Assembly: GCA_003009755.1 (NCBI GenBank)
Contig: PXUB01000029.1
Location: 3,164 to 67,163, forward strand
From: Thermoplasmatales archaeon SW_10_69_26
Lineage (GTDB): Archaea; Thermoplasmatota; SW-10-69-26
Length of the DNA stretch: 64,000 bases
Direction of reading: 5' to 3'
Shown: in pieces, positions 1-64,000 of the stretch
How positions within the stretch are numbered: position 1 is the first letter of the stretch
How the letters are laid out: each line of letters starts with the position of its first letter
Position numbers and translations under genes: made by a program
The notes under the pieces: generated by a model
Seen by the model: the letters and a program-made list of their open reading frames with translations, nothing else
Told to the model about the DNA's origin: nothing
Database searches by the model: none

Positions 1-952
1 AGTCGCGGATCGAGCCCTCCTCCATCCGGGCTCGGTCGCGGGGCCGGGTCGGCTCGAAGCCCAGCGTGCGCATCAACGACATCTCCCGGGTCGTGCGACC
101 CCAGCCGAGCCCCATCACGCACAGCTGCAGCTTGACGGCGAGGCTGGCGGGGATGCCCAGCCAGGAGAGGAACGTGATGATCGAGCCGGTGAGCACCATC
201 ACGACGATCCAGCCGTGCAGCGGCAGCTGGGTGATCTCGTTGCCGACGGTCTCCATCGTGCGGCCCCCCAGCAGGAACCCGCCGGCGCCTATCGCGAGCC
301 CGCCGATCACGACGGCCGGCACCATCCCGACGGTGCCAGAGCCGACGAGCGGCGCGACGGCGTTGGCGACGTTGGAGGCGCCCGCCGAGAAGGCGACGAA
401 GCAGCCGCCGAGCACGACGATGCCCTGCTGCAGGCGGTGGGCCCGGTCCGTGTCGGCCTGCCAGAACTCCTCGAGGTGGCCGAAGAGGTAGCGGCCGGTG
501 ATCGCCGACAACCAGAACGCGGCCATCCCGGCCACGAACCACCAGGTGACGACCTCGCCGACCGTGCCCCAGTCGAGGACGCCGAGCGCGGCCCCCATGC
601 CGACGACGGCGCCGACCGCAGTATAGCTGGTGCCGGTCGAGACGCCGACGAGGTTCGCCACGAGGATGCTGAGACCGATGAACAGCATGACGGCGGTCGA
701 GGCGGCCAGCGTGAAGTGCTCCTCGGCGACGAACTCGGTGCCCAGCGTGTCGACGACGTTGGGGCCGACCACCAGGCCGCCGACGAGCGCGAACACGGCC
801 ATCAGCGCCATCGCCCAGCGTTTGCCGAGCACGCCGGCACCGGTGGCTGGCCCGAAGGCGACCCCGGTCGAGGATCCGCCGATGTTGACCCCGACGAAGG
901 CGGCGGTGACGACGCCGACGACGCCGAGGAGGCCCAGCCCGGCGATGACCAT
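1..952 (-). CDS. PiT-family inorganic phosphate transporter (partial, runs off the left edge)
   Basis: Translated by hand on the minus strand from ATG 952 (TTG 964 possible): MVIAGLGLLG...FVGVNIGGSSTGVAFGPATGAG, which is the PiT signature. Hydrophobic and open to position 1. Not in the ORF track. Confidence 0.85.
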   Translation of the reverse strand, partial: MVIAGLGLLGVVGVVTAAFVGVNIGGSSTGVAFGPATGAGVLGKRWAMALMAVFALVGGLVVGPNVVDTLGTEFVAEEHFTLAASTAVMLFIGLSILVANLVGVSTGTSYTAVGAVVGMGAALGVLDWGTVGEVVTWWFVAGMAAFWLSAITGRYLFGHLEEFWQADTDRAHRLQQGIVVLGGCFVAFSAGASNVANAVAPLVGSGTVGMVPAVVIGGLAIGAGGFLLGGRTMETVGNEITQLPLHGWIVVMVLTGSIITFLSWLGIPASLAVKLQLCVMGLGWGRTTREMSLMRTLGFEPTRPRDRARMEEGSIRD

Positions 953-1107
953 CGCGCTTGCCAAGCCCTCCGCCTCACAAGAACCTCGCGCTCTCGGCGG
1001 CCGGGGCTCCTCGGCGGCGTGGACCTGCCCTCGCCCGGGGGAACCGGGTCCCTGGCGCCTCTCCCGGCGAAAAGCTCTTGGCGACGTTCGGCCTAGGAGG
1101 GGAGGCG

Positions 1108-1527
1108 ATGACCCGTGCCGAGACGACCCCCCGGCGTTCGCCGTTCGCGATCGACCTCGTCTACGGGCTCGTGTTCATCGCGGGGTTCGCCTACCTCGCC
1201 CTCGTCGAGATGGACGCCCGCGTGGCCGCCTTCGAGGCAGGCATCGTGATCGGGTACTTCCTGCGCGTCTGGGAGAAGATGACCCTCTACGAGCAGGCGC
1301 TGGCCAGCCGGGTGTCCGAGGAGGCCCAGCGCCAGGTCGCCAGTGAGGTCGAGGCCCAGGTCGGCCCGGAGGTCGAAGATCACGTCGACACCGAGATGGG
1401 CGACGTCATCGCCGACGAGGTCGAAGACCAGGTCGCGCCCGAGGTCGAGGATCGGGTCGCCGAGGAGCTCGACGAGCGGCTCGAGGAGGAGGCCCGCGCC
1501 CGCGCCGACGGCTCCGAGGACGGCTGA
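1108..1527 (+). CDS. Membrane protein with two TM helices and an acidic repetitive C-terminal tail
   Basis: GGAGG RBS before ATG 1108; tail of EVEAQV/EVEDHV/EVEDQV/EVEDRV repeats. Confidence 0.8.
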   Translation: MTRAETTPRRSPFAIDLVYGLVFIAGFAYLALVEMDARVAAFEAGIVIGYFLRVWEKMTLYEQALASRVSEEAQRQVASEVEAQVGPEVEDHVDTEMGDVIADEVEDQVAPEVEDRVAEELDERLEEEARARADGSEDG

Positions 1528-1530
1528 AGC

Positions 1531-1989
1531 CTACGCCGAGCCCGTCTCGGGCTCCGCCTCGGGGTCGGGCCCGGTCGTTTCCTGGGCCCGACGCTCGGCG
1601 AACAGCCGGCCCGCCTGCACGAGCACGACGAGGTGCACGATCGCGACGAGCACGAACACCGTCACGTAGGGCCACGTCGTCTCGATCACGGTCTGCAGGT
1701 ACATCGTCAAGACCGTGACGCCGTCCAGCAGCCACAGGACGCCGGTCGCGATCAACGTGGCCTCCAACGCCCACTCGCGACCGTCGCGTAGCACGACGGC
1801 GAGCCCGCCGTGCACGATCGGGCCCACGAGAGCGACGAACAGCAACAACGCCGCGGACGCGATCGCGAACGTCTCCGTCACACCGGCGAGGATCGCCAAC
1901 CCCAGGAGGCCGGCCGCGACGGTGACCAGCATCCTGATGGCGGTGGCGATGGCTTCCAGCTTCACCAGAGAACGCACGTCCACAGTCAC
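1531..1989 (-). CDS. Hypothetical membrane protein (about 4 TM)
   Basis: Hydrophobic ORF with genome-like codon usage; start uncertain. Confidence 0.7.
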   Translation of the reverse strand: MTVDVRSLVKLEAIATAIRMLVTVAAGLLGLAILAGVTETFAIASAALLLFVALVGPIVHGGLAVVLRDGREWALEATLIATGVLWLLDGVTVLTMYLQTVIETTWPYVTVFVLVAIVHLVVLVQAGRLFAERRAQETTGPDPEAEPETGSA

Positions 1990-2112
1990 AGCCCCTCTAG
2001 GTCAGGGGACACCAAGACCCTTACGTTCTCGGCCAACCCCGACGCGAGCCACGGAACGGTGGGCGGCCGTTGGAACCTAGCTTGATAACCCCCAGCAGGG
2101 TTCGCCTCGCCG

Positions 2113-3198
2113 GTGGCGCACGTGAGCGACGAGGACGAGTTCTACACGCGCGAGAACCTGCTGTCGGCCCCTGTCGAACAGCTGGACCCCACGGAGGTCG
2201 ACACCGTGGCGGAGCTGCTGGAGGGCATGGCCGGCATGAGCTTCCAGGCGCGCAGCCTCGGCCAGTGCCTGCGGGTCTGGCAACGCGCCCTCGAGGACGG
2301 CGAGCGGCCCACGGTCATCCTCGGCGTCGCCGGCTCGCTGATCGCCGGCGGCATGCGGCGCGTGATGAGCCGCCTCGTCGAACACGGTCTCGTCGACGTC
2401 GTCGTCAGCGCCGGCTCCCAGCCCTACCAGGACCTCTACCAGGCCCGCGGCGAGGACTACGACCACTGGCGCGCCACCCCCGAGATGGACGACATCGAGC
2501 TGCGCGAGCTCGAGCTGGATCGCCTGTACGACACCCTCGTCGACGAGCGCAGGTTCGCCGACACCGACCAGCTTTTGGGCAGCATCGTCGGCGAGCTCGA
2601 CCCCGGCCGCTACACGACCCGGCAACTGTACGACCACCTCGGCGCCCGCTTCGACGACGACGAGAGCCTCGTCGTGCAAGCCCACCGCACCGGCACGCCG
2701 ATCTTCTGCCCGGCCCTCAACGACTCCAGCCTCGGCATCGGCATGGTGCAGGACCTGCTCGAGGCCCGCGAGGAGGGTCGCGAGGTCCCCACCCTGGACC
2801 CGATCCTCGACCACTACGAGCTGGCGCAGATCACCGGCGCCAGCGAGAAGACGATGGTGATTTACGTCGCCGGCGGCACGCCGAAGAACTACATCCAGCA
2901 GACCCAGCCGATCAACCACTACCTCGGCAACGACGTCGGCGGCCACGACTACGCGATCCAGATCACCGCCGACGCCCCCCACTGGGGCGGCCTGTCGGGC
3001 TGCACGCTCGAGGAGGGCCAATCGTGGGGCAAGATCGCCGCCGAGGCCACGCGCGCCACCGCCTACTGCGATGCGACGATCGGGCTCACGATGCTCGCCA
3101 CCGCGCTCTTCCAACAGCCCGAGCTGTGGGAGGATCGTGGGCGGCTGAGCTTCGACTTCGAGGACAACGAGCTGACGCTCGAACGCGAGGCCGCCTGA
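2113..3198 (+). CDS. dys: Deoxyhypusine synthase
   Basis: Motifs GSLIAGG, FCPALNDSSLG, GGTPKN and GGLSGCTLEEGQSWGK, with the active-site Lys retained. Confidence 0.93.
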   Translation: MAHVSDEDEFYTRENLLSAPVEQLDPTEVDTVAELLEGMAGMSFQARSLGQCLRVWQRALEDGERPTVILGVAGSLIAGGMRRVMSRLVEHGLVDVVVSAGSQPYQDLYQARGEDYDHWRATPEMDDIELRELELDRLYDTLVDERRFADTDQLLGSIVGELDPGRYTTRQLYDHLGARFDDDESLVVQAHRTGTPIFCPALNDSSLGIGMVQDLLEAREEGREVPTLDPILDHYELAQITGASEKTMVIYVAGGTPKNYIQQTQPINHYLGNDVGGHDYAIQITADAPHWGGLSGCTLEEGQSWGKIAAEATRATAYCDATIGLTMLATALFQQPELWEDRGRLSFDFEDNELTLEREAA

Positions 3199-3604
3199 GG
3201 GCACCGATCGAGCCACGGACCGGGGGGCCGAGGACCCACGAGCTGGGGTTCACACCGTCACCCGTTCATCGACAGGGTCCTTCGACGACCTCCCGTTGAC
3301 GACGGGACCCGAGGGAGGCCCCGTCAGGAGGTACCGACAAGCGAAAACTTGCGACGGTTGTGGCGTCCGGCTTCGGGGCGCTTCTCGGTTCCAACGTCGC
3401 AGACCCTGCTCACTTCGCCCACCATCCGAGAGGTGCGACCGAGGTGGACGGACCGAGCTCGGGCTCCCCCTCCGGGGGGTCCGACGGTGGCTACCGAGCG
3501 TCGGAGGCCGAGCGACGGACGTGCACGTCGACTTGATGCCGCACCCCGGTCGATGAGCCTCGTGTTCCTCAGACGTGAGTGGTGGCTGCCACGTCCGAGG
3601 CTAC

Positions 3605-3698
3605 GCACGGCCTCCGCGACGTCTGCGGTCGGCCGTGCTTTCGCCAGAGACCGCGTTCCATGGCCTCGAGGTCCCCGATCGAGAGCGGTCTCTGGCGA
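3605..3698 (+). repeat. 94 bp two-hairpin repeat, family D, copy 1
   Basis: 8 bp stem/18 nt loop, 2 nt spacer, then a 14 bp stem TCGCCAGAGACCGC/GCGGTCTCTGGCGA with a 30 nt loop. Same layout at 11881-11974. Confidence 0.85.
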
Positions 3699-3893
3699 TC
3701 CTCTCTTCGGGGGTCGCTCGGCTCATCGCCGGATCAGGCCGGATCGGAGATCCGGCCGCTTCCGAGACCGCGGGTCTGCCGGTCTCGGGCCGCACACGAG
3801 CGCTCGCTCGTGCTCTCGCGACGTCCGCACTCGCTCGCGCCCGTGGCGCTTCTCAGCCCCTCAGCTGGGCTGTGGACGAGAGGGGCTGAGAAG

Positions 3894-3966
3894 TGGGACC
3901 GCCCGAATTTGAATCGGGGTTAACCCGCCCCCAGCGGGCAAGGATACCAAGCTACCCCACGGTCCC
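3894..3966 (-). tRNA. tRNA-Pro (GGG)
   Basis: GGGACCG acceptor, anticodon arm GCCCG-CTGGGGG-CGGGT, T-arm CCCGA-TTCAAAT-TCGGG, discriminator A; CCA not encoded. Confidence 0.95.
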
Positions 3967-4001
3967 AGTGGAATGCGGGGAATCCCGCCAAACAGGGAAC
4001 C

Positions 4002-4010
4002 CGCTATAAC
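4002..4010 (-). promoter_or_regulatory. Putative TATA box of tRNA-Pro
   Basis: GGTTATAGC on the minus strand about 40 nt upstream of the mature 5' end, in a GC-rich background. Confidence 0.5.
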
Positions 4011-4164
4011 CGTTTCGGGAGCCCCCTCGACCGGCTCGATCCCTCTCGGCCTCTCTCCCTTGGATCTCCGCCTTCGAGAAGGCGTCTGCGCTCCGTCAGC
4101 CGGGGGTGGACAAGTGCCATCTCCGATGGGCTTAAGAGGAGAGAGAACGACTCTCGGCCACCTC

Positions 4165-4620
4165 ATGGACGACGCGGACACCGGAGGCGACACCGCTGAC
4201 GGCTCCGATCTGCGCGAGCGGGTCCGTCGAGCCCTGGCCGCGGAAGGCTTCAGCTGGGAGCTGTGGCAGAAGCCCGAGCGCGGCCAGATCTTCGGGATGA
4301 TCCGCCGAGACGGCGAGATGCAACTGCACGTCCGCTACTACGAGGACGACGTCGTCAAGGCCGAGCGCGAGCTCGCCAACGATTACGTCGAGCACCTGCT
4401 CTCCCCGCGCGTCTCCGCGCACGAGGAGGTCGAGGAGATCCTCGAGGACCACGGGCTCGGCGACGAGGTCGACGTCGAGGAGAAGCGGTTCCCGCCCCGG
4501 CACGACGGCGTGGACATGCCCAGGACCCGCACACGCTGGAAACCGCTCGTGGTGGGCGTGGGTGTCGCGCTCGTCGGCGCGGTCGCCGGCACGGGTCTTC
4601 TCTTCTCCGGCGGCGAGTGA
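4165..4620 (+). CDS. Hypothetical protein with a C-terminal TM anchor
   Basis: ATG 4165 about 30 nt after CTTAAG; acidic globular part and a hydrophobic C-terminus. Confidence 0.8.
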   Translation: MDDADTGGDTADGSDLRERVRRALAAEGFSWELWQKPERGQIFGMIRRDGEMQLHVRYYEDDVVKAERELANDYVEHLLSPRVSAHEEVEEILEDHGLGDEVDVEEKRFPPRHDGVDMPRTRTRWKPLVVGVGVALVGAVAGTGLLFSGGE

Positions 4621-4702
4621 CCGCCGGCGAGCCCCGCTGAACGCTCGTCTCACAGGGAACCGAACAGCGGCGGGTCCACGCTGGGACCCGCCGCCGGACC
4701 CC

Positions 4703-7426
4703 CTAAGCCTCGAGACAACCCTTGGGCGTGTCAGCGCTGGTCTCCGTGGCCGGGATGGTGCACAGGATCTCGTGGTCGCGCGTCTCGTAGAACGGCGTCA
4801 CGCGGGCGTTGCTGGACACCGTGTTGTCACCGGGGAACACCGGCGTGTCCACGACCGGGCCCTGCTTGCCCCAGAAGTTGTGCGTGGCGTTCACGCGGGC
4901 CTCGACGTTGGCGCGCAGGCCGAAGTCCTCGTTGCCCACGATGTCGCACTCGTGCATCCACAGCGGGTCGTCGTCATCGTCGTCGCCCGGCGGCTGGGGG
5001 ACCCCGACGCTGGGCGGCTCCGGGACCGGGACCTGCAGGTCGACGTCGACGTCGCCCGAGACCACGACCACGCCGTCGGCGTTGAAGCTGGCTTCGCAGT
5101 CCTCGACGATGAACAGCGTCCCGCCCAGGCGCATGCCGGCTTCGCCGTTGCCGGAGAAGTTGCCCTCCTCGACGCGGGCTTCGCCGCGCAGGTTGACCCC
5201 GTCCTCGCTGTTGTTGCGCGCGAACACGGTCTCGAGGCGGGTGGTTCCGGTGGCCTGGATGCCGGTCTCGTCGTTGAAGGAGGCTCTCACGTCCTCGGCG
5301 TGCAGCTCGCCGGCGACGTCGACCCCGATCTCGTTGTCGACGACGACGGACTCCTCGAGCGTGAGGGAGCCCTCGGCGTGGATGCCGGTCCCGGCGTTCT
5401 TGCTGGCGTTGACGTTGGTCATCTCGACGCGGCCGTCCACGTCGGCGCCGATCTCGTTGCGCACGAAGACGTCGCTCTCGAAGCTGCCGCCGCCCTTCAA
5501 GTGGACGCCGGCCTCGGCGTTGCCTTCGAAGCGGTTGTCGACGAAGACGCCGGTGGCGCACTGCGTCCGGTAGGTGTGGTGGCAGCCGGAGACGTCAGCG
5601 ATCCCGTCACCACTGTTGTCGACGATCACGTTGCCCTCGAAACGGGCGTCCGTGCGCTTGTCGAGGTGGACCCCCGCCTTGTCGTTCTCGGCGAACGTGT
5701 TCGCCTCGATCGTGCCCTGGAAGTGCACGAGCACCGCGCCGACGAGGTTCGACTCGATGTCGTTGTTCAGCACCTCGACATCGTGGCGCCCCTGATCGAA
5801 GCTGCCCTTCAGCACGAGGCCGGCCTCGGTCGTGCTGCGGATCGAGTTGTCCACGATCACGCCCTCGGCGCCGCCGCGGAACTCCGCGCCGACGGCGACG
5901 TGGGCGAACACGTTGGCGCGCACGGTCACGAACCCGCCATCGGCTTCCACGCACACCGTCTCGGGCGGATCGATCTCGATGTCGCAGATGTTGTCCTTGA
6001 CGAACGTGCGGGAGTCGACCGAGACGACGGCCTCGTTGTTGGAGAGGAACGCGTTGTCGCGGACGCGGACGAAGGCCGATTGCTCGACGTGCACCCCGAC
6101 GTCGTTGTACTGGAAGGTGTTGTTCTCGATCGTGACGTCCTTGCTGTCGTAGACGACGACGCTCCCTTGCAGGAACAGGCTGCCGAAGCCGTCGTCGCGT
6201 TGGCCGGCCACGATCTCCTCGTCGGTAACGTTGACGCCGACCTCCTCGTAGAAGATCCGCTGCTCGTCGGGGTTGACGGTGCCGTCGACGTTCACGCCGT
6301 CGATGAAGTTGCCCTGCATGAGGGGGATCGACCCCTTCGAGTCGTAGGGCACCGACATCCCCCACCGGTTGTCGTTCAAGACGTTGTCCTCGAGCGTGAT
6401 GATCGAGTGCGACAGGCGGATGCCGACGTCGTTGCCGACGAGCGTGTTGTTCACGACGCGGCCCTCGCTGCCCTCCAGCCGCAAGCCCTCGTTGTTGTTG
6501 GGCCCGGCCTCGTCGCCGTTGTCGCGGAACACGTTGTCCTTGATGAGGACCTCCGAGTTCGTCGATCCGAAGGCGCCCCGCCAGTTGTTGGCGATCGTGT
6601 TGCGGAACATCTGGACGGTCGATCGCTCGAACGCGATGGCGTCGCGCTTCTGGTTCGTGACCTCGTTGTCCTGCATGTACAGCTTGGCGCTGTCGACCAC
6701 GATCCCGCCCATGCCCTCCGAGATCGAGTTCGAGATCAGGCGGGCGTGAGCCGAGTCCTCGACGTGGACGCCCCAGCGGTCGGCGAGGCTCACGTTGTTG
6801 TTGACGAGGCGCGCCTGCGTGGCCTCGGACAGGCGGATGCCGTCGTAGACGGCCGTGACGTTGTTGTTCGAGATCTCCGGCGAAGAGGACTGGGCCCAGA
6901 TCCCGTGTTGGGCCAGCGTCACGAAGTTGTCGTCCAGGGTCGGCGAGCCGCCATCGATGCCGATGCCGAGCGTGCCGTCATCGTAGGCGGTGTTCGTGCC
7001 TCGCACGTCGTTGCCGGCGACGAACGGCGAGCTGTTCTCGAGGTCGATCCCCGTGGACGCGAAGTCGATCACGTTGTCCACGACGGTCCCGCGGTCGCCG
7101 GTGTTCGACAGCACGAGACCGGCGTCGCCCTCGAGTTGGTTGTCGCGCACGATGAAGTGCTCGTCGGCGATGTTCTGGATGACCATCGCCGTTCCCGAGG
7201 TTTGGATCCGCCAGTCCTCGATGATGAACGGGTCCGTGGGCGTACCCGAGGCGCCAGGGTTGCGGATGCAGGCGCAGGCGTTCGTTCGCAGCTCACCGTC
7301 ACCGTCGATCGTGATAGGGGCGTGGGGTTCGTCGGCCGTTCCTCTCGTGATCTCGGCCAGACTGCCCAGACCTCCCGTCAGGGCTAACAGCGCCATCGCC
7401 ACCGCTTGACCTCGCACGTCGGACAC
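4703..7426 (-). CDS. Secreted right-handed beta-helix (NosD/pectate-lyase-like) protein
   Basis: Signal-like N-terminus, PHAPITIDG...GT..DPFIIEDW motif, many xxNxxxxN beta-helix repeats; start could be a nearby downstream ATG. Confidence 0.9.
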   Translation of the reverse strand: MSDVRGQAVAMALLALTGGLGSLAEITRGTADEPHAPITIDGDGELRTNACACIRNPGASGTPTDPFIIEDWRIQTSGTAMVIQNIADEHFIVRDNQLEGDAGLVLSNTGDRGTVVDNVIDFASTGIDLENSSPFVAGNDVRGTNTAYDDGTLGIGIDGGSPTLDDNFVTLAQHGIWAQSSSPEISNNNVTAVYDGIRLSEATQARLVNNNVSLADRWGVHVEDSAHARLISNSISEGMGGIVVDSAKLYMQDNEVTNQKRDAIAFERSTVQMFRNTIANNWRGAFGSTNSEVLIKDNVFRDNGDEAGPNNNEGLRLEGSEGRVVNNTLVGNDVGIRLSHSIITLEDNVLNDNRWGMSVPYDSKGSIPLMQGNFIDGVNVDGTVNPDEQRIFYEEVGVNVTDEEIVAGQRDDGFGSLFLQGSVVVYDSKDVTIENNTFQYNDVGVHVEQSAFVRVRDNAFLSNNEAVVSVDSRTFVKDNICDIEIDPPETVCVEADGGFVTVRANVFAHVAVGAEFRGGAEGVIVDNSIRSTTEAGLVLKGSFDQGRHDVEVLNNDIESNLVGAVLVHFQGTIEANTFAENDKAGVHLDKRTDARFEGNVIVDNSGDGIADVSGCHHTYRTQCATGVFVDNRFEGNAEAGVHLKGGGSFESDVFVRNEIGADVDGRVEMTNVNASKNAGTGIHAEGSLTLEESVVVDNEIGVDVAGELHAEDVRASFNDETGIQATGTTRLETVFARNNSEDGVNLRGEARVEEGNFSGNGEAGMRLGGTLFIVEDCEASFNADGVVVVSGDVDVDLQVPVPEPPSVGVPQPPGDDDDDDPLWMHECDIVGNEDFGLRANVEARVNATHNFWGKQGPVVDTPVFPGDNTVSSNARVTPFYETRDHEILCTIPATETSADTPKGCLEA

Positions 7427-7481
7427 CTGCTCGCCCGTTCACGAGCTCACATAAAGGCGTCCGGCTGTATCCGACGGTTCG

Positions 7482-8261
7482 TTACACCCTCGTCGTGTGG
7501 TCGTTGACGACGGCCAGCGAGGCCTGCAGGGCCTCCTCCGCGCGGACCGACCGGGTCTTCTGGTCGGGGATCGTGTTCACGAGCGGGAAGTTCGGCGGCG
7601 TGTCCAGGACCTCCTGGATGCCGCGGTCCGGGGTCCCGAACACGAGGGTGACCTCCTCGTCGTCGGGCAGGTGCTCGTCCGGCTCGAAGCCATCGCCCCG
7701 GCGGCTGGTGCCCAAGATCGGGCCCCGGCCCTCGATCGCGGTCGACAGATCCGGCGTCCGCGTGACCTCGTAGGTGGTGTACTCGTCCGGGTCGGCGGGC
7801 TCGACCAGCACGCGGTCGGCGCGCGTGGCCGTGATCGTCACCGGGAACTGCTGGCCCGGTTCTGGCGGCTCCTCGGCGTCGAGCTCGGCCAGCCCTTCGA
7901 GCCCGATGTCCACGCGCTTGCCCGCCATCGCGCCCATGCGGACCTGGCCCTGCTCGACGAACGTGTCCACGAGGTGGGTGTCCAGGTTCAAGGGCGGCAG
8001 CACGCCGACGTGCTCGAGATCCTCGCTGATCGGGAACAACCGCCGACGCAGGTAGGGCGCCGTCGCCTGGTAGTCGAGGATCTGGGACACCCGACGGCTG
8101 CCCCGTCGCTCGGGATCCTCGTAGACGACGACCTCGTCCACGCCGAAGATCGCCGCCGCTCGCCCGACGGTGCCGACGGCGTGCGTCGCCAGCCGGTCGT
8201 CGTCGATCGTGGCCGTCAACGAACCCGGCACGAGGATCGACGTCACGCCCGCCACGGGCAC
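7482..8261 (-). CDS. SPOUT-family RNA methyltransferase (DUF171/C9orf114-like)
   Basis: SILVPGSL...GRAAAIFGVDE...YQATAPYLRR...GVLPPL...NTIPDQKTRSVRAEEA; GGAGG RBS before GTG 8261. Confidence 0.88.
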   Translation of the reverse strand: MPVAGVTSILVPGSLTATIDDDRLATHAVGTVGRAAAIFGVDEVVVYEDPERRGSRRVSQILDYQATAPYLRRRLFPISEDLEHVGVLPPLNLDTHLVDTFVEQGQVRMGAMAGKRVDIGLEGLAELDAEEPPEPGQQFPVTITATRADRVLVEPADPDEYTTYEVTRTPDLSTAIEGRGPILGTSRRGDGFEPDEHLPDDEEVTLVFGTPDRGIQEVLDTPPNFPLVNTIPDQKTRSVRAEEALQASLAVVNDHTTRV

Positions 8262-8423
8262 CCCTCCTCCGGGCCGACGATCGCGGGCAGTGCCTGGCAG
8301 ACCAGGGAGACGGCAGCGGTCCTCACGTCGGTCGGGACTCGGCCCCGATGCATCAACCCTTCGGCGCCCGGGCCCCGGGCCGCCGACCCCGGAACTGATG
8401 GGAGCCAGCCCGGCTGGACCCTC

Positions 8424-9140
8424 GTGGACGCGAGGCTGGGTTCCGAGCTCGAGCGACCCACCGAGGGCCCCAGCTCCGTGCCCGCGCTGCTCGCCGTCTT
8501 GGCCCCGCTGTCCGTCGTCGTGGCGCTCGAAACGACCGGCAACGTGCTCGTCGCCTTCGCCGCCTACCACCTTGCCTTCTGCCTGATCGTCCCGCTCACC
8601 GTGCTCGGCTTCCGCCACCGCGCCTGGGCGCCGGTCGCCGAGGGCCTGGCGCTGCAGGCCCCCTCGCGGGAGGGCTGGCTGGCCGGCGCCGCGCTGGGGG
8701 TCGGGACCGCGGGCGCGATCCTCGGCGGCTTCGCGCTCGCCGGCGACGGCCTGCTGGGGCCGGTTCCCGTGATCGAGCGGTTGATCCCGTGGGGGATCGG
8801 GCCGGACCTCGAGGTCCCCCTGTTCGTCTACATGCTCGTCTTCAACAGCGGCGCCGAGGAGCTGTTCTGGCGCGGCTACCTGCACACCGAAGCCGCCGCC
8901 CGCCTGGGCTCGATCGTGGCGATCCCGCTCGTGGCGGTGGCGTTCGCCAGCTACCACGTGTACACGCTGGCCGCCCTGCTGCCCGACCCTGGCCTCGTGG
9001 CGTTCGCCGCCGCCGGCATCCTCGCCGGCGCCCTCCTGTGGGCGGGCCTCCGCCAACGCTACGGCTCCGTGTGGCCGGCGGTGCTGGCCCACGTCGGCGC
9101 CACGGCCGGCTACATGACTGTGTTCGCGTGGCTGGTGTGA
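8424..9140 (+). CDS. CPBP (Abi/CAAX type II) intramembrane metalloprotease
   Basis: EELFWRG, FASYH and C-terminal H motifs; multi-TM; start GTG inferred. Confidence 0.88.
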   Translation: MDARLGSELERPTEGPSSVPALLAVLAPLSVVVALETTGNVLVAFAAYHLAFCLIVPLTVLGFRHRAWAPVAEGLALQAPSREGWLAGAALGVGTAGAILGGFALAGDGLLGPVPVIERLIPWGIGPDLEVPLFVYMLVFNSGAEELFWRGYLHTEAAARLGSIVAIPLVAVAFASYHVYTLAALLPDPGLVAFAAAGILAGALLWAGLRQRYGSVWPAVLAHVGATAGYMTVFAWLV

Positions 9141-9223
9141 GCTCGACGGGGCAGTGGTGATTCCTTCCGCAGGCACAGGGTCGGAACACTCAAGGACGCC
9201 GACGGGTAAATTACGTCCGTCAG

Positions 9224-9805
9224 GTGACCCACGTGGACGAAGATCCCCGCGACGACGACCGACGGGACCCGTTCGAGGAGCTCCGCGACCGGTTGGAGGA
9301 GGACCCGTTTCTAGGCCCTTTCTTCGAGGATCTCGACCGCGAGTTCTCCCGTATGCAGGAGTCGCTGGCTCGCATGCTCGAGCAGATGCAGGACGGCGAC
9401 CTCGACCCGGACGCCGACCCGTTCGTGTACGGGTTCTCCGTCCAGATGGGCCCCGACGGTCAGCCCGACTTCAGCGAGTTTGGCAACGTCGAGGGCTCGG
9501 GACCGGCCGACGCCGGCGCCTTCGAGGAAGCTCGCAAGCCGCTCGTCGACGTGCAGGAAGGCCAAGCGACGATCGCGATCACGGCCGAGCTGCCCGGCGT
9601 GGCCAAGGAGGACATCGACCTGCGCGCGCTGGAGGCGCAGATCGTCGTCAGCGTGGACGACCCCGACAACCGCTTCTTCAAGCGCATCGACCTCCCCACC
9701 GAGATCGAACCTCACACGACCGACGCCACGTACAAGAACGGCGTCCTCGACATCGAGGTCGACAAGGCCCCCGACGAGGAGGGCACCCCGATCGACCTCG
9801 AGTGA
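9224..9805 (+). CDS. hsp20: Archaeal Hsp20 small heat-shock protein
   Basis: PFVYGFSVQMGPDG.P...FGN, alpha-crystallin domain (AELPGV.KEDI, YKNGVL). Confidence 0.93.
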   Translation: MTHVDEDPRDDDRRDPFEELRDRLEEDPFLGPFFEDLDREFSRMQESLARMLEQMQDGDLDPDADPFVYGFSVQMGPDGQPDFSEFGNVEGSGPADAGAFEEARKPLVDVQEGQATIAITAELPGVAKEDIDLRALEAQIVVSVDDPDNRFFKRIDLPTEIEPHTTDATYKNGVLDIEVDKAPDEEGTPIDLE

Positions 9806-10078
9806 CCCGCCGACCGCCACGGCTTCGGCCCCGAACCTGAGGAAAGAGCCAAATACGTCCCCTCGGCGAGCCGAAGCCAACCCGGCCCGACCACGACCGA
9901 GCCTGCGCGCCCGGTCCCGCCCCGCCCCCCTCGGGCCGGGTTCCTCTCGGGCACCGTGCCGTGGATCTTCGGACCACACCCCTCCCCGGATGGCACGGTG
10001 CCCTTCACCCCTCCTCTCGACGGAAACGAACAGACCTTCACGACACCGTTGAAGAAGGCCCCGAACCTTCTCCATCCC

Positions 10079-10840
10079 GTGTTGGGGAACAGGCAGGCAA
10101 CGGTTAGCGTCAGCATCGTGTTGATCGTCAGCCTCTTCGCCACCGGCGGGGCCCTCGCCGAGGAGATCGAGGACCCGACGGGGACCGCCTGCGTCGGCGT
10201 GGAGGACGAGGCCGAGTGCGAGCAGCTCGCCGTCGCCAGCGACGGCGACGCGGAGAGCGACGTCCTCGCGGTCAGCGGGACCGGCGACGCCGACGCCGTC
10301 TTCGTCGCCGGCACGGGAACGGGCGACGCCGACGGCAGCGCGGTGGGCCTCAGCGGCACCGGGAACGCCACCGCCGTCTTCCTGGCAGCGAGCGGGACCG
10401 GCGACGCCGAGACCGAACGCCTGCGCATCGCGGCCGTCAGCGGCACCGGCAGCACCTCCGCCGAGGTCGTCGAGGTCAACGGCATGAACGACGCCGACGG
10501 CTGCGTCGCCGTCAGCGGGACCGGCAACGCGGACGCCGACTGCGGGTCCCCGGCTGGCCCGGCCGCCGTCAGCGGCTGCGAGAACGGTCAAGAGATCGAC
10601 CGCTCGGAGGCCTGCCGCGACCCCGACGAGCGCGTCGAGGCCGCGAACGCCGCCGCCTGCGACGCCGAGCTGGCCACCGCCGACGGCGACGGCCACGCCT
10701 GGTGCGGCGTCCAGATCGGCGGCTGCGTGCAGGTCATCTACGGCGCCGCCGCCGGCCCGGTCTTCGTCGGCGGGTACAACGGCTGCCAGGTCGGCGTCTT
10801 CTACGACGACAACGGCCACGACGACGCGCCGCTGCCGTGA
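10079..10840 (+). CDS. Secreted acidic protein with (A/L)VSGTGxA repeats and Cys-rich ends
   Basis: GTG 10079 about 25 nt after GTTGAAGAA; signal peptide ending GGALA; about 8 SGTG repeats. Confidence 0.75.
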   Translation: MLGNRQATVSVSIVLIVSLFATGGALAEEIEDPTGTACVGVEDEAECEQLAVASDGDAESDVLAVSGTGDADAVFVAGTGTGDADGSAVGLSGTGNATAVFLAASGTGDAETERLRIAAVSGTGSTSAEVVEVNGMNDADGCVAVSGTGNADADCGSPAGPAAVSGCENGQEIDRSEACRDPDERVEAANAAACDAELATADGDGHAWCGVQIGGCVQVIYGAAAGPVFVGGYNGCQVGVFYDDNGHDDAPLP

Positions 10841-10893
10841 GGCGGTCACACCGAACCGGTGAGCTTTTAGCCCGCGCAGGGCCTCCCCCGGCC

Positions 10894-11166
10894 ATGGCCA
10901 TGGGACGCCTCCTGCGCGGCCTCACCGGGCTCGTCGCCTCCTCCGTCGTGCTCATCCTGCTCGGTCTCGTCTACTTCATCGTGACCGCCTGGATCGTCTC
11001 CTTCGGCGTCGAGACGGTGATGGGCGCCACGCCCTCGGCCGATTTCGTCGCGCTGTCCGCCGCGCTGTTGTCGCTGGGCAGCCTCGCCGGCTCCAGCTAC
11101 TCGATGGGTGACCTCGGCTCCCAGGAGGCCGAGACGGACCGCTACGGGACCAGCGAGGTCGCCTGA
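10894..11166 (+). CDS. Small membrane protein (2 TM)
   Basis: ATG 10894/10900 after CTTTTAG; two hydrophobic helices. Confidence 0.75.
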   Translation: MAMGRLLRGLTGLVASSVVLILLGLVYFIVTAWIVSFGVETVMGATPSADFVALSAALLSLGSLAGSSYSMGDLGSQEAETDRYGTSEVA

Positions 11167-11307
11167 GGGACAGCCTCGATCTCGGGACCGGCGTGGCCGG
11201 GCCGTGAACCAGGCCAAGCTGGGCCTGATCGTCGCCTTCGTGCTGGCCGCGCCCGTGACCGGGTGCGCCCAGGAGGCCGGCAAACCAGTCCGGCGGCCTC
11301 GGCCCGC

Positions 11308-11667
11308 TCAGAACGTCAGCGTCTCGTCGTTGCGCTTGGCCTGGGAGACGAGGTCGCCGGCGCCGCCGAACTCGGCCCAGTCGACGAGGTCGGCCTCCTC
11401 GATGCCGCGCGCGCCGGCGCACGGCTCGCAGACGATCGCGCTGCGGATCGCATCGTTCTCGCGGAGCGCGTCGAGCACCTCGGCCACCGGGGGCAGGCCG
11501 GGCGCCGTCAGCTCGCCCAGCTCGGCGCGCTCGGTGCCGAGGTAGGTCGCCTCCTGCATGAGGAACAGGTCCACCTGCTCGCCGTGACCCATCGCGCCCT
11601 TCGAGGCCACGAACGGGAGCACCGCTTTCGTCGCGTTGTCGGGACCGATGGTGGAGATGACGTGCAT
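11308..11667 (-). CDS. DsrE/DsrF-like family protein
   Basis: LPF..KGA...GEQVDLFLMQEATYL...VCEPCA.ARG motif. Confidence 0.88.
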   Translation of the reverse strand: MHVISTIGPDNATKAVLPFVASKGAMGHGEQVDLFLMQEATYLGTERAELGELTAPGLPPVAEVLDALRENDAIRSAIVCEPCAGARGIEEADLVDWAEFGGAGDLVSQAKRNDETLTF

Positions 11668-11880
11668 GGGATCGGCGACCGAAGGCGCGGGCGGCCTAAA
11701 CGGTTGAGGGTGGGACCGTCGGTCCCGCGGTCACTGCGATGGGAACATCGAGCCCGGTCGACGGGTATCCAGCTATCGACGCCGGTGATCGCGCATGCAC
11801 GGCCGCATCGCGTTCCCGTCTCACTGCGATGCGAGCATCGAGGCTAGCGGTATCCCCAAGCCTAGCGATGCTCGCAATTC

Positions 11881-11974
11881 GGACGGGCTCGGCGGTTTCT
11901 GTGGTCGCCCGTCCTCTCGCCAGAGACCGCGTTCCCCGTCCCCGAGATCCCCGATGGCGGGCGGTCTCTGGCGA
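11881..11974 (+). repeat. 94 bp two-hairpin repeat, family D, copy 2
   Basis: Same arm and loop lengths as 3605-3698; identical 14 bp arms. Confidence 0.85.
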
Positions 11975-12044
11975 TTCGTACGAACGCCTCGCCTGACGGC
12001 TCGCCGTTCGTACTCTCGGCGTGAAGTACCTCGAACGCTGCGGT

Positions 12045-12347
12045 CTACCCTTCTCGGTACTTCACGCCGAACCCACCACGAGGATGGTTCCAGTCGACGC
12101 TGCCGGGGGTGCACACGATGTCGCAGGTGCCGCACTCCACGCAGTCCTCGTACTGGAACGTCATCTTGCCGTCGACGAGCGTGAAGCAGTTCACCGGGCA
12201 CGAGTACATGCACATCCGGTGGGTGCACGTCTCGCAGATCTCGGGATCGATCGAGATGTGGGCGTGCTCCTCGTCGTCGAAGTTGTAGCTGGTCGCCCCC
12301 AGGCGTGCCTTGATGTCGAACTTCTCGTCGGTTAGTTGCTGGCTCAT
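12045..12347 (-). CDS. fixX: FixX-type ferredoxin
   Basis: CETC...CMYSCPVNCF and YEDCVECGTC...HPRGGFGV.YR.G; overlaps the fixC stop. Confidence 0.9.
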   Translation of the reverse strand: MSQQLTDEKFDIKARLGATSYNFDDEEHAHISIDPEICETCTHRMCMYSCPVNCFTLVDGKMTFQYEDCVECGTCDIVCTPGSVDWNHPRGGFGVKYREG

Positions 12348-13651
12348 AGGTTCTTCCCCGCGTTCAAGGCGTCCTTGATCATCGTGAGCGGGCTCACGCC
12401 CTTCTCCTTCATCTGGTTGCGAACGACGTCCCGGGTCTTCTCCTTCGGCGTCTCATCCTGTGTGAACATTTCGGTGAACACCCCTTCCACTAATTCGGGG
12501 TACAGGTGGTGGATGCGTTGGTTCCAGACGACCTCCTCCATGTCGGAGAACCGCTGGAAGTCCTTCCAGATGTAGGACTGCTGCAGACGCCGCTTGTACT
12601 CCTGCATCGTCTTGCTGGAGAAGTCGCCGCGCTCCTTGGCATCGAGCACCGTCTCGGCGGCCCGGATGCCGGACCCGACGGCGTAGTTCATGCCCTGGAT
12701 GACCATGCCGTTCGAGAAACAGAAGCCGGCCGCGTCGCCGACGAGCATCCAGCCGTCGCCGTGGCGCTTGTCGACGTAGTCGAGCCCGCCCTCGGGGATC
12801 AGGTGGGCCCCGTACTCGATCAGCTCGCCGCCCTCCAACAGCGGCTCGATCGAGGGGTGCAGCCGGAACTCCTCCATGATGTCGTGGCTGACCTTCTCCT
12901 GGTTCCACAGGCTCTCGACGCGGACGACCACGCCCAGGGAGATCGACTCCTTGTTCGTGTACAGGAAGCCGCCGGCCATGACGTCGCCCTCGGTCCAGCC
13001 GCACACGTACTCGTGGGCGACGCCGGAGCTCCCGTCGACGTTGAACCGCTCGTCGATCGTGTCCTCGCCGAGCTCGACGATCTCCTTGATGCCGAGCGCG
13101 GCGTTCTCGATCGGGATCTTGTCGTCGGTCTCCTCGCGGAGCCCCATGTCGATGGACAGACGCGAGTTCGCGCCGTCGGCGATGACGACCGCGTTCGCGC
13201 GGATCGTCTCGCCGGCCTGCTCGACGCCGACCGCCTTGCCGTCCTCGAAGACGACGGACTCGACGTTCACGCCCTCGACGACCATGCCGCCTTGCTCCTC
13301 GACCTTCCCGGCGAACCAGGGATCGGTCTTGGCGCGCAGCACGATCCAGCCGGGGTGCGGGGGTTCACGCCATTCCCCCCGATCGAAGTTCACACCGAAG
13401 TCCGAGCCCTCGGTCAACATGTGCACGCCCTTGCGGGTGACCGGGCGCTCCACGGGTGCCTCCTTGTACCAGTCCTCGCCGACCAGGTCGTCGAGCTCGT
13501 GGCCCCAGATGACCCCTCCGGAGAGGTTCTTGGAGCCGATCGGTTTGCCCCGGTCGACGAGGAGGACGCTGGCCCCCTTCTCGGCCAGCCGGTAGGCGGC
13601 CGCGCAACCGCCCATGCCGGCGCCGACGACGATCGCGTCGAAATCGTCCAT
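12344..13651 (-). CDS. fixC: FixC-like FAD-dependent ETF:quinone oxidoreductase
   Basis: DAIVVGAG..G, GSKNLSGG, EYGAHLIPEGG, GDAAG, QGMNYA; coupled to fixX. Confidence 0.9.
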   Translation of the reverse strand: MDDFDAIVVGAGMGGCAAAYRLAEKGASVLLVDRGKPIGSKNLSGGVIWGHELDDLVGEDWYKEAPVERPVTRKGVHMLTEGSDFGVNFDRGEWREPPHPGWIVLRAKTDPWFAGKVEEQGGMVVEGVNVESVVFEDGKAVGVEQAGETIRANAVVIADGANSRLSIDMGLREETDDKIPIENAALGIKEIVELGEDTIDERFNVDGSSGVAHEYVCGWTEGDVMAGGFLYTNKESISLGVVVRVESLWNQEKVSHDIMEEFRLHPSIEPLLEGGELIEYGAHLIPEGGLDYVDKRHGDGWMLVGDAAGFCFSNGMVIQGMNYAVGSGIRAAETVLDAKERGDFSSKTMQEYKRRLQQSYIWKDFQRFSDMEEVVWNQRIHHLYPELVEGVFTEMFTQDETPKEKTRDVVRNQMKEKGVSPLTMIKDALNAGKNL

Positions 13652-13689
13652 CGTGTGCCTCTACGTGGCTCGGTCATTTCAGTACTGCG

Positions 13690-14034
13690 CTGGGGAGCAC
13701 CTGCGCGGTCCCCGTTCGGCCCAGCCTCTGCCGGGCCGTGCCCCCAACCCGGCTCGGCCGCCGACCTCGAGCAACCGGTCGGTCCGGCCGACCTTGACGC
13801 CCTCCTGCCAGATCGCCTCGACCGCGGCCTCGTGGTGGGCCCGGAACCGGTCTGGACCCCGCCGGCGAGCGTGCTCCCCGCCGACCAGGATGCGGCGCGT
13901 GTTCGGGGACCGGCGGCCCGTAGAAGGTCTCCCCCAGCTCCTCGGCGAGCCGACCGGTTGCCCACCCAGCTCCAGGCACGGTTGTCATCGAAGAAGACGT
14001 ACATCCGAGGCGAGGGGGTCACGGTAACCCACAT
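13690..14034 (-). pseudogene. Frameshifted DsbA/FrnE-family remnant
   Basis: One frame gives YVFFDDNRAWSWVG (degenerate FFD..CPWSW.G). Another gives NTRRILVGGEHARRRGPDRFRAHHEAAVEAIWQEGVKVGRTDRLLEVGGRAGL. Confidence 0.5.
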
Positions 14035-14112
14035 CTGCGCCGAAGGCCTCGAACACCGGGTGAGGTCGCGGCAACCGGGACCCTGAAGTCCCACCCTGCC
14101 TTCGCCGGCACG

Positions 14113-14637
14113 ATGACCTCCCAGGCCTCCGAGGACGGCCGAGCCCTCGCCCTGGCCGTCGTGTTCGGCCTGCTGTCCGTGCCCTGGACGTTCGGTTTCG
14201 AGCTCGTCCCCGGGCTGCCGCTGTGGCCCGCGTTCGTGGCCTCGGCCAGCGTCTTCGCCGCCGGCGGCGGTGCCGACGGGTTCGCCCGCAGCCTCACGAA
14301 CAACGCGCTCGGCGCTGGCTACGCTGCGGCCACGCTGCTCGTCGTCGCTTGGGCCGGTGCCGGCATCGGCGGGCTCAGCCTCGCCGTGGGCGCGTTCATG
14401 TTCCTCGCCAGCCTGCACGCGCTCGTCGACGCGCTGTCGTTCACGCCGGCCGTGTTCCTCGGCTACGCCTCGCTGTTCGGCGTGGACGCCGGGATCTACG
14501 GTCTCGTGTGGGCCGGGCTGGCCGGGACGCTGACGGCCGCCCTGGCTGCGATGGCGATCGGGGCCGGGCTCGGGTGGCTAGCCGAGACGCTCGCTGACCG
14601 GCTGGCCGCCCTTACAACACCAGGTCGTCGAACGTGA
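14113..14637 (+). CDS. DUF1097-like membrane protein
   Basis: WPAFVA.ASVFAAGG, TP..FLGYA..F pattern; multi-TM. Confidence 0.75.
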   Translation: MTSQASEDGRALALAVVFGLLSVPWTFGFELVPGLPLWPAFVASASVFAAGGGADGFARSLTNNALGAGYAAATLLVVAWAGAGIGGLSLAVGAFMFLASLHALVDALSFTPAVFLGYASLFGVDAGIYGLVWAGLAGTLTAALAAMAIGAGLGWLAETLADRLAALTTPGRRT

Positions 14638-15193
14638 GTCCGATCGCGCCCTGCTCGAGCAGGTGCGCGATCGCCTGCTCGCCGTCGTCGGGGTCGACCG
14701 GCTTGAACGCGTCCATCAGCAGGAACACGTCGTAGCCGTGGTCGAGGGCGTCCTGGGCCGTGTTCTTCACGCAGTACTCGGTCGTGAGGCCACCGACGAA
14801 CACGCGCTCGACGTCGTTGTCCTGCAGGAAGGCGTCCAGATCCGGACCGCCCTCGAACGCGCTGTAGTCCTCCTCGTCGGCGTCTCGGCCCTTCTTGACG
14901 TGGTGGGTGTCGGCGGGCAGCTCGAGATCGGGGTGGTACTCGGCTCCCTGGGACCCCTGCAGGCAGTGCGGGGGCCAGGGGCCGCCCTCGCCCTCGAAGG
15001 ACATGTGATCCTCCGGATGCCAGTCCCGGGAGGCGGCGATCGGCAGCTCGGCCCGGTGGAAGTGCGTGATGTACTCGTTCAGCGGCGGAACGACCTTGTC
15101 CCCGTCCGGCGCGGCCAAGGCTCCGCCGGGCGTGAAGTCGCTTTGCACGTCCACGACGATCAGCGCGTCACCGCCGGTGATGGAGGCGCGCAT
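14612..15193 (-). CDS. pncA: Nicotinamidase/pyrazinamidase (isochorismatase family)
   Basis: ALIVVDVQSDF.PGGAL, DWHP..H, WPPHC, GLTTEYCV. Confidence 0.93.
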   Translation of the reverse strand: MRASITGGDALIVVDVQSDFTPGGALAAPDGDKVVPPLNEYITHFHRAELPIAASRDWHPEDHMSFEGEGGPWPPHCLQGSQGAEYHPDLELPADTHHVKKGRDADEEDYSAFEGGPDLDAFLQDNDVERVFVGGLTTEYCVKNTAQDALDHGYDVFLLMDAFKPVDPDDGEQAIAHLLEQGAIGLTFDDLVL

Positions 15194-15228
15194 CGGAGGT
15201 CACCACCCGTGCTAGGGGGGTCGCAGGG

Positions 15229-15465
15229 CTAAATAGCCTGCGCCGACCGCTGGCGACGCCACGCCCGCGCCTCGCGGACCCCGCCACCGAACAGCAGGCT
15301 GAACGCGATCGGCGGGACCAGCGTCGCCGCGGCCAGCTGGCCGCGCAGGAGCCGAGCGACCGCAGCCGGCACCGTCCACACGAGGAACGCCGCGAGGACG
15401 AACAAGCCCCCCGCTGCCAACCCGTGCAGGTGAGCCCGCCGACGGTCGATGGCCGGATCGGTCAC
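15229..15465 (-). CDS. Small membrane protein (2 TM)
   Basis: GTG 15465; two hydrophobic helices and a basic tail. Confidence 0.6.
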   Translation of the reverse strand: MTDPAIDRRRAHLHGLAAGGLFVLAAFLVWTVPAAVARLLRGQLAAATLVPPIAFSLLFGGGVREARAWRRQRSAQAI

Positions 15466-15572
15466 GCTATCCAGATGACCGCGACAGCACTTCAACCCCT
15501 CGCCGTCCCCCCAAGGCCCCACCTGGCCCACGTGGTGAACGCCTCGACCGCGGCTTGGCTCTCCCGGCCCGG

Positions 15573-15736
15573 CTGTCTGGTTAAGCAGGGGCCGCGGAGG
15601 ACACGAGGGATCGCCAAGGCCACGAAGGGCCTGTGCACTCGCCGCCGGGCGGCGTTGTCACGGCAGCTGCTCCCCGTTGTGCCCTGGCGTCCCTTCGCGT
15701 ACTTGGTGGTCCCCCCCCCGTTTCTTATCCTTACAG
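15573..15736 (+). mobile_element. MITE-like element, family B, copy 1
   Basis: About 93% identical (my alignment: 9 substitutions, 3 indel nt) to the reverse complement of 50355-50515; imperfect terminal IR CTGTCTGGTTAAG/CTGTAAGGATAAG (10/13); no ORF. Confidence 0.75.
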
Positions 15737-15798
15737 CGCGGCTCCCCCGGGACCCACACTTGAAGTACGAGGCTGACCCATCCCAGGACGGGCCCGAG

Positions 15799-17055
15799 GT
15801 GGACGACCTGCTCGATGCCGAGCTCGTGGACGCGATCCGCAAGGACTTCCCCATCCTGGATCGGAAGATGAGGGAGGACCAGCGGCTCGTCTACCTCGAC
15901 AACGCAGCGACCTCGCAACGCCCCACGCAGGTCGTCGAGGCGATGCGCCGCTACCAGCAGGAGTCCAACGCCAACGTCCACCGCGGGATCCACCAGCTCG
16001 CCGAGGAGGCCACCGAGACCTACGAGCAGGCCCACGCGGACGTCGCCGCGTTCGTCGGCGCCGAGGGCATGGAGTGCGTGGCGTTCACGAAGAACACGAC
16101 CGAGGCGATCAACCTCGTCGCGCAGGGATGGGGTCTCACCAACCTGGAGCCCGAGGACGCGATCCTCGTCACCGAGCTCGAGCACCACGCCAACCTGGTG
16201 CCCTGGCAACAGGTCGCCGACCGCACCGGCGCCGAGCTGCGCCACGTGGCCCTCACCGACGACGGCCGCTTGGACCGGGCCTCGTTCCACGACCAGCTCG
16301 ACGAGGACGTGGCCCTGCTCGCCGTCAGCCAGGTCAGCAACGTGCTCGGCACCGTGAACCCGGTCGAGGCGATGACCGAGGCCGCCCACGACGTGGACGC
16401 CCGCGTGCTCGTCGACGCCGCCCAATCCGTGCCCCACATGCCCGTCGACGTCGGCGAGATCGGCTGCGATTGGTTGACGTTCTCGGGCCACAAGATGTTG
16501 GGCCCGACCGGCATCGGTGTGCTCGCGGGGCGCCGCGAGGCGCTCGAGGAGACCGAGCCGCTGTTGTTCGGCGGCGAGATGATCCGCCGCGTCACCAAGG
16601 ACGAGGCCGAGTGGGCCGAGATGCCGTGGTGCTTCGAGGCCGGCACGCCCCCGATGACGGAAGCTGTGGGTCTCTCGCAAGCGATCGACTACGTGGAACG
16701 CATCGGCCGCGAGGCGATCCACGAGCACAGCCGCGAGCTGGCGGCCCGCTGCCAGCGACGCCTCGAGGAGGTCGGCTGCGAGGTCTACGGGCCCGCGCCC
16801 GAGCACCGCAGCGCGCTGGTGAGCTTCAACGTGCCCGGCATCCACCCGCACGATCTCGCCAGCATCATCGACGACGACGGGGTCGCGATCCGCGCCGGTC
16901 ACCACTGCGCGATGCCGCTGATGGACCACCTGGGCGTGGCGGCCACCGCCAGGGCCAGCTTCTACATCTATAACACGGAGGAGGACATTGACGTGCTCGT
17001 GAACGGGATCGAACGCGCCGAAGAGGTCATGAGCGTCGAGGAGGACGGCCGGTGA
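15799..17055 (+). CDS. sufS: SufS-type cysteine desulfurase
   Basis: YLDNAATSQRP, ANVHRG, FSGHKM.GPTG.G, RAGHHCA.P; GTG 15799. Confidence 0.96.
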   Translation: MDDLLDAELVDAIRKDFPILDRKMREDQRLVYLDNAATSQRPTQVVEAMRRYQQESNANVHRGIHQLAEEATETYEQAHADVAAFVGAEGMECVAFTKNTTEAINLVAQGWGLTNLEPEDAILVTELEHHANLVPWQQVADRTGAELRHVALTDDGRLDRASFHDQLDEDVALLAVSQVSNVLGTVNPVEAMTEAAHDVDARVLVDAAQSVPHMPVDVGEIGCDWLTFSGHKMLGPTGIGVLAGRREALEETEPLLFGGEMIRRVTKDEAEWAEMPWCFEAGTPPMTEAVGLSQAIDYVERIGREAIHEHSRELAARCQRRLEEVGCEVYGPAPEHRSALVSFNVPGIHPHDLASIIDDDGVAIRAGHHCAMPLMDHLGVAATARASFYIYNTEEDIDVLVNGIERAEEVMSVEEDGR

Positions 17056-17474
17056 GCGACAGCGGCTCTTCGATGTACCGTCAGGACATCCTCGAGCACT
17101 ACAAGAACCCGGACAACTTCGGGACGCTGGAACCTCACACGCTCGCGCACAACGGCGAGAACCCGCTTTGCGGGGACACGCTCGAGATCACGCTGAACCT
17201 CGGCGACGACGGTACGATCGAGGCCGCCCGCTTCGAGGGCCAAGGCTGCGCGATCTCGCAGGCCGCCACCGACATCCTGCTCGGCCGGATCGAGGAGATG
17301 GAGGCCGACGAAGTGCTCTCCATGGACGAGGACCAACTGCTCGACGTCCTCGGCATCGACGTCTCCCCGCTGCGCGTCAAGTGCGCCTGCCTGCCGCTCG
17401 TCACCGTGCAGGACGGCATCGAGATCCACCGCGGCACGATGGACCCGGTGGACGTCACCCGGACCGAGGATTGA
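17052..17474 (+). CDS. sufU: SufU/IscU Fe-S scaffold
   Basis: ILEHYKNP.NFG, NPLCGD, GCAISQA, RVKCA.L; GTGA overlap with sufS. Confidence 0.93.
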   Translation: MSDSGSSMYRQDILEHYKNPDNFGTLEPHTLAHNGENPLCGDTLEITLNLGDDGTIEAARFEGQGCAISQAATDILLGRIEEMEADEVLSMDEDQLLDVLGIDVSPLRVKCACLPLVTVQDGIEIHRGTMDPVDVTRTED

Positions 17475-17489
17475 GCGATCGCGATCGGC

Positions 17490-17529
17490 GCGGACCACAC
17501 AGAGCCACGGAAACACAGAGGCACAGAGG
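17490..17529 (+). repeat. CACAGAG periodic repeat, family C, copy 1
   Basis: GCGGACCACACAGAGCCACGGAAACACAGAGGCACAGAGG; 38/40 identical to the reverse complement of 18949-18988. Confidence 0.85.
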
Positions 17530-17940
17530 GAAACCCGATCGAGTCGTCTAGCTCGCTGGTCGTCCCACCCGTCATGCGGACGAGGGCCGTCATGGCGGCC
17601 AGGTCGGTCACGACCGAGCGGGCGAGCTCGTAGCCGTCGACCAAGTCGTCGGGAAACACGACGCCGACGCGGTCCTCGACGAAGGCCTGCTGGTCGGCGA
17701 TGAACTCCTCGATGCGGTCGTCGGTGAGGTCCTCGGTCGTGAACCCCATCCGGCCGCGCACGCGGTGGACGGTGGTGCGGAGGTCGCTCAGCGCCGGTGC
17801 CTCCCGCGGTGGGCTATCACGGGAGAGGAGTGGGCGGAGAGGGTGAAGAAGGATTCAGAACAGGAGAACCCCCGATTGGGAGCCTCGGCCCGAATTGCTG
17901 GGAAGGGGTTTAGAACGCGGCCGCCGCGTGTACCAAGCTG

Positions 17941-18588
17941 ATGATCAGACGGTTGGCTCTCGTCGCCATGCTCGTTTCGGTAGCGATGGGGGGATGCCTC
18001 ACCGAACCCGGCAACGTCCGCTGGTCCAACCGGATCGTCGATGGGGAGGGGGTATTCTCCCCGGGGGAAACGATGCGGTTCGAGGTGACGAACGACGTAT
18101 CTGGTCCGGGACAGTTCTCGTGGGATTTCGGTGACGGTAACGTTGCCACAGGGAGGACTGTCGAGCATACTTGGTCGAGCCCTGGAAGCTATCTGGTCAC
18201 CGTCGAATCTTGGATGGGCTCGTCCATGGCGAGGATCGGGGTCGCCAATGAGACCGAGATCAGTGGGTTCGCTCCACTATCTGGCGGCCATGCGTCCGGG
18301 ACGGTGAACAATTCATCGTCCCGCACGCTCGAACTGGATGAGCGGAACGAACGAACAGCAGCGAAGCTCGAATTCGATCGAGGTGGACCGACGAACCGCT
18401 ACGAAGGCCGTCTGGTCGCTCCGAACGGTTCGGTCGTCAAGGCGGCCTGCTGTCCTACTTCCGAGTTAACCGTGACTGTCGAACGACCTCTGCCGCCGGG
18501 CGAGTATGTGCTGGAGGTTGGGACCAGAGAGGGGGCCCCAAGTGATTACGCCGGACAGATCGAGATCCTTTACGAAAACCCGCCATGA
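17941..18588 (+). CDS. PKD-domain lipoprotein
   Basis: Lipobox MGGC; FSWDFGDGNVATGRTVEHTW..PGSY.VTV PKD motif; AT-richer codons than neighbours. Confidence 0.88.
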   Translation: MIRRLALVAMLVSVAMGGCLTEPGNVRWSNRIVDGEGVFSPGETMRFEVTNDVSGPGQFSWDFGDGNVATGRTVEHTWSSPGSYLVTVESWMGSSMARIGVANETEISGFAPLSGGHASGTVNNSSSRTLELDERNERTAAKLEFDRGGPTNRYEGRLVAPNGSVVKAACCPTSELTVTVERPLPPGEYVLEVGTREGAPSDYAGQIEILYENPP

Positions 18589-18948
18589 TTTCTTGAATCC
18601 ACGGCCGGCCGGATCAGGGGCTGGAGAAGATAAGAAAGGAAAGGAGGGGGAGGGCCGGCCCCCTCCCCGCGAAGCGTTGCTGCCGGAACGCTATGCGCAC
18701 ATACCGTTCACATCGTGGGCGCAGGGGTATTCTCCCGTGTTCCCGATCTCGTCGAACTCAAGGCCGCTATACTTATCGCCATCGCGCGAAAGGACAGTGT
18801 CGAGGTGGTAGGAGCGGTGATCGGCGTACCAGCCCCAGTCGACGTACCAGACGTCCCCGTCGGGTTTCGGGTCGCTCTCGACCTGAGGACATGCCGGCCG
18901 CCTACGCCTGCACTGAATCATGGATCTCTACGCCTCCCCAGCTCTGTG

Positions 18949-18988
18949 CCTCTGTGCCTCTGTGTCTCTGTGGCTCTGTGTGGTCCGC
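18949..18988 (-). repeat. CACAGAG periodic repeat, family C, copy 2
   Basis: Inverted copy of 17490-17529, with one extra unit upstream (18941-18948). Confidence 0.85.
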
Positions 18989-19016
18989 ACCCACACCGAG
19001 CCGCTCTGAGCCTTCT

Positions 19017-19553
19017 CTACTCGGGCTTGACGGCGCGCAAGCGGACGAGCTCGCTGGCGTCGGGGAAGAACTGCAACCGGCGCTCGGCGGCGTGCTCGAA
19101 CCCGGCCTCCTCCAGCATTGGCACCGCCTGCGGCGGCAGCTGGCGTGGAGCGTCCGGGTTCCGGGAGTTGGGTGCGCGGAACAGGAACATCAAGCGACCC
19201 GCCGGCGCCAGCACGCGGAACCACTCCTCGAGCACCGCGGGCTTCCACGCCCGGATCGGCTCGTCGATCCAGACGCCGACGATCGCCGCCAGCTGGTCGT
19301 CGTCGAACCGGAGGTCGCTGAAGGAGTCGATCGTCACGGTCTCGAGGTTGTCCGGCGCCTCGTCGACCTCGTTGGTGGTGCAGACGGTCCAACTGGGGAC
19401 GTCCTCGGCGATCTCGCGGCCGACGTAACCTCGCGGGGAGCCGAGATCGAAGAGCTCGGTGCCCGGGAACCGGCCGGCCTGCACGCGGATGCGGTCGGCC
19501 AACGGTTCGAGGAACCGCGGGGCGAGCAACTCCTCCTGCGGCAGCATCGTCAC
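19017..19553 (-). CDS. Class I SAM methyltransferase-like protein (degenerate motif I)
   Basis: FDLGSPRG (for DLGxGxG), LRFDDDQL, EWFRVLAPAGRL; start GTG 19553 or ATG 19547. Confidence 0.7.
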   Translation of the reverse strand: MTMLPQEELLAPRFLEPLADRIRVQAGRFPGTELFDLGSPRGYVGREIAEDVPSWTVCTTNEVDEAPDNLETVTIDSFSDLRFDDDQLAAIVGVWIDEPIRAWKPAVLEEWFRVLAPAGRLMFLFRAPNSRNPDAPRQLPPQAVPMLEEAGFEHAAERRLQFFPDASELVRLRAVKPE

Positions 19554-19692
19554 GGGCCACGCGCAGCACAGGGAAAAGCGTTCGCGGTTCACGGCGGCTG
19601 GCCCCCGGCTACACTCGCGCTGTGCGCCGGTTCGACAGTCCCCGAACTGGGCGATCCAGCGGTTGGCCGCCACGGCCGGGCGGCGGATGGCG

Positions 19693-20460
19693 CTACCCGA
19701 TGTACTGCAGGTCGCCTTCCTCGCCGGGGCTGCCGGCTTGGCTCTCGATGTCCCGCAGCTGTTGGGTGAGCTTGTCCATCTGCTGGGCGCGGTCCTCGAG
19801 GTCGGAGAAGTCGATCTCCATCTCGAAGATCTCGGCCAGCACCTCGAGCAGGGCGCGCGCCGACCGGGGGTCGACGAGGTAGCCGCTCGTCTCGCCCATC
19901 AGGCAGATGCCCTCGATGTCGCGCGACTTGCCGAGGCCGAGCAGCAGGCCGGAGGCGCCGACGATGCCGCCGCCGGGCTCGTCCTTGCTGAACACGACGC
20001 CGTGCTCCTTCATCTCCTCGACCAGCGGCTCGTGCGTGGCGGCGCCGAGCACGCGGGCTTCGTCCAGGATCTGCCCGGTGCCGTAGCCGCCCAACGTGTA
20101 GAAGCGACCCACGGAGAGCTCGTCCATGATGTCGAGGATGGCGTTGGCGAGCGCGTACTGGCCCTCGCCGGTCAGGCCCTGGTAGTCGCCGATGAGGATG
20201 ACGAGATCGCGGCCGCCGTCCGGGTTCTCCCAGACGTGCACCTCGTTGTTGACGAGGCGTACGGTCCCGTTCTCGTGCATCAGGACCTGGGGCGGGAAGT
20301 GCGGGGAGTGGATCTCGGCCACCTGTTCGGCGTCCAGCTCCTCGATGAGGTGGTCGGCGGCCAGCTTGCCGACGTTGCCGACCCCCGGCAGGCCCTCGAT
20401 CAGGATCGGATCGTTCAGTTCGCCGGGCTCCTCGAGCCACTTGATGTCGATGTCCTTCAT
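19693..20460 (-). CDS. Proteasome assembly chaperone PAC2 family protein
   Basis: LIEGLPGVGNVGKL, GASGLLLGLG, CLMGETSGY..DP; conserved position after nop10. Confidence 0.92.
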   Translation of the reverse strand: MKDIDIKWLEEPGELNDPILIEGLPGVGNVGKLAADHLIEELDAEQVAEIHSPHFPPQVLMHENGTVRLVNNEVHVWENPDGGRDLVILIGDYQGLTGEGQYALANAILDIMDELSVGRFYTLGGYGTGQILDEARVLGAATHEPLVEEMKEHGVVFSKDEPGGGIVGASGLLLGLGKSRDIEGICLMGETSGYLVDPRSARALLEVLAEIFEMEIDFSDLEDRAQQMDKLTQQLRDIESQAGSPGEEGDLQYIG

Positions 20461-20639
20461 GAGGATGCCTCGTCGTCGCTGTCGTCAGCTTCCTCCATGC
20501 GCTTCAGCTTGCGCCTGTAGGAACCGTACTTGTCCTCCGGCGAGAACTTCGCCGGCTGGGGGTCCTCGGTCTCGGCCCCGCAGCGCGGACACGTTCCCGA
20601 GAAGGTGTAGCGTCCGCACTCGGAGCAGCTGCGCATCAT
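20457..20639 (-). CDS. nop10: H/ACA RNP protein Nop10
   Basis: C..CGRYT....CP.CG...P.PAKFSPEDKYG.YRR. Confidence 0.95.
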   Translation of the reverse strand: MMRSCSECGRYTFSGTCPRCGAETEDPQPAKFSPEDKYGSYRRKLKRMEEADDSDDEASS

Positions 20640-20648
20640 GGACCGAGG

Positions 20649-21440
20649 CTACTCCTCGTCGAGCTCGCGGTGGAAGGAACCTTCGCCGCCGGTGTCGGCG
20701 ATCGTCTCGATCGCTCGATCGGCGGCCTCCTCGAGCTCGTCCTCGGCGATCTTGTAGTCGGGCGCGGTCACGCGGACGCGGTAGCGGGGCGCGCCGACGT
20801 ACTGGACCTCGATGTCGACGTCCTCGTACTCGGTCTCGCCGGCCGCCTCGAGCGCCGCCTGGACCTTGCGGACACCGTCGGAGGCGGGCGAGGTGACGTC
20901 GACGTACCCGGTGATCTGGACGAACGGGATCGAGATGTTCTCCTCGGCGAGCTCGGCGAAGCGGTCGAACCAGGGGCCCTCGAACCCGTCCTCCGCCAGC
21001 AGGGACGGATCGATCGCCGCCGTCTCGAAGGCCGCATACAGGGACCCGTAGGTCTCCTCCAGGTCGTAGCCGAAGTCCTCGTAGAGACCCTCGAGGTCCT
21101 CGTCGCGGTCCTCGGACAGGATCTCCATCAGCTTGCCGGCCTTCTGCTCGTTCTTCCACTCGTTGATCTTCTCGCTCTTCTGGTGGTCGTTGACCTGCTT
21201 GAACGAGAGGTCGACCTGGTCCTTGCCCTCGTTGACCTCGAGGACCTTGCAGACGACCTTCTGTCCTTCCTTGATGTGGTCGCGGACGTACTTCACCCAG
21301 CCCGAGGCGACCTCGGAGATGTGGATGAAGCCCTCCTTGCCATCGAACTCCTCGAGCTCGACGAACGCGCCGAAGTCCTCGACCTCGGTGACCGTGCAGA
21401 CGACGAGCGCTCCGGGATCGGGGTACTCCTGGCGCTTCAT
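20649..21440 (-). CDS. eif2a: Translation initiation factor aIF2 subunit alpha
   Basis: S1 domain with GFIHISEVASGWVK, DLSFKQV, GAPRYRV.V.APDYK.AE. Confidence 0.96.
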   Translation of the reverse strand: MKRQEYPDPGALVVCTVTEVEDFGAFVELEEFDGKEGFIHISEVASGWVKYVRDHIKEGQKVVCKVLEVNEGKDQVDLSFKQVNDHQKSEKINEWKNEQKAGKLMEILSEDRDEDLEGLYEDFGYDLEETYGSLYAAFETAAIDPSLLAEDGFEGPWFDRFAELAEENISIPFVQITGYVDVTSPASDGVRKVQAALEAAGETEYEDVDIEVQYVGAPRYRVRVTAPDYKIAEDELEEAADRAIETIADTGGEGSFHRELDEE

Positions 21441-21446
21441 GGAAGA

Positions 21447-21656
21447 TCAGTCCAGATAGTCGATGAACGTGCTGCCCGTCAGATCGGCCAGGCCGCCTCG
21501 CGGCTGGGCGAGCTCCGAGCCGCAGACCTCGCAGGTGATCGGGTTCGAGGGTCGGGCGAAGATGACCTGCTCGTTGCCGCAGTCCTCGCACTCGACCTCG
21601 GCGAACGTGCCGCGCTCCCGGGTTTCGGGTTTCTCTTGGGTTTGCTCCTCCGGCAT
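21447..21656 (-). CDS. rps27e: 30S ribosomal protein S27e
   Basis: F..V.C.DCGNEQVIF......C..CG..LA.P.GG. Confidence 0.96.
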   Translation of the reverse strand: MPEEQTQEKPETRERGTFAEVECEDCGNEQVIFARPSNPITCEVCGSELAQPRGGLADLTGSTFIDYLD

Positions 21657-21658
21657 GG

Positions 21659-21943
21659 TCAGGACTCCGTGAGCTCGAACTTACCGGCGCGGAAGCACTC
21701 GGATGGCTGGTGCGCCTTGCGGCATTCCTGGCACCGGTAGCGCAGCTTGACTCGCTGCGTGGGCTTGCGGAGGCCCTCCGGCTTCGGCCGCGGGAAGCCC
21801 CGGTAGCCTCGCATGACGCGACGGAAGCGACGCTGGCCCTTCTTCATCTCGGAGGCAGGCTTGGTTCGGACTCGCTCCACGTCGTGATCGTGGTGCGCGT
21901 TGCAGAACGGGCAGTGTCGCTTAACGACCCTCGGCATCTTCAT
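21659..21943 (-). CDS. rpl44e: 50S ribosomal protein L44e
   Basis: MKMPR..K..CPFC..H..H.V...KPT....LRYRC..C.KAH; ATG 21943. Confidence 0.96.
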
Positions 21944-22073
21944 TGGATGACCACCTGCGGGAACGGTTCGGGCGGTGGTAGGGCCGTCCTTCATTTAAGC
22001 ATTACGCGGCGTCGCGGGAGCCAGCTGCCGGAGACCGGAACGTTTACCGCCCCGTCGGCGTTCGCCACCGGTT

Positions 22074-22577
22074 GTGGCTGATCCCAGCGCGCCCGAGCCC
22101 GGCGAGGAAGCCACGCCGGACTCGCTGTCCACCTTCGAGACCGGGACCGAGCCCGAGGAGCCCTCGCCCGACCCGGAGCCGGCGGAGGACGAGACGGACG
22201 ACCGCGGCCGTCGGACCCTGATCGCGATCGGGTTGGCCCTCGCGGTGAGCCTGGGGACGGTGATCGCCGCCCGTTCGTTGTTGATCGACACCGGCGTCGA
22301 GGTCGGCCTCGGCGAAACCGCCTCCGTCGGTCTCGTCGCCACGATCGTCGGCTTGGCGGCCTTCCTCCCGCTTCGGTGGGGGTTCTGGGTCGCCCCGCTC
22401 GTCGCGGGCGCCCACTACGCGCTGAACTTCTACAACATGCTGTTCACCGACGAGTCTGTGTACCAGTTCGTCGAAGGGTCGGCCATGGGTTACGCCGTGC
22501 TCACCCCCGCGATCGGCGTCGTCCTCGGGTTCGTGCTCGAGGGGGTCTACCGGTTGATCGTCCCGAGTGACGGGTAG
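22074..22577 (+). CDS. Hypothetical membrane protein (4 TM, acidic N-terminus)
   Basis: ORF with genome-like codon usage and 4 hydrophobic helices. Confidence 0.75.
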   Translation: MADPSAPEPGEEATPDSLSTFETGTEPEEPSPDPEPAEDETDDRGRRTLIAIGLALAVSLGTVIAARSLLIDTGVEVGLGETASVGLVATIVGLAAFLPLRWGFWVAPLVAGAHYALNFYNMLFTDESVYQFVEGSAMGYAVLTPAIGVVLGFVLEGVYRLIVPSDG

Positions 22578-22640
22578 CGGAGGTTCCAACGACCCGGCCG
22601 CAAAATTAAACCGTTACGGAGGGTCATTCGGGAACGCTGC

Positions 22641-23024
22641 ATGGATCCCCTCCCCTGGGTCATCGACTGGAACCCTGATTTCGAGGACGATCCCCGGATG
22701 AAGCGAGCCGTGCTGACCGCGCTCCGCAAGGACGGGGTCGCCGATGCGATCCGGCGGCTGGCTCGCCGCGCTATCGAGGAGGTCGTCGAGAACGGGTTCG
22801 AGACCGAGCACCTGCTCTGGCTCGAGACGCGCGACCGGTTCGCGCTCTTCGTGCGCGTCTGGTACGAGCAGACCCAGGACAAGGTGTTCGCGGTCGTCGA
22901 GGAGAACGACCTCGGCGACGTCTGCTTCCTGATCCTCGAGGACTACGACTGCGCCAGCTACGAAGGCGAGGACGTCCTCAAGGTCGAGTTCGAGGATCCG
23001 GAGACGCTGGGCGTCGAGCCCTGA
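22641..23024 (+). CDS. Hypothetical acidic protein (127 aa)
   Basis: ATG about 30 nt after AAAATTAAAC; coding-like composition; no recognised motif. Confidence 0.75.
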   Translation: MDPLPWVIDWNPDFEDDPRMKRAVLTALRKDGVADAIRRLARRAIEEVVENGFETEHLLWLETRDRFALFVRVWYEQTQDKVFAVVEENDLGDVCFLILEDYDCASYEGEDVLKVEFEDPETLGVEP

Positions 23025-23150
23025 CGCGCGCGGACCCCGGCGGCCGCCGAGGCCCGCTTGGCAGCGTTCACCTCTTCGCCGGCAACGACAGCTGCCGCTG
23101 CGAGGCAGGCGGCGGTCGGCGGGCCGGCGGCGGCCGATCCGCGCGTCCGA

Positions 23151-23555
23151 TCAGGAGACCTCGCGCGAGATCTCGACGATCGCGGCCGTGGCCTCGACGG
23201 CGTCGGCGCCCGCGAGCTCGGGGCCCAGCAGCTCGGCGCCGGCCTCGGCCCAGGCGCTCAGCGCCTCGGTGAGCGGCTCGTCGTCGGCGAGCACCTCGAC
23301 GATCGCCAGCTGCTCGCGGTCCTCGGCCTGGCTGTCGTCCACCGGGCCGAGCTCGGCGGTGGGTTCGCCGCGCTCGTCGGCCCCCAGCGGCTCCTCGTCG
23401 TGGGCGACGGCGAGCCCGACGAGGAAGAGCCCGGCGTCCACGCGGGTCTCCCACAGATCCAACCCTAGCATACGGTCGACGACCTCTTCGGTGGCCTCGC
23501 TGACGGCGAGGACCGGCTCCTCGTCGGCCTCGATCGGGGCGGCGGTCTGCGTCAT
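23151..23555 (-). CDS. DndE-like small protein
   Basis: ATGA overlap with the ATPase stop; MTQTAAP...LAVSEATEEVVDRML...EALSAWAEAGAELL resembles the DndE pattern; position fits. Confidence 0.6.
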   Translation of the reverse strand: MTQTAAPIEADEEPVLAVSEATEEVVDRMLGLDLWETRVDAGLFLVGLAVAHDEEPLGADERGEPTAELGPVDDSQAEDREQLAIVEVLADDEPLTEALSAWAEAGAELLGPELAGADAVEATAAIVEISREVS

Positions 23556-25549
23556 GCCGATCCCCCCTGCAGGCGGAGGGCCTCGACCTTGCCGGGCCGG
23601 ATCCGCGTGTAGCCCTCGCGGTCGCCGCCCTTCTCCTGCATCCAGTCCATGCGGTAGACGTCGGGGTCGGCGGCCTCGACGGCGTCGTACCACTTGCCGT
23701 CGGGGAAGGCGTCCTTCGTGAACACGACGACCTGGCCCTCGTGGTCGCCGATGAGCTCGAGCAGGCGGTGGACGCCCTCGTCGTCGAGGGTGCTGAACGG
23801 CGCGTCGAGCAGCAGGAACGGGTGCTCGGCGGCGACCTCGCGCAGGGCGAACAAAAGCGCCAGGCCCAGCCGGGTCTTCTCGCCCTCGGAGAGAGGCACG
23901 ATCTCCTCCTCGTCGCCGACGTCGCGGACGACGCGCGGCACCATCGAGGAGCCGCTGAGCGTGATCCGGTAGTCGGCGTCCTTCTGGAAGAGATGGTCGA
24001 AGATGCCCTGCGTGCGGTCGAGCAGGTCCTGGCGAAGCTTCGGGAGCGCGGCGTCGATCGTGCCGCGGATCGCATCTCGGTACTTGCGGGCCCGTGAGAG
24101 CAGGGTGCTGTCGACGGAGACGTCGTCCATGTCGGCCAGTTTGGATTTGATCTCGTTGAGCCGCTCCTGGGCGTCGAGGTGCTTGCGGACGACCTTGGAC
24201 TTCTCGTCCTGGATCGAGTTGACCTTCATCTTCTTGGCCTTGATGCGGCGCTGGATGAGGTCGCGCTTCTCCTCGACGTCCGTCTCGAGCTCGGCGTCGA
24301 GCTCCTCGAGCCGCTCGCGCTTGGCGCGCAGGTCCTCGGTGACCTCGGCCAGCCGTTGGCGCTGGGTCTCGATCGTCTCCGCCAGCTCGTCGGTGCCGTC
24401 CCCGCTGGCCCACTCCTGGAGCCGCCACTCGGAGACCGGCAGCTCGGGGACCTCGGGCTCGCCGGCGGTGAGGGCGTCGATCGTGCCGCGGATCTCCTCG
24501 CGGTGGTCGGCGTCCATCTCGGTCCCGCACCAGCACGTGTCCGCCTCGAGCCGATCCTCGAGGAGCTGGGCCTTCGTGACGTCCTCCTCCCACGCCTCGT
24601 GGGCTTCGACGGCTTCCTCGTGCTCGGCCAGCAGGGCTTCGACGGCGTCCTCGCAGCCGGCTTCGAGAAGCGTGGGCCAGCTGGGGGTCAGCTCGGCCCG
24701 GATGGAGGCCAGCTCGCGCTCGCGGCGCTCCTCGAGGTTGCGGACCTCCTCGCGCAGCTCTTCGCGCTCGGCCTCGCGCTCCTCGGCCTGGTCGAGCTTG
24801 GCTTGCTCTTGCTTGAGCTCCTCGACGTCGTCCTGCAGCTGGTGCTCCTCGATCTCCTTCTCGCGCTTCGTCTCGCGGAAGTTCTCCTCCCGCTCCTTGA
24901 GGTCGGCGCGCTTGTCCCGCAGCTTGCGGCGGCGCCGGTCGGCGCGTTCCTCGGCCTCGGCTTGCTTGTCGAGGTCGTCGACGATGGCCTCCAGGGACTC
25001 GTCGAGGCTGACGATCTCGGGGTTCTGCAGCTGGCGCTCGACGCTCTCCTTCACGACGGGTCCGCTGAGTTCGGCGACGAAGTCGCGCACGTGCTCGCCC
25101 GTGAGCAGGTTGAAGCCCAACCGCTCGTGGGGGAGCAGCTCGGCGAGGAAGCCCTCGGGGTCGTCGATCGGGGCCCAGTCGCCGTCCTCGTCCCTCTCGA
25201 CGACGAGGTCCGAGCTGGGCGAGGTGCCCCACTCGATCGATCGCTCGACGCGGTAGAGCCCGTCGTCGCCGACCTCCAGAATCGCCTCCACGCGGCCGCC
25301 CTCCATGTTGCGGAACCGGTGGTGGTTGATGACGTTCTTCTCCTGCTTTTGCTTCAAGGAGCGGAACTCGTCGGCGTCGACGGCGGCCTTGCCGCGGATC
25401 AGCCAGCGGACCAGATCGATCGACGAGGTCTTGCCGTGACCGTTGGGAGCGTAGACGTAGGTGACGCCCTCGGTCGTCAGGTCGAAGACCTCCTCCTCGC
25501 GGAACGGGCCGACGCCATCGAACGTCAGCTTGCGGAGCAGGATGTCCAT
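23552..25549 (-). CDS. DndD/SbcC(Rad50)-like coiled-coil ABC ATPase with a CxC hook (665 aa)
   Basis: Walker A APNGHGKTS, Q-loop-like FNLLTGE, long coiled coils, TCWCG hook, signature LSEGE, Walker B LLLDAPFSTLD. Confidence 0.9.
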   Translation of the reverse strand: MDILLRKLTFDGVGPFREEEVFDLTTEGVTYVYAPNGHGKTSSIDLVRWLIRGKAAVDADEFRSLKQKQEKNVINHHRFRNMEGGRVEAILEVGDDGLYRVERSIEWGTSPSSDLVVERDEDGDWAPIDDPEGFLAELLPHERLGFNLLTGEHVRDFVAELSGPVVKESVERQLQNPEIVSLDESLEAIVDDLDKQAEAEERADRRRRKLRDKRADLKEREENFRETKREKEIEEHQLQDDVEELKQEQAKLDQAEEREAEREELREEVRNLEERRERELASIRAELTPSWPTLLEAGCEDAVEALLAEHEEAVEAHEAWEEDVTKAQLLEDRLEADTCWCGTEMDADHREEIRGTIDALTAGEPEVPELPVSEWRLQEWASGDGTDELAETIETQRQRLAEVTEDLRAKRERLEELDAELETDVEEKRDLIQRRIKAKKMKVNSIQDEKSKVVRKHLDAQERLNEIKSKLADMDDVSVDSTLLSRARKYRDAIRGTIDAALPKLRQDLLDRTQGIFDHLFQKDADYRITLSGSSMVPRVVRDVGDEEEIVPLSEGEKTRLGLALLFALREVAAEHPFLLLDAPFSTLDDEGVHRLLELIGDHEGQVVVFTKDAFPDGKWYDAVEAADPDVYRMDWMQEKGGDREGYTRIRPGKVEALRLQGGSA

Positions 25550-25551
25550 CG

Positions 25552-25719
25552 TCAAGCCTCCTCCTGCAGGATCTCGCGGACGGTATCCTCGAGCTCTTCG
25601 CCTTCCACACGCTGCGCGGCTTGCAGCATGGATTCGACGACGTCCATCTCGAGGTCGCGCTCCTCGAGCTGATCCTCCAGGAGCGAGCGCACGCGCGGAT
25701 CGAGTGTCGGTTCGGTCAC
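25552..25719 (-). CDS. Small acidic protein at the head of the ATPase operon (55 aa; alternative GTG 25752)
   Basis: Stops 2 nt before the ATPase ATG, and its GGAGG tail acts as RBS; helical acidic sequence. Confidence 0.7.
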   Translation of the reverse strand: MTEPTLDPRVRSLLEDQLEERDLEMDVVESMLQAAQRVEGEELEDTVREILQEEA

Positions 25720-25788
25720 GATCGATCGGGCCTCTGGCTCCACCGGGCCCACAGGGGTCCGATGGGACCCCCGCCAAGCCCCAAGGGG

Positions 25789-25796
25789 TATAAAAA
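25789..25796 (-). promoter_or_regulatory. Putative TATA box (TTTTTATA) for the small protein-ATPase-DndE-like operon
   Basis: Strongest AT run in the intergenic gap; fits the archaeal TTTATA consensus. Confidence 0.5.
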
Positions 25797-25918
25797 CAGC
25801 GGGGAGTCACCCCTCGTGGTCGGGCGGCCAACGTGCCACGCCCTGCCGTGAAGTGCCGGGGGGCTGGCGCGTGCCCCGACGCAACGTATTTCTATCGGTC
25901 CCCGCTCATCGCTCGGGT

Positions 25919-26899
25919 GTGACCGTCCGCGACGTCGTCATCGTCGGTTCCGGCCCCGCCGGCCTCACGGCCGCGCTGTACAACGCTCGCGCCAACCTGG
26001 ACGTCCTCTGCATCGCCGGCTACGAAGCCGGCGGCCAGCTCATGCTCACCACGGACGTCGAGAACTACCCCGGCTTCCCCGAGGGCATCCAGGGTCCAGA
26101 CCTCATGCAGAAGTTCCGCGACCAGGCCGCCCGGTTCGGGACCGACTTCATCGACCGCGACGCCACGGACGCCGACCTCTCTAGCCGTCCGTTCACGATC
26201 GAGGTCGAGGACGAGACGGTGAAGGCCCGCTCGGTCATCATCGCCACCGGCGCCAGCGCCCGCTGGCTGGGCCTCCCCGACGAGGAATCCTACCGCGGCA
26301 AGGGCATCTCGACGTGTGCCACCTGCGACGGCGCGTTCTTCAAGGACAAGGAGGTCGTCGTCGTGGGCGGCGGCGACTCCGCGATGGAGGAGGCGCTGTT
26401 CCTCACGAAGTTCGCCGACCAGGTCACGATCGTCCACCGCCGCGACGAGTTCCGCGCCTCGCAGATCATGGCCGACCGCGCCCTCGAGCACGAGGACATC
26501 GAGGTGCTGTGGAACACCGAGGCGATCGCGTACCTCGGCGACCCGACGATCGAGGGCCTCCGCCTCATCAAGCACCCCGACGGCCGGCCGAAGAAGCGCA
26601 TCCCCGACGACGAGTGGGCCAACGCCGACGAGCACGGCGGCAAGGTGTACGACTTCGCCACCGACGGCGTGTTCATCGCGATCGGCCACGACCCGAACAC
26701 GCCGTTCCTCGAGGGCGAGATCGAGCTCGACGAGAAGGGCTACGTCGAGGTCGAGGGTCACACGCGCACGGACGTGGACGGTGTCTTCGCCGCCGGCGAC
26801 GTCCACGACAAGCACTACCGGCAAGCCGTCACCGCGGCCGGGCTGGGCTGCCGGGCCGCGATGGACACCGAGCAGTGGCTGGAAGCCCAGGACGACTGA
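25919..26899 (+). CDS. trxB: Thioredoxin-disulfide reductase
   Basis: IVGSGPAG, GGQL..T..VENYPG, CATCDG, GGGDSAMEEA, FAAGDV. Confidence 0.97.
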   Translation: MTVRDVVIVGSGPAGLTAALYNARANLDVLCIAGYEAGGQLMLTTDVENYPGFPEGIQGPDLMQKFRDQAARFGTDFIDRDATDADLSSRPFTIEVEDETVKARSVIIATGASARWLGLPDEESYRGKGISTCATCDGAFFKDKEVVVVGGGDSAMEEALFLTKFADQVTIVHRRDEFRASQIMADRALEHEDIEVLWNTEAIAYLGDPTIEGLRLIKHPDGRPKKRIPDDEWANADEHGGKVYDFATDGVFIAIGHDPNTPFLEGEIELDEKGYVEVEGHTRTDVDGVFAAGDVHDKHYRQAVTAAGLGCRAAMDTEQWLEAQDD

Positions 26900-26909
26900 C
26901 CTGGGCTGG

Positions 26910-27240
26910 CTCCTCGGGGGTTGGACGTCGATCTCGCCGCCATGAGGTTCGACGATCTTGCGGCAGATCGCCGAGCCGACGCCGTGATTGGCGGACTCCT
27001 CCTCGGTGCCGCGGGCGAGCATCTCGAAGATGCTCTCGGGATCATCGAGACCGAGGCTCTGCCCGTTGTCGCGGACGGCGAAGGTGTGCTTCTGGTCGCC
27101 GGCTTCGTCGAAGATCTCGACACGGGGCGGCTCATCGTCCCGTCGGAACGTGATCGCGTTCTGGATGAGGTTCTGTGGCTGGCTCGCCTGGCCGTGCAGA
27201 GCACGATCAGGCTCCTGTCCTAACCTGCCAGGGAATCCGT
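26910..27240 (-). pseudogene. Histidine kinase HATPase_c remnant
   Basis: QNLIQNAITF (N box), FAVRDNG (G1), IFE (F), GVGSAICRKIVEPHGGEI (G2); no HisKA domain, no G3 box, no proper start or stop. Confidence 0.75.
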
Positions 27241-27353
27241 CAGCCTTGGCGGATGGTCCGGTCCCTTCCGCAGATCGAAGCTCCCGACCGGTCGGCGGAG
27301 GCGTGGTTGCGGCGGTAAGCTTTCAACCTTGACGCTACTGGACCGCTGATACC

Positions 27354-28241
27354 ATGACGAAGCTCGGCTTCGTGGGCGCCGGCCAGGTCGGCGCCACCGC
27401 TGCGTTCTCGTGCCTGCACCAGCTCGACGTCGACGAGATCGCCATCGTCGACATCCAGGAGGATCTGGCCGAAGGCCAAAGCCTGGATCTGGCCGCCGCC
27501 GCGGCCGGCCTGGGCGAGGTCCCCGAGGTCAACGCCGGCGGCGACTACGAGCTGCTCGACGGCGCCGACGTCGTCGTCTCCACCGCCGGCTCCCCGCGCA
27601 AGCCCGGCATGGACCGGCTCGACCTCCTCGAGAAGAACGTCGGTATCACGCGCAACGTCGTGGAGGACACGTTCGCGCACGCGCCCGGCGCGCATCTGCT
27701 CATGGTGGCCAACCCGGTCGACGTGCTCACCTACGCGGCCTGGACGATCTCGGACCTGCCGCGCAACCGCGTGTTCGGCATGGGCAGCTGGCACGACAGC
27801 CTGCGCCTGCGCTTCGTCCTCTCCGACGAGGGCTACGGCACCGACGCCTTCATGCTCGGCGAGCACGGCGAATCGATGCTCGTCGCCAAGTCCGCCGCCG
27901 ACGTCGGCGACACCGAGCCCGACTGGGCCGACATCCAGGACAAGATCTGCGGCCTGGCGATGAACATCATCGAGAAGAAGGACTACACGAACTGGGCGCC
28001 CGGCGTCGCCACCGCCAACATGGTGAAGGCGATCGTCGAGAACGAGAAACGCGTCCTCCCGACCAGCACCGTGCTCCAGGGCGAGTACGGCATCGAGGGC
28101 GCCAGCCTCGGCGTCCCCGCCGTCCTCGGCCAGAACGGGCTCGAGCGCGTCCTCGAGTACGACCTCGCCGACGAGGACCGCCAACAGCTGCAGGACAGCG
28201 CGGACAAGCTCAAGAAGCAGATCGGCGAGCTGGACTTGTGA
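27354..28241 (+). CDS. mdh: LDH-like malate dehydrogenase
   Basis: GAGQVG, AGSPRKPGMDRLDL (Arg at the substrate-specificity site), ANPVD, GEHG. Confidence 0.93.
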   Translation: MTKLGFVGAGQVGATAAFSCLHQLDVDEIAIVDIQEDLAEGQSLDLAAAAAGLGEVPEVNAGGDYELLDGADVVVSTAGSPRKPGMDRLDLLEKNVGITRNVVEDTFAHAPGAHLLMVANPVDVLTYAAWTISDLPRNRVFGMGSWHDSLRLRFVLSDEGYGTDAFMLGEHGESMLVAKSAADVGDTEPDWADIQDKICGLAMNIIEKKDYTNWAPGVATANMVKAIVENEKRVLPTSTVLQGEYGIEGASLGVPAVLGQNGLERVLEYDLADEDRQQLQDSADKLKKQIGELDL

Positions 28242-28446
28242 CGGTCGCGGTCGGCTCCCGTCGCCGGTTGTTTCACTGACCCCCCGCAGCGACGTTGATA
28301 CCTGTCGCCCACCTCTCCGGAGTTGCCTCGCTTGGAGGGATGGAGGCACCATGGGAGGTGCCCTTCGAGCACGGCGCGTCTCGACCGGGAACGGTTCGAG
28401 CCTGTGGGCCCCGGAGGCCACGCCCCCGGGGCCCCACTTCTCCCCC

Positions 28447-28667
28447 TGAAGATCCTCTTTTCGACGGGGCCTAGCCGCCTCTCGACCGGGGAAAAGGAAA
28501 ATCGCTGTTAAGGAAAACCCCGGTCGGCAGCGTCCGGAGGCGCCGGTGCCGACCGTCTGGCGCCTCCGGAGAAGACGGATCTTCGATCCGTCCGAAACGC
28601 AGGCCCCAGCGCCGCTGACCTTGGGCGCTGTTGGATCCTCGCGCAGGGCTATGTCCGCCTGACGGGC
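28447..28667 (+). repeat. Multi-hairpin dispersed element, family A, copy 1
   Basis: About 90% identical to the reverse complement of 43812-44129 outside a 95 bp insert; diverged copy at 52944-53102. Confidence 0.88.
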
Positions 28668-28913
28668 AACGACACCATCGCTCGTCGTGGGTCCCCGACG
28701 ACCGCCGCCGTGCCTCCGCGACGAAGGACGAGAACCCACAGGCGCAGGGCAACGCTGACGCCGGAGCCCTCAGGCGTGCTGTCTGCCCCGCCGGCTTCGG
28801 CGCGCCGCCGGCGAGGACCTCCAACATCTCCTACCGCCGTCACGTCGTCGCGGATCAGGGGTGTGAACCCGTTCGCGTCGATGGCCGCACCAGCCGTGGT
28901 ACCGTCCGGTCCG

Positions 28914-30071
28914 TCAACCTCTGTCGACCACGAGCAGGTGGATCGTCAACCGGCCGTGCTTGACGGTCTCGTCCTCGGCGACCGTCAACCCGCGCTCGTC
29001 GGCGATGCGGTGGACGAGGTCGGCTTTCGGCGTTAACAGGCCGATCCTGCCGTCGTCGGCGAGGCTGGCGAGGCCGGCATCGATGAGGTCCCGGTAGGTG
29101 TCCGCGAGCGGGGCCTCGCCCGAGCGGATGCCGTAGGGTGGGTTGGTGGCGACGAGCTCGGCGTCGTCGACGTGGTCGGGAAGTTGGCGGGCGTCGCCGG
29201 CGTAGGTGTCCACGAGGTCCGCGACGCCGGCGGCCTCGAGGTTGCGTTGGGCGCCCTCGACGTGGTTGGGGGCGTGGTCGCCGAGCACGAAGGCGGGCGC
29301 TTGCTCGCGGTCGACGAAGGCCTCCGGCGCGCCCAGGTTGGCCTGGTGCTCGGCGAGCGCGGGGGCGTGCCAGGCGAGCAGCTCGTCGCCGCGCAACCGC
29401 ATCGGGGACAGGCCCAGCGCCCGGCCGACGGCCTCGGTGACGAGCGTGCCGCCGCCGGCCATCGGGTCGGCGAACGGGCCCCTCGCGCGGTGGTCGGCCA
29501 GCTCGAGCAACGCGGCGGCCAGGGAGGCTTTCATGCCGGCGGGGTGGTCGTAGTCGCGGTAGCTGCGTCGGTGCAGGCCGGCTTGGCCGGCCAGGTCAAG
29601 CCACAGGCGGGTGTGGCCGGCGTCGTCCACGTGCACGCGGACGATCGCGTCGGGGGCCTCGAGGTCGACGGGAGGTCGGGTGCCGAGCTCGGTCGCGAGG
29701 TGGTCGTGCAGGCGGTCGCCGACGCGGGCGGCCAGCTCCATGCTGGTGAACTCGTGGTCGCCGGTGCGGTGGCCGCGCACGGCGAAGGGGCCCTCGGCGA
29801 ACCACGGGTCGACGTCGATCTCGTCCACGAGCGCGTCGAGCCCGTCCCAGGGGTCGTCGGGATCGAGCGAGCCGGCGGCCAGGACGAGACCGAGCCGGTG
29901 CAAGGTGCGCAGGCGGCCGATCGCGTCGGCGAGGTCGAGGGGTCCGTCGACGGTGAAGGTGGTCCAGCCGGCGTTGTCGAGCGCGTCGTCGACGGGGGTG
30001 AAGCCGTTGCGCTCGAGCTCGCGGTGGACGACGGGCCGGAGGCCGGGCGCGATCGTGGCGCAGGCGCGCAC
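28914..30071 (-). CDS. THUMP-domain RNA methyltransferase (Trm14/RlmL-like)
   Basis: ATIAPGL...REL, THUMP (FAVRGHR.GDHEFTS), DPMAGGGT, NPPYG; GTG 30071. Confidence 0.88.
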   Translation of the reverse strand: MRACATIAPGLRPVVHRELERNGFTPVDDALDNAGWTTFTVDGPLDLADAIGRLRTLHRLGLVLAAGSLDPDDPWDGLDALVDEIDVDPWFAEGPFAVRGHRTGDHEFTSMELAARVGDRLHDHLATELGTRPPVDLEAPDAIVRVHVDDAGHTRLWLDLAGQAGLHRRSYRDYDHPAGMKASLAAALLELADHRARGPFADPMAGGGTLVTEAVGRALGLSPMRLRGDELLAWHAPALAEHQANLGAPEAFVDREQAPAFVLGDHAPNHVEGAQRNLEAAGVADLVDTYAGDARQLPDHVDDAELVATNPPYGIRSGEAPLADTYRDLIDAGLASLADDGRIGLLTPKADLVHRIADERGLTVAEDETVKHGRLTIHLLVVDRG

Positions 30072-30419
30072 AGCGCGGGCAACGGGGGCCCCGGCAAGAA
30101 GGCCTCGGTTGCGGGGCCCACGATCGTCCGCCTGCACCGCCAAGCGTGCCTGAACCGCCTTGTGCGGGTCCTCGGGGGAGGCGGCTCGGGAGGGCCGAGG
30201 TGACGGCGATCCCGGTCTTCGGTCACCCGACCCTCGTCGGGCTCGCCGCGTTCGCCGGCGTGGGCGTCGTGGCCCTCGTCGGTCGGCAGCGCTGAGGGGA
30301 CCGACCCTCCGCGTAGCCGCGGGCTCGGCCCACGGCCTCCCACCGTCTGCCGTCCTCTCGCGACCTCGTCGCCGGCCAGGACCCGGTGGCTCTTAGGAGG
30401 CGAGGGGATTGGGCCCACG

Positions 30420-30962
30420 ATGCGCGTCGTCGCGACGACGGGGATGCCCGGTTCCGGCAAGTCGTTGGCCGTGGACGTGGCCGAGGAGCTGGGCTTCGAG
30501 ATCGTCGCCATGGGTGATCTCGTCCGGGAGGAGACCTGCAAGCGGGGGCTGCCGGCCGACCCGGAGAGCTTCGGCCAGGTCGCCAGCGAGGTCCGCGAGG
30601 ACGAGGGCCCGGGAGCCTGGGCCAAGCCGACGGCCGACCGCGTGGCCTCGCTCGAGGCCGAGGGCGCGCTCGTCGACGGGCTGCGCAACCTCGAAGAGTT
30701 GGAGATTCTGCGCGAGGAGCTGGGTCGGCACGTGCCCGTGATCGCGGTGCTGGCCTCGCCGGAGACCCGCTACCGGCGCATGCTGGCGCGGGGCCGTGCC
30801 GAGGACGCCGAGAGCGAGGACGAGCTGCACGAGCGCGACCTGCGCGAGCTGGGCTACGGGCTCGGCGACGTGATCGCGATGGCCGACGTCTACGTCGACA
30901 ACGAGGGCGATCCCGCCCAGACGAAGGCCACGCTGCGCGGCGTGCTGGGCGACGAAGGCTAG
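30420..30962 (+). CDS. UPF0200 nucleotide kinase (archaeal dephospho-CoA kinase-like)
   Basis: TGMPGSGKS, MGDLVREE, VDGLR, R.RAED, RD.REL.YG. Confidence 0.85.
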   Translation: MRVVATTGMPGSGKSLAVDVAEELGFEIVAMGDLVREETCKRGLPADPESFGQVASEVREDEGPGAWAKPTADRVASLEAEGALVDGLRNLEELEILREELGRHVPVIAVLASPETRYRRMLARGRAEDAESEDELHERDLRELGYGLGDVIAMADVYVDNEGDPAQTKATLRGVLGDEG

Positions 30963-30980
30963 ATCGAACCCATGGCGTTG

Positions 30981-31253
30981 GGTCTCCCGGAAATCCCGCA
31001 ACGTTTCCATGAACCGTTTGGCATCGTGGTAGGGATTGGTCCCGGGGCCGATATCCGCGACGACCGCCCGTGCAGGCGGCTCGGTCTCTTCGTTCGTCGC
31101 CCCCTCGCTCTGGGGCGACTCCGTCGCCGCTGGGGGTCCCTCCTCTCCGCCGATGCATCCCGCGAGGCCAGCCACCGCGAAAGCGGCGACCAGCATCGAG
31201 AGGCGAAGCGTAGAGAGGGGCCCGCGAGGGCCTCTCGGCCGACCCGTTAACAC
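30981..31253 (-). pseudogene. Internally deleted mini-paralog of the neighbouring S8 lipoprotein
   Basis: LAGC lipobox + RAVVADIGPGTNPYH joined in frame to DAKRFMETLRDFRET; no stop codon of its own. Confidence 0.8.
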
Positions 31254-31347
31254 ATCGTTGCAGAACCGCGCAGCCTCGGACTTGCGTATTCACTGGTCGG
31301 TAGAAGAACGCTGCCCACCTGTCCTACAAAAAGGGACAAGACTCCCC

Positions 31348-32721
31348 TCACGACTCGGATTCATTCGGCCACGGGTACAGTGTCTCGCGGAAATCCCGGA
31401 AAGCCTGCATGAACCGCTTGGCATTCTCGGACTTCTCCGGCAGCTCGCCGTTCCCCAAGACCACGTTCAACGCCCTCTCGGTCTCGTTGTCTCCCACGTA
31501 TCCCCAACCCATCTGCACGTAGGGGCCCGGACCAGCGGGGGTTCTGAGCTGGGTTCCACACTCGTGCCTGTAGTCGCCCGTTTCGAAGTACGTTGCGGAG
31601 TGGTGGATCGCGGTTCGTAGCTCGGGCAACTGCAGGCGTCCGTCTGCCAAGGGCGAGTCCGGGACCGGGCTCCCCTTCCACATCGTGGCGTTCTCCGAGT
31701 TCGAAGGCGGACCAGGGCCCTGAGACCGACGGAGCTCGAGGAGCAGCTCGCCGAGCTCGCCGGCGATCTGAGGGGCCGCGAACGAGGTTCCGGATATGTT
31801 GGATCTTGCGGTCACGTGCGCGGGCTCGGGCAAGCGCTGGGTGAAATCGCCGACCACCTCCGGCGGTTTACCCGCCAGGCTCTCACTGCTATCGCATTCG
31901 GGGTGGGCTCCCCCAGCCAGATAGACCCAGGGTGGGAACTGGACCTCGGCAAGCGGGAACGGGTTCACATTCGGTCGGAACCCGGTCACGACCTGGTTGC
32001 CGGAGAAGGCCACGAACGGGGTCCCTGACTCCCAAACTTCGTACGTCGCCTCTGCGAACTCGCGATCCCCCTGGAAGGCGGTCTCGCTCCGATCCCCGAG
32101 AAGGAAGCTCGAGGTGGCGACGTCCACGTAGGTGAGGTTTCGAGCCATTTCCCGGACTGATCCGCCATCGAGACTGTTGCCATCTTGGACAGCCAGGACG
32201 TAGCAGCGCTGGCAGGCATCGTTCACCGCCCCCGCCGTTGCCGCCCCGTGGGAACCCGTGCCGTCGTCCGAAGCTCGGCCGGTCGGTTGTTCCGAACACC
32301 TTACACCCTGGTCCTCACAGTCCCACGGCCGCGCCGTCCACAGGAGAAGGTTGGTTTGCTCGACCCAGTAGACCTGCCCGCGTTCGTAGGCCTCCCAGAC
32401 CTTCTCGTCGGCTCGGAGGTTCTCGGTGTAGTCCCCCGAGAACGTCAGGTTCAACGTCGGGATCGAGCACGGCAGACCCGGCACGCTGTGACAGGGATGC
32501 GCCGTCCAGTTCGGGCGGCGGAACGCCTCGTGGTAGGGATTCGTGCCCGGCCCGATGTCCGCGACGACCGCGCGCTCGGGCGCATCCGGTGCGGCTTGCG
32601 TATCGTTGGTGGAGGGCTCGACGGGTGTTGTCGAATTGGTCTCCGTGCCGACGCAGCCGCTCAGCGCGGACCCGACAAGCAACGCCGCGATCAGCACAGG
32701 CACCCAGCTCTCGGAGGCCAC
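31348..32721 (-). CDS. S8 subtilase-like lipoprotein
   Basis: LSGC lipobox; VVADIGPGTNPYH, SHGAATAG, FSGN, SGTSFAAP; GTG 32721 inferred. Confidence 0.85.
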   Translation of the reverse strand: MASESWVPVLIAALLVGSALSGCVGTETNSTTPVEPSTNDTQAAPDAPERAVVADIGPGTNPYHEAFRRPNWTAHPCHSVPGLPCSIPTLNLTFSGDYTENLRADEKVWEAYERGQVYWVEQTNLLLWTARPWDCEDQGVRCSEQPTGRASDDGTGSHGAATAGAVNDACQRCYVLAVQDGNSLDGGSVREMARNLTYVDVATSSFLLGDRSETAFQGDREFAEATYEVWESGTPFVAFSGNQVVTGFRPNVNPFPLAEVQFPPWVYLAGGAHPECDSSESLAGKPPEVVGDFTQRLPEPAHVTARSNISGTSFAAPQIAGELGELLLELRRSQGPGPPSNSENATMWKGSPVPDSPLADGRLQLPELRTAIHHSATYFETGDYRHECGTQLRTPAGPGPYVQMGWGYVGDNETERALNVVLGNGELPEKSENAKRFMQAFRDFRETLYPWPNESES

Positions 32722-32895
32722 TGTAGCTCTCAAATAGTTCAAAGAACCGTATGAACTTTCCGTACGACCTCTTGTCGGACGGGATACCCGCCGGGGAGGA
32801 CTGTCCCCGGCGGACCCGTCTCCACGCCTCTGTAGCCCGAACTCCCGGAAGTTGCCCGACGTGGAAGCCATCCACCAGTGAGCCTCGGCCGCCGG

Positions 32896-33711
32896 TCACA
32901 CGGGGTCCGGCACCGGTCGGGCCGCCCGCGCCGTCGACAGCGCCCACGCGACCCCACCCCAGGCGAGGTAGGCCAGCAGGCCGGCGGCCACGAGCGGCAG
33001 GTGGGGCAACGACAGGTGCAGGCCGAGCAGGAACGCGCCGGCGGCGGCCACGCCGTCGGGCACGCTGGCGGCCTGGTCGAAGGCGTCCTGCGGGTCGAGC
33101 ACGAGCGCCCCGCCGACGACGATCGTCGTCACGTTGGCGGGGAACACGGACGCGATCCCGCCCCACACCGGGCCCAGCAGGTCGGCCGCCAGCGTCGCCG
33201 CCAGCACGAGCAAGCCCCCGACGAGCGCCGGCACCCCGTAGCGGAGCACCGCGCCCCCGGCGACCCCCGGCGACCGGGAGGACAGTCCCGGCTGGGCGGC
33301 CCGGGCCCGGCGGACGGCGAGCACCGAGAACGCGTAGGCGAGCCCGACGAGGCCCAGGTTCAGGCCCAAGGCCAACCCGGCCCCGGCCCACAGGTAGGGC
33401 CCCACGATGGCCGCGTAGACCGCCAGGCCGCCGGCCAGCGCCCCCCAGGGGTGATCGGGGCCGCGAGCGAGCAGCAGGGCCAGCGCGGTCGCGTAAACGA
33501 TCACGGCCGCGATCCCGAACAGGGACGAGACCGCCGTCTCGGCCGCGAAGGCGCCGCCGTGCTCGTAGGCGATGACGAACAGGCTGACGGCCGAGGTCTT
33601 CGGCACGGCGCTGACGACCCCGCCGACGCGAGCGTCCACGTTGTCGCTGATCCAGAGGGCGAGCCCGACGACGGTCGCGCCGAGGGCGAAGCGGACGAGC
33701 AGGGCGAGCAC
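32896..33711 (-). CDS. DUF3147-like multi-TM membrane protein
   Basis: Two similar halves (GGVVSAVP / GGIASVFP); hydrophobic. Confidence 0.75.
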   Translation of the reverse strand: MLALLVRFALGATVVGLALWISDNVDARVGGVVSAVPKTSAVSLFVIAYEHGGAFAAETAVSSLFGIAAVIVYATALALLLARGPDHPWGALAGGLAVYAAIVGPYLWAGAGLALGLNLGLVGLAYAFSVLAVRRARAAQPGLSSRSPGVAGGAVLRYGVPALVGGLLVLAATLAADLLGPVWGGIASVFPANVTTIVVGGALVLDPQDAFDQAASVPDGVAAAGAFLLGLHLSLPHLPLVAAGLLAYLAWGGVAWALSTARAARPVPDPV

Positions 33712-33738
33712 GTGGCAGCCGCCTTCAACCAGCCCAGC

Positions 33739-34890
33739 CTAAAGCCTTGGGTCTCGTGCAGTCGAGGGCCGATCGCGGCTCGGGGCGCCGGTCGAGAGCG
33801 CAACGTTTCCCAGCCCACGGCGAGCTCCGAACCCGTGCGAGGCCTGGGCCCGAGTGGGGCTGGCGAGAGACGCGAGGGACCCCCGACCCGTGAGGAGGGA
33901 CCGGCGGGCGAGGAGCCCCCGGGCGCTCACCCCGGCGCCGGTCTGCAGGGCCGTCTCCATGAGCTCGTCGATCTCGGGGTCCTTGGCGAGCTCGTCGGCG
34001 ACGAGCAGCGTCTCGACGGCGCCGAGGTCGAGCGCGTGCTCGACCTGGTCGGGGCCGTAGGTGGCCAGGCCGTCGGTGCCGATGCGTTCGAGCAGCTCCT
34101 CGACGGCTTGGGTCTCCTCGCTGATGCGCGAGGACTCGGCGACCTGTTCGACGAGGCCGCGGTTCATCGCCTCGTGCACGCCCCGCATGCCGGGGTGGGC
34201 GGCGGCCTCGGTCACGATCTGCTCGACGCCCTCGACGGGGTCGTCCTCGAGGTAGGTGACGAAGTGCTCGCGCGCGAACCCGGGCCCGACGATGATCAGC
34301 GGGCAGTCGTCGGGGGCGGTCGTGGCCAGCACGTTGCGGATCGCCTCGTGGTAGGCCTTGTCGTCGCGCTCGGCGTCGTACATCTTGCCGCCGCCGTGCC
34401 GGGTCTGGGTGGCGATCTCGCGGGGCCCGAACTGGTGGAGCACGGCCACGGTGGCCTCCTCGTCGTCCATGGCGACGATCACGACCGTGGGCTCGGTGGT
34501 GGCTTCGACGGCCTCGTCGACGCGTTCGAGCTGGTGCTGGGGCCAGCCCTCGGGTTTGAAGATCTCGACCCAGTCGTGCTCCTCGAGGCTGATCGTGTGG
34601 TGGGTGCCGCGGGCGACCTCCTCGGGGCCTTCCTCGATGACGCCGAGCACGCGCAGGCGCTGGGTGGCCTCGTGGAACTCGACGCTTTCGACGTCGATGC
34701 CGAGGGTGACGGTGACGCGCTGGGATTCCTTGTCGCGCACCATGTCGCGGTCGTCCTCCAGGCGGCGGTCGGTGACACCGCGCACGCGGTCGCCGGGGCG
34801 GATGATGTGGGACAGGTGCCACAGGTCGTCCATCCGGTCGACGCGCAGCTTGATGCGCCCGGTGTCCTTGTCCTGCTCGAGGACCTTCAC
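33739..34890 (-). CDS. pelA: Pelota/Dom34 ribosome-rescue factor with an aberrant C-terminus
   Basis: DDLWHLSHIIRPGD.V.G.T.R, RLRVLG.I, G.HHTI, GPGF.R, ATYG...V..A...GAVE.LLV; homology ends at about residue 321. Confidence 0.9.
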   Translation of the reverse strand: MKVLEQDKDTGRIKLRVDRMDDLWHLSHIIRPGDRVRGVTDRRLEDDRDMVRDKESQRVTVTLGIDVESVEFHEATQRLRVLGVIEEGPEEVARGTHHTISLEEHDWVEIFKPEGWPQHQLERVDEAVEATTEPTVVIVAMDDEEATVAVLHQFGPREIATQTRHGGGKMYDAERDDKAYHEAIRNVLATTAPDDCPLIIVGPGFAREHFVTYLEDDPVEGVEQIVTEAAAHPGMRGVHEAMNRGLVEQVAESSRISEETQAVEELLERIGTDGLATYGPDQVEHALDLGAVETLLVADELAKDPEIDELMETALQTGAGVSARGLLARRSLLTGRGSLASLASPTRAQASHGFGARRGLGNVALSTGAPSRDRPSTARDPRL

Positions 34891-36890
34891 TGGTCCACCT
34901 CGGACAGCGCCTGCTCGTTGATGCCTTTCGAGCGGACGATGCGCAGGTCGCCGGGCGGGAGCACGCGTTGGATCTCCTCGACGGGGACGTCGAACAGCTC
35001 GGAGAGGATCGAGGCGAGCTTGCCGGGGCGGGTGTTGCCGGGCTCGAGCACGAGGTAGCTCTCGGAGTGGTGCTCGACGCTGGCGACGGGGCCGCCCATG
35101 ATCTTGAGGTGGCCATCGTGGCGGACGCGGCCGACCCCGATCTGGACCGGGGCGCGGATGTGGTTGCGGGTGCCGCGGATCATGAACGAGCCGGTGGGCA
35201 GGTACTCGCCGGACTCGGGCGTCTTCGAGACCTGGGGTGGGGTGACCCAGTAGGCGGTGCCGCGGCCGACCTTGTTCGTCCAGGCCTTCGAGTAGGAGAC
35301 GGCGAACTGGGCGGCCTCGGTCAGGGCTTCCTCGGGCACGTCCCCGTCCTCGGCTTTGATGACGACGCTGGGGGCGCCGGGTTCGCTGCTGTGGACGTAG
35401 CGGTCGTCGTTCTCGAGGTGCTTTTTGACGACCTTCTCGTTGCTCTTGGCGTCGCGGCCGCCGACCACGAGGTGGCCGGTGGAGGCCTTGGTCCAGCGGA
35501 ACTTGTCGAACCAGAACTGCTGGGTGGGTTCGGGCTCGGCGCGCTTGGCCTCGAGCTCCTCGACGATCTCCTCACCGCGCTCCTCGACCTCCGTCAGGCG
35601 TTGCTTGGTCTCGGCCAGCGCCTTGCGAGCGCCGTCCTGCTTCTCGCGCAGCTCCTTGGCTTCCTCGTAGAGGCGCTCGGCGTTGCGGCCGACGTTGTCC
35701 TGGAAGTCGACCTCGATCTCGTGCATGGTACCCTCCCGGTCGGGCATGGCGAGCACGATGGCTCCGTTCTCGGGCTTGGGCTGGCTAAGACGGACGTTGC
35801 CGGATTCGATGTCCTCCTCGAACACCGGGCCCCAGCCCTCCTCGTCGTGCAGCTCGCGCGTGTGCTCGAGCACGGCCTCGACGTCCTGGAAGTGGGCGTA
35901 CAGCAGGTCGCCGTGGTCTTGGCTGATCTCCTCCTGCTCGGCGAACCCGCGGATCCGGTCGCCGATGTCCTCGATCTGACGCTCGAGGCGCTGTTTCATC
36001 TCCTCGACCTCGTCGAGGCGCTGGTCGCCGATGCCCTCCTCGACGTGGGGGCCGAACAGCTCGTCGTGGGCGGCCGAGAGGGTCTCGACGCGCTCCTGCT
36101 CGAGGTGGCTGTGGATCTCCAGGGGCAGCGGGGTGGCGGTCAACGGCTCGCCGTCCTCGTCGCGCACGAGCACGGGCTCGGGGTCTTCGACGACCTGATC
36201 GATCATGTCCATGACCTCGCGCGTCACGGTGGCCAGATCGTCGCTGGACAGCTCGTCGGGTTCGGCGGTCTTGGGCACGCCGGTCCGCTCGCAGACCTCC
36301 TCGGCGTAGACGGGGCCGAGGTTGCCGAGGCTGGACAGGGTGCGCACCATGTCGCTGTCGGAGTCGCGCAGCACCTCGATGTACTGGGGCTCGGTCGCGG
36401 TGCGCGGGTTGATCTCGCTGGGCGGGTAGCGCCACTCGGCGTTGGGCCGGATCTCGCGCTCGGCCCACTCGGTGTGGATCAACGGCAGCACGATCTCGTC
36501 GTCCTTGGCGAGGATCACGTTGCCGTCGTGGAAGCTCTGGACGATGATCTTGTACTCGCCGTCGCGCTTGCCGACGGTGAACTCGAGGATGCGGTCGAAC
36601 TCGTGTTGTTGGACGTCGAGCACGCGGCCGCCGGCGATGAACTCGCGGACCTGCTTGCTGAACTCGGGCGGTTGCTTGGGGTTGTCGCGGGAGCGGGTGG
36701 TGTGCGTGATGTAGCGGCCGAGGCCGATGGCGACGTCGTAGCGGCCCTCGCCGGGGGCGCGGAACGACAACAGGACCTCGTCGCGGCTGGGTTGGTAGCA
36801 CTTGTCGAAGTTGCCGTCCACGAGCGTCTGGAACTCCCGTTCCAGGCACAGCAGGTCGAAGCCGGACATCTCGCGCTTGCGGTTGGTCAC
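34887..36890 (-). CDS. rqcH: Archaeal Rqc2/NFACT ribosome quality-control factor
   Basis: MSGFD...L..E, HDGNVIL, WFDKFRW......LVVGGRDAKSNE.VVKK, VSKTPESGEYLPTGSFMIRG. Confidence 0.93.
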   Translation of the reverse strand: MTNRKREMSGFDLLCLEREFQTLVDGNFDKCYQPSRDEVLLSFRAPGEGRYDVAIGLGRYITHTTRSRDNPKQPPEFSKQVREFIAGGRVLDVQQHEFDRILEFTVGKRDGEYKIIVQSFHDGNVILAKDDEIVLPLIHTEWAEREIRPNAEWRYPPSEINPRTATEPQYIEVLRDSDSDMVRTLSSLGNLGPVYAEEVCERTGVPKTAEPDELSSDDLATVTREVMDMIDQVVEDPEPVLVRDEDGEPLTATPLPLEIHSHLEQERVETLSAAHDELFGPHVEEGIGDQRLDEVEEMKQRLERQIEDIGDRIRGFAEQEEISQDHGDLLYAHFQDVEAVLEHTRELHDEEGWGPVFEEDIESGNVRLSQPKPENGAIVLAMPDREGTMHEIEVDFQDNVGRNAERLYEEAKELREKQDGARKALAETKQRLTEVEERGEEIVEELEAKRAEPEPTQQFWFDKFRWTKASTGHLVVGGRDAKSNEKVVKKHLENDDRYVHSSEPGAPSVVIKAEDGDVPEEALTEAAQFAVSYSKAWTNKVGRGTAYWVTPPQVSKTPESGEYLPTGSFMIRGTRNHIRAPVQIGVGRVRHDGHLKIMGGPVASVEHHSESYLVLEPGNTRPGKLASILSELFDVPVEEIQRVLPPGDLRIVRSKGINEQALSEVDQ

Positions 36891-36942
36891 GGACGGCACC
36901 TCCGGTGGAGGGCCCAGGCGGGCCGACGGGCGGTTGAGAGGG

Positions 36943-37146
36943 TCACTGGAAGACCATCGGGCCGACGACGAGCAGCAGGAAGCCGAGCGCGAGCAGGCCG
37001 TAGGTGATGTACATCATGCGCTTGCGCTTGTTCTCCTGCTCGGCGACCTCGTCGGCGCATTCGTCGCTGCAGGTCTCCTCGCCGAAGGGGATGGCCTTGT
37101 CGCACGTGACGCAATGGGAGTGGTTGGCTACCTTGGGGACCGCCAT
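36943..37146 (-). CDS. DUF2116-family Zn-ribbon membrane protein
   Basis: H.HC..C.KAIP..E..CS.EC followed by a TM helix. Confidence 0.88.
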   Translation of the reverse strand: MAVPKVANHSHCVTCDKAIPFGEETCSDECADEVAEQENKRKRMMYITYGLLALGFLLLVVGPMVFQ

Positions 37147-37193
37147 CGATGGCAGTGAGCCCGCGGTCTGCCAAAAAGGCTGGGTTGGCGTAC

Positions 37194-37880
37194 TCAGGGT
37201 GCTTCGACGACCGTCGTGCCCTCGAACGCGACCCCGTCGACGGCGCTGGCGACGTTGGCTTGGTCGTCGCCGTCGACGACGCGGGTCTCGATGCCGGAGC
37301 GTTGGATGATCTGGGCGGCCAAGGGGTCGACGACGGCGGAGTGCCCGGCCTCGCGGCCGGCGCCGGTGATGCCGACGAGGTCGCTGAACGAGATCTCGTC
37401 CAGGCGGTCGGCGTCGGGATCGCGCTTGGGGTCGCTCGTGTAGACGCCGTCGACGTTCGTGACGACGACGAGGCGCTGGGCGCCCAGGCGTTCGGCGGTC
37501 ATCGCGGCGACGGCGTCGGTCGTGTGCCCAGGGTGGGTGCCGCCCATGCACACGCGGTCGTAACTGCGGAGGGCGGTGGCCGCCTCGTCGAAGTCCTCGG
37601 CCGGTTTCGGATAGGCTTGGTCGCCGAAGGCGGCGACGAGCAGGCGAGCGTTGGCGCGCGTGAGCTGGATGCCCAGCTCGTCGAGGCCGGATTCGTCGAG
37701 CCCGAGCTCGCGGGCGGCCGAGATGTAGGTGCGGGCGGCCGCGCCGCCGCCGACGACGATCGCCAGCGGTGCCTCGATCCGCTCGAGCGTGGAGGCGAAG
37801 GCCTCGATCGGTGGGGCCTTCACCTGCTCGCCGGCGAGCACGCTTCCCCCGACGGAGACGACGACCGGTGGCTGGGACAC
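37194..37880 (-). CDS. pyrH: UMP kinase
   Basis: VVSVGGSV, VVGGG..AR.YI, GGT.PGHTTDAVAA, NVDGVYTSDP; GTG 37880. Confidence 0.96.
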   Translation of the reverse strand: MSQPPVVVSVGGSVLAGEQVKAPPIEAFASTLERIEAPLAIVVGGGAAARTYISAARELGLDESGLDELGIQLTRANARLLVAAFGDQAYPKPAEDFDEAATALRSYDRVCMGGTHPGHTTDAVAAMTAERLGAQRLVVVTNVDGVYTSDPKRDPDADRLDEISFSDLVGITGAGREAGHSAVVDPLAAQIIQRSGIETRVVDGDDQANVASAVDGVAFEGTTVVEAP

Positions 37881-38395
37881 GCGTGGTCGTATCGGCCGGG
37901 CCAAGAAAAGACTGCCGGCCTCGCGCCGCTCGTCGTGGTATCCGGTCGAGATCTCCTCGCACGCTCCACCCCCTCCTCCACCCACCGCGCAAACGATGCA
38001 ACAAGGGACGGCTGGGCAAGCCGACCGAACGCCTCAGCCGGCGTCTGGAACGCCTCCCGGGCGAATCCAGGACGAGCCGTTCCTGGCTCATTCTCCGAGA
38101 ACAACTACAACAGAGCCGGCGACCACCCGGGAAGCCAATTGCCGGGGGACCTCCATTGACTCCGGTCACCTCGCAACGCCAGGACCCGCCAGCCGTTCAC
38201 CGAGGAGCTCAGAGGCCCACGCGCGATCCACCGGACGATGCTTCTCAATCGCTATCCAGGGGACATGACCTATCCGATGCGGGTCCGCCAGAGAGATCGT
38301 TTCGGGAGCGACCTAACGAGTCCCTGGTCTTTATTCGGCTGAGTCCGGTGGCTGGAATGTGAGGGGTCGTACCCATTCGCTATATCGTTCTCATC

Positions 38396-39391
38396 TTGGT
38401 CACGATTGCATTCATTCCGGGGCTCGCCTCGGCGGCCAATCACAGCGACGAGCTCGGGACCTTCGAAAGGGAGGGGGATCGGTTCGTCGGAGAGGAGACT
38501 GCGTTCGCTCTCGACGAGGACCTTCCCGGGATACGGAACCTGACGGACCAGACCACGGGCGAGGTCGTCTTCGACGAGGTTCGTCTGGCGGAGCCGGGGG
38601 CGATGGACTGGACGATCGGCTTCGATACTTTCACGCTCTCGGCTCAAGACCGCCCGGGCCTGCTCATGGTCCAGGACGACGCCCCGCCCACCTTCCGCGC
38701 CTGGTTCCCGGGAGACCAGCAGGGAGTCTGGAACCTTTCCCTCGCGCCCGGGATCTCGGTCCAGCCAGTGGACGAGAGCAACCAGAAGACGCTGATGTCC
38801 ACCCACGACACATCCTACGAGCTGGACTTGACTAGCAGCAGGATCACCTACCTCGTCGGACAGGGGATCGAGTACGACCCCCCAAAGCGGGTCTTCACCG
38901 TTCGCGACCTCTCGCTCGTATACCAGGCAGACCGCGTCACCGTCGAGGGCGACGACGAGGGCTGTCGGGAGGGGCCGGTATGCATGCGGTTCCAGGGGTT
39001 CCCAAAGAACCCGGCGCCCGGGGATTCGGTTCAGCTCCGCTTCGAGAACGAGGGAACCGACACGCATGGCCTCTGGGTGGCCGCCAGCGAACCCCTCGAC
39101 GGGACGAACGCGTCCCCAGAGGAGGCGATCGCAAGCATCGAGGAGGTACCTCCCGGCCAGACAGCATCCGTCAACTTCACCGTTCCCGACGGCGCCGAGA
39201 GACTGTACCTGTGGGACGACCGAGACGACCACGAACAGCGGGGGGAATCTCTGCGGTGGGAGCTCGAGAGCGCCTCGCCCGGCGGAAACTCCGGAGAGGT
39301 GGAGGATCGGACGAGTACCCCTTCGGCGGGCTGGCTTGCGTTCGCTGTCTCCTCGATCTCGGCCGCGATCCTCCGGACCCGATGGACGTAG
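38396..39391 (+). CDS. Secreted/cell-surface protein with a cupredoxin-like domain and a C-terminal sorting-type TM
   Basis: VQLRFENEG...H...PPGQTASVNFTVP motif; C-terminal TP..G + hydrophobic + basic tail. Start uncertain: TTG 38396, while the signal peptide seems to extend upstream without an in-frame ATG/GTG. Confidence 0.75.
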   Translation: MVTIAFIPGLASAANHSDELGTFEREGDRFVGEETAFALDEDLPGIRNLTDQTTGEVVFDEVRLAEPGAMDWTIGFDTFTLSAQDRPGLLMVQDDAPPTFRAWFPGDQQGVWNLSLAPGISVQPVDESNQKTLMSTHDTSYELDLTSSRITYLVGQGIEYDPPKRVFTVRDLSLVYQADRVTVEGDDEGCREGPVCMRFQGFPKNPAPGDSVQLRFENEGTDTHGLWVAASEPLDGTNASPEEAIASIEEVPPGQTASVNFTVPDGAERLYLWDDRDDHEQRGESLRWELESASPGGNSGEVEDRTSTPSAGWLAFAVSSISAAILRTRWT

Positions 39392-39881
39392 GTCTGGTCC
39401 CGACAGGATCCCCCAGCATAACCGCCATACCCAGTGGCCTCGATTCCAGATGCAGGGGACTTGGGTGGTGAGAGCGAGCCGGGTCCGACGCGTGGCGCAA
39501 GGAGTGGGAGATCCACGCAGGTGCCTACAATCGTTACATCAACTGGTCCCTCCAAGCGGTCGGAGGTTCCCCCTCGGGCGCCACCCTCATCGGAGTCTAT
39601 CTATTCCTCCGGGGCGGCGCCACCACAGCGTCACGGACACCGGTGGCCCCGTTCGTGGCTGGCCCTGCTGGCGTCGGGGTTTACTTCTATAGCCACGATA
39701 TCGGTTACGAGGCTGGTGTGAATCTCGCCGAATGCGGGGTTATCATCAATATCCCTGCTGATTTCGTCGAAATCGGGGGCTAGGCTGGCGAGACTCCGCT
39801 GAAGTAGCCGGGCAGGCGGCTGGGTGGCTCCTGCCATCTTCCCCAGTTTTCATCTTTTTTCCATTCTCGTTACTCGTGTGA

Positions 39882-40415
39882 ATGGTTCGGCCTGAATTGA
39901 TCCTCGCTGTCGCAACCATCCTGGCCTCAGCCGGATGCATCGGCACCCCGGGCCAGGATACGCCAGCGGAAGCCGAACCCGCGGACGTCAACCAGGATCG
40001 AACCACGAACGCGAGTCGGCCCTCGAACACGACGATCGCCAAGCAGACGACGATCCTCGTCGGCTTCGAGGCGACCACCTGCGCCGACCAGGTTCCGCGG
40101 TGTGGCGGCGCGTTCTGGTCTTCCCAGACGCGCCCCTTCACCGTGTTCGGCATAACCGGCGAGAACGCGACCGTGAACGTCACCGCGAACTGGACCCCGA
40201 GCACACCGCTCTCGGAGACGCTGCGCCTCACCGTCACGAACGCCGAAAACGAGATTCTGGTCGACGAGGCGGGACCCAGCCCGCTCGCCGCGACGTTCCA
40301 GGCCTCGGCCGGCGAGTGTACGGCCTCCGTCGGAACCGATCCCCAACCCCTGGCCAGCGCGACCGTGGACCAGGAGATCGCCTACGCGATCCGCGGCCCC
40401 GTCGACGAACGCTGA
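39882..40415 (+). CDS. Hypothetical lipoprotein
   Basis: Signal peptide with SAGC lipobox; beta-rich body. Confidence 0.8.
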   Translation: MVRPELILAVATILASAGCIGTPGQDTPAEAEPADVNQDRTTNASRPSNTTIAKQTTILVGFEATTCADQVPRCGGAFWSSQTRPFTVFGITGENATVNVTANWTPSTPLSETLRLTVTNAENEILVDEAGPSPLAATFQASAGECTASVGTDPQPLASATVDQEIAYAIRGPVDER

Positions 40416-40549
40416 CCACCACGCACCCCGGTCGCTAGCCCTCCCCCGTGAGGGGTCGAGCAGGCCTCCGCGCCGGCTCCGGCGAGCCCGTCCCCGACTT
40501 GCGCATAGAGGCAAGCGCCTGCTCGGGAAAGCCGACGGGGCCTTCCCCT

Positions 40550-40800
40550 AACTATACGAATACGAGGCTCGTCGCCGCCCCCGTGGACGCGCCCCTGGCC
40601 GCCGAGCGCACGATCGTCGACGACCGGCAAAAGCTCGCCATCTGGGCCAACGGTGAGCGCCACGTCGTCGAACCGCCGATCCTGCCCTACTGCTGCGCGA
40701 AGACGCCGTTCGACGAGGGCCCGGTGCGGGAACGCCAGCTGACGCGCAAGGCCCTGTCCACGCCCGAACCCGCCGAGTGGACGAAGGCCATGACCCGATC
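40550..40800 (+). pseudogene. Coding-like remnant, possibly the N-terminus of a family-B polymerase-like protein
   Basis: KLAIWANGERHVVEPPILPYCCAK in genome-like codon usage; no credible start or end. Confidence 0.3.
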
Positions 40801-40920
40801 ATCTAGTCGCGGCACTACGTCCTCCGAGTCTGTGGAACGGCGCTCGCCGAAGCGCATATTGGCGGACAGCATAGCTCTTAGCCATGGGCGAGGCTCACGG
40901 GCTCGCGACGGCTCTGGAGG

Positions 40921-41430
40921 TCAGTGGTCGGCGCGGATCCGAGCGCCCACCTCGATCAGGCGCGGGGCGGGCTCGGTCTCCAACAACTCGGCCAGCCGGT
41001 CCCACGTCCACGCCAGCGTGCGTTCCTCGACGCTGGGATCGTCGACGACGAGTTCGTCGTCGTCCTGGCGGAGGACGAGCAGGAACGGCGGTCCATCGCC
41101 CGGGCCCGACACGATGACGGGGCGGCGAGCCGCGAGCGCGGTCTCGACGGTGACCGTGTCGGCGGCCTCGTGGACCTGGAGCCCGGCCGAGCGCGCCTCG
41201 TCCGGGACCTCGTCGGGCTCGGGCGTGTGCAGATGGACGTGGTAGCCCAGCCCCAGGGCACGGTGAGCCAGCGCGGCGGCCGTCCGCGTGGCCTCGATCC
41301 GCTCGACGAGCTGGGCGGCCTCCCGCCCGTCGAGCGCGGCGGCCGCCATCGCGAGCGTCGCCGGGCCGGTCTCCTCCTCGGCTGCCCCGATCGGCGACGG
41401 CACCGTCAGGTTCGCGAGCGCGGGCTGCAC
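40921..41430 (-). CDS. Peptidase C39-like fold protein, probably inactive
   Basis: ETGPATLAM, RPVIV, FLLVL...VVDDP; catalytic Cys and His replaced. Confidence 0.65.
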   Translation of the reverse strand: MQPALANLTVPSPIGAAEEETGPATLAMAAAALDGREAAQLVERIEATRTAAALAHRALGLGYHVHLHTPEPDEVPDEARSAGLQVHEAADTVTVETALAARRPVIVSGPGDGPPFLLVLRQDDDELVVDDPSVEERTLAWTWDRLAELLETEPAPRLIEVGARIRADH

Positions 41431-41556
41431 GGACCGGGGAACCCGCGGGAGCGGCTTGAGGCTTTCCCACGGCCAGCGCAGACCGGATGCGCCGGCCGGT
41501 TGTAACTCGATGCGAACCGTCGATGGTCTTTTCATCGACTCGGTGGATACGGAGCC

Positions 41557-41967
41557 GTGTCGAGGAACCGTTCGGGAGGCTCGGCCGGAGGAGCTCGTCG
41601 ATCGATCGTCCCTCTCGTGCTGGCGATCGGTCTCGTCGCGATGACGATGGCGCCCGTCGCGGCCGCCGACCACCAGGACATCGTGATCAGCATCTCCGTC
41701 CCGGGGGGAATAGTATGCGTCGGGACGATCGAGGACGATCAGACGGTCGGTCAGGCGGACCGCCCCGGCCCGAACGCGACCGTGACGGTCCAGGGCGAAC
41801 CCGTGGTCGCCTCCGAGGGCCCCGAGGGAAGCACGGTCTGGGTGAGCACGCCTTCGTTCGGCCTCGCCGTCGACGGGTCGGTCACCGCGGAGGCGACGAC
41901 CCCGAGTGAGACGGTGTCGTCGACCACGGTCGTCGACCCCGTCTCCGTCGGTGTCTGCATCCGATAG
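41557..41967 (+). CDS. Small secreted protein
   Basis: RR + hydrophobic + AAA signal peptide; two Cys. Confidence 0.7.
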   Translation: MSRNRSGGSAGGARRSIVPLVLAIGLVAMTMAPVAAADHQDIVISISVPGGIVCVGTIEDDQTVGQADRPGPNATVTVQGEPVVASEGPEGSTVWVSTPSFGLAVDGSVTAEATTPSETVSSTTVVDPVSVGVCIR

Positions 41968-42018
41968 CGACCGTCGCCCGAACAACCTTGAAGCCCCCGA
42001 CCCCATGCCCGGCCACGG

Positions 42019-43233
42019 ATGTCCTCGACCGTGGCCTGGACGCGGAAGCTGCTGCGCCACTACTACCGGCGCAACCCCGTCTACCTGCCGCCGCGGTTCG
42101 GCCGGCGGGAGTACGGGTTCCTGTTCGTGGGCCAGGACGGCATGAAGCGGCACACGACGTTCGCCACGCGAGAGGACATCGGCGAGTTCCTCGCCGAGCG
42201 CGGTCCCGCCCACGCCTACTACTCGGCCGCCTACTACGAGCAGCCCGAGGCCTCCCGCATGGACGACAAGGGCTGGCTGGGGGCGGATCTCATCTTCGAC
42301 CTCGACGCCGACCACATGCCCGGGCACGAGGAGATGACGAAGGCCGAGATGCTCGAGCAGGTGCGCGTCGAGGCCCTCAAGGTCGCCGAGGAGTTCCTCG
42401 TCGGCCACTTCGGGTTCGATCCCGAGGACATGAAGATCGCGTTCAGCGGGGGACGAGGCTACCACATCCACGTCACCGACCCCGTCGTGCACGAGCTCGG
42501 CAGCGCCGAACGGCGCGAGATCGTGGACTACGTGACCGGGAACGGGATCGCCATCAGCCGGCTCGTGCGCCGGGAGACGTTCAGCACCGAGGAGGTGGCC
42601 GGCCACGTCGACGAGAAGCAGCGCTGGCGGTTGCCGGCGGTCGGCGACCCCGGGTGGGAGGGGCTGTTCGCCCGCGAACTCGTCGACCTGTTGGACGAGT
42701 GGCGGCAGCTGCCGCGCGAGGAGGCCCTCGAGGCGTTCGGCGACCTGCACGGCGTCGGCGACAAGCGGGCCGAGAGCCTGGTCGACCAGCTCGACGAGGA
42801 CGCGATGGCGGCCGTGCGCGAGGGGCGGGTCGACAGCGTGCCGGCGCTGGCGAACAAGACCGTGATCGAGGCGGTGACCGACCGCGTCCGGCGGGCGGCG
42901 ATCGGGGAAGCCGACGAGCCCGTGACCGCCGACGTGCACCGGCTGATCCGGTTGCCGGGCAGCCTTCACGGGCGCACGGGGCTGCGCGTGACGCCGTTGA
43001 CGCTGGAAGGACTCAAGGACTTCGACCCGCTGGTGGACGCGATCGCGTTGCCCGCGAAACCCGTCACGCTGGAGCTCGAGGAGCCCGAGACCGGTCAGAT
43101 CGGTGGCGAAAGCTACGATCTCCAGCCTGGCACGCACGAGGTGCCCGGCTACCTGGCCGCCTTCGTCGCCTGGCCCAGCGTAGGGACCACCAAGCCCGAC
43201 CGACCCGTCGTCCGGGAGGGAGCCCCAGCGTGA
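42019..43233 (+). CDS. priS: DNA primase small (catalytic) subunit
   Basis: REYGF, YYSAAYY..P, LIFDLDADH, FSGGRGYH.H, D..VT.DVHRLIRLPGSLHG. Confidence 0.96.
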   Translation: MSSTVAWTRKLLRHYYRRNPVYLPPRFGRREYGFLFVGQDGMKRHTTFATREDIGEFLAERGPAHAYYSAAYYEQPEASRMDDKGWLGADLIFDLDADHMPGHEEMTKAEMLEQVRVEALKVAEEFLVGHFGFDPEDMKIAFSGGRGYHIHVTDPVVHELGSAERREIVDYVTGNGIAISRLVRRETFSTEEVAGHVDEKQRWRLPAVGDPGWEGLFARELVDLLDEWRQLPREEALEAFGDLHGVGDKRAESLVDQLDEDAMAAVREGRVDSVPALANKTVIEAVTDRVRRAAIGEADEPVTADVHRLIRLPGSLHGRTGLRVTPLTLEGLKDFDPLVDAIALPAKPVTLELEEPETGQIGGESYDLQPGTHEVPGYLAAFVAWPSVGTTKPDRPVVREGAPA

Positions 43234-43778
43234 GCGACGACGAGGACGGCGTCAGCTACGAGACGATCAAAAGCCACCTCGACCAGCAGAAGCGCTCCAA
43301 CAAGCCGATCGAGGTCGCGGCGACGTTCTACGAGGAAGCCCAGGCCTACCTCGACCAGCTGCGGGAGGAGTACGAGGACGTGCACGCCCGCGATCCGGCC
43401 AGCAAGGAGGTGCAGATCCTGCGCGACGAGCTGTTCCGGGCCCGCGAGGCGCTCAACGACCTGTTCGACCTGCGCGCCAAGCGCATCCTCTCCCACACCT
43501 TGTCCGAGGACACCGAGATCGACGAGGCGGACCTGACGGCCGAGGAGCGGCTGCTGTTCGACAACGTGCAAGAGCAGGTGAGCAGGACCCGCGAGCAGGC
43601 GCTCGAGCGCGCCAAGCGCAGCAGCGAGCTCCGGGTCGTGCGCGTGCTCGAGGACATGCCCTCCTTCACCGGCGCCGATTTGCGCATCTACGACCTGGAC
43701 GCGGAGGACATCGTGTCCCTGCCGGGCGAGACGGCCGAGCTGCTGATCGGCGAGGGCAAGGCCGCCGAGCTCGGCTAG
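43230..43778 (+). CDS. GINS subunit (Gins51-type)
   Basis: GTGA overlap with priS; R..RI, L..EE...F, C-terminal B-domain VRVLED.P.F.G.D...Y.L..EDIVSLP...A.LLI. Confidence 0.85.
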   Translation: MSDDEDGVSYETIKSHLDQQKRSNKPIEVAATFYEEAQAYLDQLREEYEDVHARDPASKEVQILRDELFRAREALNDLFDLRAKRILSHTLSEDTEIDEADLTAEERLLFDNVQEQVSRTREQALERAKRSSELRVVRVLEDMPSFTGADLRIYDLDAEDIVSLPGETAELLIGEGKAAELG

Positions 43779-43811
43779 GGCGCGGGACCCACGCGGGTCC
43801 GCTCGCGTCGA

Positions 43812-44129
43812 AGCTCGTCAGGCGGACATAGCCCTGCGCGAGGATCCAACAGCGTCTAAGGTCAGCAACGCTGGGGTCTGCGTTTCGGACGGATCGAAGA
43901 TCCGTTCTCTCCCGAGGCGCCAGACGGTCGGCACCGGCGCCTCCGGACGCTGGCGACCCCAGTTTTCTTCCGGAGATCGGCGACACCGTTCGGTCTCCGG
44001 AGAGGCCGAAGCTCCGCTTCGGCCGGATTGCGAGGGTTCCTGCCGCCAGGCGAACCCTCCATCTTAACAGCGAAGATTTCTTTTCCCCGGTCGAGAGGCG
44101 GCTGGGCCCCGTCGAAAAGAAGATCTTCT
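43812..44129 (-). repeat. Multi-hairpin dispersed element, family A, copy 2 (with a ~95 bp hairpin insert)
   Basis: Reverse complement matches 28447-28667; begins at the ybaK stop codon. Confidence 0.88.
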
Positions 44130-44604
44130 ATTCGACGAAGTCGCCCTTCGAGACGTCGGGCAGCTTGCGGAGGTCGGCGGCCTTGATCTCGAGCATGACG
44201 TCCTCGCTGCCGCCGCCGACGTACACCATGTCCTGGTCGAGCACGCGCTGGTCGATGAGCGTGCGGAGCGGGCGTTCGTGCCCGATGGGCGGTACGGCGC
44301 CGACGGGGTAGCCGGTGAAGGACTGGATCTCGTCGGGTTCGGCCAGGCGCACGTTCTCCTCGGCGTCGACGCTGACGTGGTCGGCGACCTTCTCGAGCGA
44401 GACGACGTCGGGGCCGCGCACCAGCACGACCACGGGCTCCTCGTCGGCGACCATGAGCACGATGCTCTTCCCGATCTGGTCGGCCTCCACATCGAGGGCG
44501 TCGGCTGCGGCTTGCACCGTGCTGGCATCCTGGAGCTGCGCGTGGAGGTCCGCCTGGATGCGGAGCTCCTCCGCTGTCCGTTCGACGTCCGAGGAGTCTC
44601 GCAT
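44128..44604 (-). CDS. ybaK: YbaK/EbsC aminoacyl-tRNA deacylase family protein
   Basis: TV..AA.AL.V...QIGKSIV, TGYPVGAVPP.GH, YVGGG. Confidence 0.9.
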   Translation of the reverse strand: MRDSSDVERTAEELRIQADLHAQLQDASTVQAAADALDVEADQIGKSIVLMVADEEPVVVLVRGPDVVSLEKVADHVSVDAEENVRLAEPDEIQSFTGYPVGAVPPIGHERPLRTLIDQRVLDQDMVYVGGGSEDVMLEIKAADLRKLPDVSKGDFVE

Positions 44605-44677
44605 CGCAGCAGCCGTACTCGTCGATGCGAGAAGAGGTCTTCGGTTGCCGCCCTCGCAGGCGGCTGGCGCTGGGCCC

Positions 44678-46069
44678 TCACTCCTCGACGAGCTCGGCTT
44701 CACGCTCGGCCAGCGACAGGCGGACGGATTCGAGATCGAGCACGGTCGGGTCGGCGTCGGGATCGACGATGACGAGCGGGACCTCGAGCTGGGATCGCAG
44801 CCGGCCGACGATGTCGTGCTCGCGCCAGGTCATCACGGTGTGCTTGCGTGGCGGCCCGAGCGCGACGGCGCCGCACGCGTGGCGGTCGACGAGCTCGGGG
44901 ATCCGCTCGACGAAGTTGCCCGACTCCATGACGAGATCGATCCCGACGTCGCGACCGGCGGCGGTCGCTTGGAAGACCTCGGCGGCGCGCTCGCCCGCCC
45001 GTCGATCGTGGAGGGATGGGCGGGTGGGGATGTGGGCGAGCACGATGTTGGCGTCGAGGTGCTCGGCGAGGTCGATGATCGCGTCCGCCTTGCGGCGGGC
45101 CGGGCTGGGCCCGGACGTGGCCACGAGCAAGCGCCGAGGGCCCAACGTGGGTTGGCCCAGGTCCTGGGGGATCCCGGCCGCCGGCTCGTCCTGATCGGCC
45201 TTGTCGACCAGCGTGCGGTGGGGGTAGGGTACGGCGACACCGTTCTCCTCGAAGGCCTGCAGCGTGGCCTTGCGGAGGTCGGAGGCGATCTGGTAGCGGT
45301 TGCGTGTCTCCGAGGTGTGGCACCAAAGCTCCAGCTCGACGCCGCTGTCGCCGGCCTGCTGGACGAGGACGCGGGGTTCGGGGAACTCGAGCACGTGGTC
45401 GTGCTCGCGGGCGCCCTGCAGCATCAGGCGCTCGGCGAGGTCGACGTTGCTCTCGTAGCTGATCTCGACGGCGACCTCGATCCGCAGCTCGGGGTAGCCC
45501 TTGGTGAAGTTCCAGATCTCGCGCTCGTCCATCAGGCGGTTGGGGACGATCACGTACTCGCGGCGAGCGGTGAGTATGCGCGTCGAGCGCAGCCCGATCT
45601 CCTCGACGTCCCCCCAGTAGTCGCCGATCTGGATCCGGTCGCCGACCTCGAAGGGGCGGTCGGTGGCGAGCGCGATGCCGCCCATGATGTTGGCGACCGA
45701 TTCGCGTAGGCCCAACGCCAGCCCGGCGCCGACGAGGCCGAGTGTGACGGCCAGGTCGAGGATGTTGATGCCGACGTAGGTCAACGAGAGGCCGATCCCC
45801 ACGAACATCGTGAGCCCGAAGATCAGCCGGTCGGCGATCGAGGCGACCATCGGCCGCACCCGCTCCTCGGTCAAAAGGGTCCGGTCGAGGATCCAGACGA
45901 TCCCTCGTGAGAGCAGGTAGAAGAGGACGAGGACGGCGACCAAGCGGGGGAACCGGTCGACGAACCAGGAGATCTCGCCCGGCGTCACCTCCAGCGGGCC
46001 GAAGAAGTACCGCTGGAGCCCCGTCACGAACCGGTCCCACAGGGAGCCCAGCGACACGGCGCCGTCCAC
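44678..46069 (-). CDS. MscS mechanosensitive channel fused to a C-terminal USP domain
   Basis: GLALGL...N..GG...DRPFEVGD.I, G.VEEIGLRST, VPYPHRT; USP-like RLLVATSG...A...A...ALG; GTG 46069 inferred. Confidence 0.88.
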   Translation of the reverse strand: MDGAVSLGSLWDRFVTGLQRYFFGPLEVTPGEISWFVDRFPRLVAVLVLFYLLSRGIVWILDRTLLTEERVRPMVASIADRLIFGLTMFVGIGLSLTYVGINILDLAVTLGLVGAGLALGLRESVANIMGGIALATDRPFEVGDRIQIGDYWGDVEEIGLRSTRILTARREYVIVPNRLMDEREIWNFTKGYPELRIEVAVEISYESNVDLAERLMLQGAREHDHVLEFPEPRVLVQQAGDSGVELELWCHTSETRNRYQIASDLRKATLQAFEENGVAVPYPHRTLVDKADQDEPAAGIPQDLGQPTLGPRRLLVATSGPSPARRKADAIIDLAEHLDANIVLAHIPTRPSLHDRRAGERAAEVFQATAAGRDVGIDLVMESGNFVERIPELVDRHACGAVALGPPRKHTVMTWREHDIVGRLRSQLEVPLVIVDPDADPTVLDLESVRLSLAEREAELVEE

Positions 46070-46139
46070 CGTGCGGGGTCGGCAAAGACCTTCCGGGTTC
46101 GCCCCGCCCCGTCGGGTAGCGAGGGTCAGCTCGGAGACG

Positions 46140-47234
46140 TCACCGGGGGACCGACGCGCACAGCTTCTCCAGGGTCTCGAGGTTCTCCTTCTCGCCCAGT
46201 GCGACGAGCTGGTCACCGTGGCGCAGAGGCTCGCCGGGATCGGGGTTGAACGTCATCTCGCCTTCGGAGCCCTTGATCGCGACGACGATCACGCCGGTGC
46301 GGTTGTTGATGTCGCCCTCCTGCAGCGTCAGCCCGTCGAGCGGGCTGCCGTTCTCGACCTGGATCTCTTCCAGGCTGAGCTGTAGGTGGTCGCGGGGCGT
46401 GGCGAGCTCGGTGAACTCGACGACGCTGGGCTTGATGGCGACCTGCACGATGCGGTTGCCGGCCGCCTCGAAGGCGGAGACGACCTCGTCGGCTCCGCCG
46501 CGGCGCAGGTTCATCGCGGCCTTCTGATCGCTGGCCTGGGCGATCACCCGGATGTCCGGGTTGCTGTTCTTGGCGCTCATCGTGACGTACAGGTTGTCGG
46601 CGTCGGAGGGCAGCATCGCCAACAGCGAGTCGGCCCGGCGCACGCCGGCCCCCTCGAGCACGTCCTCCTCGGTGGCGTCCCCGATCAGGTAGGGGTGGCC
46701 GTCCTCCCGGAGCTCGGTCTCCCGGGCGGTGTCGGCCTCCACGATGCAGAAGTCCTCGCCGGCCTCCATGAGGCCGCGGACGACCGGTTGGGCCGTCTTG
46801 CCGTAGCCGCACACGATGTAGTGATCCTCGAGTTCCTCGAGCTCTCGTCGCATCCTTCGTCGCCCCAGCATGTCCGCGAGCTCGCCCTCGACCACCATCT
46901 GGCCGATGCTCGTGAACGCGTAGAACACGGTCCCGATGCCGGCGAGGATGAGGAAGCTCGCGAAGAAGCGCGCTTCGCCGGTCAAGGGCGGGTTCACCTC
47001 GCCGTAGCCGACCGTCGAGAGGGTGATGACGGTCATGAACGCGGCGTCGGAGAAGCTCCAACCCATCGCCATGAAGCCGCCCGTCCCGACGACGACCCAG
47101 AGCAACAGCAGGAGCGTGGGTGGCCACAGCCCGCCGCCGCGCACGGACGCCAGGTCGGCGATCTTCTCGCCGAGCCACGAGCCGTTGCCGGGCCGGTGAT
47201 CGTCGCGATCGGGGTCGGCGATGGCGTCGTCCAT
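46140..47234 (-). CDS. 2-TM potassium channel with TrkA-N/TrkA-C (RCK) domains
   Basis: TLSTVGYGE filter, HYIVCGYG, GDAT...L..AG, FNP. Confidence 0.93.
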   Translation of the reverse strand: MDDAIADPDRDDHRPGNGSWLGEKIADLASVRGGGLWPPTLLLLLWVVVGTGGFMAMGWSFSDAAFMTVITLSTVGYGEVNPPLTGEARFFASFLILAGIGTVFYAFTSIGQMVVEGELADMLGRRRMRRELEELEDHYIVCGYGKTAQPVVRGLMEAGEDFCIVEADTARETELREDGHPYLIGDATEEDVLEGAGVRRADSLLAMLPSDADNLYVTMSAKNSNPDIRVIAQASDQKAAMNLRRGGADEVVSAFEAAGNRIVQVAIKPSVVEFTELATPRDHLQLSLEEIQVENGSPLDGLTLQEGDINNRTGVIVVAIKGSEGEMTFNPDPGEPLRHGDQLVALGEKENLETLEKLCASVPR

Positions 47235-47407
47235 GAGCGGTCTCCGTCGGCGGTCGGAACCGTCAGCGGCTCAGGCCGAGGTGCTGGGAAAAGCGTTCCG
47301 TCTCGTCCCCGGCCCGGGGGTCGGCGTCCTGCAGACGAACCCTGGTACGAAGCCTTATGCCGACCCGGCTCCTTGGATTGCCACCCTGGCTTCCAGGGGT
47401 GGCCTCC

Positions 47408-48139
47408 ATGGTGGACGTGCGCCTGCTCGCGATGACCGACGACCCCGAAGAGCTCGTTTGCCGTTGCGCTCGCAACGACTACTACGACGGCAAGATCCCC
47501 GACGACGATTTCCCGACCGTCATGAACGGCGTCGGCGGGGACACGGTCGACGAGAAGCAGGCCACGCTCGTCAAGAAGCTCATGCTGCGGGGTCACTGGG
47601 GCGTCTTCGAGCACCCGCAGATGACGCTGTGGTTCCGCGTCTCTCGCTCGTGCATGGCGCAGATCACCCGCCACCGCCACGTCAGCTTCGACATCCAGTC
47701 GATGCGCTACGTCGACTTCTCCGAGGTCGACCCGACGAGCGAAGAGGACATCAAGCGCCCGCGGACCTGGGATCAGGAGAAGGTGTCCACGCGGGAGGGC
47801 ACGCGAGCGATCGAGGGGCCGGTCGAGGAGCGCCGCGAGCTCATCGACGAGACCTACGAGCGGTGCGTGGAGGCCTACAACCAGCTCGTCGACGCCGGCA
47901 TGCCGAAAGAGGACGCCCGCATGCTGTTGCCGATCGGGACGAAGGTCAACATCACGGCCAGCATGAACGTGCGCGCGGCCCTGCACATCATCAGCATGCG
48001 GGGGGCCGGCGACGCGCAGGCCGAGATCCAGGAGCTGGCCGACGGGGTCCGCGACGTGCTCGAGGAGCACATGCCGACGACGATGCGCATCTGGAACGAG
48101 AACCAGAAGGCGATCGAGCGGCAGCGCTTGTCGCCATAA
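47408..48139 (+). CDS. thyX: Flavin-dependent thymidylate synthase
   Basis: GH..VFEH, QITRHRH.SF..QSMRY, KEDAR.LLP, AQAEI. Confidence 0.96.
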   Translation: MVDVRLLAMTDDPEELVCRCARNDYYDGKIPDDDFPTVMNGVGGDTVDEKQATLVKKLMLRGHWGVFEHPQMTLWFRVSRSCMAQITRHRHVSFDIQSMRYVDFSEVDPTSEEDIKRPRTWDQEKVSTREGTRAIEGPVEERRELIDETYERCVEAYNQLVDAGMPKEDARMLLPIGTKVNITASMNVRAALHIISMRGAGDAQAEIQELADGVRDVLEEHMPTTMRIWNENQKAIERQRLSP

Positions 48140-48195
48140 GGGCAGAGAGCGGCGGGCCCGAGCCCTCAGATAGGAGCGAACAGACACCCAGGATG

Positions 48196-48245
48196 CACAC
48201 GGCCAGGAAGCCTCGGACACAGAGGGGCCAGAGGACGACAGAGGT
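48196..48245 (+). repeat. Degenerate CACAGAG-type periodic repeat after thyX
   Basis: GACACAGAGGGGCCAGAGGACGACAGAGG, 9 nt periodicity like family C. Confidence 0.45.
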
Positions 48246-48306
48246 CGGCGACGGTGACTGGGGCCGTCGTTAAGTAGGAGGGGTTGGCAAGCCTTGCTCG
48301 TGGCTT

Positions 48307-48594
48307 ATGTCCTCACCTGTTTCCTCCCTCAGCTCCAAGCCCGTGCGCGATGCCCGTGACCGTCCCTTCGGCCGCGTCGCCGGGTCCCAGGTCCAGCCCG
48401 ACACGCGCGGGCCCTCCTGGCTCCTCGTCGAGCTCGCTCCGGAGGCCGCCGGGGAGCTGAACGGCGAGGGCCGGTTCTGCTGGCTCCCCTATGCGGCGGT
48501 GGGCGGCATCCGCCGGGATGCGGTCAGGTTGGCCGAAAGCGCCGGCCTGGTGCTCGAGGAGGTCGACGGACCGGTCTCGCGGCCGCAGCCCTAA
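48307..48594 (+). CDS. PRC-barrel-like protein
   Basis: K.VRD..D..FGRV......LLV...LPYAAV..I..DAVRL; TTAAG upstream. Confidence 0.55.
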
Positions 48595-49796
48595 CCCTGA
48601 TCGGTCGGCTCGACGGCGTCGGCGGACCGCCGGGCGCGCTCGCGAGCTTCGTCGGTGGAGTCGCCGCGAGCCACGGCCACACCCATCCGCCGGCCGGGGT
48701 AGGCTTCCGGCTTGCCGAACAGTCGCAGCTCGCTGGTGGGCACCGACAGCGCCTCGGCCACGCCGTCGTAGGCGGGCATCGCCAGCTCCTCGTCGGCGAG
48801 CACGACGGCGCTGGCCGCCGGCGAGGTCGCCTCGATCTCGGGGATCGGCAGGCCGAGGATCGCGCGGGCGTGCAGCTCGAACTGGCTGGCGGGCTGGGAG
48901 GCCAGCGTCACGAGCCCGGTGTCGTGCGGGCGCGGCGAGAGCTCGCTGAACAGGACCTCGCCGTCGTCGACGAAGAACTCGACGCCGAAGATGCCCCATC
49001 CGCCCAGGCCCTCGGTGACCTCCCGCGCCATCTCTTGGGCGTCGGCCAGGGCCTGATCGGGCAGATCCGCCGGCTGCCAGGATTCGCGGTAGTCGCCGTC
49101 GCCCTGCGTGTGGGCGACCGGCGGGCAAAAGCTCGTCCCGTCGGCGTGCTGCACGGTCAGCAGGGTGATCTCCCGATCGAAGTCGACCAGGTCCTCGACG
49201 ATGACGCGCCCCGTGTCCGACCGGGTGCCTTCGACCGCCGTCGTCCACCCGTCCTCGATCTCGTCCTCGGTCTCGACCACGCTTTGGCCCTTGCCCGACG
49301 AGGACATCGTCGGTTTCACGACGACCGGCAGGCCGATCTCCTCGACGGCCTCGCTGTAGGCTTCGGGACCGTCGGCGAAGGCGTAGTCGCTCGTCGGCAG
49401 GCCCAGGTCGTCGGCGGCGAACTCGCGGATCCACTGGCGGTCCATCGTCAAACGGGTCGCTTTCGCGGTCGGGATGACGTTGTGGCCCTCGTCCTCGAGG
49501 GCCTGGAGCTCGTCGGTCGCGATCGCCTCGATCTCGGGCACGATCAGGTCCGGGTCCTCGCCTTCGACGATCTTGCGGACCTGGCCGGCGTCGGTCATGT
49601 CGATGACGTGCGATCGGTGGGCGACTTGCATCGCGGGCGCATTCTCGTAGCGGTCGACCGCGACGGTCTCGACGCCCAGCCGCTGGGCCTCGATCAACAG
49701 CTCCTTGCCCAGCTCCCCGGAGCCCAGCAGGAGCAGCTTCGTGGCGTTCCCGGCGCGCGGCGTTCCGAGCTGGTCGAGGTCCGAGGTGGGCATCAC
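48591..49796 (-). CDS. purT: Formate-dependent phosphoribosylglycinamide formyltransferase
   Basis: [51 protein letters not shown]...RRMGVA. Confidence 0.97.
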
Positions 49797-49847
49797 CGCC
49801 GCGACAGGGGTGGACGGTCAAAAGCCTGCCGGCAGCGGCGAACCGGA

Positions 49848-50231
49848 CTAGGCGGGGGCGTGGCGCTCCTCCTCGAGCTCCTCGAACAGCGCCTCGACCT
49901 CGCGCTGGCGGATCGGCTTCTCCAGCACGTCGAAGGCGCCCAGGGCGACGAGCTGCCGCACGCGGCCATCCTGGGGGTCCAGCGCGGTCATCGGGACCAG
50001 ACGCAGGTCGGGAGCCTCCTCCATGAGCACGGCGCCGATCTCCTCGCCGGGGATGTCGGGCAACACGAGGTCCAACAGCACCAGGTCGGGCGATCGAAGA
50101 TCGCAGAACGTCAACGCGTCGCGAGCCGCGTCGACCTCGTGGATGTGGTCGGCGGGCACACCGATCTCCTCCAGGATGGCTCGGACCGTGTTCCGGACGC
50201 TCTCGGCGTCGTCGACGACGAGCACGTCCAT
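49848..50231 (-). CDS. Stand-alone response regulator receiver
   Basis: VLVVDD, PDLVLLD..LPD, MTA, KPI. Confidence 0.92.
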   Translation of the reverse strand: MDVLVVDDAESVRNTVRAILEEIGVPADHIHEVDAARDALTFCDLRSPDLVLLDLVLPDIPGEEIGAVLMEEAPDLRLVPMTALDPQDGRVRQLVALGAFDVLEKPIRQREVEALFEELEEERHAPA

Positions 50232-50354
50232 CGCGACCGGTCGATCCCAACCCTGGCTCGGCATAAGCGAAGGTTGTCAGGTCCCCCTACATGCGGGCCT
50301 GTGTGCCCGAACATGTTCGGGACCAGCGCGGCCGAGCGGGCCTGCAGACGGGGG

Positions 50355-50515
50355 CTGTAAGGATAAGAAATGGGGGGGACCACCATGTACGCGAAGGGAC
50401 GCCAGGGCACAAAGGCGAGCAGCTGCCGTGACAAAGCCGCCCGGCGGCGAGTACACAGGCCCTTCGTGGCCTTGGCGATCCTTCGTGTCCTTCGCGGCCC
50501 TGCTTAACGAGACAG
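50355..50515 (-). mobile_element. MITE-like element, family B, copy 2
   Basis: Reverse complement of 15573-15736; lies at the 5' end of the FKBP-like gene. Confidence 0.75.
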
Positions 50516-51729
50516 TCCTCGCCATCTCCCTGGTCACGGTCGGATGCGCCGGCCCGGCCGGGGAGCAGGTCGAGGACGCCGAGGCGATGACGCTATCGCC
50601 CGGCACCGACGCCGGCATGCCGCTCGTCCTGAACGAGACCAACAACACCGAGGACGTCACCGTCTCGACGAGCGAGGCGGGCGTCGAGGCCTCCCTGTCC
50701 GAGCCCGGCGAGGACGCTCCCGAGGGCTTTGCCGGCTGGCTCACCGTGTCCGCCAGCAAGGATGCCGAGGACGGGCAGCGGATCATCGAGGTCAGCGTCG
50801 ACGACGAGGAGCGCGAGCTCCCCGTCACCGTCGACGAGGCCGACGAGCCGGTCGAGATGGGCCAGACCGCCAACCTCACCTTCTCGGCTCGCACGCTCGA
50901 GGGCGAGCTCGTGCTGACGAACGACGCCAACGCGACCTCGGCCCCGATCCCGCAGGCGGCCTCCTTCCAGGAGCCCCGCAGCTTCGGTCCGACGTCGGTG
51001 CAGATCTCCCAGCGCAGCCAGCTTCCCACCGAGCTCGTGCAGGCGATCAACGGCTCCGAGGTCGGGCACAGCCTCACCGTCGAGGTGCCCGAGGTCTTCG
51101 GTCCCGAGAAGGTCGAGGATCAGACCGCCCGCGAGGAGACGATCGAGCGCGAGACGGAGATCCCCAACCAGCTCGACCTCCCCCGCCGCCAGGCCCAACA
51201 GCTGATCCCCCAGGACGCTCAGGAGGGCGACGAGGTCGACGTGCCCGTCACCCGGGACGGCCAAGGCGTCCCCTACGTGATCGAGAGTCTCGGTGAGCGC
51301 CAGGTGAGCCTCGCCATGGCCCTCGACGAGGGCGCCAACGTGACCCTCTACGAGGCCTGGCCCGACCAGGCTCAGGTGACCAACACCACCGGCGAGAACG
51401 CCACGATCCAGCTCTCGCCCGACGTTAAGGAAGGCCACACGCTCACCTGGAACGAGAACTGGGGCAACGTGACCGAGGTCACCTCCTACACGAACGAGAC
51501 GATCGTCCTCCGCCACACCCCGGAGATCGGCACCACCTACGAGACGACCGACCGCCGCTCGCAGCAGGCGATCGAGACGGAGGTCGTCGACCTGACCGAG
51601 GATCAGGTCATCCTCGAGCAGACGAACCCGCACCCGCTCGCCGGGCAGACGATCGTCTTCGACGTCACGATCGAGAGCGCCCAGGACGCGCCTCAACAGC
51701 CCCGCCCCCCGCAACGACCGCAGCGCTGA
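50485..51729 (+). CDS. FKBP/SlyD-like PPIase-domain lipoprotein (5' end interrupted by element B)
   Basis: VTVGC lipobox, HPLAGQTIVFDVTIE FKBP C-terminal motif, long insert-in-flap. The only in-frame start near the lipobox is a GTG inside the MITE. Confidence 0.75.
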   Translation: MSFAALLNETVLAISLVTVGCAGPAGEQVEDAEAMTLSPGTDAGMPLVLNETNNTEDVTVSTSEAGVEASLSEPGEDAPEGFAGWLTVSASKDAEDGQRIIEVSVDDEERELPVTVDEADEPVEMGQTANLTFSARTLEGELVLTNDANATSAPIPQAASFQEPRSFGPTSVQISQRSQLPTELVQAINGSEVGHSLTVEVPEVFGPEKVEDQTAREETIERETEIPNQLDLPRRQAQQLIPQDAQEGDEVDVPVTRDGQGVPYVIESLGERQVSLAMALDEGANVTLYEAWPDQAQVTNTTGENATIQLSPDVKEGHTLTWNENWGNVTEVTSYTNETIVLRHTPEIGTTYETTDRRSQQAIETEVVDLTEDQVILEQTNPHPLAGQTIVFDVTIESAQDAPQQPRPPQRPQR

Positions 51730-51964
51730 TGCCTCACCCGGGTGAGGCCGGCCGCTCGCGGGTGGCCCCAGCGGCCGCCTGCAGGCTCGGCCACGCGCTC
51801 GACGGGATCGAACCCGTGCTCGGCCGCCACCGGCCGGCGGGGGTCGAGGTCGCCTTGACGTCGTAGAGGACCCGCCGGCCCTCGGGCGTCTGGAGGGACT
51901 CGACGGCGACCACGTCGGTCCCGGCCGCCTCCACGATCCGCCGGCCAGTCTCGACGGCTTCCTC

Positions 51965-52276
51965 GGGCTGGGCGTCCTTGTCGCAGTGGGACCCTGGTCT
52001 GGGCAACGGGGCTGGCCTGGACAGCCGGTGGCGTCCCGAGACGCGGGGAAGATCGTTCGCGTCTCGGCAAAGGACGACCGCCGAGCGGTCGTCCGGACAG
52101 GCCTCCGCAGGTTCGATCACGAGAGCCGAAGGGGGGTGGCCCGGCTCTCGTGAGAGCCCGAGGGCGGCGAGGTCGCTCGCCTTCGGGCGGATCGCCAGGG
52201 CGCGGCGGCCACGGTTCGGGCCTTGGCGAGAGCAGGTCCGGCCGGAGGGAGGACGTGCGGAATCCTGCCCCCTGCA
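51965..52276 (+). pseudogene. tRNA-Leu pseudogene split into three pieces by two hairpin inserts
   Basis: 51965-52033 (leader + nt 1-51), 52098-52116 and 52260-52276 match consecutive parts of 52300-52402. Confidence 0.9.
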
Positions 52277-52317
52277 TCGCAGGGTTCTTCCAACGCGCTG
52301 GGCTGGGCGTGCTTGTC

Positions 52318-52402
52318 GCAGGGGTACCCTAGTCTGGGCAACGGGGCTGGCCTTAAGAGCCGGTGGCGCAGGCCTCCGCAGGTTCGAATCCTGCCCCCTG
52401 CA
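52318..52402 (+). tRNA. tRNA-Leu (TAA)
   Basis: GCAGGGG/CCCCTGC-A acceptor, CTGGC-CTTAAGA-GCCGG anticodon arm, long variable arm, GCAGG-TTCGAAT-CCTGC T-arm; CCA not encoded. Confidence 0.95.
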
Positions 52403-52520
52403 CTGACGGACTCGAGCCAAGGATGGCGGGGCAGGATGAGAACCCTGGTTCGATCCGGAGATTCGGCGGAGAAGGGGATGAATCTGCGGAGCGGCCGAAC
52501 GAGCACCGCGAGTTCGGCCA

Positions 52521-52550
52521 GAATCCTGCCCCCTGCACTGACGAACTCGA
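52521..52550 (+). repeat. Direct repeat of the tRNA-Leu 3' end plus trailer (att-like)
   Basis: GAATCCTGCCCCCTGCACTGACGAACTCGA, 29/30 identical to 52386-52415. Confidence 0.9.
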
Positions 52551-52683
52551 CGAGGGCCCGCACCCCCTTCCGAGGCCGTTTCGACGAGAGCATCGCCTCC
52601 CGAGGCGGTCTTCTCGGCTGAGACGAGCTGTGGGACAGGACCGAGAAGCGAAGGCTTATGAACGGAGCGCGCGTGGCCCTCGC

Positions 52684-52878
52684 ATGGCCACCGGCAAGGT
52701 CGCGTTCTTCCACGATCGGAAGGGCTACGGTTTCATCGAGACGAGCAGTGCCGACGACGACGTTTTCTTCCACGCGGAGGACTTCGACGGCCCCGACCCC
52801 GAAGAAGGACAAGAGGTCGAGTTCGAGATCGAGCAAGCGGACCGCGGTCCCCGGGCAGTGAACCTCGAGTTCGCGTAG
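52684..52878 (+). CDS. csp: Cold-shock domain protein
   Basis: MATGKV.FF...KGYGFI...DVFFH....GPRAVNL. Confidence 0.95.
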   Translation: MATGKVAFFHDRKGYGFIETSSADDDVFFHAEDFDGPDPEEGQEVEFEIEQADRGPRAVNLEFA

Positions 52879-52943
52879 CGGCTCCTTCCGTCCGTCTCGG
52901 CCTTCCCGCCGGCCCCTCCCGGGTGCCCGGTGCGGCTCCCATC

Positions 52944-53102
52944 GAACATTTTTCGTTCCGAGGGCCTTGGCGTCTCTCGACAGGGTGAAAAAGACGGATC
53001 TTCGGCAACGAGGAAACCTCCTCGGGAGCGACCCAGCCGCCAGCGTCGCTGGTCTCGGGCGCGGTTGGATCCTCGCGCAAGGCTCCCTCGGCTTGACGGG
53101 CA
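52944..53102 (+). repeat. Multi-hairpin dispersed element, family A, copy 3 (diverged, internally deleted)
   Basis: Shares CTCTCGAC.GGG.GAAAA, GACGGATCTTCG, CCAGCG.CGCTG, GTTGGATCCTCGCGCA and TGACGGGCA with 28447-28667. Confidence 0.75.
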
Positions 53103-53285
53103 GTGGTGTAAGTCCTGGCGTGGGGGGTCCGACGCCGGGAAACGAGATCCTCGGCGAGGAGGGGAACGGGGGTCCGGCGTCCGTCGGCCGGCGCCTTGGA
53201 CTTCGTGGAGGACCATCCCCCCGGGCGACCGTCCGCGGCTTCGAGACCCCTCAGGCTTTCATAGCTCGGTTGCGGTGGCTCGCTC

Positions 53286-54314
53286 ATGCGCGCGTTCGGC
53301 TTCGAACAGCACGGCGGTCCCGAGGTCCTCGAGCACTTCGAGGTCGACCGGCCCGAGCCTGGCCCTGGCGAGGTCCGGGTCAAGACGGAGGCGGTGGCTC
53401 TCAACCACCTGGACATCTGGGTGCGCGAGGGCTGGCCGGGTCTGGATCTCGAGCTCCCCCACGTCCTCGGCACGGACACGGCCGGCGTCGTCGCCGAGAC
53501 CGGTCCCAACGTGCAGGGCCTCGACCGTGGCGACCCGGTCGTCGTCAACCCGGCCCTGTGGTGCGGGTTCTGCCGCGCTTGCGAGCGCGGCGAGCAGTCG
53601 CTTTGCGAGAACTTCACGATCCTCGGCGAGCACGTGCGCGGCAGCCTCTGTGAGGAGGTCGTGGTGCCGGCCCGCAACGTGCTCGTCCGACCGGGGCGCC
53701 TGGAGACCCACGAGGCGGCGGCCGTTCCGCTCGTGTTCCAGACCGCTTGGCGGATGGCCAACCGCGGCGACATCCGGCCCGACAACATCGTGTTCGTGCC
53801 GGGCGCCGGCGGCGGCGTCGCCACCGCCTCGATCCAGATCGCCAAGCACCTGGGCGCGCAGGTCATCGCTTCCACCAGCAGCGAGGAGAAGGCCGCCAAG
53901 GCCGAGAAGATCGGTGCCGACGACGTCGTCGACTACACCGAGGACGACTGGGGCGAGCAGGTGTACGACCTAACGCAGGGTGAAGGCGTCGACGTCGTGC
54001 TCGACAGCGTCGGCGAGGAGGTCTGGGCCGAAGCCCAGCGCTTCCTCACGGACGGCGGCGACCTCGTCTGCTGCGGCGCCACCAGCGGCCCCCAAGCGCA
54101 GCTGGATCTGCGCTACGTGTTCTACAACCAGCTGAGCTTCGTCGGATCCACGATGGCGTCCGCCAGCGAGTTCGACGAGATCATGAGCCTGGTCTTCAAC
54201 GGCTGGATGGAGCCGATCGTCGACTCGACGTTCAGCTTCGAGGAGGCGAACAAAGCCTTCGAGTACCTGGAGGACGGCCGCCAGTTCGGCAAGGTCGTCG
54301 TCGAGACGGCCTGA
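53286..54314 (+). CDS. Zn-binding MDR-family oxidoreductase (alcohol dehydrogenase/quinone reductase-like)
   Basis: ALNHLD.WVR.G.PG, structural-Zn CGFCRAC..G..SLC, GAGGGVA, QFGKVV. Confidence 0.92.
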   Translation: MRAFGFEQHGGPEVLEHFEVDRPEPGPGEVRVKTEAVALNHLDIWVREGWPGLDLELPHVLGTDTAGVVAETGPNVQGLDRGDPVVVNPALWCGFCRACERGEQSLCENFTILGEHVRGSLCEEVVVPARNVLVRPGRLETHEAAAVPLVFQTAWRMANRGDIRPDNIVFVPGAGGGVATASIQIAKHLGAQVIASTSSEEKAAKAEKIGADDVVDYTEDDWGEQVYDLTQGEGVDVVLDSVGEEVWAEAQRFLTDGGDLVCCGATSGPQAQLDLRYVFYNQLSFVGSTMASASEFDEIMSLVFNGWMEPIVDSTFSFEEANKAFEYLEDGRQFGKVVVETA

Positions 54315-54326
54315 CGGATCGCGCCG

Positions 54327-55856
54327 TCACGGGACCTGGGTTCCGTCCTCCGCCCTCGGGGGATCGAACGTGGGCCAGGTGGCGATCTCGACCTGGCGCC
54401 CGGTGGTTTCCTCGAGGTTCGCCATCGAGAGGGCGAGGTTCGAGATCCCGACCGCACCCGGCGGGACCACGTGCAGCGTGACGATCGTCCCGACGGCGTC
54501 GCCCTCGGCGTCGATCACCGGGCTGCCCGAATCGCCGCCGGTCGGGGGCATGCCGAAGTGCGCCATGGTCGAGTCCTCGTTCTGCTGCAGCACGACGCCG
54601 GTCCGCGAGTCGCCGACGTTGGCGTCCTCGCCGGCGTCGCGGACGGGCGAGTTCGCGTACGGGTAGATCTGGGACCCCACGCTCGGCGGTTCGGCGATCC
54701 CCGTCGGTCCACCCCAGACGCGCAGCGCGGGATGCCCCTCGTCTCGGGCCTGATCGGGGATCTCGAGGAGGGCGAAGTCGTCCCAGTAGCCGGGATCGGA
54801 GGGCCGCGTCGTCGGGCACGTGAGCAGATCGAGGAGGGCGGCGTGGCTGCAGTGGGCCAGCCCGGCCTGGATCTGCCCGTCCGCGATGCCAACGGGATCG
54901 CCGAGGTCGAGGCCGCGCACGCAGTGGGCGGCGGTGCCGACGTAAAGCGTCCGATCGTCGGGGGTCGAGAAGACGAAGTTGCCGGTACAGATCGGCAGGC
55001 CCTGGACGTCGCGCTCGCCGAGCGTGACTCCGGGGCGGAACGTGGCCTCGTCGAGGTTGGGCCAGCCGGGGTCGACGGTGTCGTTGCCGGCCTCGGGGAC
55101 GAGCGTGGGGACATCGGGGGCCTCGGGGTTGGCTTGCACGGTCAACGTGGCCGTGAAGGCGACCGGCTCGGCGGCCGCCTCAGGTGTGCGTGGTCCCCCG
55201 TCGTGAACGCAGGGGTCGCCTCCGGTCGGCGCTTGCTGTTGGGGGCACCGCGTGACGTGGACGCTCCAGTTCGTCGGCTCCTCCCGAGCGAGCGCGGAGA
55301 CTCCACAGCTCGCCTGTTCCTCGCCGGCGTCCTGGCAGAGGAACGTCGTGTCGGGGGCGTCCAACTGCGTGGCCAGCGCCGCCGGGCTCTCCAAGGCCAG
55401 CTCGGCCTCGACGGTGTAGGCGGTCGTCGTGGGGACCTCGATGGCCGCCTGCTTGCCCAGCGAGGTGTTCGCGGAGGCGAGGCGCTCGTTGGCGGCGGGC
55501 AGCTCGTCCTCCCAGGTGAACACGATCGTCGAGTCGTTCACGCGCTCGCGATCGGCGCCCTCCATCGAGAGGTTGCCCAGCCGGGGCTCGTCCTCGTCCG
55601 TGTCGTTCCCGGCGTCGCCGTCGTCGGCTGATTCGTTCGCCGTAGCGTTGTGATCGGTGGGGGCGGGCTCGGGATCGGCCTCCCCAGTTCTGTTGGACCC
55701 AGCGTACCTCTCCCCGTCGGCGTTGGCGTCCTCCTGGTCTGTCGTCTCCTCGGACGCGAGGGGATTGACAGGAGCACGAACGTCCAGAGGAGGGCCCCCG
55801 GCGCCTCCGGCAACGATCAGGACAGCCAGGCCCAGGGCCAGCAGGCGTCGGTACAT
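54327..55856 (-). CDS. Secreted trypsin-like (PA clan) serine protease
   Basis: Signal peptide; CTGNF, TAAHC, DFALL, GDSGSPV with the triad intact. Confidence 0.88.
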   Translation of the reverse strand: MYRRLLALGLAVLIVAGGAGGPPLDVRAPVNPLASEETTDQEDANADGERYAGSNRTGEADPEPAPTDHNATANESADDGDAGNDTDEDEPRLGNLSMEGADRERVNDSTIVFTWEDELPAANERLASANTSLGKQAAIEVPTTTAYTVEAELALESPAALATQLDAPDTTFLCQDAGEEQASCGVSALAREEPTNWSVHVTRCPQQQAPTGGDPCVHDGGPRTPEAAAEPVAFTATLTVQANPEAPDVPTLVPEAGNDTVDPGWPNLDEATFRPGVTLGERDVQGLPICTGNFVFSTPDDRTLYVGTAAHCVRGLDLGDPVGIADGQIQAGLAHCSHAALLDLLTCPTTRPSDPGYWDDFALLEIPDQARDEGHPALRVWGGPTGIAEPPSVGSQIYPYANSPVRDAGEDANVGDSRTGVVLQQNEDSTMAHFGMPPTGGDSGSPVIDAEGDAVGTIVTLHVVPPGAVGISNLALSMANLEETTGRQVEIATWPTFDPPRAEDGTQVP

Positions 55857-55909
55857 GCCCTGGGGTGGGTGTGTGGGCTGTTGAGTCGTGAGGCCACGGG
55901 GTTAAAATT

Positions 55910-56206
55910 TCACGATCCGCCGTTGCGTTTCGAGGTTCGACGCGTCCGATCGCTGATGGTCGGCGCCTCGCCCAGTCGCGCCTCGATCTCGGCTTGCCGG
56001 TCCTCGTGGCTGCGCTTCTTCTTCAGCAGCCGCTCGGCCTGCGGGTTCAGGGACGTCGGGCAGCGTTGGCAGTTGACGGTGCCCAGCTCGCCCTCGATCC
56101 GCTGGATCTTCTCCTCGAGGCGCCGGTACTCGCGCTCGAGGGTTTCGCGCTCGTACTCGTCGGGCTCGTCCAGGCCGAGCCACCGCTTGACCGTCGCGAA
56201 CACCAC
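55910..56206 (-). CDS. Small helical-hairpin/coiled-coil protein, paralog 1
   Basis: VKRWLGL..YERE.L.REY.RLE.KIQR; paralogous to 56250-56531. Confidence 0.85.
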   Translation of the reverse strand: MVFATVKRWLGLDEPDEYERETLEREYRRLEEKIQRIEGELGTVNCQRCPTSLNPQAERLLKKKRSHEDRQAEIEARLGEAPTISDRTRRTSKRNGGS

Positions 56207-56249
56207 GTCGTGGTCCTCCTAAGGCCTCTTCAACTCTCGCTTGAACGGC

Positions 56250-56531
56250 TCAGTCCCGGCGCCGGGCCTGCCCGCCGGTCTTCGGGGGCCCGCCGAGCTT
56301 GGTCTCGACCTCGTCCTGGCGCTTGCGGAGCTTGCGCATCTCGTCGATCAAGCGCCGCGCCTTCGGGTTCTGCTTCTTCTTGCTCTTGGCGGTGGGCGTG
56401 TCCTCGAGCTCGCGCTCGCGGCGCTGGATCTTGCGTTCCAGGCGTTTGTACTCGCGCTTCAGGGCCTCGCGCTCGTAGCCTTCGGCTTCGTCCACGAGCC
56501 CGAGCCACTGCTTGAGCTTCCCGAGCACCAC
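56250..56531 (-). CDS. Small helical-hairpin/coiled-coil protein, paralog 2
   Basis: GTG 56531: VVLGKLKQWLGLVDEAEGYEREALKREYKRLERKIQRRE...; highly basic. Confidence 0.85.
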   Translation of the reverse strand: MVLGKLKQWLGLVDEAEGYEREALKREYKRLERKIQRRERELEDTPTAKSKKKQNPKARRLIDEMRKLRKRQDEVETKLGGPPKTGGQARRRD

Positions 56532-56638
56532 CCCAAGCAGGCCGGCGGATGCGCCTTGAAGGTTGCGCCTTGCACCCGCCCACCCCCGGCTGGGCCGCTC
56601 GGGGCTGGCGGCGTGGGGAGCCAGGGCCTCGTCTTCCC

Positions 56639-57106
56639 CTAACCTCCCGAGGCCCTCATCCGAGCGGCGATGACGCCGTTGATCACGAGCTCGACGCCGC
56701 CCTCGGCGCCCTCGACCTCGACGTGTTCCTGGGGGGCCGCCGCCGGCAGCACGGCCTGGCCCTCGGTCGCGTTGAGGTAGGCGTCCGGCGTCTCGAAGTC
56801 CAGCGGGATCAGCCGGTAGGCCTGGCGCTTGACGTAGGGGATGGGCTGACCTTCGGCTCGCGTCGTGATCGTGACGCGGTCCCCCGGCTCGAGGTCCGTG
56901 TTCTCCTGCAGCGCCTGGCGGTGGAGGCCGAGCGCGTCCTCCGGCAGCTCCTCGGAGAACCCACCGAGCACCGTCAGGTAGGCGTGCCGCGTGGTCTCGA
57001 CGGGCCAAGGCAGGCCGCCGAACTGGTAACCGTCGATCTGGTCGGGGTCCGAACACCAGGCCCCACTCGTTCGACGCTCGCCGTCGGGGTTCCGGGGCAG
57101 CTCCAT
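56639..57106 (-). CDS. Hypothetical protein (155 aa)
   Basis: ATG about 27 nt after CCTTAAC; genome-like codon usage; no motif recognised. Confidence 0.7.
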   Translation of the reverse strand: MELPRNPDGERRTSGAWCSDPDQIDGYQFGGLPWPVETTRHAYLTVLGGFSEELPEDALGLHRQALQENTDLEPGDRVTITTRAEGQPIPYVKRQAYRLIPLDFETPDAYLNATEGQAVLPAAAPQEHVEVEGAEGGVELVINGVIAARMRASGG

Positions 57107-57207
57107 CGCGTGGTATTGTCTTGCACGGACGGGTTAAGGGTTTCGAAAAGCCTCCGAGTTCTTTCCGCACGAACGCCACATCGGGCTGATAGCACGATGT
57201 TGGTTCG

Positions 57208-57978
57208 TCATACGTCCGAAACGGGGGGCCGAGCCGGCCGACGGCGGTGGCCGGAGGTGCGCTGGCAGTCCGGGCACCAGAACGTGATCCGATCCCACTC
57301 GCCGACCCGAGCGCGTTCGACGTCGGCCCCGCAACCGGGGCACTCGCTGGCCCGGTAGATCCGACGACCCCCCTGGTTCGGGTAGGGACCGCCGCGCTCG
57401 TACCAGGCCTCGGTCACGGAGATCGCCTCCTCCAAGACCCGCTGGCGATCGCGCTCGGGGATCTCGCAGGCGGGCGTCCTCGGGTGGACGCATGCGTTGT
57501 ACAGCGCCTCGTTCTTGATGATGTTGCCCACGCCGCCGAACACCGACTGGTCCAACAGCACGCTGGCGACCACGTCCTCTCGGGCCGCCAGCGCCTGCAG
57601 CGCCCGCGCCTGATCGAAACAGGGCTTGAGCACGTCGCCGGTGGGATCGAGCTCGTTCGCGAGCTGGTCGGGCTCCCAGACCTTCGCCGAGCAGTTGTAG
57701 GTGGAGAACTCGTCCTCCTCGCAACGCAAGGAGAGGCGCGGCGGCTGGTCCTCGCGCCGCTCGTTGACCCGGTAGGTCCCGTACATGTAGAAGTGGAACA
57801 CGACCGCGGGCCCGTCGGTCTCGATCACCAGCCGCTTCTTGACGGGACGGACGGTCTCGATCGCGCGGCCGGCGAGCTGTTCGATCGGCTGGCGGGCGTT
57901 GCCGGCGACCTCCTGGATGCGCTGGCCCTCCAACGGCGACAGCCGGTCGGCCAGCGCGTGGATCGGGGGTCCCTCCAT
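57208..57978 (-). CDS. Fpg/Nei-family DNA glycosylase/AP lyase
   Basis: MEGP N-terminus, K.L, H..MYG, H2TH LLDQ.VFGGVGNI.K.EAL, zinc finger CPGC...CPDC. Confidence 0.9.
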   Translation of the reverse strand: MEGPPIHALADRLSPLEGQRIQEVAGNARQPIEQLAGRAIETVRPVKKRLVIETDGPAVVFHFYMYGTYRVNERREDQPPRLSLRCEEDEFSTYNCSAKVWEPDQLANELDPTGDVLKPCFDQARALQALAAREDVVASVLLDQSVFGGVGNIIKNEALYNACVHPRTPACEIPERDRQRVLEEAISVTEAWYERGGPYPNQGGRRIYRASECPGCGADVERARVGEWDRITFWCPDCQRTSGHRRRPARPPVSDV

Positions 57979-58113
57979 CGGGGATCGACTCCCGGCAGGC
58001 TCTCCTCCCTGTTAACCCGTGTGGGAACGGCCTTCCCCGCCGCCTGGGCCAGCCCAGGTCTCGCGGCCGAGCCACTTATCACGGGCCCACGGCCTCCCCT
58101 CGTCGAAGCCCGC

Positions 58114-59466
58114 ATGCCCGTGCACGACAGCATCCTCGACACCGTCGGCCGGACGCCGCTGGTCCGCCTGGACGAGGTCGTGGCCGAGGGGCCCGAGGTC
58201 CTGGCCAAGGTCGAGAGCTTCAACCCTGGCGGCAGCGTGAAGGACCGGATCGGTCGCTCGATGATCGAGGCCGCCGAGGAGGCCGGCGATCTCGAGCCCG
58301 GCGGCACGATCGTCGAGAGCACCAGCGGCAACACCGGGATCGGGCTCGCCATCGCGGCCACGCAGATGGGCTATGATGTCGTGTTCACGATGCCGGACAA
58401 GATGGCGGTCGAGAAGGAGCGCATGCTGCGCGCCTACGGCGCCGACGTCATCCGCTGCCCGACCGGCGTCGAGGCCGAGGACCCCCGCTCGTACTACTCC
58501 GTCGCCGAACGGATGGCCGAGGACCTGGACAACGCCATCTACGTCAACCAGTACTACAACGAGGCCAACCCCGAGGCCCACGTCCGCTCGACGGGGCCGG
58601 AGATCTGGGAGGCCACCGACGGCGAGGTCACCCACTTCGTCGCGGGCGTCGGCACCGGCGGCACGATCTCGGGCACCTCGCGGTTCCTGAAGGATCAGGA
58701 CCCCAGCCTGACGACGATCGGGGTCGACCCCGAGGGCTCGATCCTCGCCCACAAGCACGAGACCGGCGAGACCGAGCCCGATCTGGCCGAACCCTACCTC
58801 ACCGAGGGCATCGGCGAGGACCTGGTCCCCTCGACGGTCTGGTTCGAGGAGATCGACGAGTTCGTGCGCACCGACGACGAGGAGAGCTTCGCCATGGCTC
58901 GCCGCCTGGCCAAAGAGGAAGGCATCCTCAACGGCTCCTCGTGCGGGTCCGCCGTCGTCGGCGTCAACCGCGCGATCGAGCAGGGCCTCATCGACGACGA
59001 CGCCACGGTCGTCGTCATCCTGCCGGACACCGGCGAACGCTACCTCTCCACCGCCTACGACGAAGCCTGGCTGCGCGGCAAGGGCCTCATCGAACCGGCC
59101 GAGACCGTCGGCGAGGCGGCCGCGACCCCGATCCCGAAGGTCACCCCCGACGACGGGCTCGAGGCGATCTTGCGCGTGGCTCAAGCCCGCGAGGTCCCCA
59201 GCGTGCCCGTCGTCGAGGACGACGAGGTGCTGGGCCTGGTCGTGCTCGACGAGGTGTACGGCGAGCTGCTGCAGTCCACCCGACCGCGCGAGCGCAACGC
59301 CCACCAGCTGGCCAGCCAGACGCCGCCCAGCGTCGACGCCGACACCCCGCTGGGCTCGGCCGTCGCCACGCTGTCCAAGGAGCACACGCTCGTCGTGACC
59401 GACGAGGGCACCCCCCACGGCCTCCTGACGCGCGAGGCCGCGCTCCGCCACATGGGCCGCCTGTAA
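58114..59466 (+). CDS. cbs: Cystathionine beta-synthase-type PLP enzyme with C-terminal CBS domains
   Basis: KVESFNPGGSVKDR, ESTSGNTG, GVGTGGT, EGIGED, DTGERYLS plus a CBS pair. Confidence 0.92.
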   Translation: MPVHDSILDTVGRTPLVRLDEVVAEGPEVLAKVESFNPGGSVKDRIGRSMIEAAEEAGDLEPGGTIVESTSGNTGIGLAIAATQMGYDVVFTMPDKMAVEKERMLRAYGADVIRCPTGVEAEDPRSYYSVAERMAEDLDNAIYVNQYYNEANPEAHVRSTGPEIWEATDGEVTHFVAGVGTGGTISGTSRFLKDQDPSLTTIGVDPEGSILAHKHETGETEPDLAEPYLTEGIGEDLVPSTVWFEEIDEFVRTDDEESFAMARRLAKEEGILNGSSCGSAVVGVNRAIEQGLIDDDATVVVILPDTGERYLSTAYDEAWLRGKGLIEPAETVGEAAATPIPKVTPDDGLEAILRVAQAREVPSVPVVEDDEVLGLVVLDEVYGELLQSTRPRERNAHQLASQTPPSVDADTPLGSAVATLSKEHTLVVTDEGTPHGLLTREAALRHMGRL

Positions 59467-59480
59467 GCCGAGGTGGTCGC

Positions 59481-60551
59481 CTGGCCCTCAAGGACCGCGT
59501 CCTGGCTGAGATCGACCGCGAGGGCCCGATGACGTGCGCCCGGTTCATGGAGCTGGCCCTCTACGACGACGAGACGGGCTACTACATGGTCGACGAGGTG
59601 CGAGCCGGGCGCGAGTGGGTGACCGCGCCCACGCTGTCGCCGATCTTCGGCCGCGTGCTCGCCCGGCTCGTCGAACCCGGGCTGACCGGCCGCCAGGCAC
59701 CGATGCTCGTCGAAGCCGGCACCGGCGGCGGCGAGCTCGTCCGCGACCTCGCCTACGGCCTCCACGACGAGGCCCCCGACGTGTTCGGCGACCTCGAGCT
59801 GGTACCCGTCGACCGCAGCCCGAGCGCCCGCCAACGCTGCCGGGACACGCTCGAGGAGGCCGGCATCGACCTCGCCGACGTCGACCTGCGGGACACGCTG
59901 CCGGAACGGGTCGAGGGCGTGCTCGTCACGAACGAGCTGCTGGATGCCCTCCCCACGCACGTCTGCCAGCACACCGAGCAGGGCCTGGCCGAGATCCACC
60001 TCGAACCCGGCGACCCCACGCTGGCCCCCACGCTGCGCGGCCCCTCCCAAGAGGCGATCATGGAGCTGGCGAGCCGCTTCCAGACCCAGCTCGAGCCCGG
60101 GTTGCGCTTCGAAGCGCCGCTGGCCGCCTACGACTGGTACCGGGAAGCCGCCTCGCGCCTCGACGAGGGCCTCATCGTCACCGTCGACTACGGCGCCCGG
60201 CGCCGCAAGCTGCTCGAAGACCACCCCAAGGGCACGATCCACGCCTACCGGCAGGGCCAACGCGTCGAGGAGTTCTGGTACGACCCTGGCCGCATGGACC
60301 TCACCTACCGCGTCCCGTTCGACGAGATCGCCCGGGTCGGCGAGGAGGAAGGCCTCCAGACGCTCGTCTACGGCTCCCAAGGTCGCGTGTTGACCGATCT
60401 GGGCATCCGCGAGATGGCCAGCGAGGTCGGTGCCGGCGCCCCGCTGGCCGCCAAGAAGCTCGTCGACCCCGACGGCGCCGGCGGCACGTTCCGCGTGCTC
60501 GTGCAAGGCCGCGGCGTCGATCCCGACCGGCTGCCTCTCGCCTCACGATAG
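59481..60551 (+). CDS. MidA/NDUFAF7-family SAM methyltransferase
   Basis: GP....FME.ALY....GYY, TAP.LSP.FG, EAG.G.G, NELLDALP, DYG, DLT..V.F; start is CTG 59481 or ATG 59529. Confidence 0.9.
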   Translation: MALKDRVLAEIDREGPMTCARFMELALYDDETGYYMVDEVRAGREWVTAPTLSPIFGRVLARLVEPGLTGRQAPMLVEAGTGGGELVRDLAYGLHDEAPDVFGDLELVPVDRSPSARQRCRDTLEEAGIDLADVDLRDTLPERVEGVLVTNELLDALPTHVCQHTEQGLAEIHLEPGDPTLAPTLRGPSQEAIMELASRFQTQLEPGLRFEAPLAAYDWYREAASRLDEGLIVTVDYGARRRKLLEDHPKGTIHAYRQGQRVEEFWYDPGRMDLTYRVPFDEIARVGEEEGLQTLVYGSQGRVLTDLGIREMASEVGAGAPLAAKKLVDPDGAGGTFRVLVQGRGVDPDRLPLASR

Positions 60552-60634
60552 GGGCTCGAGGGAGGGCTTGGCCGGCCCAGGAGAGGCTTGTCTGTTCATC
60601 GTGAACAACCGACGAACCATCCTCCCGGACGTGG

Positions 60635-60841
60635 TTGGTCAAGGTGGAGTGGAGCCCCGTGTACATCGAACCCGACGATTCGGACGAGGAGACCAAGACC
60701 GTGAAGGTGAAGCTGCCCGCCGACCTCTACCTCAAGCTGCACAGCTTGAAGGTCCTCGAGGGCGGCACGATCAGCGAGCGCGTCGAGACGGCTCTCGACT
60801 CGCACTTCGAGGGCACGCCCTTCGCGGATCTGGAAGGCTAG
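60635..60841 (+). CDS. Ribbon-helix-helix-like small DNA-binding protein
   Basis: KTVKVKLPADLYLKL.......TISE.VE.AL pattern. Confidence 0.7.
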   Translation: MVKVEWSPVYIEPDDSDEETKTVKVKLPADLYLKLHSLKVLEGGTISERVETALDSHFEGTPFADLEG

Positions 60842-61160
60842 ACTGCCGGCCGTGCTTGGGTTAAGCTCTCGCTCGGCCTCAGGTGCGTGAAGGCAAGGAG
60901 CCGAGATGAGGGAGGGGCCGCAGGCCCTTTCGAATCGCAGGCGACACCGCCTGAGGGACGGAAGCCTCGCTTCGTCCAGGCAGTCACCTCCCGAGGGCGA
61001 CCCCCTGGGCGTCGGCCCGAGCCCCTCCGTCCATCGAGCTTCCATCGAAGAGCGGAGAGAGCCGAGAGCGTGCTCCTTCTGGCCGACAGGCCTTCCACTG
61101 GCTCAGGCCGACGCCAGAGGCGGGTAACCCTTTTGCCCGCTGGTGGCCATCCCCACCCCG

Positions 61161-61700
61161 ATGCCCCGACTGTTCGTCGGCGTACCCGCCCCCGGCTCGC
61201 TGGATCTCTCCGGCGTCCGGGGCAGCCTCGAGGACGAGGGTGGCGTCAAGCTCGTCGACCCCGCCAACTACCACGTCACGCTGGCCTTCCTCGGGGATAC
61301 CCCCGAGGGCCGGGTCGACGCCGCGCTGCAAGCGATCCGCGAGGTCGTCGAAGGCACCGGCGCCCACGAGGGCCGCGCTCGCGGCCTCGGGGCCTTCCCG
61401 AGCGAGGAGAACGCCAGCGTCGTCTGGACCGGCATCGAGGAGACCGAGCTGGACCCGCTGGCCAACGGCATCCGCGAGAGGCTGCGCTCGCGCTCGATCG
61501 ACGTCGACGACCGCAACGACTTCCACCCCCACCTCACCCTCGGGCGGCTGCGCGACAAGCGCGACATGACCCACCTGCTCGAACCGCACGCCTCCACCGA
61601 CTTCGGCGGCTTCCCCGTCGAGCAGGTCCACCTCTACGAATCCACCCTCACGCCTGAAGGCCCGGAGTACGAGATCCGCGGCACCGCCGAGCTGGGGTGA
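61161..61700 (+). CDS. thpR: RNA 2',3'-cyclic phosphodiesterase (2'-5' RNA ligase family)
   Basis: MPRLFV, HVTL.FLG, FHPHLTLGR, S.L...GP.Y. Confidence 0.95.
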   Translation: MPRLFVGVPAPGSLDLSGVRGSLEDEGGVKLVDPANYHVTLAFLGDTPEGRVDAALQAIREVVEGTGAHEGRARGLGAFPSEENASVVWTGIEETELDPLANGIRERLRSRSIDVDDRNDFHPHLTLGRLRDKRDMTHLLEPHASTDFGGFPVEQVHLYESTLTPEGPEYEIRGTAELG

Positions 61701-61704
61701 CCCG

Positions 61705-63090
61705 ATGGGCGAGGACTGGCGAGCGCGCGTCCTCTACGAGATCGAGCCGACACCAGCGGAGGATCAGGCCGTCCAAGAGGACGCCCGTGCCCTGGAGAAC
61801 GCCGTCGAGGCGTTCCTCGAGGAGAAGGGCTGGACGGGCGAGGCCCGCGTCGAGGGATCGCTGGCCAAGGGCACCTACCTCGCCGGCGACGCCGACATGG
61901 ACTGCTTCGTCGCCTTCCCCCCCGACGTCGACCGCGCCGAGCTCGAGCGCCGAGCCCGCGCCATGGGTGGGATCCTGCCCGACGCCGTCGTCGCCTACGC
62001 TGAACACCCCTACGCCGAGGGCACCTGGCGCGGCCAGGACACCGAGATCGTCCCCTGCTACGACCTCGACGACGCCAGCCAGCTCAAGTCCGCCGTCGAC
62101 CGCACCCGGTTCCACACCAACTACGTCAACGAACGCCTCGACGACGGGACCCGCCGCGAGACCCGGCTGTCGAAGGCCTTCCTCCGCGGCGTCGAGGTCT
62201 ACGGCGCCGAGGAGAGCGTGCTCGGCTTCTCCGGGTACCTCGCCGAGCTGCTCGTGCTCGGCCTCGGCGGGTTCGAGGACGTGCTCGCCTGGGCCCGCGA
62301 GGGCTTCCCCCACCCGCTGGAACCCGGCCCCGAGGCCCAGCGCCGCTTCGAGGAGGACCCCCTGGTCGTCGTCGACCCCGTCGACCCGACCCGGAACGCG
62401 GCCGCCGCCGTGGCCCGCTCGTCGCTGGTCCGCCTGCGCGAGGCCGCGGCCGCCTTCTGGGCCGATCCCGGCCCCCGGTTCTTCGGCGACCCCCCCCAGC
62501 CTCGCCTCGAGCCCGAGGAGGCCCACGATCGCTGCCAGGCCCGGGGGACCCGACCGCTGGCGGTCGAGATCCCGACCCCCGACGAGGAGCTGGCCGACCC
62601 CGTGCACGCCCAGCTGCGCCGGGCGTTGACCTTGGCCGTCGAGGAGATCGAACGCAAACAGGTCCCCGTCGCCGCCAGCGCCCTCCACGTCGAGACCGAC
62701 GACGAGGGCCGCCCCGAAACCGGCTGGCTGCTCGTCGAGGCCGAGGAGCAACCGCTCCAGGAACCGCTGCTCCACGAGGGCCCGCCGGTCCACGTCGGCG
62801 ACCACGCCGACAGCTTCCGCGAATCCTGGGAGGACGAGCCCCGTGCCGCCGGGCCCGTGTTCGAGGAGGACGGCCACCTGTTCGTCCGCATCGAACGCGA
62901 GGCCGTCAGCCTGATGACGATCGTCGAGCCCCACTTGCGCGGCGCGAAGGCGGGCAAGGTCGTCGACCGAGCGATCGAGGACGACGCCGTGCTGGCCCTC
63001 GAGGGACCCCAGGCCGTCGCTCGCGCTCCCGAGGAGCCGCTGGGGCGGCTGCTGGACCGTCGCCCTCCGTGGGAACGAGCCTCACAGTAG
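61705..63090 (+). CDS. cca: Archaeal class I CCA-adding enzyme
   Basis: GSLAKGTYL....D.DCF, AEHPY, VPCY, SAVDRTRFH, GFSGYL.ELL, DPVDP.RN.AAAV. Confidence 0.96.
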   Translation: MGEDWRARVLYEIEPTPAEDQAVQEDARALENAVEAFLEEKGWTGEARVEGSLAKGTYLAGDADMDCFVAFPPDVDRAELERRARAMGGILPDAVVAYAEHPYAEGTWRGQDTEIVPCYDLDDASQLKSAVDRTRFHTNYVNERLDDGTRRETRLSKAFLRGVEVYGAEESVLGFSGYLAELLVLGLGGFEDVLAWAREGFPHPLEPGPEAQRRFEEDPLVVVDPVDPTRNAAAAVARSSLVRLREAAAAFWADPGPRFFGDPPQPRLEPEEAHDRCQARGTRPLAVEIPTPDEELADPVHAQLRRALTLAVEEIERKQVPVAASALHVETDDEGRPETGWLLVEAEEQPLQEPLLHEGPPVHVGDHADSFRESWEDEPRAAGPVFEEDGHLFVRIEREAVSLMTIVEPHLRGAKAGKVVDRAIEDDAVLALEGPQAVARAPEEPLGRLLDRRPPWERASQ

Positions 63091-63216
63091 GCCGACGCCG
63101 GCCGCCAGGTAGGCGCCCGCGCCGGCGACGACCAGCAGGACGAGCAAGGCCGCCAACGCCCGCAGCGTCGGCCGGACCCTGGAGCCCGCGCCCGCATGAC
63201 CCGTGTTGCGTGACAT
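63082..63216 (-). CDS. Putative small single-TM protein (44 aa)
   Basis: MSRNTGHAGAGSRVRPTLRALAALLVLLVVAGAGAYLAAGVGLL; below the ORF-track cutoff; overlaps the cca end by 9 nt. Confidence 0.45.
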   Translation of the reverse strand: MSRNTGHAGAGSRVRPTLRALAALLVLLVVAGAGAYLAAGVGLL

Positions 63217-63423
63217 GGACGGAACTGGACGCCCGTGGTACAAGGGACCGCCGCAAGCGTTCCCTCGCCCCCGAACAGATGCGGTCCCGCGCTGGCTGGG
63301 CCTCGGACCGAAGGGCCGCTTGGCCGCTGGTGCCCTCCGGCCCAGAACGATCCGAGTCCGTCACCGGCCCGCCCGGCCTCGGCCGGAGGCTTTACAACCC
63401 CCAGTCGCTTGCGCGAGCCGCGC

Positions 63424-63801
63424 ATGGCCATGGCCGAGGCCGCCGAGAACGAGGAAGTGGACCCGGAAGGCGAAGAGGAGGTCCAGCTTCCCGAGCCCGA
63501 CTTCGACGATGTCGACCACATGCAGGAGGAGGTCGAGAAGGGCAAGCTGGCGGTCATGAACACCGGCTACGGCATCTTCCTCGCCGCGATCACGGTCGTC
63601 GTCCAGTCCCTGTACACCGTCGACTGGAAGGTCGGCTGGATCGTGCTCGCGGCCGGCGTCAGCCTGCTGAGCTACGTCTACCGGCTCGGCGGTGTGCGCT
63701 CCCACGAGTGGGGCGCCAAGGAGTGGCTGGCCCGCTACGTCACCCTGTTCTTCACGTACCTGGCGTTCTGGTACATCTTCTCGAACCCGCCGTTCGTGTA
63801 G
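63424..63801 (+). CDS. Conserved-type archaeal membrane protein (3 TM, NPPF C-terminus)
   Basis: ATG about 30 nt after CTTTACAA; acidic N-terminus; KEW...Y..LFF.YLAFW..FSNPPF. Confidence 0.82.
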   Translation: MAMAEAAENEEVDPEGEEEVQLPEPDFDDVDHMQEEVEKGKLAVMNTGYGIFLAAITVVVQSLYTVDWKVGWIVLAAGVSLLSYVYRLGGVRSHEWGAKEWLARYVTLFFTYLAFWYIFSNPPFV

Positions 63802-64000
63802 GCGAGAGGGCCCGGCGAGAGCCTTGGATCCGCCTCGACCCGGTGAAAGCGCCCGATGGAGGGAGGTCGAGCCGCCCGAGACGTGGAGCGGCCGCTGGCC
63901 GACCGTCGTGGGTCTGTCCGTGATCTCGGTCCCTCCCCGCGGTGCCGAGGCGCTGATCTGCTCCTTCGGCTTCCCCCCTTCGTGGCCCACGTCGAGGTCA

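Follow-up and report, generated by a model that had tools for sequence, protein, structure and literature searches.

Hairpin chains in the gene spacers of an uncultured halite archaeon resemble the small palindromic repeats of bacteria and haloarchaea

Introduction

The REP, BIME and REPIN sequences of bacteria are mobilised by RAYT, a Y1 HUH transposase that has been described from bacteria, and bear a GTAG or CGTC tag. REP, REPIN and PATE families usually run to tens to hundreds of similar copies. Small non-coding mosaic repeats, intergenic and palindromic, are also a feature of Deinococcus radiodurans, a desiccation-tolerant host. In Haloquadratum walsbyi, PATE and SMR are transposase-free palindromic elements that cause no target duplication, and the PATEs derive from IS200/IS605-type transposons (PMC3119063). 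Hairpins are also found at the ends of transcripts: in Haloferax volcanii they precede 503 mapped 3' ends and, in vivo, 59% of transcripts were terminated by one of them (PMC7237163), and clusters of hairpins in bacteria have been proposed to be terminators (PMC8355165).

Here we analyse hairpin chains in a 64,000-nt stretch of archaeal DNA (contig PXUB01000029.1; hereafter the window). The source organism is an uncultured archaeon from halite (salt rock) that belongs to a Thermoplasmatota-affiliated halophile lineage. A preliminary description had put these chains forward as the best candidate in the window for an undescribed system. This is too strong, since REP/BIME repeats are already known from bacteria and PATE/SMR from haloarchaea, and the window hairpins resemble such small palindromic repeats more than a new kind of system. 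Like REP, BIME and REPIN sequences, they are small, G+C-rich extragenic hairpins that form mosaics in 3' and convergent spacers, without target duplication and with conserved stems and variable loops; the likeness would extend to the dependence of REP, BIME and REPIN on an enzyme encoded elsewhere. Unlike REP/BIME, they are tagless and mostly unique, their families are tiny, their host is an archaeon and the window holds no RAYT. They resemble PATE and SMR, which lack a transposase and target duplications, have palindromes near the ends and units down to 52-110 bp, nest into conglomerates and cause most of the variation from strain to strain, and they resemble PATEs in lacking terminal inverted repeats. 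On the side of differences, PATEs have a sequence tie to IS605-type ends and to a short target or terminal oligonucleotide, SMRs have terminal inverted repeats, which the families described here do not, the window has no IS200/IS605 gene, and the best named relatives of the host place it outside the Halobacteria. Like hairpin terminators and terminator clusters, the window hairpins lie downstream of genes, and single ones stand at stop codons and before T-runs in positions conserved among relatives. Unlike terminator clusters, the chains comprise up to 8 hairpins over 300-700 nt, mostly without T-runs, and are missing in a relative and variable among strains.

Results

We counted perfect stems with loops of 3-40 nt and compared the counts with those in dinucleotide shuffles. 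The non-coding DNA of the window (13.3 kb by codon-bias gene calls) contains 47, 24, 14 and 7 stems of at least 8, 9, 10 and 12 bp, respectively, compared with 14.7, 4.4, 1.4 and 0.1 in the shuffles, an excess of about tenfold for stems of at least 10 bp and about seventyfold for those of at least 12 bp. The excess, which bears out the stem chains of the preliminary description, is restricted to non-coding DNA at the scale of the window: coding DNA has 4 stems of at least 10 bp against 6.5 expected. Seven of the eight long gaps fold better than their shuffles, with minimum free energy (MFE) z-scores of -3.1 to -4.6, and nine coding controls gave -1.8 to +0.9. In local folds, hairpins follow one another head-to-tail with spacers of 0-7 nt at 3.6-3.9, 9.8-10.0, 11.7-12.07, 28.25-28.7, 43.8-44.13 and 51.98-52.55 kb, mainly downstream of genes, and their loops are often large (mean 20 nt, maximum 40). 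Since Logan contigs of metagenome run X1 reproduce the window at 3190-3990 and 51821-52690 with zero differences, the chains are real and not an assembly artefact. The claim that most long gaps are such chains was overstated, as dense chains occupy only about 7 of the roughly 18 window gaps longer than 300 nt. The 52.9-53.3 kb gap is not borne out as a chain, having a single perfect stem of at least 8 bp and a z-score of +1.4, and what had been described as a chain at 51.7-52.6 kb holds for 51.98-52.55 kb, the segment at 51.73-51.98 kb being probably a small coding ORF rather than spacer. Searches against Rfam 15 at gathering and permissive thresholds matched only tRNA-Leu, leaving the gaps empty even at E<=5.

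The chain at 3605-3893, which has a deoxyhypusine synthase gene on one side and the tRNA-Pro 3' end on the other, consists of about 8 back-to-back hairpins, with perfect stems at 3605-3638 (8 bp), 3641-3698 (14 bp), 3737-3757 (9 bp), 3762-3788 (9 bp) and 3849-3893 (14 bp), and has single-copy depth in X1. Three consecutive hairpins at 9821-10003 have perfect stems of 9, 12 and 12 bp and loops of 31-40 nt. A further chain of 6-7 hairpins lies between dsrE-like and fixX-like genes (11804-12070), in a gap (at 11.7 kb) that also contains local direct repeats; its final hairpin (12016-12070, 15-bp stem) has its 3' arm within the coding end of fixX. This is one of five stems of at least 9 bp with one arm in a CDS or tRNA, the others involving the 3' end of tRNA-Leu (10 bp), a start codon and two further sites. 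Because one of their arms is the end of a CDS or tRNA, these hairpins were not inserted as ready-made cassettes and were either formed in place or are functional.

A lone hairpin with an 11-bp stem, in a short gap between convergent genes (4667-4694), is an example of ordinary gene-end hairpins, and others lie at 32788-32813, 44597-44632 (over a start codon) and 56623-56656 (over a stop codon). Downstream of the csp gene, a hairpin followed by TTTTT keeps its position in two relatives (L046 and L047), and in several relatives the AF_0059 stop codon lies inside a lineage-specific hairpin. Such gene-end hairpins, present in relatives too, look like ordinary terminators, and the presence of different hairpins at the same stop codon in relatives points to function over parasitism for this class.

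Most hairpins are perfect in stem and unique in sequence: the window has one copy of each, as does the X1 metagenome at k=31. A minority fall into small dispersed families (FamA, FamB, FamC, U1-U2 and H1-H3), so that some hairpins do cluster, as the preliminary description required. The two copies of FamB, both on the plus strand (3622-3699 and 11898-11975), are 85% identical over 78 nt. Copy 1 is a TCGCCAGAGACCGC/GCGGTCTCTGGCGA hairpin with a 30-nt loop and a 19-nt leader; the 14-bp stems of the two copies are identical and their loops have diverged. A third FamB-like member occurs in tandem in an X1 contig, and a scan of viral contigs for FamB was empty. The preliminary description had listed arm motifs recurring across unrelated loci, and for 3641 and 11917 this reflects true homology, as these are the FamB hairpins. 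GAGACCG/CGGTCTC, by contrast, is not enriched in non-coding DNA (5 of 23 and 7 of 30 occurrences, against a non-coding share of 21% of the window); with spacers no richer in it than coding DNA, it was rejected as a family marker and attributed to composition. Occurrences of TCGCCA(G) are too few to judge enrichment. Hairpin arms have 12 7-mers in common compared with 3.0 in a control that was not composition-matched.

FamA has three copies. Copy 1, the short form (28448-28673, plus strand), is a hairpin mosaic that includes two interleaved inverted repeats, a GACGGATC/GATCCGTC hairpin and a GTTGGATCCTCGCGCA core. Copy 2, the long form (43816-44128, minus strand), starts at the tRNA_edit stop codon and is 91-94% identical to copy 1. 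Copy 3 is partial (52958-53104, plus strand; core 53040-53102) and lies within the csp-adh spacer, which measures 407 nt in the window; two relatives have a spacer free of FamA there, of 163 nt in L047 and 155 nt in L046. Copies 1 and 2 are mutually inverted and coincide with the breakpoints of a 15-kb inversion relative to L051; they also differ by one compensatory pair in a CAGCGCC/GGCGCTG stem (n=1). A three-hairpin cassette of about 95-105 nt in copy 2 (43958-44063; U1 43969-44001, U2 44004-44024, U3 44032-44059) is missing from copy 1. In the X1 metagenome, where depth serves as copy number and several genomes may be pooled, FamA stands at 5-10x and its individual modules at 2-10x the depth of the genome, with 60-83x for copy 1 and 47-90x for the cassette against 11x. 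Such depths suggest that long copies prevail, in which case copy 1 may have lost the cassette by deletion instead of copy 2 having gained it by insertion, and the earlier reading of the cassette as extra DNA in copy 2 is qualified accordingly. The 3' arm of U1 together with U2 recurs at a second locus in X1, X2, X3 and X5, where the stem TCCGGAGACCG/CGGTCTCCGGA is kept and the loop is different; this match (35 nt, 4 differences) excludes chance. Searches with the FamA core GTTGGATCYTCGCGCARGG in GTDB genomes, JGI metagenomes and viral contigs returned chance matches only, or none. An upstream region in L049 was considered as FamA-like and rejected, the resemblance being by eye only and a blast search against the window giving no match.

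FamC is a 200-nt structured module (28251-28447, plus strand) immediately 3' of the Ldh stop codon. In the sister species L052 it stands immediately after the GINS stop codon, with about 76-83% identity, and likewise in X4; L055 is collinear with the window and its sequence ends within GINS. PLSDB plasmids gave no blastn match to the gap at 28.2-28.9 kb.

Turning to the tRNA-Leu locus, the intact tRNA-Leu(UAA) gene (52318-52403, plus strand) provides an uninterrupted reference and is the only tRNA-Leu gene detected there by ARAGORN and Rfam. Its 3' end pairs with an inverted copy at 52428-52437. Upstream lies a degenerate copy (51983-52276, plus strand) with U8G, A14G and an altered anticodon loop, which is split by two insertions missing from the intact gene: ins1 (52034-52097, 64 nt, 2 hairpins) and, in the T-loop, ins2 (52117-52259, 143 nt, H1-H3 plus one more hairpin). 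Here the preliminary description, which had recognised extra cassettes in the tRNA copy, was correct, and both insertions are also present in the X2-X4 strains. An archaeal tRNA intron was rejected, as the interrupted copy has U8G, A14G, an acceptor-stem mismatch and the anticodon loop CTGGACA; no bulge-helix-bulge was seen at its junctions by inspection. A third, partial copy (52416-52550, plus strand) is a 3' fragment whose T-loop is interrupted at the same position. Its variable cassette (52456-52490) is followed by hairpin H4 (52493-52519), and its last 30 nt repeat the 3' end of the tRNA together with flank.

For this locus only, the duplicated tRNA pieces and the DNA that separates them could be scars of elements with an integrase that entered the tRNA 3' end time and again and then decayed, rather than hairpins inserted into a tRNA copy; we judge this rather unlikely, though far from remote. 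The 30-nt direct repeat (52386-52415 and 52521-52550) comprises the tRNA 3' end and 13 nt of flank and begins in the T-loop, as an att core would; in a relative, the one tRNA-Leu is encoded on the opposite strand and has other upstream neighbours, and the tRNA fragment unit in X2 has another left flank. Against such scars, merely 105-173 nt separate the repeats, there is no integrase nearby, and the upstream copy has the 5' half plus 18 nt of upstream flank, which is not a product of att duplication.

Comparison of close strains for polymorphic insertions revealed differences by whole hairpin units. In L042, a strain 97.8% identical to the window, the cassette in the tRNA-Leu fragment is swapped: the window has a 35-nt hairpin versus a 112-nt H1-H3 cassette in L042 (94% identical to window 52110-52230), and the next 190 nt are near-identical, with one mismatch. 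Other haplotypes at this site are [H1][H4] in X1 and a different hairpin in X2. The X3/X4 strains have an insertion at about 3503-3505 and a 44-nt indel at 3546-3555, the latter bounded by a 10-bp direct repeat. At a larger distance, 37 kb of syntenic DNA in the relative GCA_964581775.1 includes 2.9 kb of non-coding DNA with one stem of at least 9 bp, and its gap z-scores (-3.1 to +1.5) are mostly within 2 SD of zero. Since the chains are missing from this syntenic DNA, their expansion is lineage-specific.

As to signatures of mobility, about 50 window ORFs were scanned with Pfam and none matched a transposase, RT or HUH protein, in agreement with the preliminary description. The REP tag reading was rejected because GTAG and CGTC are at control level on 43 hairpins (0 versus 0.8, and 5 versus 5.0 +/- 2.1, respectively), and neither a tag nor a terminal motif nor a target site is conserved among the hairpins. 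The boundaries of FamA, FamB and FamC have neither terminal inverted repeats (TIRs) nor target-site duplications (TSDs), so a MITE identity was likewise rejected; the ends of FamA, GAAGATY...TGACGGGCA, are not inverted repeats, and the left flanks of three FamA copies (CCCCCT, CGAATA and AGGGCT) have no tetranucleotide in common. No target duplication was found at the junctions of FamA copies 1 and 2, a third copy, ins1, ins2 or the FamA cassette. The absence of TIRs and target duplications, in units too short for a transposase, is a trait of PATEs. In the three cases with a reference (ins1, ins2 and the FamA cassette), both hairpin arms lie within the extra DNA. Integron attC sites were rejected, as neither window strand contains RYYYAAC-N30-130-GTTRRRY and no integrase was found. 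Stem termini carry TC on 9 of 43 hairpins compared with a 7% background, which is suggestive and not diagnostic.

Discussion

We put at about even the prospect that the long 3' spacers have been expanded by mixed small non-coding palindromic modules, non-autonomous repeats of a REP/BIME- or PATE/SMR-like kind overlying ordinary terminator hairpins. The modules would be single hairpins of 30-60 nt together with 200-330-nt mosaics built from them (FamA, FamB and FamC). Entire hairpin units would be gained, lost or swapped at the stem base without target duplication, and would reappear at unrelated loci with the stem retained and the loop altered. They would accumulate where insertion is harmless, in convergent and 3' spacers and in decayed tRNA copies, superimposed on the single terminator hairpins at gene ends, and inverted copies might then become substrates for rearrangement, as in the FamA-flanked 15-kb inversion. 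We infer that DNA, as a folded single strand, would be the intermediate of spread, whether by copy-and-paste or by templated or strand-switch synthesis, and that an enzyme, if one takes part, would be encoded outside the window. Accretion, as the preliminary description had it, accords with the families, the whole-unit strain polymorphism and the lineage specificity; it accords less well with most hairpins being single-copy and with the five stems that have a CDS or tRNA arm. The lack of a tag or target site and of a transposase in the window also counts against the modular reading, as does the potential origin of the tRNA-Leu locus as integrase scars.

The hairpins may instead have originated in place, by mutation and without any dedicated element. 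DNA synthesis that switches strand or folds back (template switching) at replication or break repair would make inverted copies of adjacent sequence, some of which would be spread by gene conversion, local duplication and ectopic templated insertion, and the difference between lineages would lie in their DNA-repair equipment. We regard this as rather unlikely, if well worth weighing. It fits the perfection of the stems in hairpins of mostly unique sequence, the five strong stems that use pre-existing functional sequence as one arm, the relative that has no inverted copy beside its tRNA-Leu, the want of TSDs, TIRs, tags and transposase, the local direct repeats of the 11.7-kb gap and the 10-bp repeat bounding the 44-nt indel; arms of a palindrome that homogenise each other would also give the same stem with a different loop. 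It fits poorly with ins1, ins2 and the FamA cassette, in which both arms are new DNA with no copy in the flank, with the identical two-hairpin units at unrelated loci, and with loops that are often long, unlike those of simple snap-back products.

An unlikely explanation is that the hairpins are functional RNA, terminators or mRNA 3'-end protectors under selection, with chains as redundant terminator clusters in convergent spacers and families reflecting shared function. The position of chains mostly 3' of genes, the conserved csp hairpin with its T-run, the AF_0059 stop-codon hairpins and the precedents from Haloferax volcanii (PMC7237163) and bacterial terminator clusters (PMC8355165) speak for it, as does the preference of G-U pairs for the transcribed strand, seen in the tRNA/csp region (-186 vs -154 kcal/mol). 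The strand preference of folding energy differs from gap to gap, however, with no consistent direction, and most chain hairpins lack the T-run used in archaeal termination. Moreover, the same genes in the relative have short, barely structured spacers, hairpins occur within the dead tRNA copy too, and entire units differ between 98%-identical strains.

Similarly improbable, in our estimate, is a recombinase or polymerase encoded elsewhere that is structure-specific, not sequence-specific, and copies any G+C-rich single-strand hairpin into spacers at existing hairpin bases, with no target duplication or tag; such a system would account for the diverse yet perfect stems, the head-to-tail stacking and the confinement to a single lineage. 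Chance in DNA of 70% G+C, or an assembly artefact, is refuted for the strong stems and next to negligible overall: 8-bp stems are common by chance (14.7 expected in 13 kb) and short common arm motifs are effects of composition, but the tenfold and seventyfold excesses of longer stems arise outside genes only and the sequence is identical across independent assemblies.

If the modules are mobile, they would widen the range of REP/PATE-like palindromic repeats to include a little-known lineage of uncultured archaea, and as unusually diverse, tagless units they would bear on recognition by structure versus sequence. If template switching in repair gave rise to them, the locus would document that process as it happens in nature, in an organism exposed to desiccation; the repeats of Deinococcus radiodurans may resemble the window modules as intergenic, palindromic mosaics, which we take as a lead only. 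The repeats appear to shape the genome, given the FamA pair at the inversion breakpoints and the spacer content that differs between strains 98% identical, and the spacers could act as strain markers in halite communities. A candidate IS element at 17.5-19.0 kb was rejected, as its 40-nt inverted repeats at 17490 and 18949 consist of (CACAGAG)n arrays that flank a gene with a PKD domain.

Hairpin excess in non-coding DNA

Genes were called by codon bias and hairpins catalogued as perfect stems with loops of 3–40 nt, and the 13.3 kb of non-coding DNA scored was compared with dinucleotide shuffles. We observed 47 stems of at least 8 bp (14.7 in shuffles), 24 of at least 9 bp (4.4), 14 of at least 10 bp (1.4) and 7 of at least 12 bp (0.1), with no excess in coding DNA (4 stems of at least 10 bp; 6.5 expected). 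Seven of eight long gaps folded better than shuffles by 3.1–4.6 SD, and nine coding controls gave fold z-scores of −1.8 to +0.9. Local folds revealed true head-to-tail chains, with eight hairpins across 3605–3893 and seven across 11668–12070, and similar chains at 9.8–10.0, 28.25–28.7, 43.8–44.13 and 51.98–52.55 kb. The preliminary description, which had placed hairpin chains in most long gaps, was largely correct in this observation, although dense chains occupy only about 7 of the 18 gaps longer than 300 nt and, among the gaps it named, 52.9–53.3 kb was weaker (z = +1.4) and 51.73–51.98 kb is probably a small ORF. The recurring short arm motifs that it proposed did not hold up: GAGACCG/CGGTCTC is equally common in genes and spacers, and arm-to-arm 7-mer sharing exceeded only a control lacking composition matching.

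Variation between species and strains

In GCA_964581775.1, a relative with proteins about 70–75% identical, the 37 kb of syntenic DNA compared held only 2.9 kb of non-coding sequence and one stem of at least 9 bp, with z-scores for its gaps between −3.1 and +1.5, the majority no more than 2 SD from zero, and a single tRNA-Leu without pseudo-copies. The csp–adh spacer measures 155 nt there and 163 nt in a relative at 87%, and reaches 407 nt in the window; the extra length in the window consists of a partial copy of the dispersed hairpin-repeat family FamA (FamA3) and further hairpins. In a sister species the spacer preceding adh is long, with moderate structure. FamC, another such family, lies directly 3′ of the GINS stop in the sister species (84–89%) and after Ldh in the window.

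Comparison of closer strains revealed structural polymorphisms. Contig L042 (97.8% identical to the window) carries, downstream of tRNA-Leu, a 112-nt cassette of hairpins H1–H3 that is 94% identical to window 52110–52230 (T-loop of the upstream pseudo-tRNA); at that site the window has a 35-nt hairpin (52456–52490), beyond which the two differ by one mismatch in 190 nt. Other haplotypes there have H1 followed by H4 in metagenome run X1 and another hairpin in X2, while strains in X3 and X4 show an insertion at ~3503–3505 and a 44-nt indel at 3546–3555.

Relative to csp, the tRNA-Leu(UAA) gene (52318–52403) is on the other strand from its counterpart in a relative's contig (L046, 9413–9497), and its upstream neighbours also differ, so the locus is a rearrangement point; it may partly record integrase activity. 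The interrupted tRNA copy was considered as an intron-bearing gene and rejected; it is a pseudogene.

Repeat families

Self-comparison of the window gaps identified FamB (3622–3699 and 11898–11975; 85% identity, identical 14-bp stems, diverged loops), FamA (copy 1, 28448–28673 (+); copy 2, 43816–44128 (−); FamA3, near 53040–53102 (+)), three separate tRNA-Leu pieces and a 165-nt inverted duplication (15573–15737 and 50354–50515; 93%), with no further repeats, the rest being unique within the window. In assembled metagenome (Logan) contigs, hairpins of the 3.2–3.9 and 51.8–52.7 kb gaps were single-copy at k=31.

FamA modules had unequal depths in X1, 2–10 times the genome's 11x, and FamA is therefore mosaic, its parts differing in copy number. 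Its three-hairpin cassette, present in copy 2 and lacking in copy 1, had been taken as an addition, but its depth of 47–90x indicates that other FamA copies carry it, so copy 1 may be the deletion form. Four metagenomes have the 3′ arm of cassette hairpin U1, together with U2, at a further locus, where the U1 stem is TCCGGAGACCG/CGGTCTCCGGA and the loop differs; FamB in metagenome contigs likewise kept its stem and changed its loop.

FamA copies 1 and 2 contain, at 28521–28570 and 43914–43958 respectively, the perfect inverted repeats CGGTCGGCA/TGCCGACCG and TCCGGAGGCGCC/GGCGCCTCCGGA, interleaved in pseudoknot order with linkers of 2–3 nt; these cannot co-form and are thus mutually exclusive alternative hairpins. 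This module has the highest metagenome depth within FamA. At 44110–44137, the left end of copy 2 and the last codons and stop of tRNA_edit together make up a near-perfect palindrome of 28 nt with AGATCT at its centre.

Compared with gene order in GCA_964581775.1 (L051), the 30.4–43.8 kb block (AAA_18 to PriS–GINS) is inverted, and its breakpoints (28242–30419 and 43779–44127) hold FamA copies 1 (+) and 2 (−), as expected if inverted-repeat recombination caused the inversion. At 50515/50516, an ENA assembly of the X1 sample includes 84 nt absent from the window, with a promoter-like region and the start codon of a 414-aa gene. The break is the exact end of the 165-nt duplicate, whose other copy lies upstream of a cysteine desulfurase gene; the difference reflects a deletion variant or else an assembly join.

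Origin of the hairpin modules

Accretion of cassettes, as first proposed, is partly supported as a lineage-specific, ongoing build-up of hairpin modules, but only some of these are dispersed repeats and some hairpins were built in place. Haloarchaeal PATEs are palindromic elements without TIRs or TSDs; they are too small to encode a transposase, nest within one another and vary between strains (PMC3119063). The window modules share all six of these descriptive traits, on which the likeness rests, whereas the defining PATE trait is a link to IS200/IS605 ends. No TIRs or target duplications were found at FamA, FamB, FamC or cassette junctions, nor GTAG or CGTC tags on the hairpins, attC core sites, or Rfam matches for the hairpin gaps. 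As first described, no transposase, RT or HUH protein was found in the window (Pfam, ~50 ORFs), and a driver would act in trans. We consider it an even prospect that the modules are REP/BIME- or PATE/SMR-like, non-autonomous palindromic elements on top of normal terminator hairpins.

Some hairpins must have arisen in place rather than as inserted units: five stems of at least 9 bp have one arm in functional sequence. A 15-bp stem uses the end of the fixX coding region and a 10-bp stem the 3′ end of tRNA-Leu, and the others involve two start regions and the AF_0059 stop. That the hairpins were made in place by template switching and recombination would suit these stems but is, for the modules as a whole, unlikely. 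Single gene-end hairpins look like ordinary terminators of the kind documented in Haloferax (PMC7237163), since relatives carry different hairpins at the same place at the AF_0059 stop and csp has a conserved hairpin with a T-run; purely functional terminator arrays are a decidedly improbable account of the modules.

Host and gene content

The window (G+C ~69%) carries the core archaeal genes PriS, GINS, Pelota, NFACT, aIF2-alpha, CCA-adding enzyme, Ldh and deoxyhypusine synthase, with tRNA-Pro(GGG) and tRNA-Leu(UAA). Of its sampled 31-mers, 90% are present in the halite metagenome run X1, and the window sequence reappears in the ENA and Logan assemblies from this sample. Thermoplasmatota MAGs supply the best named relatives for both PriS (42–48%) and the Zn-dehydrogenase (65%), with no Halobacteria names among them, despite the halite source and acidic proteins of haloarchaeon type. 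Only ~10 close homologues occur in 5.8 billion proteins, and the lineage seems sparsely sampled. By these protein affinities, the host is a poorly sampled halophile with an acid proteome, outside the classical haloarchaea.

The tRNA-Pro(GGG) gene (3893–3966 (−)) was called by ARAGORN and looks canonical on visual inspection, yet the Rfam tRNA model gave no hit to it, even at E ≤ 5. Inverted heptamer arrays, CACAGAG/CTCTGTG (17490–17529 and 18942–18990), surround a 1.4-kb lower-G+C segment with a PKD-domain ORF (17941–18588) and no transposase found between them. A 3.7-kb stretch at 37881–41616, of lower G+C (about 0.64) and with ORFs lacking a Pfam match, stands in place of the relative's PALP and DUF3335 genes and may be a small island; its right part is common to a 98% strain (L055).

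Follow-up and report, generated by a model that had tools for sequence, protein, structure and literature searches.

Mosaic palindrome arrays behind protein and tRNA genes of a Thermoplasmatales archaeon as the probable setting of a 94-bp double-hairpin repeat

Introduction

Repeats of the REP/BIME type have long been familiar from bacterial genomes, and no archaeal equivalent came to light in the literature searched. Among other short structured repeats, the BOX elements of Streptococcus pneumoniae are modular, intergenic sequences of variable module number and predicted stable structure, in which the boxA/boxC ends resemble terminal inverted repeats; the double-hairpin elements (DHEs) of mitochondrial genomes are one- or two-hairpin units devoid of coding capacity. 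Mitochondrial GC clusters and repetitive hairpin-forming elements are tiny non-coding hairpin units that spread within a genome (PMC2800124, PMC4478555). REPs lie mostly downstream of genes, and those of the CGTC type have no transposase (PMC3733652); the proposed roles of REPs and BIMEs are 3'-end protection and termination (PMC3733652, PMC2817692). CGTC REPs, found in five bacterial phyla, have 8-9-bp stems beginning with A or T, 4-5-nt loops and CCA tails, and form head-to-head dimers (PMC3733652). Template switching is able to create RNA hairpins and to maintain perfect pairing in them (PMC8794818). In GC-rich Haloferax, hairpins upstream of 3' ends terminate transcription, to the extent of 59% in a reporter (PMC7237163).

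The arrays described here bear on the origin of palindromic repeats and on how these, with no transposase, keep their perfect pairing, as they contain a readable record made up of a fixed grammar of two module classes (X and Y), arms copied from genes, and a layout that recurs at orthologous genes in different genera, its arms tracking the lineage. The arrays also allow "compensatory" hairpin changes to be tested for selection versus one-step template switching, and 3'-end signalling by hairpins to be tested in GC-rich archaea poor in T-runs. The subject of this report is a 94-bp double-hairpin repeat in a 64,000-nucleotide stretch (the window) of contig PXUB01000029.1 of Thermoplasmatales archaeon SW_10_69_26. 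Our best reading, to which we assign a probability of roughly 0.55, is that this repeat consists of two adjacent modules of lineage-restricted mosaic palindrome arrays standing behind protein genes and tRNA genes, the modules being BIME-like, produced by templated inverted copying, spread without a dedicated transposase and probably serving as 3'-end hairpins.

Results

The repeat is present twice in the window, at 3605-3698 (copy A) and 11881-11974 (copy B), and a re-reading of both sites bore out the geometry given in the original prediction. Hairpin 1 has an 8-bp stem (GCACGGCC/GGCCGTGC in copy A and GGACGGGC/GCCCGTCC in copy B) closing an 18-nt loop and is separated by a 2-nt linker from hairpin 2, whose 14-bp stem (TCGCCAGAGACCGC/GCGGTCTCTGGCGA) around a 30-nt loop is the same in the two copies, as had been claimed. 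The two differences between the stems of hairpin 1 are each compensated on the other side, again in keeping with the earlier description. In a whole-genome search the copies match one another at E = 1.4e-19, and their single-strand folds (DNA parameters) beat those of shuffled sequences on either strand, with z = -4.0 to -6.0 and 0-1 of 200 shuffles folding as well; both strands of the unit fold equally well. We refer to hairpin 1 as module Y1 and to hairpin 2 as module X1, which follow each other in this order on the plus strand and read X1-GA-Y1 in the sense of the upstream gene.

Both copies are embedded in longer hairpin stacks [Table 1], array A at 3199-3892 and array B at about 11830-12070. 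Copy A lies 195-288 nt behind tRNA-Pro. Copy B is bordered by modules of related classes, including X2, members of whose family adjoin Y1 at most loci. In strain L062, locus B carries an extra Y+X pair plus other modules and another gene replaces the DsrE-like gene downstream, while strain L123 differs beyond copy A. An 8.3-kb composite element ended by the two copies was considered and is ruled out, since the intervening genes (NosD-like, RNA methyltransferase, Rce1-like, HSP20 and DsrE) are ordinary and the copies belong to 26-copy families.

Table 1. Positions of array modules and neighbouring genes in the window
Feature	Position	Strand	Remark
Deoxyhypusine synthase gene	2113..3198	+	convergent with tRNA-Pro; far boundary of array A
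Array A, hairpin stack	3199..3892	-	between deoxyhypusine synthase stop and tRNA-Pro 3' end
Copy A hairpin 1 (module Y1)	3605..3638; stem 3605-3612 / 3631-3638	-	orientation from flanks; sense with tRNA-Pro
Copy A hairpin 2 (module X1)	3641..3698; arms 3641-3654 / 3685-3698	-	30-nt loop
tRNA-Pro(GGG)	3893..3966	-	array A reads in sense from tRNA 3' end
DsrE-like gene	11308..11667	-	downstream of array B
Module X2 of array B (TGCGAGCATCG ... CGATGCTCGCA)	11830..11876	-	then linker ATTC
Copy B hairpin 1 (module Y1)	11881..11914; stem 11881-11888 / 11907-11914	-	18-nt loop
Copy B hairpin 2 (module X1)	11917..11974; arms 11917-11930 / 11961-11974	-	30-nt loop
Second Y-class hairpin of array B (GTACGAACG ... 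CGTTCGTAC)	11978..12013	-	18-nt loop; G[TC]ACGAAC sub-family
First hairpin of array B	12016..12070	-	arms 12016-12030 and 12056-12070
fixX-like ferredoxin gene	12045..12347	-	3' end begins array B

The framing of the repeat as a matter of two copies needs correction, the pair being members of much larger families. Y1 is present in 26 genome copies (E <= 4e-7, the next match coming only at E = 0.19), the corresponding covariance model (R1) has 30 matches in the genome, and X1 is present in at least 11 copies. Pairing in these further copies, which had been proposed as a check on the first observation, is kept. In the Y1 alignment 92% of cells are paired, as compared to 30-60% in slid controls, and double-change cells number 28 against 9.3 in shuffles; pair 10-41, for instance, is distributed as CG13/GC8/UA3 and pair 14-37 as GC12/CG7/AU3/UA1. 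The stems of 11 X1 copies are 97.4% Watson-Crick, with changes on both sides in 7 of 14 columns and not a single G·U pair. Across array hairpins as a whole, 165 are perfect and 38 carry one mismatch, which is of G·U type in 13 cases, of A·C type in eight and of transversion type in 17. The Y base has the form GNACG...CGTNC, which in some of the 26 Y1 copies reads CGTC, and X arms begin with TC and end with GA. A generic Y pattern matches the genome 31 times versus twice in shuffles; across 40 relatives its matches are dominated by codon-like chance matches. Exact-pattern searches returned only 27 single matches among genome contigs, all attributable to chance in unrelated GC-rich bacteria, and only two among metagenome contigs, both chance matches in coding DNA. 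The Y1/X1 sequence family was found in no other genus.

Two properties of Y1 are unexplained by a pure DNA-palindrome model, namely the conservation of its loop (positions T17, C18 and G31-C34) and the bias of a putative inner stem, where G·U outnumbers A·C by 27 to 11 on the plus strand, i.e. antisense to the upstream gene. The strand signals of wobble pairs disagree in this respect, the Y1 inner stem favouring the plus strand and the X stems and array hairpins being unbiased. Together with the strong covariation and the stability of the folds, these properties are what one would expect of a structured ncRNA gene or of an RNA sponge acting in trans, for example through binding of a protein to the conserved Y1 loop. 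We consider such a gene or sponge very improbable, and a free-standing ncRNA unlikely. No Rfam 15 family reaches its gathering score at either copy, the sole match in the window being tRNA-Leu; the modules exist in 26 to over 60 copies and in shuffled combinations, and are missing as a sequence family from all other genera; X stems are free of G·U and both strands fold alike; module orientation tracks the upstream gene, yet the G·U bias falls on the opposite strand; and arms come from coding sequence, as described below. By way of caution for annotation, covarying hairpins in genomes of this kind should not be labelled ncRNA genes.

The X and Y modules, all of them short DNA palindromes, have stems of near-perfect Watson-Crick pairing, and fixed linkers connect them head to tail. 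Arrays at Y1 loci start at the gene end and then run X, GA, Y, GAATC, X and onwards in this pattern. They stand directly behind protein genes and tRNA genes in an orientation that is fixed relative to the upstream gene; the Y-class and family modules are all intergenic, and C4 and C32 are among the few arrays found in 5' or divergent regions or in antisense. Sixty Y modules could be strictly oriented; in 49 of 58 cases the nearest upstream feature has the same orientation, lying no more than 400 nt away in 45 of them. Of stop codons, 3.1% have a perfect hairpin of 11 bp or more nearby, as opposed to 0.7% at starts or mid-gene. Tandem repeats occur in C3, G005 and C1. Arrays grow by tandem duplication and vary between strains. 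No T-run follows the hairpins, whose linkers (GA and GAATC) are unlike an intrinsic or archaeal oligo-T terminator, and with only about 3% of genes having such hairpins they are not a general terminator of this genome.

A perfect X hairpin abuts 30 of the oriented Y modules, the X arm in 13 of these starting within the upstream gene or tRNA. In at least 13 arrays, one arm of the first X hairpin is formed by the last codons of the gene or the 3' end of the tRNA and the other is a perfect inverted copy thereof; in many arrays a Y module follows. Sources of such arms include fixX (window 12016-12070), AspRS, a CGS-like gene, tRNA-Gly and tRNA-Leu. At the head of array B, the fixX-like gene supplies the upstream arm (12056-12070) with its last codons, the stop codon TAG (12045-12047) lies inside the loop, and the other arm (12016-12030) repeats the 15 nt of the coding arm perfectly in inverted orientation. 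The AspRS and CGS-like hairpins are found at the orthologous genes in three genera, with G002, G003 and G005 among the genomes carrying them, and are absent in genus g2; their perfect arms are lineage-specific, each matching the coding sequence of its own lineage. A tRNA end is copied only in the arrays adjoining tRNA-Gly and tRNA-Leu. The linker GATTCG and X arms were also considered as relics of a tRNA T-loop and acceptor; this was rejected, as neither GCCAGAGACCGC nor GCCAGCATCG resembles the end of any tRNA in the genome.

A 4.4-kb island beside tRNA-Gly encodes an integrase, a methylase and a BamHI-like nuclease. On either side of it stands a direct repeat of 97 nt, composed of the 3' end of the tRNA, an inverted copy of that end, GAGA and a full Y1. 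An island of this type, with its integrase enclosed by a repeat holding a whole module, is suggestive of the arrays being recombination scars, in which the modules would be attachment-site material of tyrosine-recombinase integrative elements and repeated integration at the 3' ends of genes or tRNAs would have duplicated the gene end and stacked att remnants. The duplicated, diverged gene ends found downstream of fixX (in L062), of the CGS-like gene and of AspRS in G005 do resemble attL/attR. We nevertheless hold this origin to be improbable. The genome has no more than three tyrosine recombinase genes, all of them neighbours of tRNAs, and none lies near the other approximately 20 arrays; the "cargo" between duplicated ends amounts merely to 130-230 nt of hairpins; integration yields direct duplicates whereas the observed arms are inverted; and the tandem periodicity agrees with slippage or unequal exchange.

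Alternatively, the Y+X double hairpin could be a non-autonomous mobile element (MITE, REPIN or PATE-like) moved by cut-and-paste or by copying through a transposase or recombinase whose gene lies elsewhere, perhaps on a replicon that escaped assembly or binning; its position behind genes would then reflect target choice or survivorship. Suggestive of such mobility are the dispersed multi-copy family confined to one lineage, the differences of whole modules between the arrays of strains, the location of copies at contig ends, as is typical for repeats, the likeness of the Y base with its fixed flanks to a recognition site, and the existence of bacterial CGTC-tagged REPs without a known transposase (PMC3733652). 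The linked HUH/RAYT transposase for which the original prediction had advised a search was not found: a search of the 95%-complete assembly for PF01797 (Y1 HUH/RAYT transposase) gave no match at E <= 0.01, with positive controls, and TnpB (PF07282) and reverse transcriptase (PF00078) were likewise not found in the assembly. At 95% completeness, and with repeats under-assembled in this MAG, a mobilising gene could be missing from it. The unit boundaries show neither the terminal inverted repeats nor the target duplications of a MITE, the flanks being other modules; PATEs and IS200-IS605 derivatives fit no better, PF01797 and PF07282 both being missing from the assembly; and sequences read by eye show no GTTRRRY cores of integron attC sites at module ends.

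The sole insertion sequence seen here is an IS1595-family element (PF12762) that has inserted in Y1-TCTC-X1 units at C47 and at the contig ends of C39/C6, each of the two insertions being accompanied by an 8-bp target duplication (CTCGCGAG and CTCGACAG). Its terminal repeats are unrelated to the 94-bp unit. Given that the element uses the unit as a target, the unit is not itself an IS terminus, an identity that had been named in advance as counting against a separate element and that is hereby ruled out. Gene-copied arms persisting at the same genes across genera would furthermore be unexpected for cut-and-paste movement, and overall we find a mobile element of this kind doubtful.

Discussion

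Almost invariably perfect Watson-Crick stems, the lack of a G·U excess and the many arms that are literal inverted copies of gene ends point to templated creation and correction of these palindromes at the DNA level. In the reading we favour, that of mosaic arrays built by inverted copying, template switching (fold-back copying) in replication or repair would give rise to the arms and preserve their perfect match, and a single such event may yield a "compensatory" change on both sides of a stem. Y1, X1 and similar modules may pass between arrays through this same copying or through recombination, without a dedicated transposase. The same stems and gene-derived arms make selection on structure, as first proposed from the compensatory swaps, one of several readings and probably not the best, although selection with ordinary compensatory mutation could, if strong, be what keeps the arms perfect. 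The accompanying suggestion of a REP/BIME-like unit or a mobilised palindrome holds insofar as the repeat is multi-copy, intergenic, modular, lineage-restricted and variable between strains, but not as regards an associated HUH/RAYT transposase.

As for function, a role as 3'-end hairpins is the most likely one for the array hairpins in this genome, which has 69% G+C and few T-runs. Position and comparison suggest this role, because the hairpins are placed in sense at stop codons or across them and have persisted in several genera. They may cause RNA polymerase to stop or pause, or shield the 3' ends of transcripts, from either direction.

A different and unlikely, if conceivable, explanation is an active process of a kind as yet unknown, possibly with a dedicated enzyme, operating in genera g1, g3 and g4 but not in g2, which would tag the 3' ends of genes and tRNAs by making an inverted copy of 11-19 nt of that end and joining to it a Y hairpin module, older copies being pushed downstream with the growth of the array. 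If true, such end-tagging would represent a new mobile or self-building element whose variable arm takes the target as its template and is not part of what the element carries, in effect a made-to-measure terminator.

Among described systems, the arrays most resemble REP/BIMEs, with which they share short GC-rich palindromes in tens of copies, an extragenic location mostly just downstream of genes (26 Y1, at least 11 X1 and about 60 oriented Y-class modules), two-type mosaics with short fixed linkers, tandem amplification, and specificity to species or strain. They differ in that successive units have the same orientation (head to tail) and alternate in type (X/Y), whereas BIME units alternate in orientation, and in their long loops (18-30 nt), the lack of a GTAG tag and of a RAYT, and their archaeal host. 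To our knowledge, a first unit built from the upstream gene's own 3' end has not been described for BIMEs. BOX elements are comparable in their modular build, stable predicted structure and intergenic place, but are unrelated in module sequence and grammar and have no gene-derived arms. The hairpin elements of mitochondria similarly have stems kept by compensatory change and no known transposase; these are, however, elements of organelle genomes with unrelated sequences, are not tied to gene 3' ends and involve no copying of gene ends. CGTC-tagged REPs share with the arrays CGTC-like tagged palindromes downstream of genes and the lack of a dedicated transposase (Di Nocera et al. 2013, PMC3733652), and are unlike them in stem length and A/T start, loop size, CCA tail, head-to-head dimers and bacterial host. 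Finally, template-switch (quasipalindrome) mutation produces perfect inverted repeats and apparent compensatory changes in one step, and suits arms copied from adjacent coding sequence (PMC8794818, PMC7202029, PMC3820800); it is known as a sporadic event, whereas here it would have occurred repeatedly at gene ends, alongside a specific Y module.

Structure of the arrays

Both 94-bp stretches of the window (copies A and B) have the two-hairpin geometry of the original prediction, an 8-bp stem with an 18-nt loop, a 2-nt linker and a 14-bp stem with a 30-nt loop. The 14-bp stem of hairpin 2 is the same sequence in the two copies and the stem of hairpin 1 differs at two places, both compensated. 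On both strands they fold far more stably than shuffled sequences (z = -4.0 to -6.0), they match each other at E = 1.4e-19 in a whole-genome search, and they are the only copies of the unit within the 64-kb window. An Rfam search returned no family at either copy.

Arrays are read here in the sense of the gene in front, the reverse complement of the orientation first described. So read, the unit is X1-GA-Y1 (X1, hairpin 2 module; Y1, hairpin 1 module), embedded in longer arrays [Table]. The module order is common to every locus: gene end, X (arms TC...GA), GA, Y (GNACG...CGTNC), G(A/G)A(T)C, X, and so on. Y1 is one sub-family within a broader Y class, the source assembly (G000) containing 152 perfect hairpins based on GNACG/CGTNC, 60 of them with the strict flanks GA...GAA/GGA/AGA. 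GAGAC/GTCTC is very frequent in X arms, as GAGACC, GAGACG or GAAGAC, which are type IIS restriction enzyme recognition sequences; a host restriction-modification system and a recognition site for array building are both conceivable. A separate A-rich-loop hairpin family (CTCCCGAGGGGGG acaaagaaaaatcctcggcaacaaagaaa CCCCCCTCGGGAG), found 30-70 nt past four stop codons, looks like another candidate terminator or repeat.

Features and their coordinates (G000, source assembly; G003 and G005, other genera; L-numbers, retrieved loci)
Feature	Location	Detail
Array A	window, copy A at 3605-3698	tRNA-Pro, 4 other hairpins, X1, Y1, further hairpins
Array B	window, copy B at 11881-11974	fixX stop, X0 (first X hairpin), Y (GTACGAACG), X1, Y1, X2 (GCGAGCATCG)
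fixX arms	window 12056-12070 (coding arm), 12016-12030 (inverted copy)	stop in loop
AspRS arms		TCCCACGAGACAGAGACC / GGTCTCTGTCTCGTGGGA; cover conserved FPRDRDRLRP* end
CGS-like gene		gene end IEDVVDLETDLDQALESM*; gene-derived arm
tRNAs with own end as arm		tRNA-Gly twice, tRNA-Leu
Y1 loop (example)	window 3613-3630	
GAGAC/GTCTC in X arms (examples)	window 3641-3654; G000:C15:20419-20472; G000:C25:85312-85369	
A-rich-loop hairpins	G000:C12:17705-18703; C32:55430-56110; C43:27426-28883; C41:46565-49006	
tRNA-Gly repeats (L068)	G000:C3:1-365	contig start
CGS-like end duplicates	G000:C1:90566-91270 (L057/L126); L129 (G005); L128 (G003)	
Tandem module sets	C3; C1:90.9 kb; G005	134 nt in C3
Locus B, variant strain	L062:2606-3260	against window 11640-12060
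Locus A, variant strain	L123	against window 3480-3560
tRNA-Gly island (L067)	G000:C2:33058-37700	4.4 kb, 55% G+C
IS1595-family insertions	G000:C47:43553-44690 (L030); G000:C39 end + G000:C6 start	

Family size and pairing

The source assembly (2.8 Mb, 69% G+C, 95% complete; window on contig C29) is a fragmented MAG, with its repeats under-assembled. Searched with a profile of hairpin 1 and its flanks, it gave 26 Y1 copies at E <= 4e-7, the next match standing at E = 0.19, and a covariance model gave 30 matches. In the alignment of the 26 copies, 92% of cells are paired versus 30-60% with slid partners, and double-change cells number 28 versus 9.3 after shuffling. Covariation is free at pairs 10-41 (CG13/GC8/UA3) and 14-37 (GC12/CG7/AU3/UA1). 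X1, with arms around a GAGAC core and a ~30-nt loop carrying the conserved ATCGGGGAYCTCG, is present in at least 11 clean copies, 97.4% Watson-Crick and without G·U, in which 7 of 14 columns have changed on both sides. Given the covariation of Y1 and the pairing of X1, additional copies do preserve pairing, the loss of which would have refuted the original prediction.

Among 203 array hairpins, 165 are perfect and 38 carry single mismatches (13 G·U-type, 8 A·C-type and 17 transversion-type). Perfect arms, an X1 devoid of G·U and the similar folding of both strands have the look of templated palindromes, unlike RNA helices, which drift via wobble pairs. One signal is discordant. The loop of Y1 shows conservation (TC GGCGGT NNNNNN GGTC, alignment columns 17-34), and its putative 4-bp inner stem has 27 G·U versus 11 A·C on the strand that is antisense to the gene in front; a pure DNA-palindrome model explains neither. 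A trans-acting ncRNA would explain part of the observations.

Association with gene 3' ends

Using a crude GC3-based set of gene calls made for this analysis, the nearest upstream gene or tRNA was found to be co-oriented for 49 of 58 oriented Y modules, at no more than 400 nt in 45 of these 49; tRNA genes precede 6 of the 26 Y1 copies. Perfect hairpins with 11 bp or more are found from -40 to +120 nt of 3.1% of stop codons versus 0.7% at starts or mid-gene, and stems of at least 13 bp number 21 versus 0-1. The arrays are therefore a gene 3'-end feature, in a minority of genes. Of 58 hairpins close to stop codons, 24 have their 5' arm within the coding sequence or the stop codon itself, and in 13 of the 24 the hairpin is followed by GA and a Y hairpin. 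Because the C-termini of fixX, AspRS and the CGS-like gene are native, it is the downstream arm that is the derived copy. We note that one contig starts with 134-nt tandem repeats directly behind tRNA-Gly, each containing an inverted tRNA-end copy, Y1 and a spacer, and that the assembly breaks inside the repeat.

Conservation across genera and turnover between strains

A covariance-model search of 40 relatives yielded no credible Y1 matches except two weak ones in G003, and 185,579 species genomes and a metagenome collection gave chance matches only; across these collections the Y1 sequence family is confined to the source's species-level lineage. Comparison with five other genomes of the family showed that G003, of another genus, has arrays with matching X/Y alternation and linkers but different sequences; the grammar is older than the Y1 sequence family. 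G005 and G002 carry an AspRS hairpin at the same codons in their own sequences (TCCCGCGAGACCGCAC/GTGCGGTCTCGCGGGA and TTCCCGAGGGACCGCAC/GTGCGGTCCCTCGGGAA), perfect in every case and followed in G005 by a Y hairpin and three tandem repeats, and G003 and G005 have the same kind of own-sequence end hairpin at the CGS-like gene. Genus g2 (G001, G004) has neither; there, the gene that sits beyond the array in G000 follows the CGS-like gene by ~60 nt. Downstream of the real end of the CGS-like gene, three genera have diverged second or third copies of its last 12-19 codons, together with their hairpin arms. Arrays seem to grow at the gene-proximal end.

At locus B, two other assemblies (L060, L061) are identical to the window. 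A third, from another strain (L062, JGI 3300046063), carries an additional Y+X pair of 149 nt that separates the stop codon from X0. This pair is bounded by two synonymous versions of the final eight codons of fixX (GGCGTGAAGTACCGCGAGGGCTGA and GGCGTGAAGTACCGAGAAGGGTAG, GVKYREG*) set 149 nt apart start to start with 125 nt of hairpins between; the real fixX end of the window strain is the second version, with atypical codons. Past X2, L062 has other modules and a downstream gene unlike the window's. At locus A, strain L123 retains the 94-bp unit with a single change, in the linker (TTTC to TCTC), beside a 44-nt indel bounded by a 10-nt direct repeat (CCGGTCGATG), and similarity to the window ends beyond ~position 3480. 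Whole module sets are also repeated in tandem at C3, at C1:90.9 kb and in G005 [Table].

Candidate mobilising enzymes

A linked HUH/RAYT-type transposase, for which the original prediction suggested a search, was not found: the G000 assembly had no match to Y1/RAYT transposases, TnpB or reverse transcriptases. Part of the data would be explained by an ordinary non-autonomous transposon that depends on an unseen enzyme. A ~1-kb IS1595-family element (PF12762, PF12760; terminal inverted repeats GGTGCTGACCGTGGGCTTTCAATA and TATTGAGAGGTCCCGTTCAGCACC) is inserted twice at the same relative site within Y1-TCTC-X1, with 8-bp duplications (CTCGCGAG and CTCGACAG), and the unit is thus an IS target, not an IS end. 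The second copy of the element probably joins contigs C39 and C6.

Each of the three tyrosine recombinase genes of G000 adjoins a tRNA. The island next to tRNA-Gly encodes a tyrosine integrase, an HTH-N6/N4 DNA methylase and a BamHI-like restriction endonuclease. A 97-nt direct repeat, its two copies 96% identical, borders the island and contains the 3' end of tRNA-Gly and an inverted copy of that end, together with GAGA and an entire Y1 hairpin. Stacked att-site scars would likewise explain part of the data, but neither these, nor a transposon, nor an ncRNA accounts for gene-derived inverted arms together with cross-genus tracking.

Discussion

Our results reveal a system of modular palindromes placed at gene 3' ends in a fixed orientation. 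It has arms that were copied from the ends of genes, persists in several genera, is in flux between strains and comes with no known mobilising enzyme. We infer that the arms would arise and stay perfect through template switching, and that family modules would spread by the same copying or by recombination. Template switching is able to create hairpins and maintain perfect pairing (PMC8794818) and operates at quasipalindromes (PMC7202029); in yeast, work on highly transcribed DNA has connected it with RNA-DNA hybrids (PMC3820800). By analogy, the hairpins may serve as signals or barriers at 3' ends: in a reporter of GC-rich Haloferax, 59% of transcripts were terminated by a hairpin upstream of a 3' end (PMC7237163), and for bacterial REPs, mostly located downstream of genes, a role as RNA elements has been proposed (PMC3733652).

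Follow-up and report, generated by a model that had tools for sequence, protein, structure and literature searches.

Small structured intergenic repeats have been well studied in bacteria but, to our knowledge, have barely been described in archaea outside Haloquadratum. The locus analysed here belongs to an uncultured archaeon with 69% GC content from halite (salt-rock) metagenomes of the Atacama halite community. In the window, by which the whole 64 kb stretch of DNA under analysis is meant, a hairpin-rich, non-coding, intergenic element of ~190-350 nt (family A) occurs three times, at 28448-28701 (+), 44128-43781 (-) and 52944-53138 (+). The locus raises the question of what kind of element this is, how its copies came to lie where they do and what they may do there.

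A non-coding repeat in three copies

Three related copies had been proposed from a sequence-only reading of this DNA, and all three were recovered at their sites by a repeat search of the window (I1, 168 nt, 89%; I4, 52 nt, 94%; I3, 71 nt, 76%) and by the 16-mer GTTGGATCCTCGCGCA, which occurs exactly three times in it. Copies 1 and 2 are 86-94% identical, and copy 3 is much more distant from both. The 3' ends had been drawn too short: TGACG is followed by a copy-specific stretch of 16-20 nt and then by a hairpin around CGTGGG..TCC, and the true ends lie at about 28701, 43781 and 53138. Each copy has four parts, namely a 5' module, starting at a stop codon or close to one, with T4-5C stretches on both strands; P2, a long helix that ties this module to the sequence immediately preceding a 59-nt core; optional extra hairpins; and the copy-specific stretch (16-20 nt) with a terminal hairpin, Pt. 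The features are as follows, the 5' edge of copy 1 having been set where the homology of the preceding stretch, W, with the related locus L162 ends (28447|28448).

28251-28447, +: W, hairpin-rich, separating the mdh stop from copy 1
28448-28701, +: copy 1, full element, after mdh (stop 28239-28241) and the 197-nt W stretch
28448-28517, +: copy 1, 5' module, with AGATCC and TCTTTTC (28456-28462)
28466-28472, +: copy 1, helix B, 5' strand
28479-28491, +: copy 1, P2 5' arm
28492-28517, +: copy 1, A-rich P2 loop, reading T4C twice on the opposite strand
28518-28530, +: copy 1, P2 3' arm, within the block 28518-28607
28534-28569, +: copy 1, hairpin Hd
28574-28592, +: copy 1, hairpin He
28601-28607, +: copy 1, helix B, 3' strand
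28606-28664, +: copy 1, 59-nt conserved core, CCAGCG...GTTGGATCCTCGCGCA...CCTGACG
28665-28681, +: copy 1, copy-specific 17-nt stretch, within 28665-28701
28682-28701, +: copy 1, terminal hairpin Pt
28702-43780, no strand: segment of ~15 kb between copies 1 and 2, inverted relative to L160-L163 (tblastn synteny, gene tables)
43781-44128, -: copy 2, full element, filling the spacer between the ybaK stop (44129-44131) and the GINS stop (43776-43778) except for the 2 nt next to the latter
43816-43874, -: copy 2, core
43888-43906 and 43911-43946, -: copy 2, hairpins He and Hd, respectively
43950-43962 and 44085-44097, -: copy 2, P2 arms
43968-44062, -: 95-nt insertion found in copy 2 only, three hairpins inside the P2 loop
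52944-53138, +: copy 3, short form, downstream of csp (52684-52878) and upstream of adh (53286-54314); its 5' module carries CATTTTTC
52974-52985 and 53017-53028, +: copy 3, P2 arms, without Hd and He
53040-53098, +: copy 3, core
53099-53114, +: copy 3, copy-specific stretch
53115-53138, +: copy 3, Pt

The 3' block, described earlier as conserved, is indeed the best-kept part, with 55/59 positions identical between copies 1 and 2 and 48/59 between copies 1 and 3. Whole hairpins are gained or lost between copies, as had also been suggested: copy 2 carries the three-hairpin insertion and copy 3 lacks Hd and He. Hairpins of this insertion are also found elsewhere in the metagenome, and over 43976-44043 its depth in metagenome X1 is ~80 versus 11. 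The 5' module is present in copy 3 too, where the MAFFT alignment misplaces it. In agreement with the earlier reading, neither terminal inverted repeats nor target-site duplications were found at the ends or flanks of the three copies, and there is no coding signal, the open frame showing six amino acid differences for nine base changes between copies 1 and 2. Sense-frame peptides compared with 1.84 billion representative proteins matched two low-complexity proteins only and no relative, and a profile of the antisense-frame peptide had no match in a word-indexed database of 5.8 billion proteins.

Fold and compensatory changes

Four stems had been listed from the sequence. Two of them (GGAGGCGCC/GGCGCCTCC and GACGGATC/GATCCGTC) are real in copies 1 and 2, whereas CTTTTC/GAAAAG, which competes with P2, is more plausibly a pair of T and A runs. 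The C-G to T-A change reported for CAGCGC/GCGCTG in copy 2 was found again; however, copy 3 and the homolog at L161 both lack this stem, and the local hairpin CAGC-NNN-GCTG offers an alternative. Missing from that list were the key helix, P2 (CUCUCGACCGGGG/CCCCGGUCGGCAG), and helix B (GGGGCCU/AGGCCCC), which connect the 5' module with the region preceding the core.

The L161 homolog, located at the stop codon of mdh in a relative, is 60% identical to copy 1, and the two sequences, each folded alone, are predicted to take the same multibranch shape. The shared fold comprises 41 pairs, and 90% of its cells are paired. Of the pairs, six are changed on both sides, a number reached by 4 of 500 shuffles (slid controls, 0-1 pairs); P2 and Hd show compensatory changes. 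Furthermore, the P2 arm of copy 3 differs between strains by two changes, both of which keep pairing, and the stems of Pt covary among the three copies. The predicted fold draws on four independent sequences, from one of which the structure was partly derived. Rfam returned no match at the gathering score and only chance-level matches to unrelated families at E<=10. Together with the fold and the double-sided changes, this supports the proposal of an undescribed structured nucleic-acid element, which may act as RNA or as DNA and may be viewed as a defined foldable cassette with helices kept by compensatory change across lineages.

G-U pairs occur on the sense strand in P2 and Hd. Copy 2 has eight helix mismatches (four in P2, two in helix B and one each in Hd and He), several of which are A-C on the sense strand, so that selection there is either weak or acting on the other strand; the counts of G-U versus A-C give no clear pick of the functional strand. 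A covariance model of the 5' domain (R1) scored strongly for copies 1 and 2 only and gave ~30 bits on reverse strands and other hairpin arrays, which makes it too unspecific for remote members.

Distribution, gene context and the 15-kb inversion

A profile built from copies 1 and 2 alone finds copy 3 (E 1.5e-12) and the L161 homolog (E 8e-9), and no further copies were found in the 64-kb window and 103 kb of related loci. The core is matched by many more contigs in four metagenomes, which then run into unlike sequence. Its depth in metagenome X1 (~100 versus 11) corresponds to about ten genome-equivalents, and the copy 3 type is nearly single-copy. Community contigs that reach the core from its upstream side contain the non-coding P2 arm as well, and not a gene end. 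Matches were at chance level for an exact 19-mer in genome contigs, for an exact 16-mer in metagenome contigs among the matches listed and in a pattern scan of viral contigs (13 matches, about the chance expectation); blastn against plasmids and phages gave no match. The distribution at orthologous sites is patchy, the element being absent after ybaK in L149, L150-155, L159, L160 and L166 and after mdh in L160, L162, L163 and L165. An empty site whose flanks are well conserved did not turn up, and the copies may owe their presence to insertion or to divergence in situ.

The earlier reading placed the repeat always downstream and in the sense of a gene. Copies 1 and 2 lie between the convergent pairs mdh(+)/THUMP(-) and GINS(+)/ybaK(-), where this arrangement is automatic; it is informative for copy 3 only, which follows csp(+) and precedes adh(+). 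With two of the three sites between convergent genes, the rule says little, and it lends almost nothing to the IS200/IS605 idea that it had prompted. In four cases the 5' end adjoins a stop codon: copy 2, the ybaK site of L158, the mdh site of L161 and one X1 contig (GTGTAG|AGCATTTTTC). In L158 two convergent genes are separated by nothing but the 5' module, 70 nt in length, and copy 2 and the L161 homolog each occupy a whole convergent spacer.

T-stretches, AGATC and hairpins have been shown experimentally to be terminators in Haloferax volcanii (PMC7237163). On the sense strand the element carries AGATC and a T4-5C stretch, the A-rich P2 loop reads as T4-5C on the opposite strand and GC hairpins follow. 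Motifs of haloarchaeal intrinsic terminators (a T-stretch ending in C, a downstream AGATC or an upstream hairpin) are found on both strands. Given T4-5C on both strands together with the GC hairpins, transcription from either side should stop inside the element, which is accordingly a putative terminator and a candidate portable two-way terminator for haloarchaeal genetics. The likeness to the published terminators (PMC7237163) lies in the AGATC and T4-5C directly after the stop codon in the 5' module, the T4-5C on the other strand and the GC hairpins. In contrast, ordinary haloarchaeal terminators are not 76-94% identical between unrelated loci, and they have neither a 59-nt conserved core nor a 140-nt multibranch domain. 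A terminator can do without the core, the copy-specific stretch and Pt, all of which stay unexplained in this reading.

The gene order between copies 1 and 2 is inverted relative to four relatives (L160-L163) in tblastn synteny, and the two copies are inverted repeats, one at each junction of this 15-kb inversion, in the contig as assembled, the unitigs examined not linking both halves of each copy by themselves. The presence of a repeat at both junctions in an uncultured halite archaeon bears on how genomes of this community rearrange. In L162, W is reverse-complemented and begins at the GINS stop (75% over 207 nt, minus strand); this opposite orientation requires more than one rearrangement.

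We tentatively favour, as a serious possibility, the view that family A is an undescribed low-copy mosaic intergenic repeat that acts as both a bidirectional terminator and a recombination substrate. As a spacer cassette, its 5' module at or next to a stop codon would halt transcripts from both sides, and the hairpins would be kept by selection and probably aid 3'-end formation or stability. As dispersed homology, copies would be gained or lost at orthologous sites and inverted copies would recombine, copies 1 and 2 thereby becoming the junctions of the 15-kb inversion. No transposase signature is attached to the element, and new copies may arise, in the route that we favour, by recombination, gene conversion or mobilization in trans by an enzyme encoded elsewhere.

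Competing explanations and known systems

It is also conceivable, but rather unlikely, that the copies are structured RNA genes or 3'-UTR-derived RNAs, i.e. a paralogous non-coding RNA family and not a selfish or purely structural spacer, with the multibranch scaffold and the 59-nt core as the conserved body and the 16-20-nt stretch as a guide-like or seed specificity segment. The compensatory changes between copy 1 and L161 and the sense-strand G-U pairs in P2 and Hd agree with this, as do a core that is both the most conserved part and the most abundant in the community, a variable stretch of constant length before the covarying Pt and the hundreds of intergenic sRNAs expressed by the halite community (PMC7002113). 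However, nothing resembling an archaeal TATA/BRE promoter is visible ahead of the core, most transcripts from the upstream gene should be halted by the strong T-stretch at the 5' end and the specific stretches have only chance-level partner matches in the window. In addition, copy 2 accumulates sense-strand A-C mismatches, and most orthologous sites lack the family, an unusual pattern for a housekeeping RNA. We consider it improbable that multibranch scaffold, 59-nt core, specific segment of 16-20 nt and closing hairpin define a new archaeal structured RNA class. If true, the guide-like layout could serve an RNA-guided protein or RNA- or ssDNA-based copying to sites after stop codons, and the element would be considerably more important should the core and specific stretch prove to be an RNA with a partner protein.

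For the RNA-mobilized element that the sequence-only reading also listed, the observations weigh neither way. Mobility has been weighed in the form of a non-autonomous IS200/IS605-type derivative, a PATE in the Haloquadratum sense, mobilized by a TnpA encoded elsewhere; the 3' block would then be a right end or an omegaRNA-like scaffold, and the variable flanking stretch a former guide. The PATEs and SMRs of Haloquadratum walsbyi are transposase-free repeats of a halophilic archaeon (PMC3119063). Compared by description, the element shares with PATEs the lack of terminal inverted repeats and target duplications, a hairpin-rich interior that is heterogeneous between copies, a conserved end and internal deletions between short repeats, which in the element are purine-rich and could have given copy 3 from a copy-1-like form; PATE features not found in it are similar near-terminal palindromes, a terminal oligonucleotide and IS605-type end kinship (PMC3119063). 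The variable stretch directly 3' of a structured scaffold likewise resembles TnpB omegaRNAs and IS200/IS605 right ends, but here a family hairpin follows it, which an omegaRNA guide would not have. Such a derivative, which the sequence-only reading had listed as a candidate, nevertheless appears doubtful: the end hairpins (5' module and Pt) are unrelated apart from partial complementarity (GGGGCC/GGTCCCC), the 5' flanks of the only four known sites (CCCCCT, CGAATA, CCCATC and CGTGTA) share no 4-6-nt target oligonucleotide so far and the P2 arm lies upstream in community contigs. No tnpA or tnpB signature was found in the window (no TnpB-like RuvC or zinc-ribbon motif) or among the called genes in 103 kb of related loci; the genes upstream are mdh, ybaK and csp, not tnpA, tnpB or iscB; Rfam has no matching transposon-associated RNA family; and the copy number is low. 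Overall, we regard this origin as improbable. It is more improbable still that there is no family, copies 1 and 2 being one segmental duplication from the inversion, and copy 3 and L161 being alike through shared GC-rich hairpin motifs. Copies 1 and 2 are indeed much closer to each other than to copy 3, and other hairpin arrays contain similar units (GGCCGGATCTCCGATCCGGCC at 3745-3765; insertions in a tRNA-like copy, 51985-52277). Against this, copy 3 shares its 48 core positions, P2 arms and Pt in the same order, the profile of copies 1 and 2 recovers both distant members, and the many further core contigs in four metagenomes contradict it unless they are strain variants of three loci.

Several known classes were rejected. 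A hammerhead reading of CUGACGAG reached 15 bits (Hammerhead_HH9) against a threshold of 52, and the CUGANGA box is not conserved in copies 1 and 3. The ends (GAAGATCC... and ...CCCGACGA) form no terminal inverted repeat and no direct repeat flanks them, unlike in a MITE; an omegaRNA was dismissed on position, none of the copies lying at the 3' end of tnpB or iscB, and on the Rfam result. Integron attC sites follow a cassette ORF and consist of one imperfect hairpin with RYYYAAC and GTTRRRY at its borders. In the element GTTGGAT matches GTTRRRY, but an inverse core is lacking, and its 190-350 nt comprise several hairpins and lie beside housekeeping genes. C/D box, H/ACA and tRNA-derived readings were rejected from the sequence.

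REP/BIME elements of enterobacteria and BOX elements of Streptococcus pneumoniae are short non-coding intergenic repeats made of hairpin modules in variable number; they are located downstream of genes, in many cases between convergent ones, and have been connected with 3'-end formation or mRNA stability as well as with genome rearrangements. The element likewise lies after genes as an intergenic mosaic of palindromic units in 3' regions. No RAYT-type gene has been seen so far, and BOX has a terminal inverted similarity that the element lacks. It differs further in its archaeal host, in having about ten copies (core genome-equivalents in X1) and not hundreds, and in its long-range helix, its 59-nt non-palindromic core and its copy-specific stretch.

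Copies and anatomy of Family A

Three copies of Family A, a hairpin-rich intergenic repeat, were proposed in the sequence-only reading, and all three were recovered at those places by a repeat search combined with inspection of the window.

Family A copies and neighbouring genes
28448-28701 (+), copy 1: between mdh(+) and a THUMP methyltransferase gene(-), a convergent pair
44128-43781 (-), copy 2: between GINS(+) and ybaK(-), a convergent pair
52944-53138 (+), copy 3: csp(+), then adh(+); the only copy that tests an orientation rule

Copies 1 and 2 share arm pairs of 168 nt at 89% and 52 nt at 94%, and copies 2 and 3 share a pair of 71 nt at 76%; the window contains exactly three occurrences of the 16-mer GTTGGATCCTCGCGCA. 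The window has a G+C content of 69%, contains genes for archaeal proteins, GINS51 and DNA primase among them, and is matched in halite metagenomes only; among named homologs of its mdh, the nearest carries the annotation Candidatus Thermoplasmatota MAG, and the host is accordingly termed a halite archaeon and nothing narrower.

Each copy consists of four parts, namely a 5' module, helix P2, a 59-nt core and a 3' extension. The 5' module reads GAAGATC(C/T)TCTTTTCGAC in copies 1 and 2 and GAACATTTTTCG in copy 3; the 5' arm of P2 (CUCUCGAC...) is located inside this module and the 3' arm (...UCGG(G/C)AG) lies immediately upstream of the core. Because P2 joins the 5' module to the core region, Family A is a single folding unit and not a string of independent hairpins. 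P2 comprises 10+2 bp in copy 1, 7+3 bp in copy 3 and 12 bp in L161, a relative that carries a homolog. P2 and the hairpins Hd and He of the long copies sit within a multibranch loop that is closed by helix B (GGGGCCU/AGGCCCC). Whole hairpins are gained or lost between copies, as had been proposed: copy 2 contains three additional hairpins (95 nt) within the P2 loop, and Hd and He are both missing from copy 3. The proposed conservation of the 3' block also held, with core identities of 55/59 between copies 1 and 2 and 48/59 between copies 1 and 3. The 3' extension is formed by a stretch of 16-20 nt, different in every copy, and then by the terminal hairpin Pt around CGTGGG..TCC, the stems of which vary between copies yet still pair; this extension was omitted from the earlier 3' limit, which therefore fell short although the places were correct.

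Fold conservation and nature of the element

Copy 1 and the L161 homolog adopted the same architecture when each was folded separately. Pairing statistics were obtained from an alignment of copy 1, the L161 homolog and copy 2 over four helices, with 500 shuffles and with partners slid by 1-3 columns as controls. The helices contain 41 pairs, with 90% of the cells paired, and show six two-sided pair changes: P2 has two, both G-C to C-G, Hd has three and He has one. This number is reached in 4/500 shuffles; sliding the partners left 0-1. Furthermore, a strain variant of copy 3 (L135) carries two changes in the P2 3' arm, both of which preserve pairing. The helices of copy 2 contain eight mismatches, and this copy may be decaying or a recombinant. 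The C-G to T-A change described earlier in its CAGCGC/GCGCTG stem is present, but the stem itself is not retained in copy 3 or L161, and a local CAGC-NNN-GCTG hairpin competes with it.

Each strand has a frame without stops across the greater part or the whole of each copy, which is common at a G+C content this high. The sense frame accumulates six amino acid differences from nine base changes between copies 1 and 2; its profile matched just two low-complexity proteins among 1.84 billion representatives, and the antisense-frame profile matched none of 5.8 billion proteins. The earlier statement that no ORF is visible agrees with the lack of a protein relative for either frame. Rfam at the gathering score matched tRNA-Leu alone and no known family in Family A, relaxing the threshold to E<=10 gave copies 1 and 2 chance-level matches only, and nothing resembling Family A was found in plasmid and phage collections. 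Judged by these searches, Family A is neither coding nor a known RNA.

The claim that the element always lies in sense of a gene is literally correct but uninformative, since the gene pairs around copies 1 and 2 are convergent and each copy would be in sense of one neighbour whichever way it was turned; copy 3 is one case and proves nothing. The 5' end abuts a stop codon in copy 2, in the relatives L158 and L161 and in one contig of metagenome X1, and copy 2 and the L161 homolog each occupy the whole convergent spacer. In Haloferax volcanii, transcription is terminated in vivo by three signals, namely a T-stretch with a final C (95%), AGATC located downstream (11-27%) and hairpins (59%) (PMC7237163). 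Family A starts with AGATC and T4C in copies 1 and 2 and with T5C in copy 3, and the A-rich P2 loop gives T4C or T5C on the opposite strand; for this reason the 5' module is read as a putative two-way terminator.

The best-supported reading from sequence is that Family A is a new mosaic intergenic repeat with a putative bidirectional terminator, hairpins that appear to be under selection and copies that would act as recombination substrates. This reading leaves the conserved core, the copy-specific stretch and Pt unexplained, and its main rival, a candidate structured RNA family with a specificity segment, is retained because of these features. The previously suggested IS200/IS605 (omegaRNA-like) derivative failed the tests run: no tnpB-like motif is present in the 64-kb window, the hairpins at the two ends are unlike each other and Rfam gives no match. 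Terminal inverted repeats are absent, as noted earlier, and the 5' flank is not conserved across the four sites known. In its working, the mosaic repeat most resembles REP/BIME or BOX mosaics, and also the PATE and SMR repeats of Haloquadratum (PMC3119063). Family A is placed outside all of these classes because of its low copy number, the lack of matching end palindromes and terminal inverted repeats, and because no RAYT/transposase link was found in the window or the related loci.

Relatives and an inverted segment

Relatives were sought at orthologous loci reached via ybaK and mdh homologs. After ybaK, Family A is absent in L159, L149, L150-155, L166 and L160 (ybaK identity 95, 90, 87, 85 and 67%, respectively). 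In the 84% lineage (L156-158) the 5' module alone is present, beginning at the stop codon, and in L158 it forms the entire 70-nt spacer between convergent genes. After mdh, Family A is absent in L160, L162, L163 and L165; a homolog of full length is present in L161 (mdh 87% identical), at L161:896-1131, where it starts at the mdh stop and is 60% identical to copy 1. A profile built from copies 1 and 2 only matches this homolog at E 8e-9 and copy 3 at 1.5e-12.

In metagenome X1 the core has a depth of ~100 versus 11 for the flanks, and many contigs match just ~28597-28673 and then continue into dissimilar sequence. The three additional copy 2 hairpins have a depth of ~80 in X1, and the copy 3-type core no more than ~2x background. 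From these depths, and as no further copies were found in the window and 103 kb of related loci, Family A is considered to be low-copy.

The gene order in L160 is mdh+, GINS-, primase-, ..., AA-kinase+, DUF2116+, NFACT+, Pelota+, AAA18-, ybaK-, and in L161, L162 and L163 GINS- and primase- likewise lie near mdh+. The window reads mdh+, copy 1(+), THUMP-, AAA18+, ..., Pelota-, NFACT-, DUF2116-, AA-kinase-, ..., primase+, GINS+, copy 2(-), ybaK-. The whole segment between the inverted copies 1 and 2 has therefore been flipped, with a copy at each junction, with the caveat that the inspected unitigs alone do not join both halves of each copy. Recombination between inverted repeats would be expected to leave such a flipped segment with one repeat copy per junction.

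The hairpin-rich stretch W (197 nt; 28251-28447, from the mdh stop to copy 1) has a reverse-complement counterpart at L162:1429-1629 (75% identity), placed directly after the GINS stop, so that one or more further rearrangements or transfers are needed. W seems to be a second type of after-the-stop-codon module that swaps partner genes.

Other repeats and remnants

An IS1595-family transposase remnant is located in the ybaK 3' flank of two relatives (L159:885-1235, directly after the stop codon, and L158:700-1565); this flank is a hot spot of change. A hairpin array at 3600-3890 (-), downstream of tRNA-Pro, has units like those of Family A, for example GGCCGGATCTCCGATCCGGCC (He-like) and CCGAGACC...GGTCTCGG, and scores ~30 bits under R1, a covariance model of the Family A 5' domain; it suggests a wider pool of hairpin units common to this genome.

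A second tRNA-Leu-like copy (51985-52277), not called by ARAGORN, lies just upstream of the genuine tRNA-Leu(UAA) (52318-52403) and has the same 18-nt leader and the same two tRNA halves. Hairpin-rich insertions of 65 nt (variable arm) and 149 nt (T loop) interrupt this second copy, which represents either a tRNA with several introns or a duplicate in decay that hairpin modules have invaded. A further copy of the 23 nt that end tRNA-Leu (GAATCCTGCCCCCTGCACTGACG) occurs 136 nt downstream (52387-52410 and 52523-52545), which looks like an att-type scar of an integrated element.

Another non-coding repeat (15589-15717 and 50372-50500; 129+ nt, 95% identical, inverted, 34.6 kb apart) shows no sequence relationship to Family A and drew no Rfam match at the gathering score. 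A CACAGAG-rich inverted pair of 43 nt (17487-17529 and 18949-18991; 93%, arms 1.4 kb apart) may bound a small insertion sequence or MITE. Tandem 39-nt (13-codon) repeats at 10227-10580 lie within a long ORF, rich in Gly-Asp/Thr-Gly-Asp, that probably encodes a repetitive surface protein.
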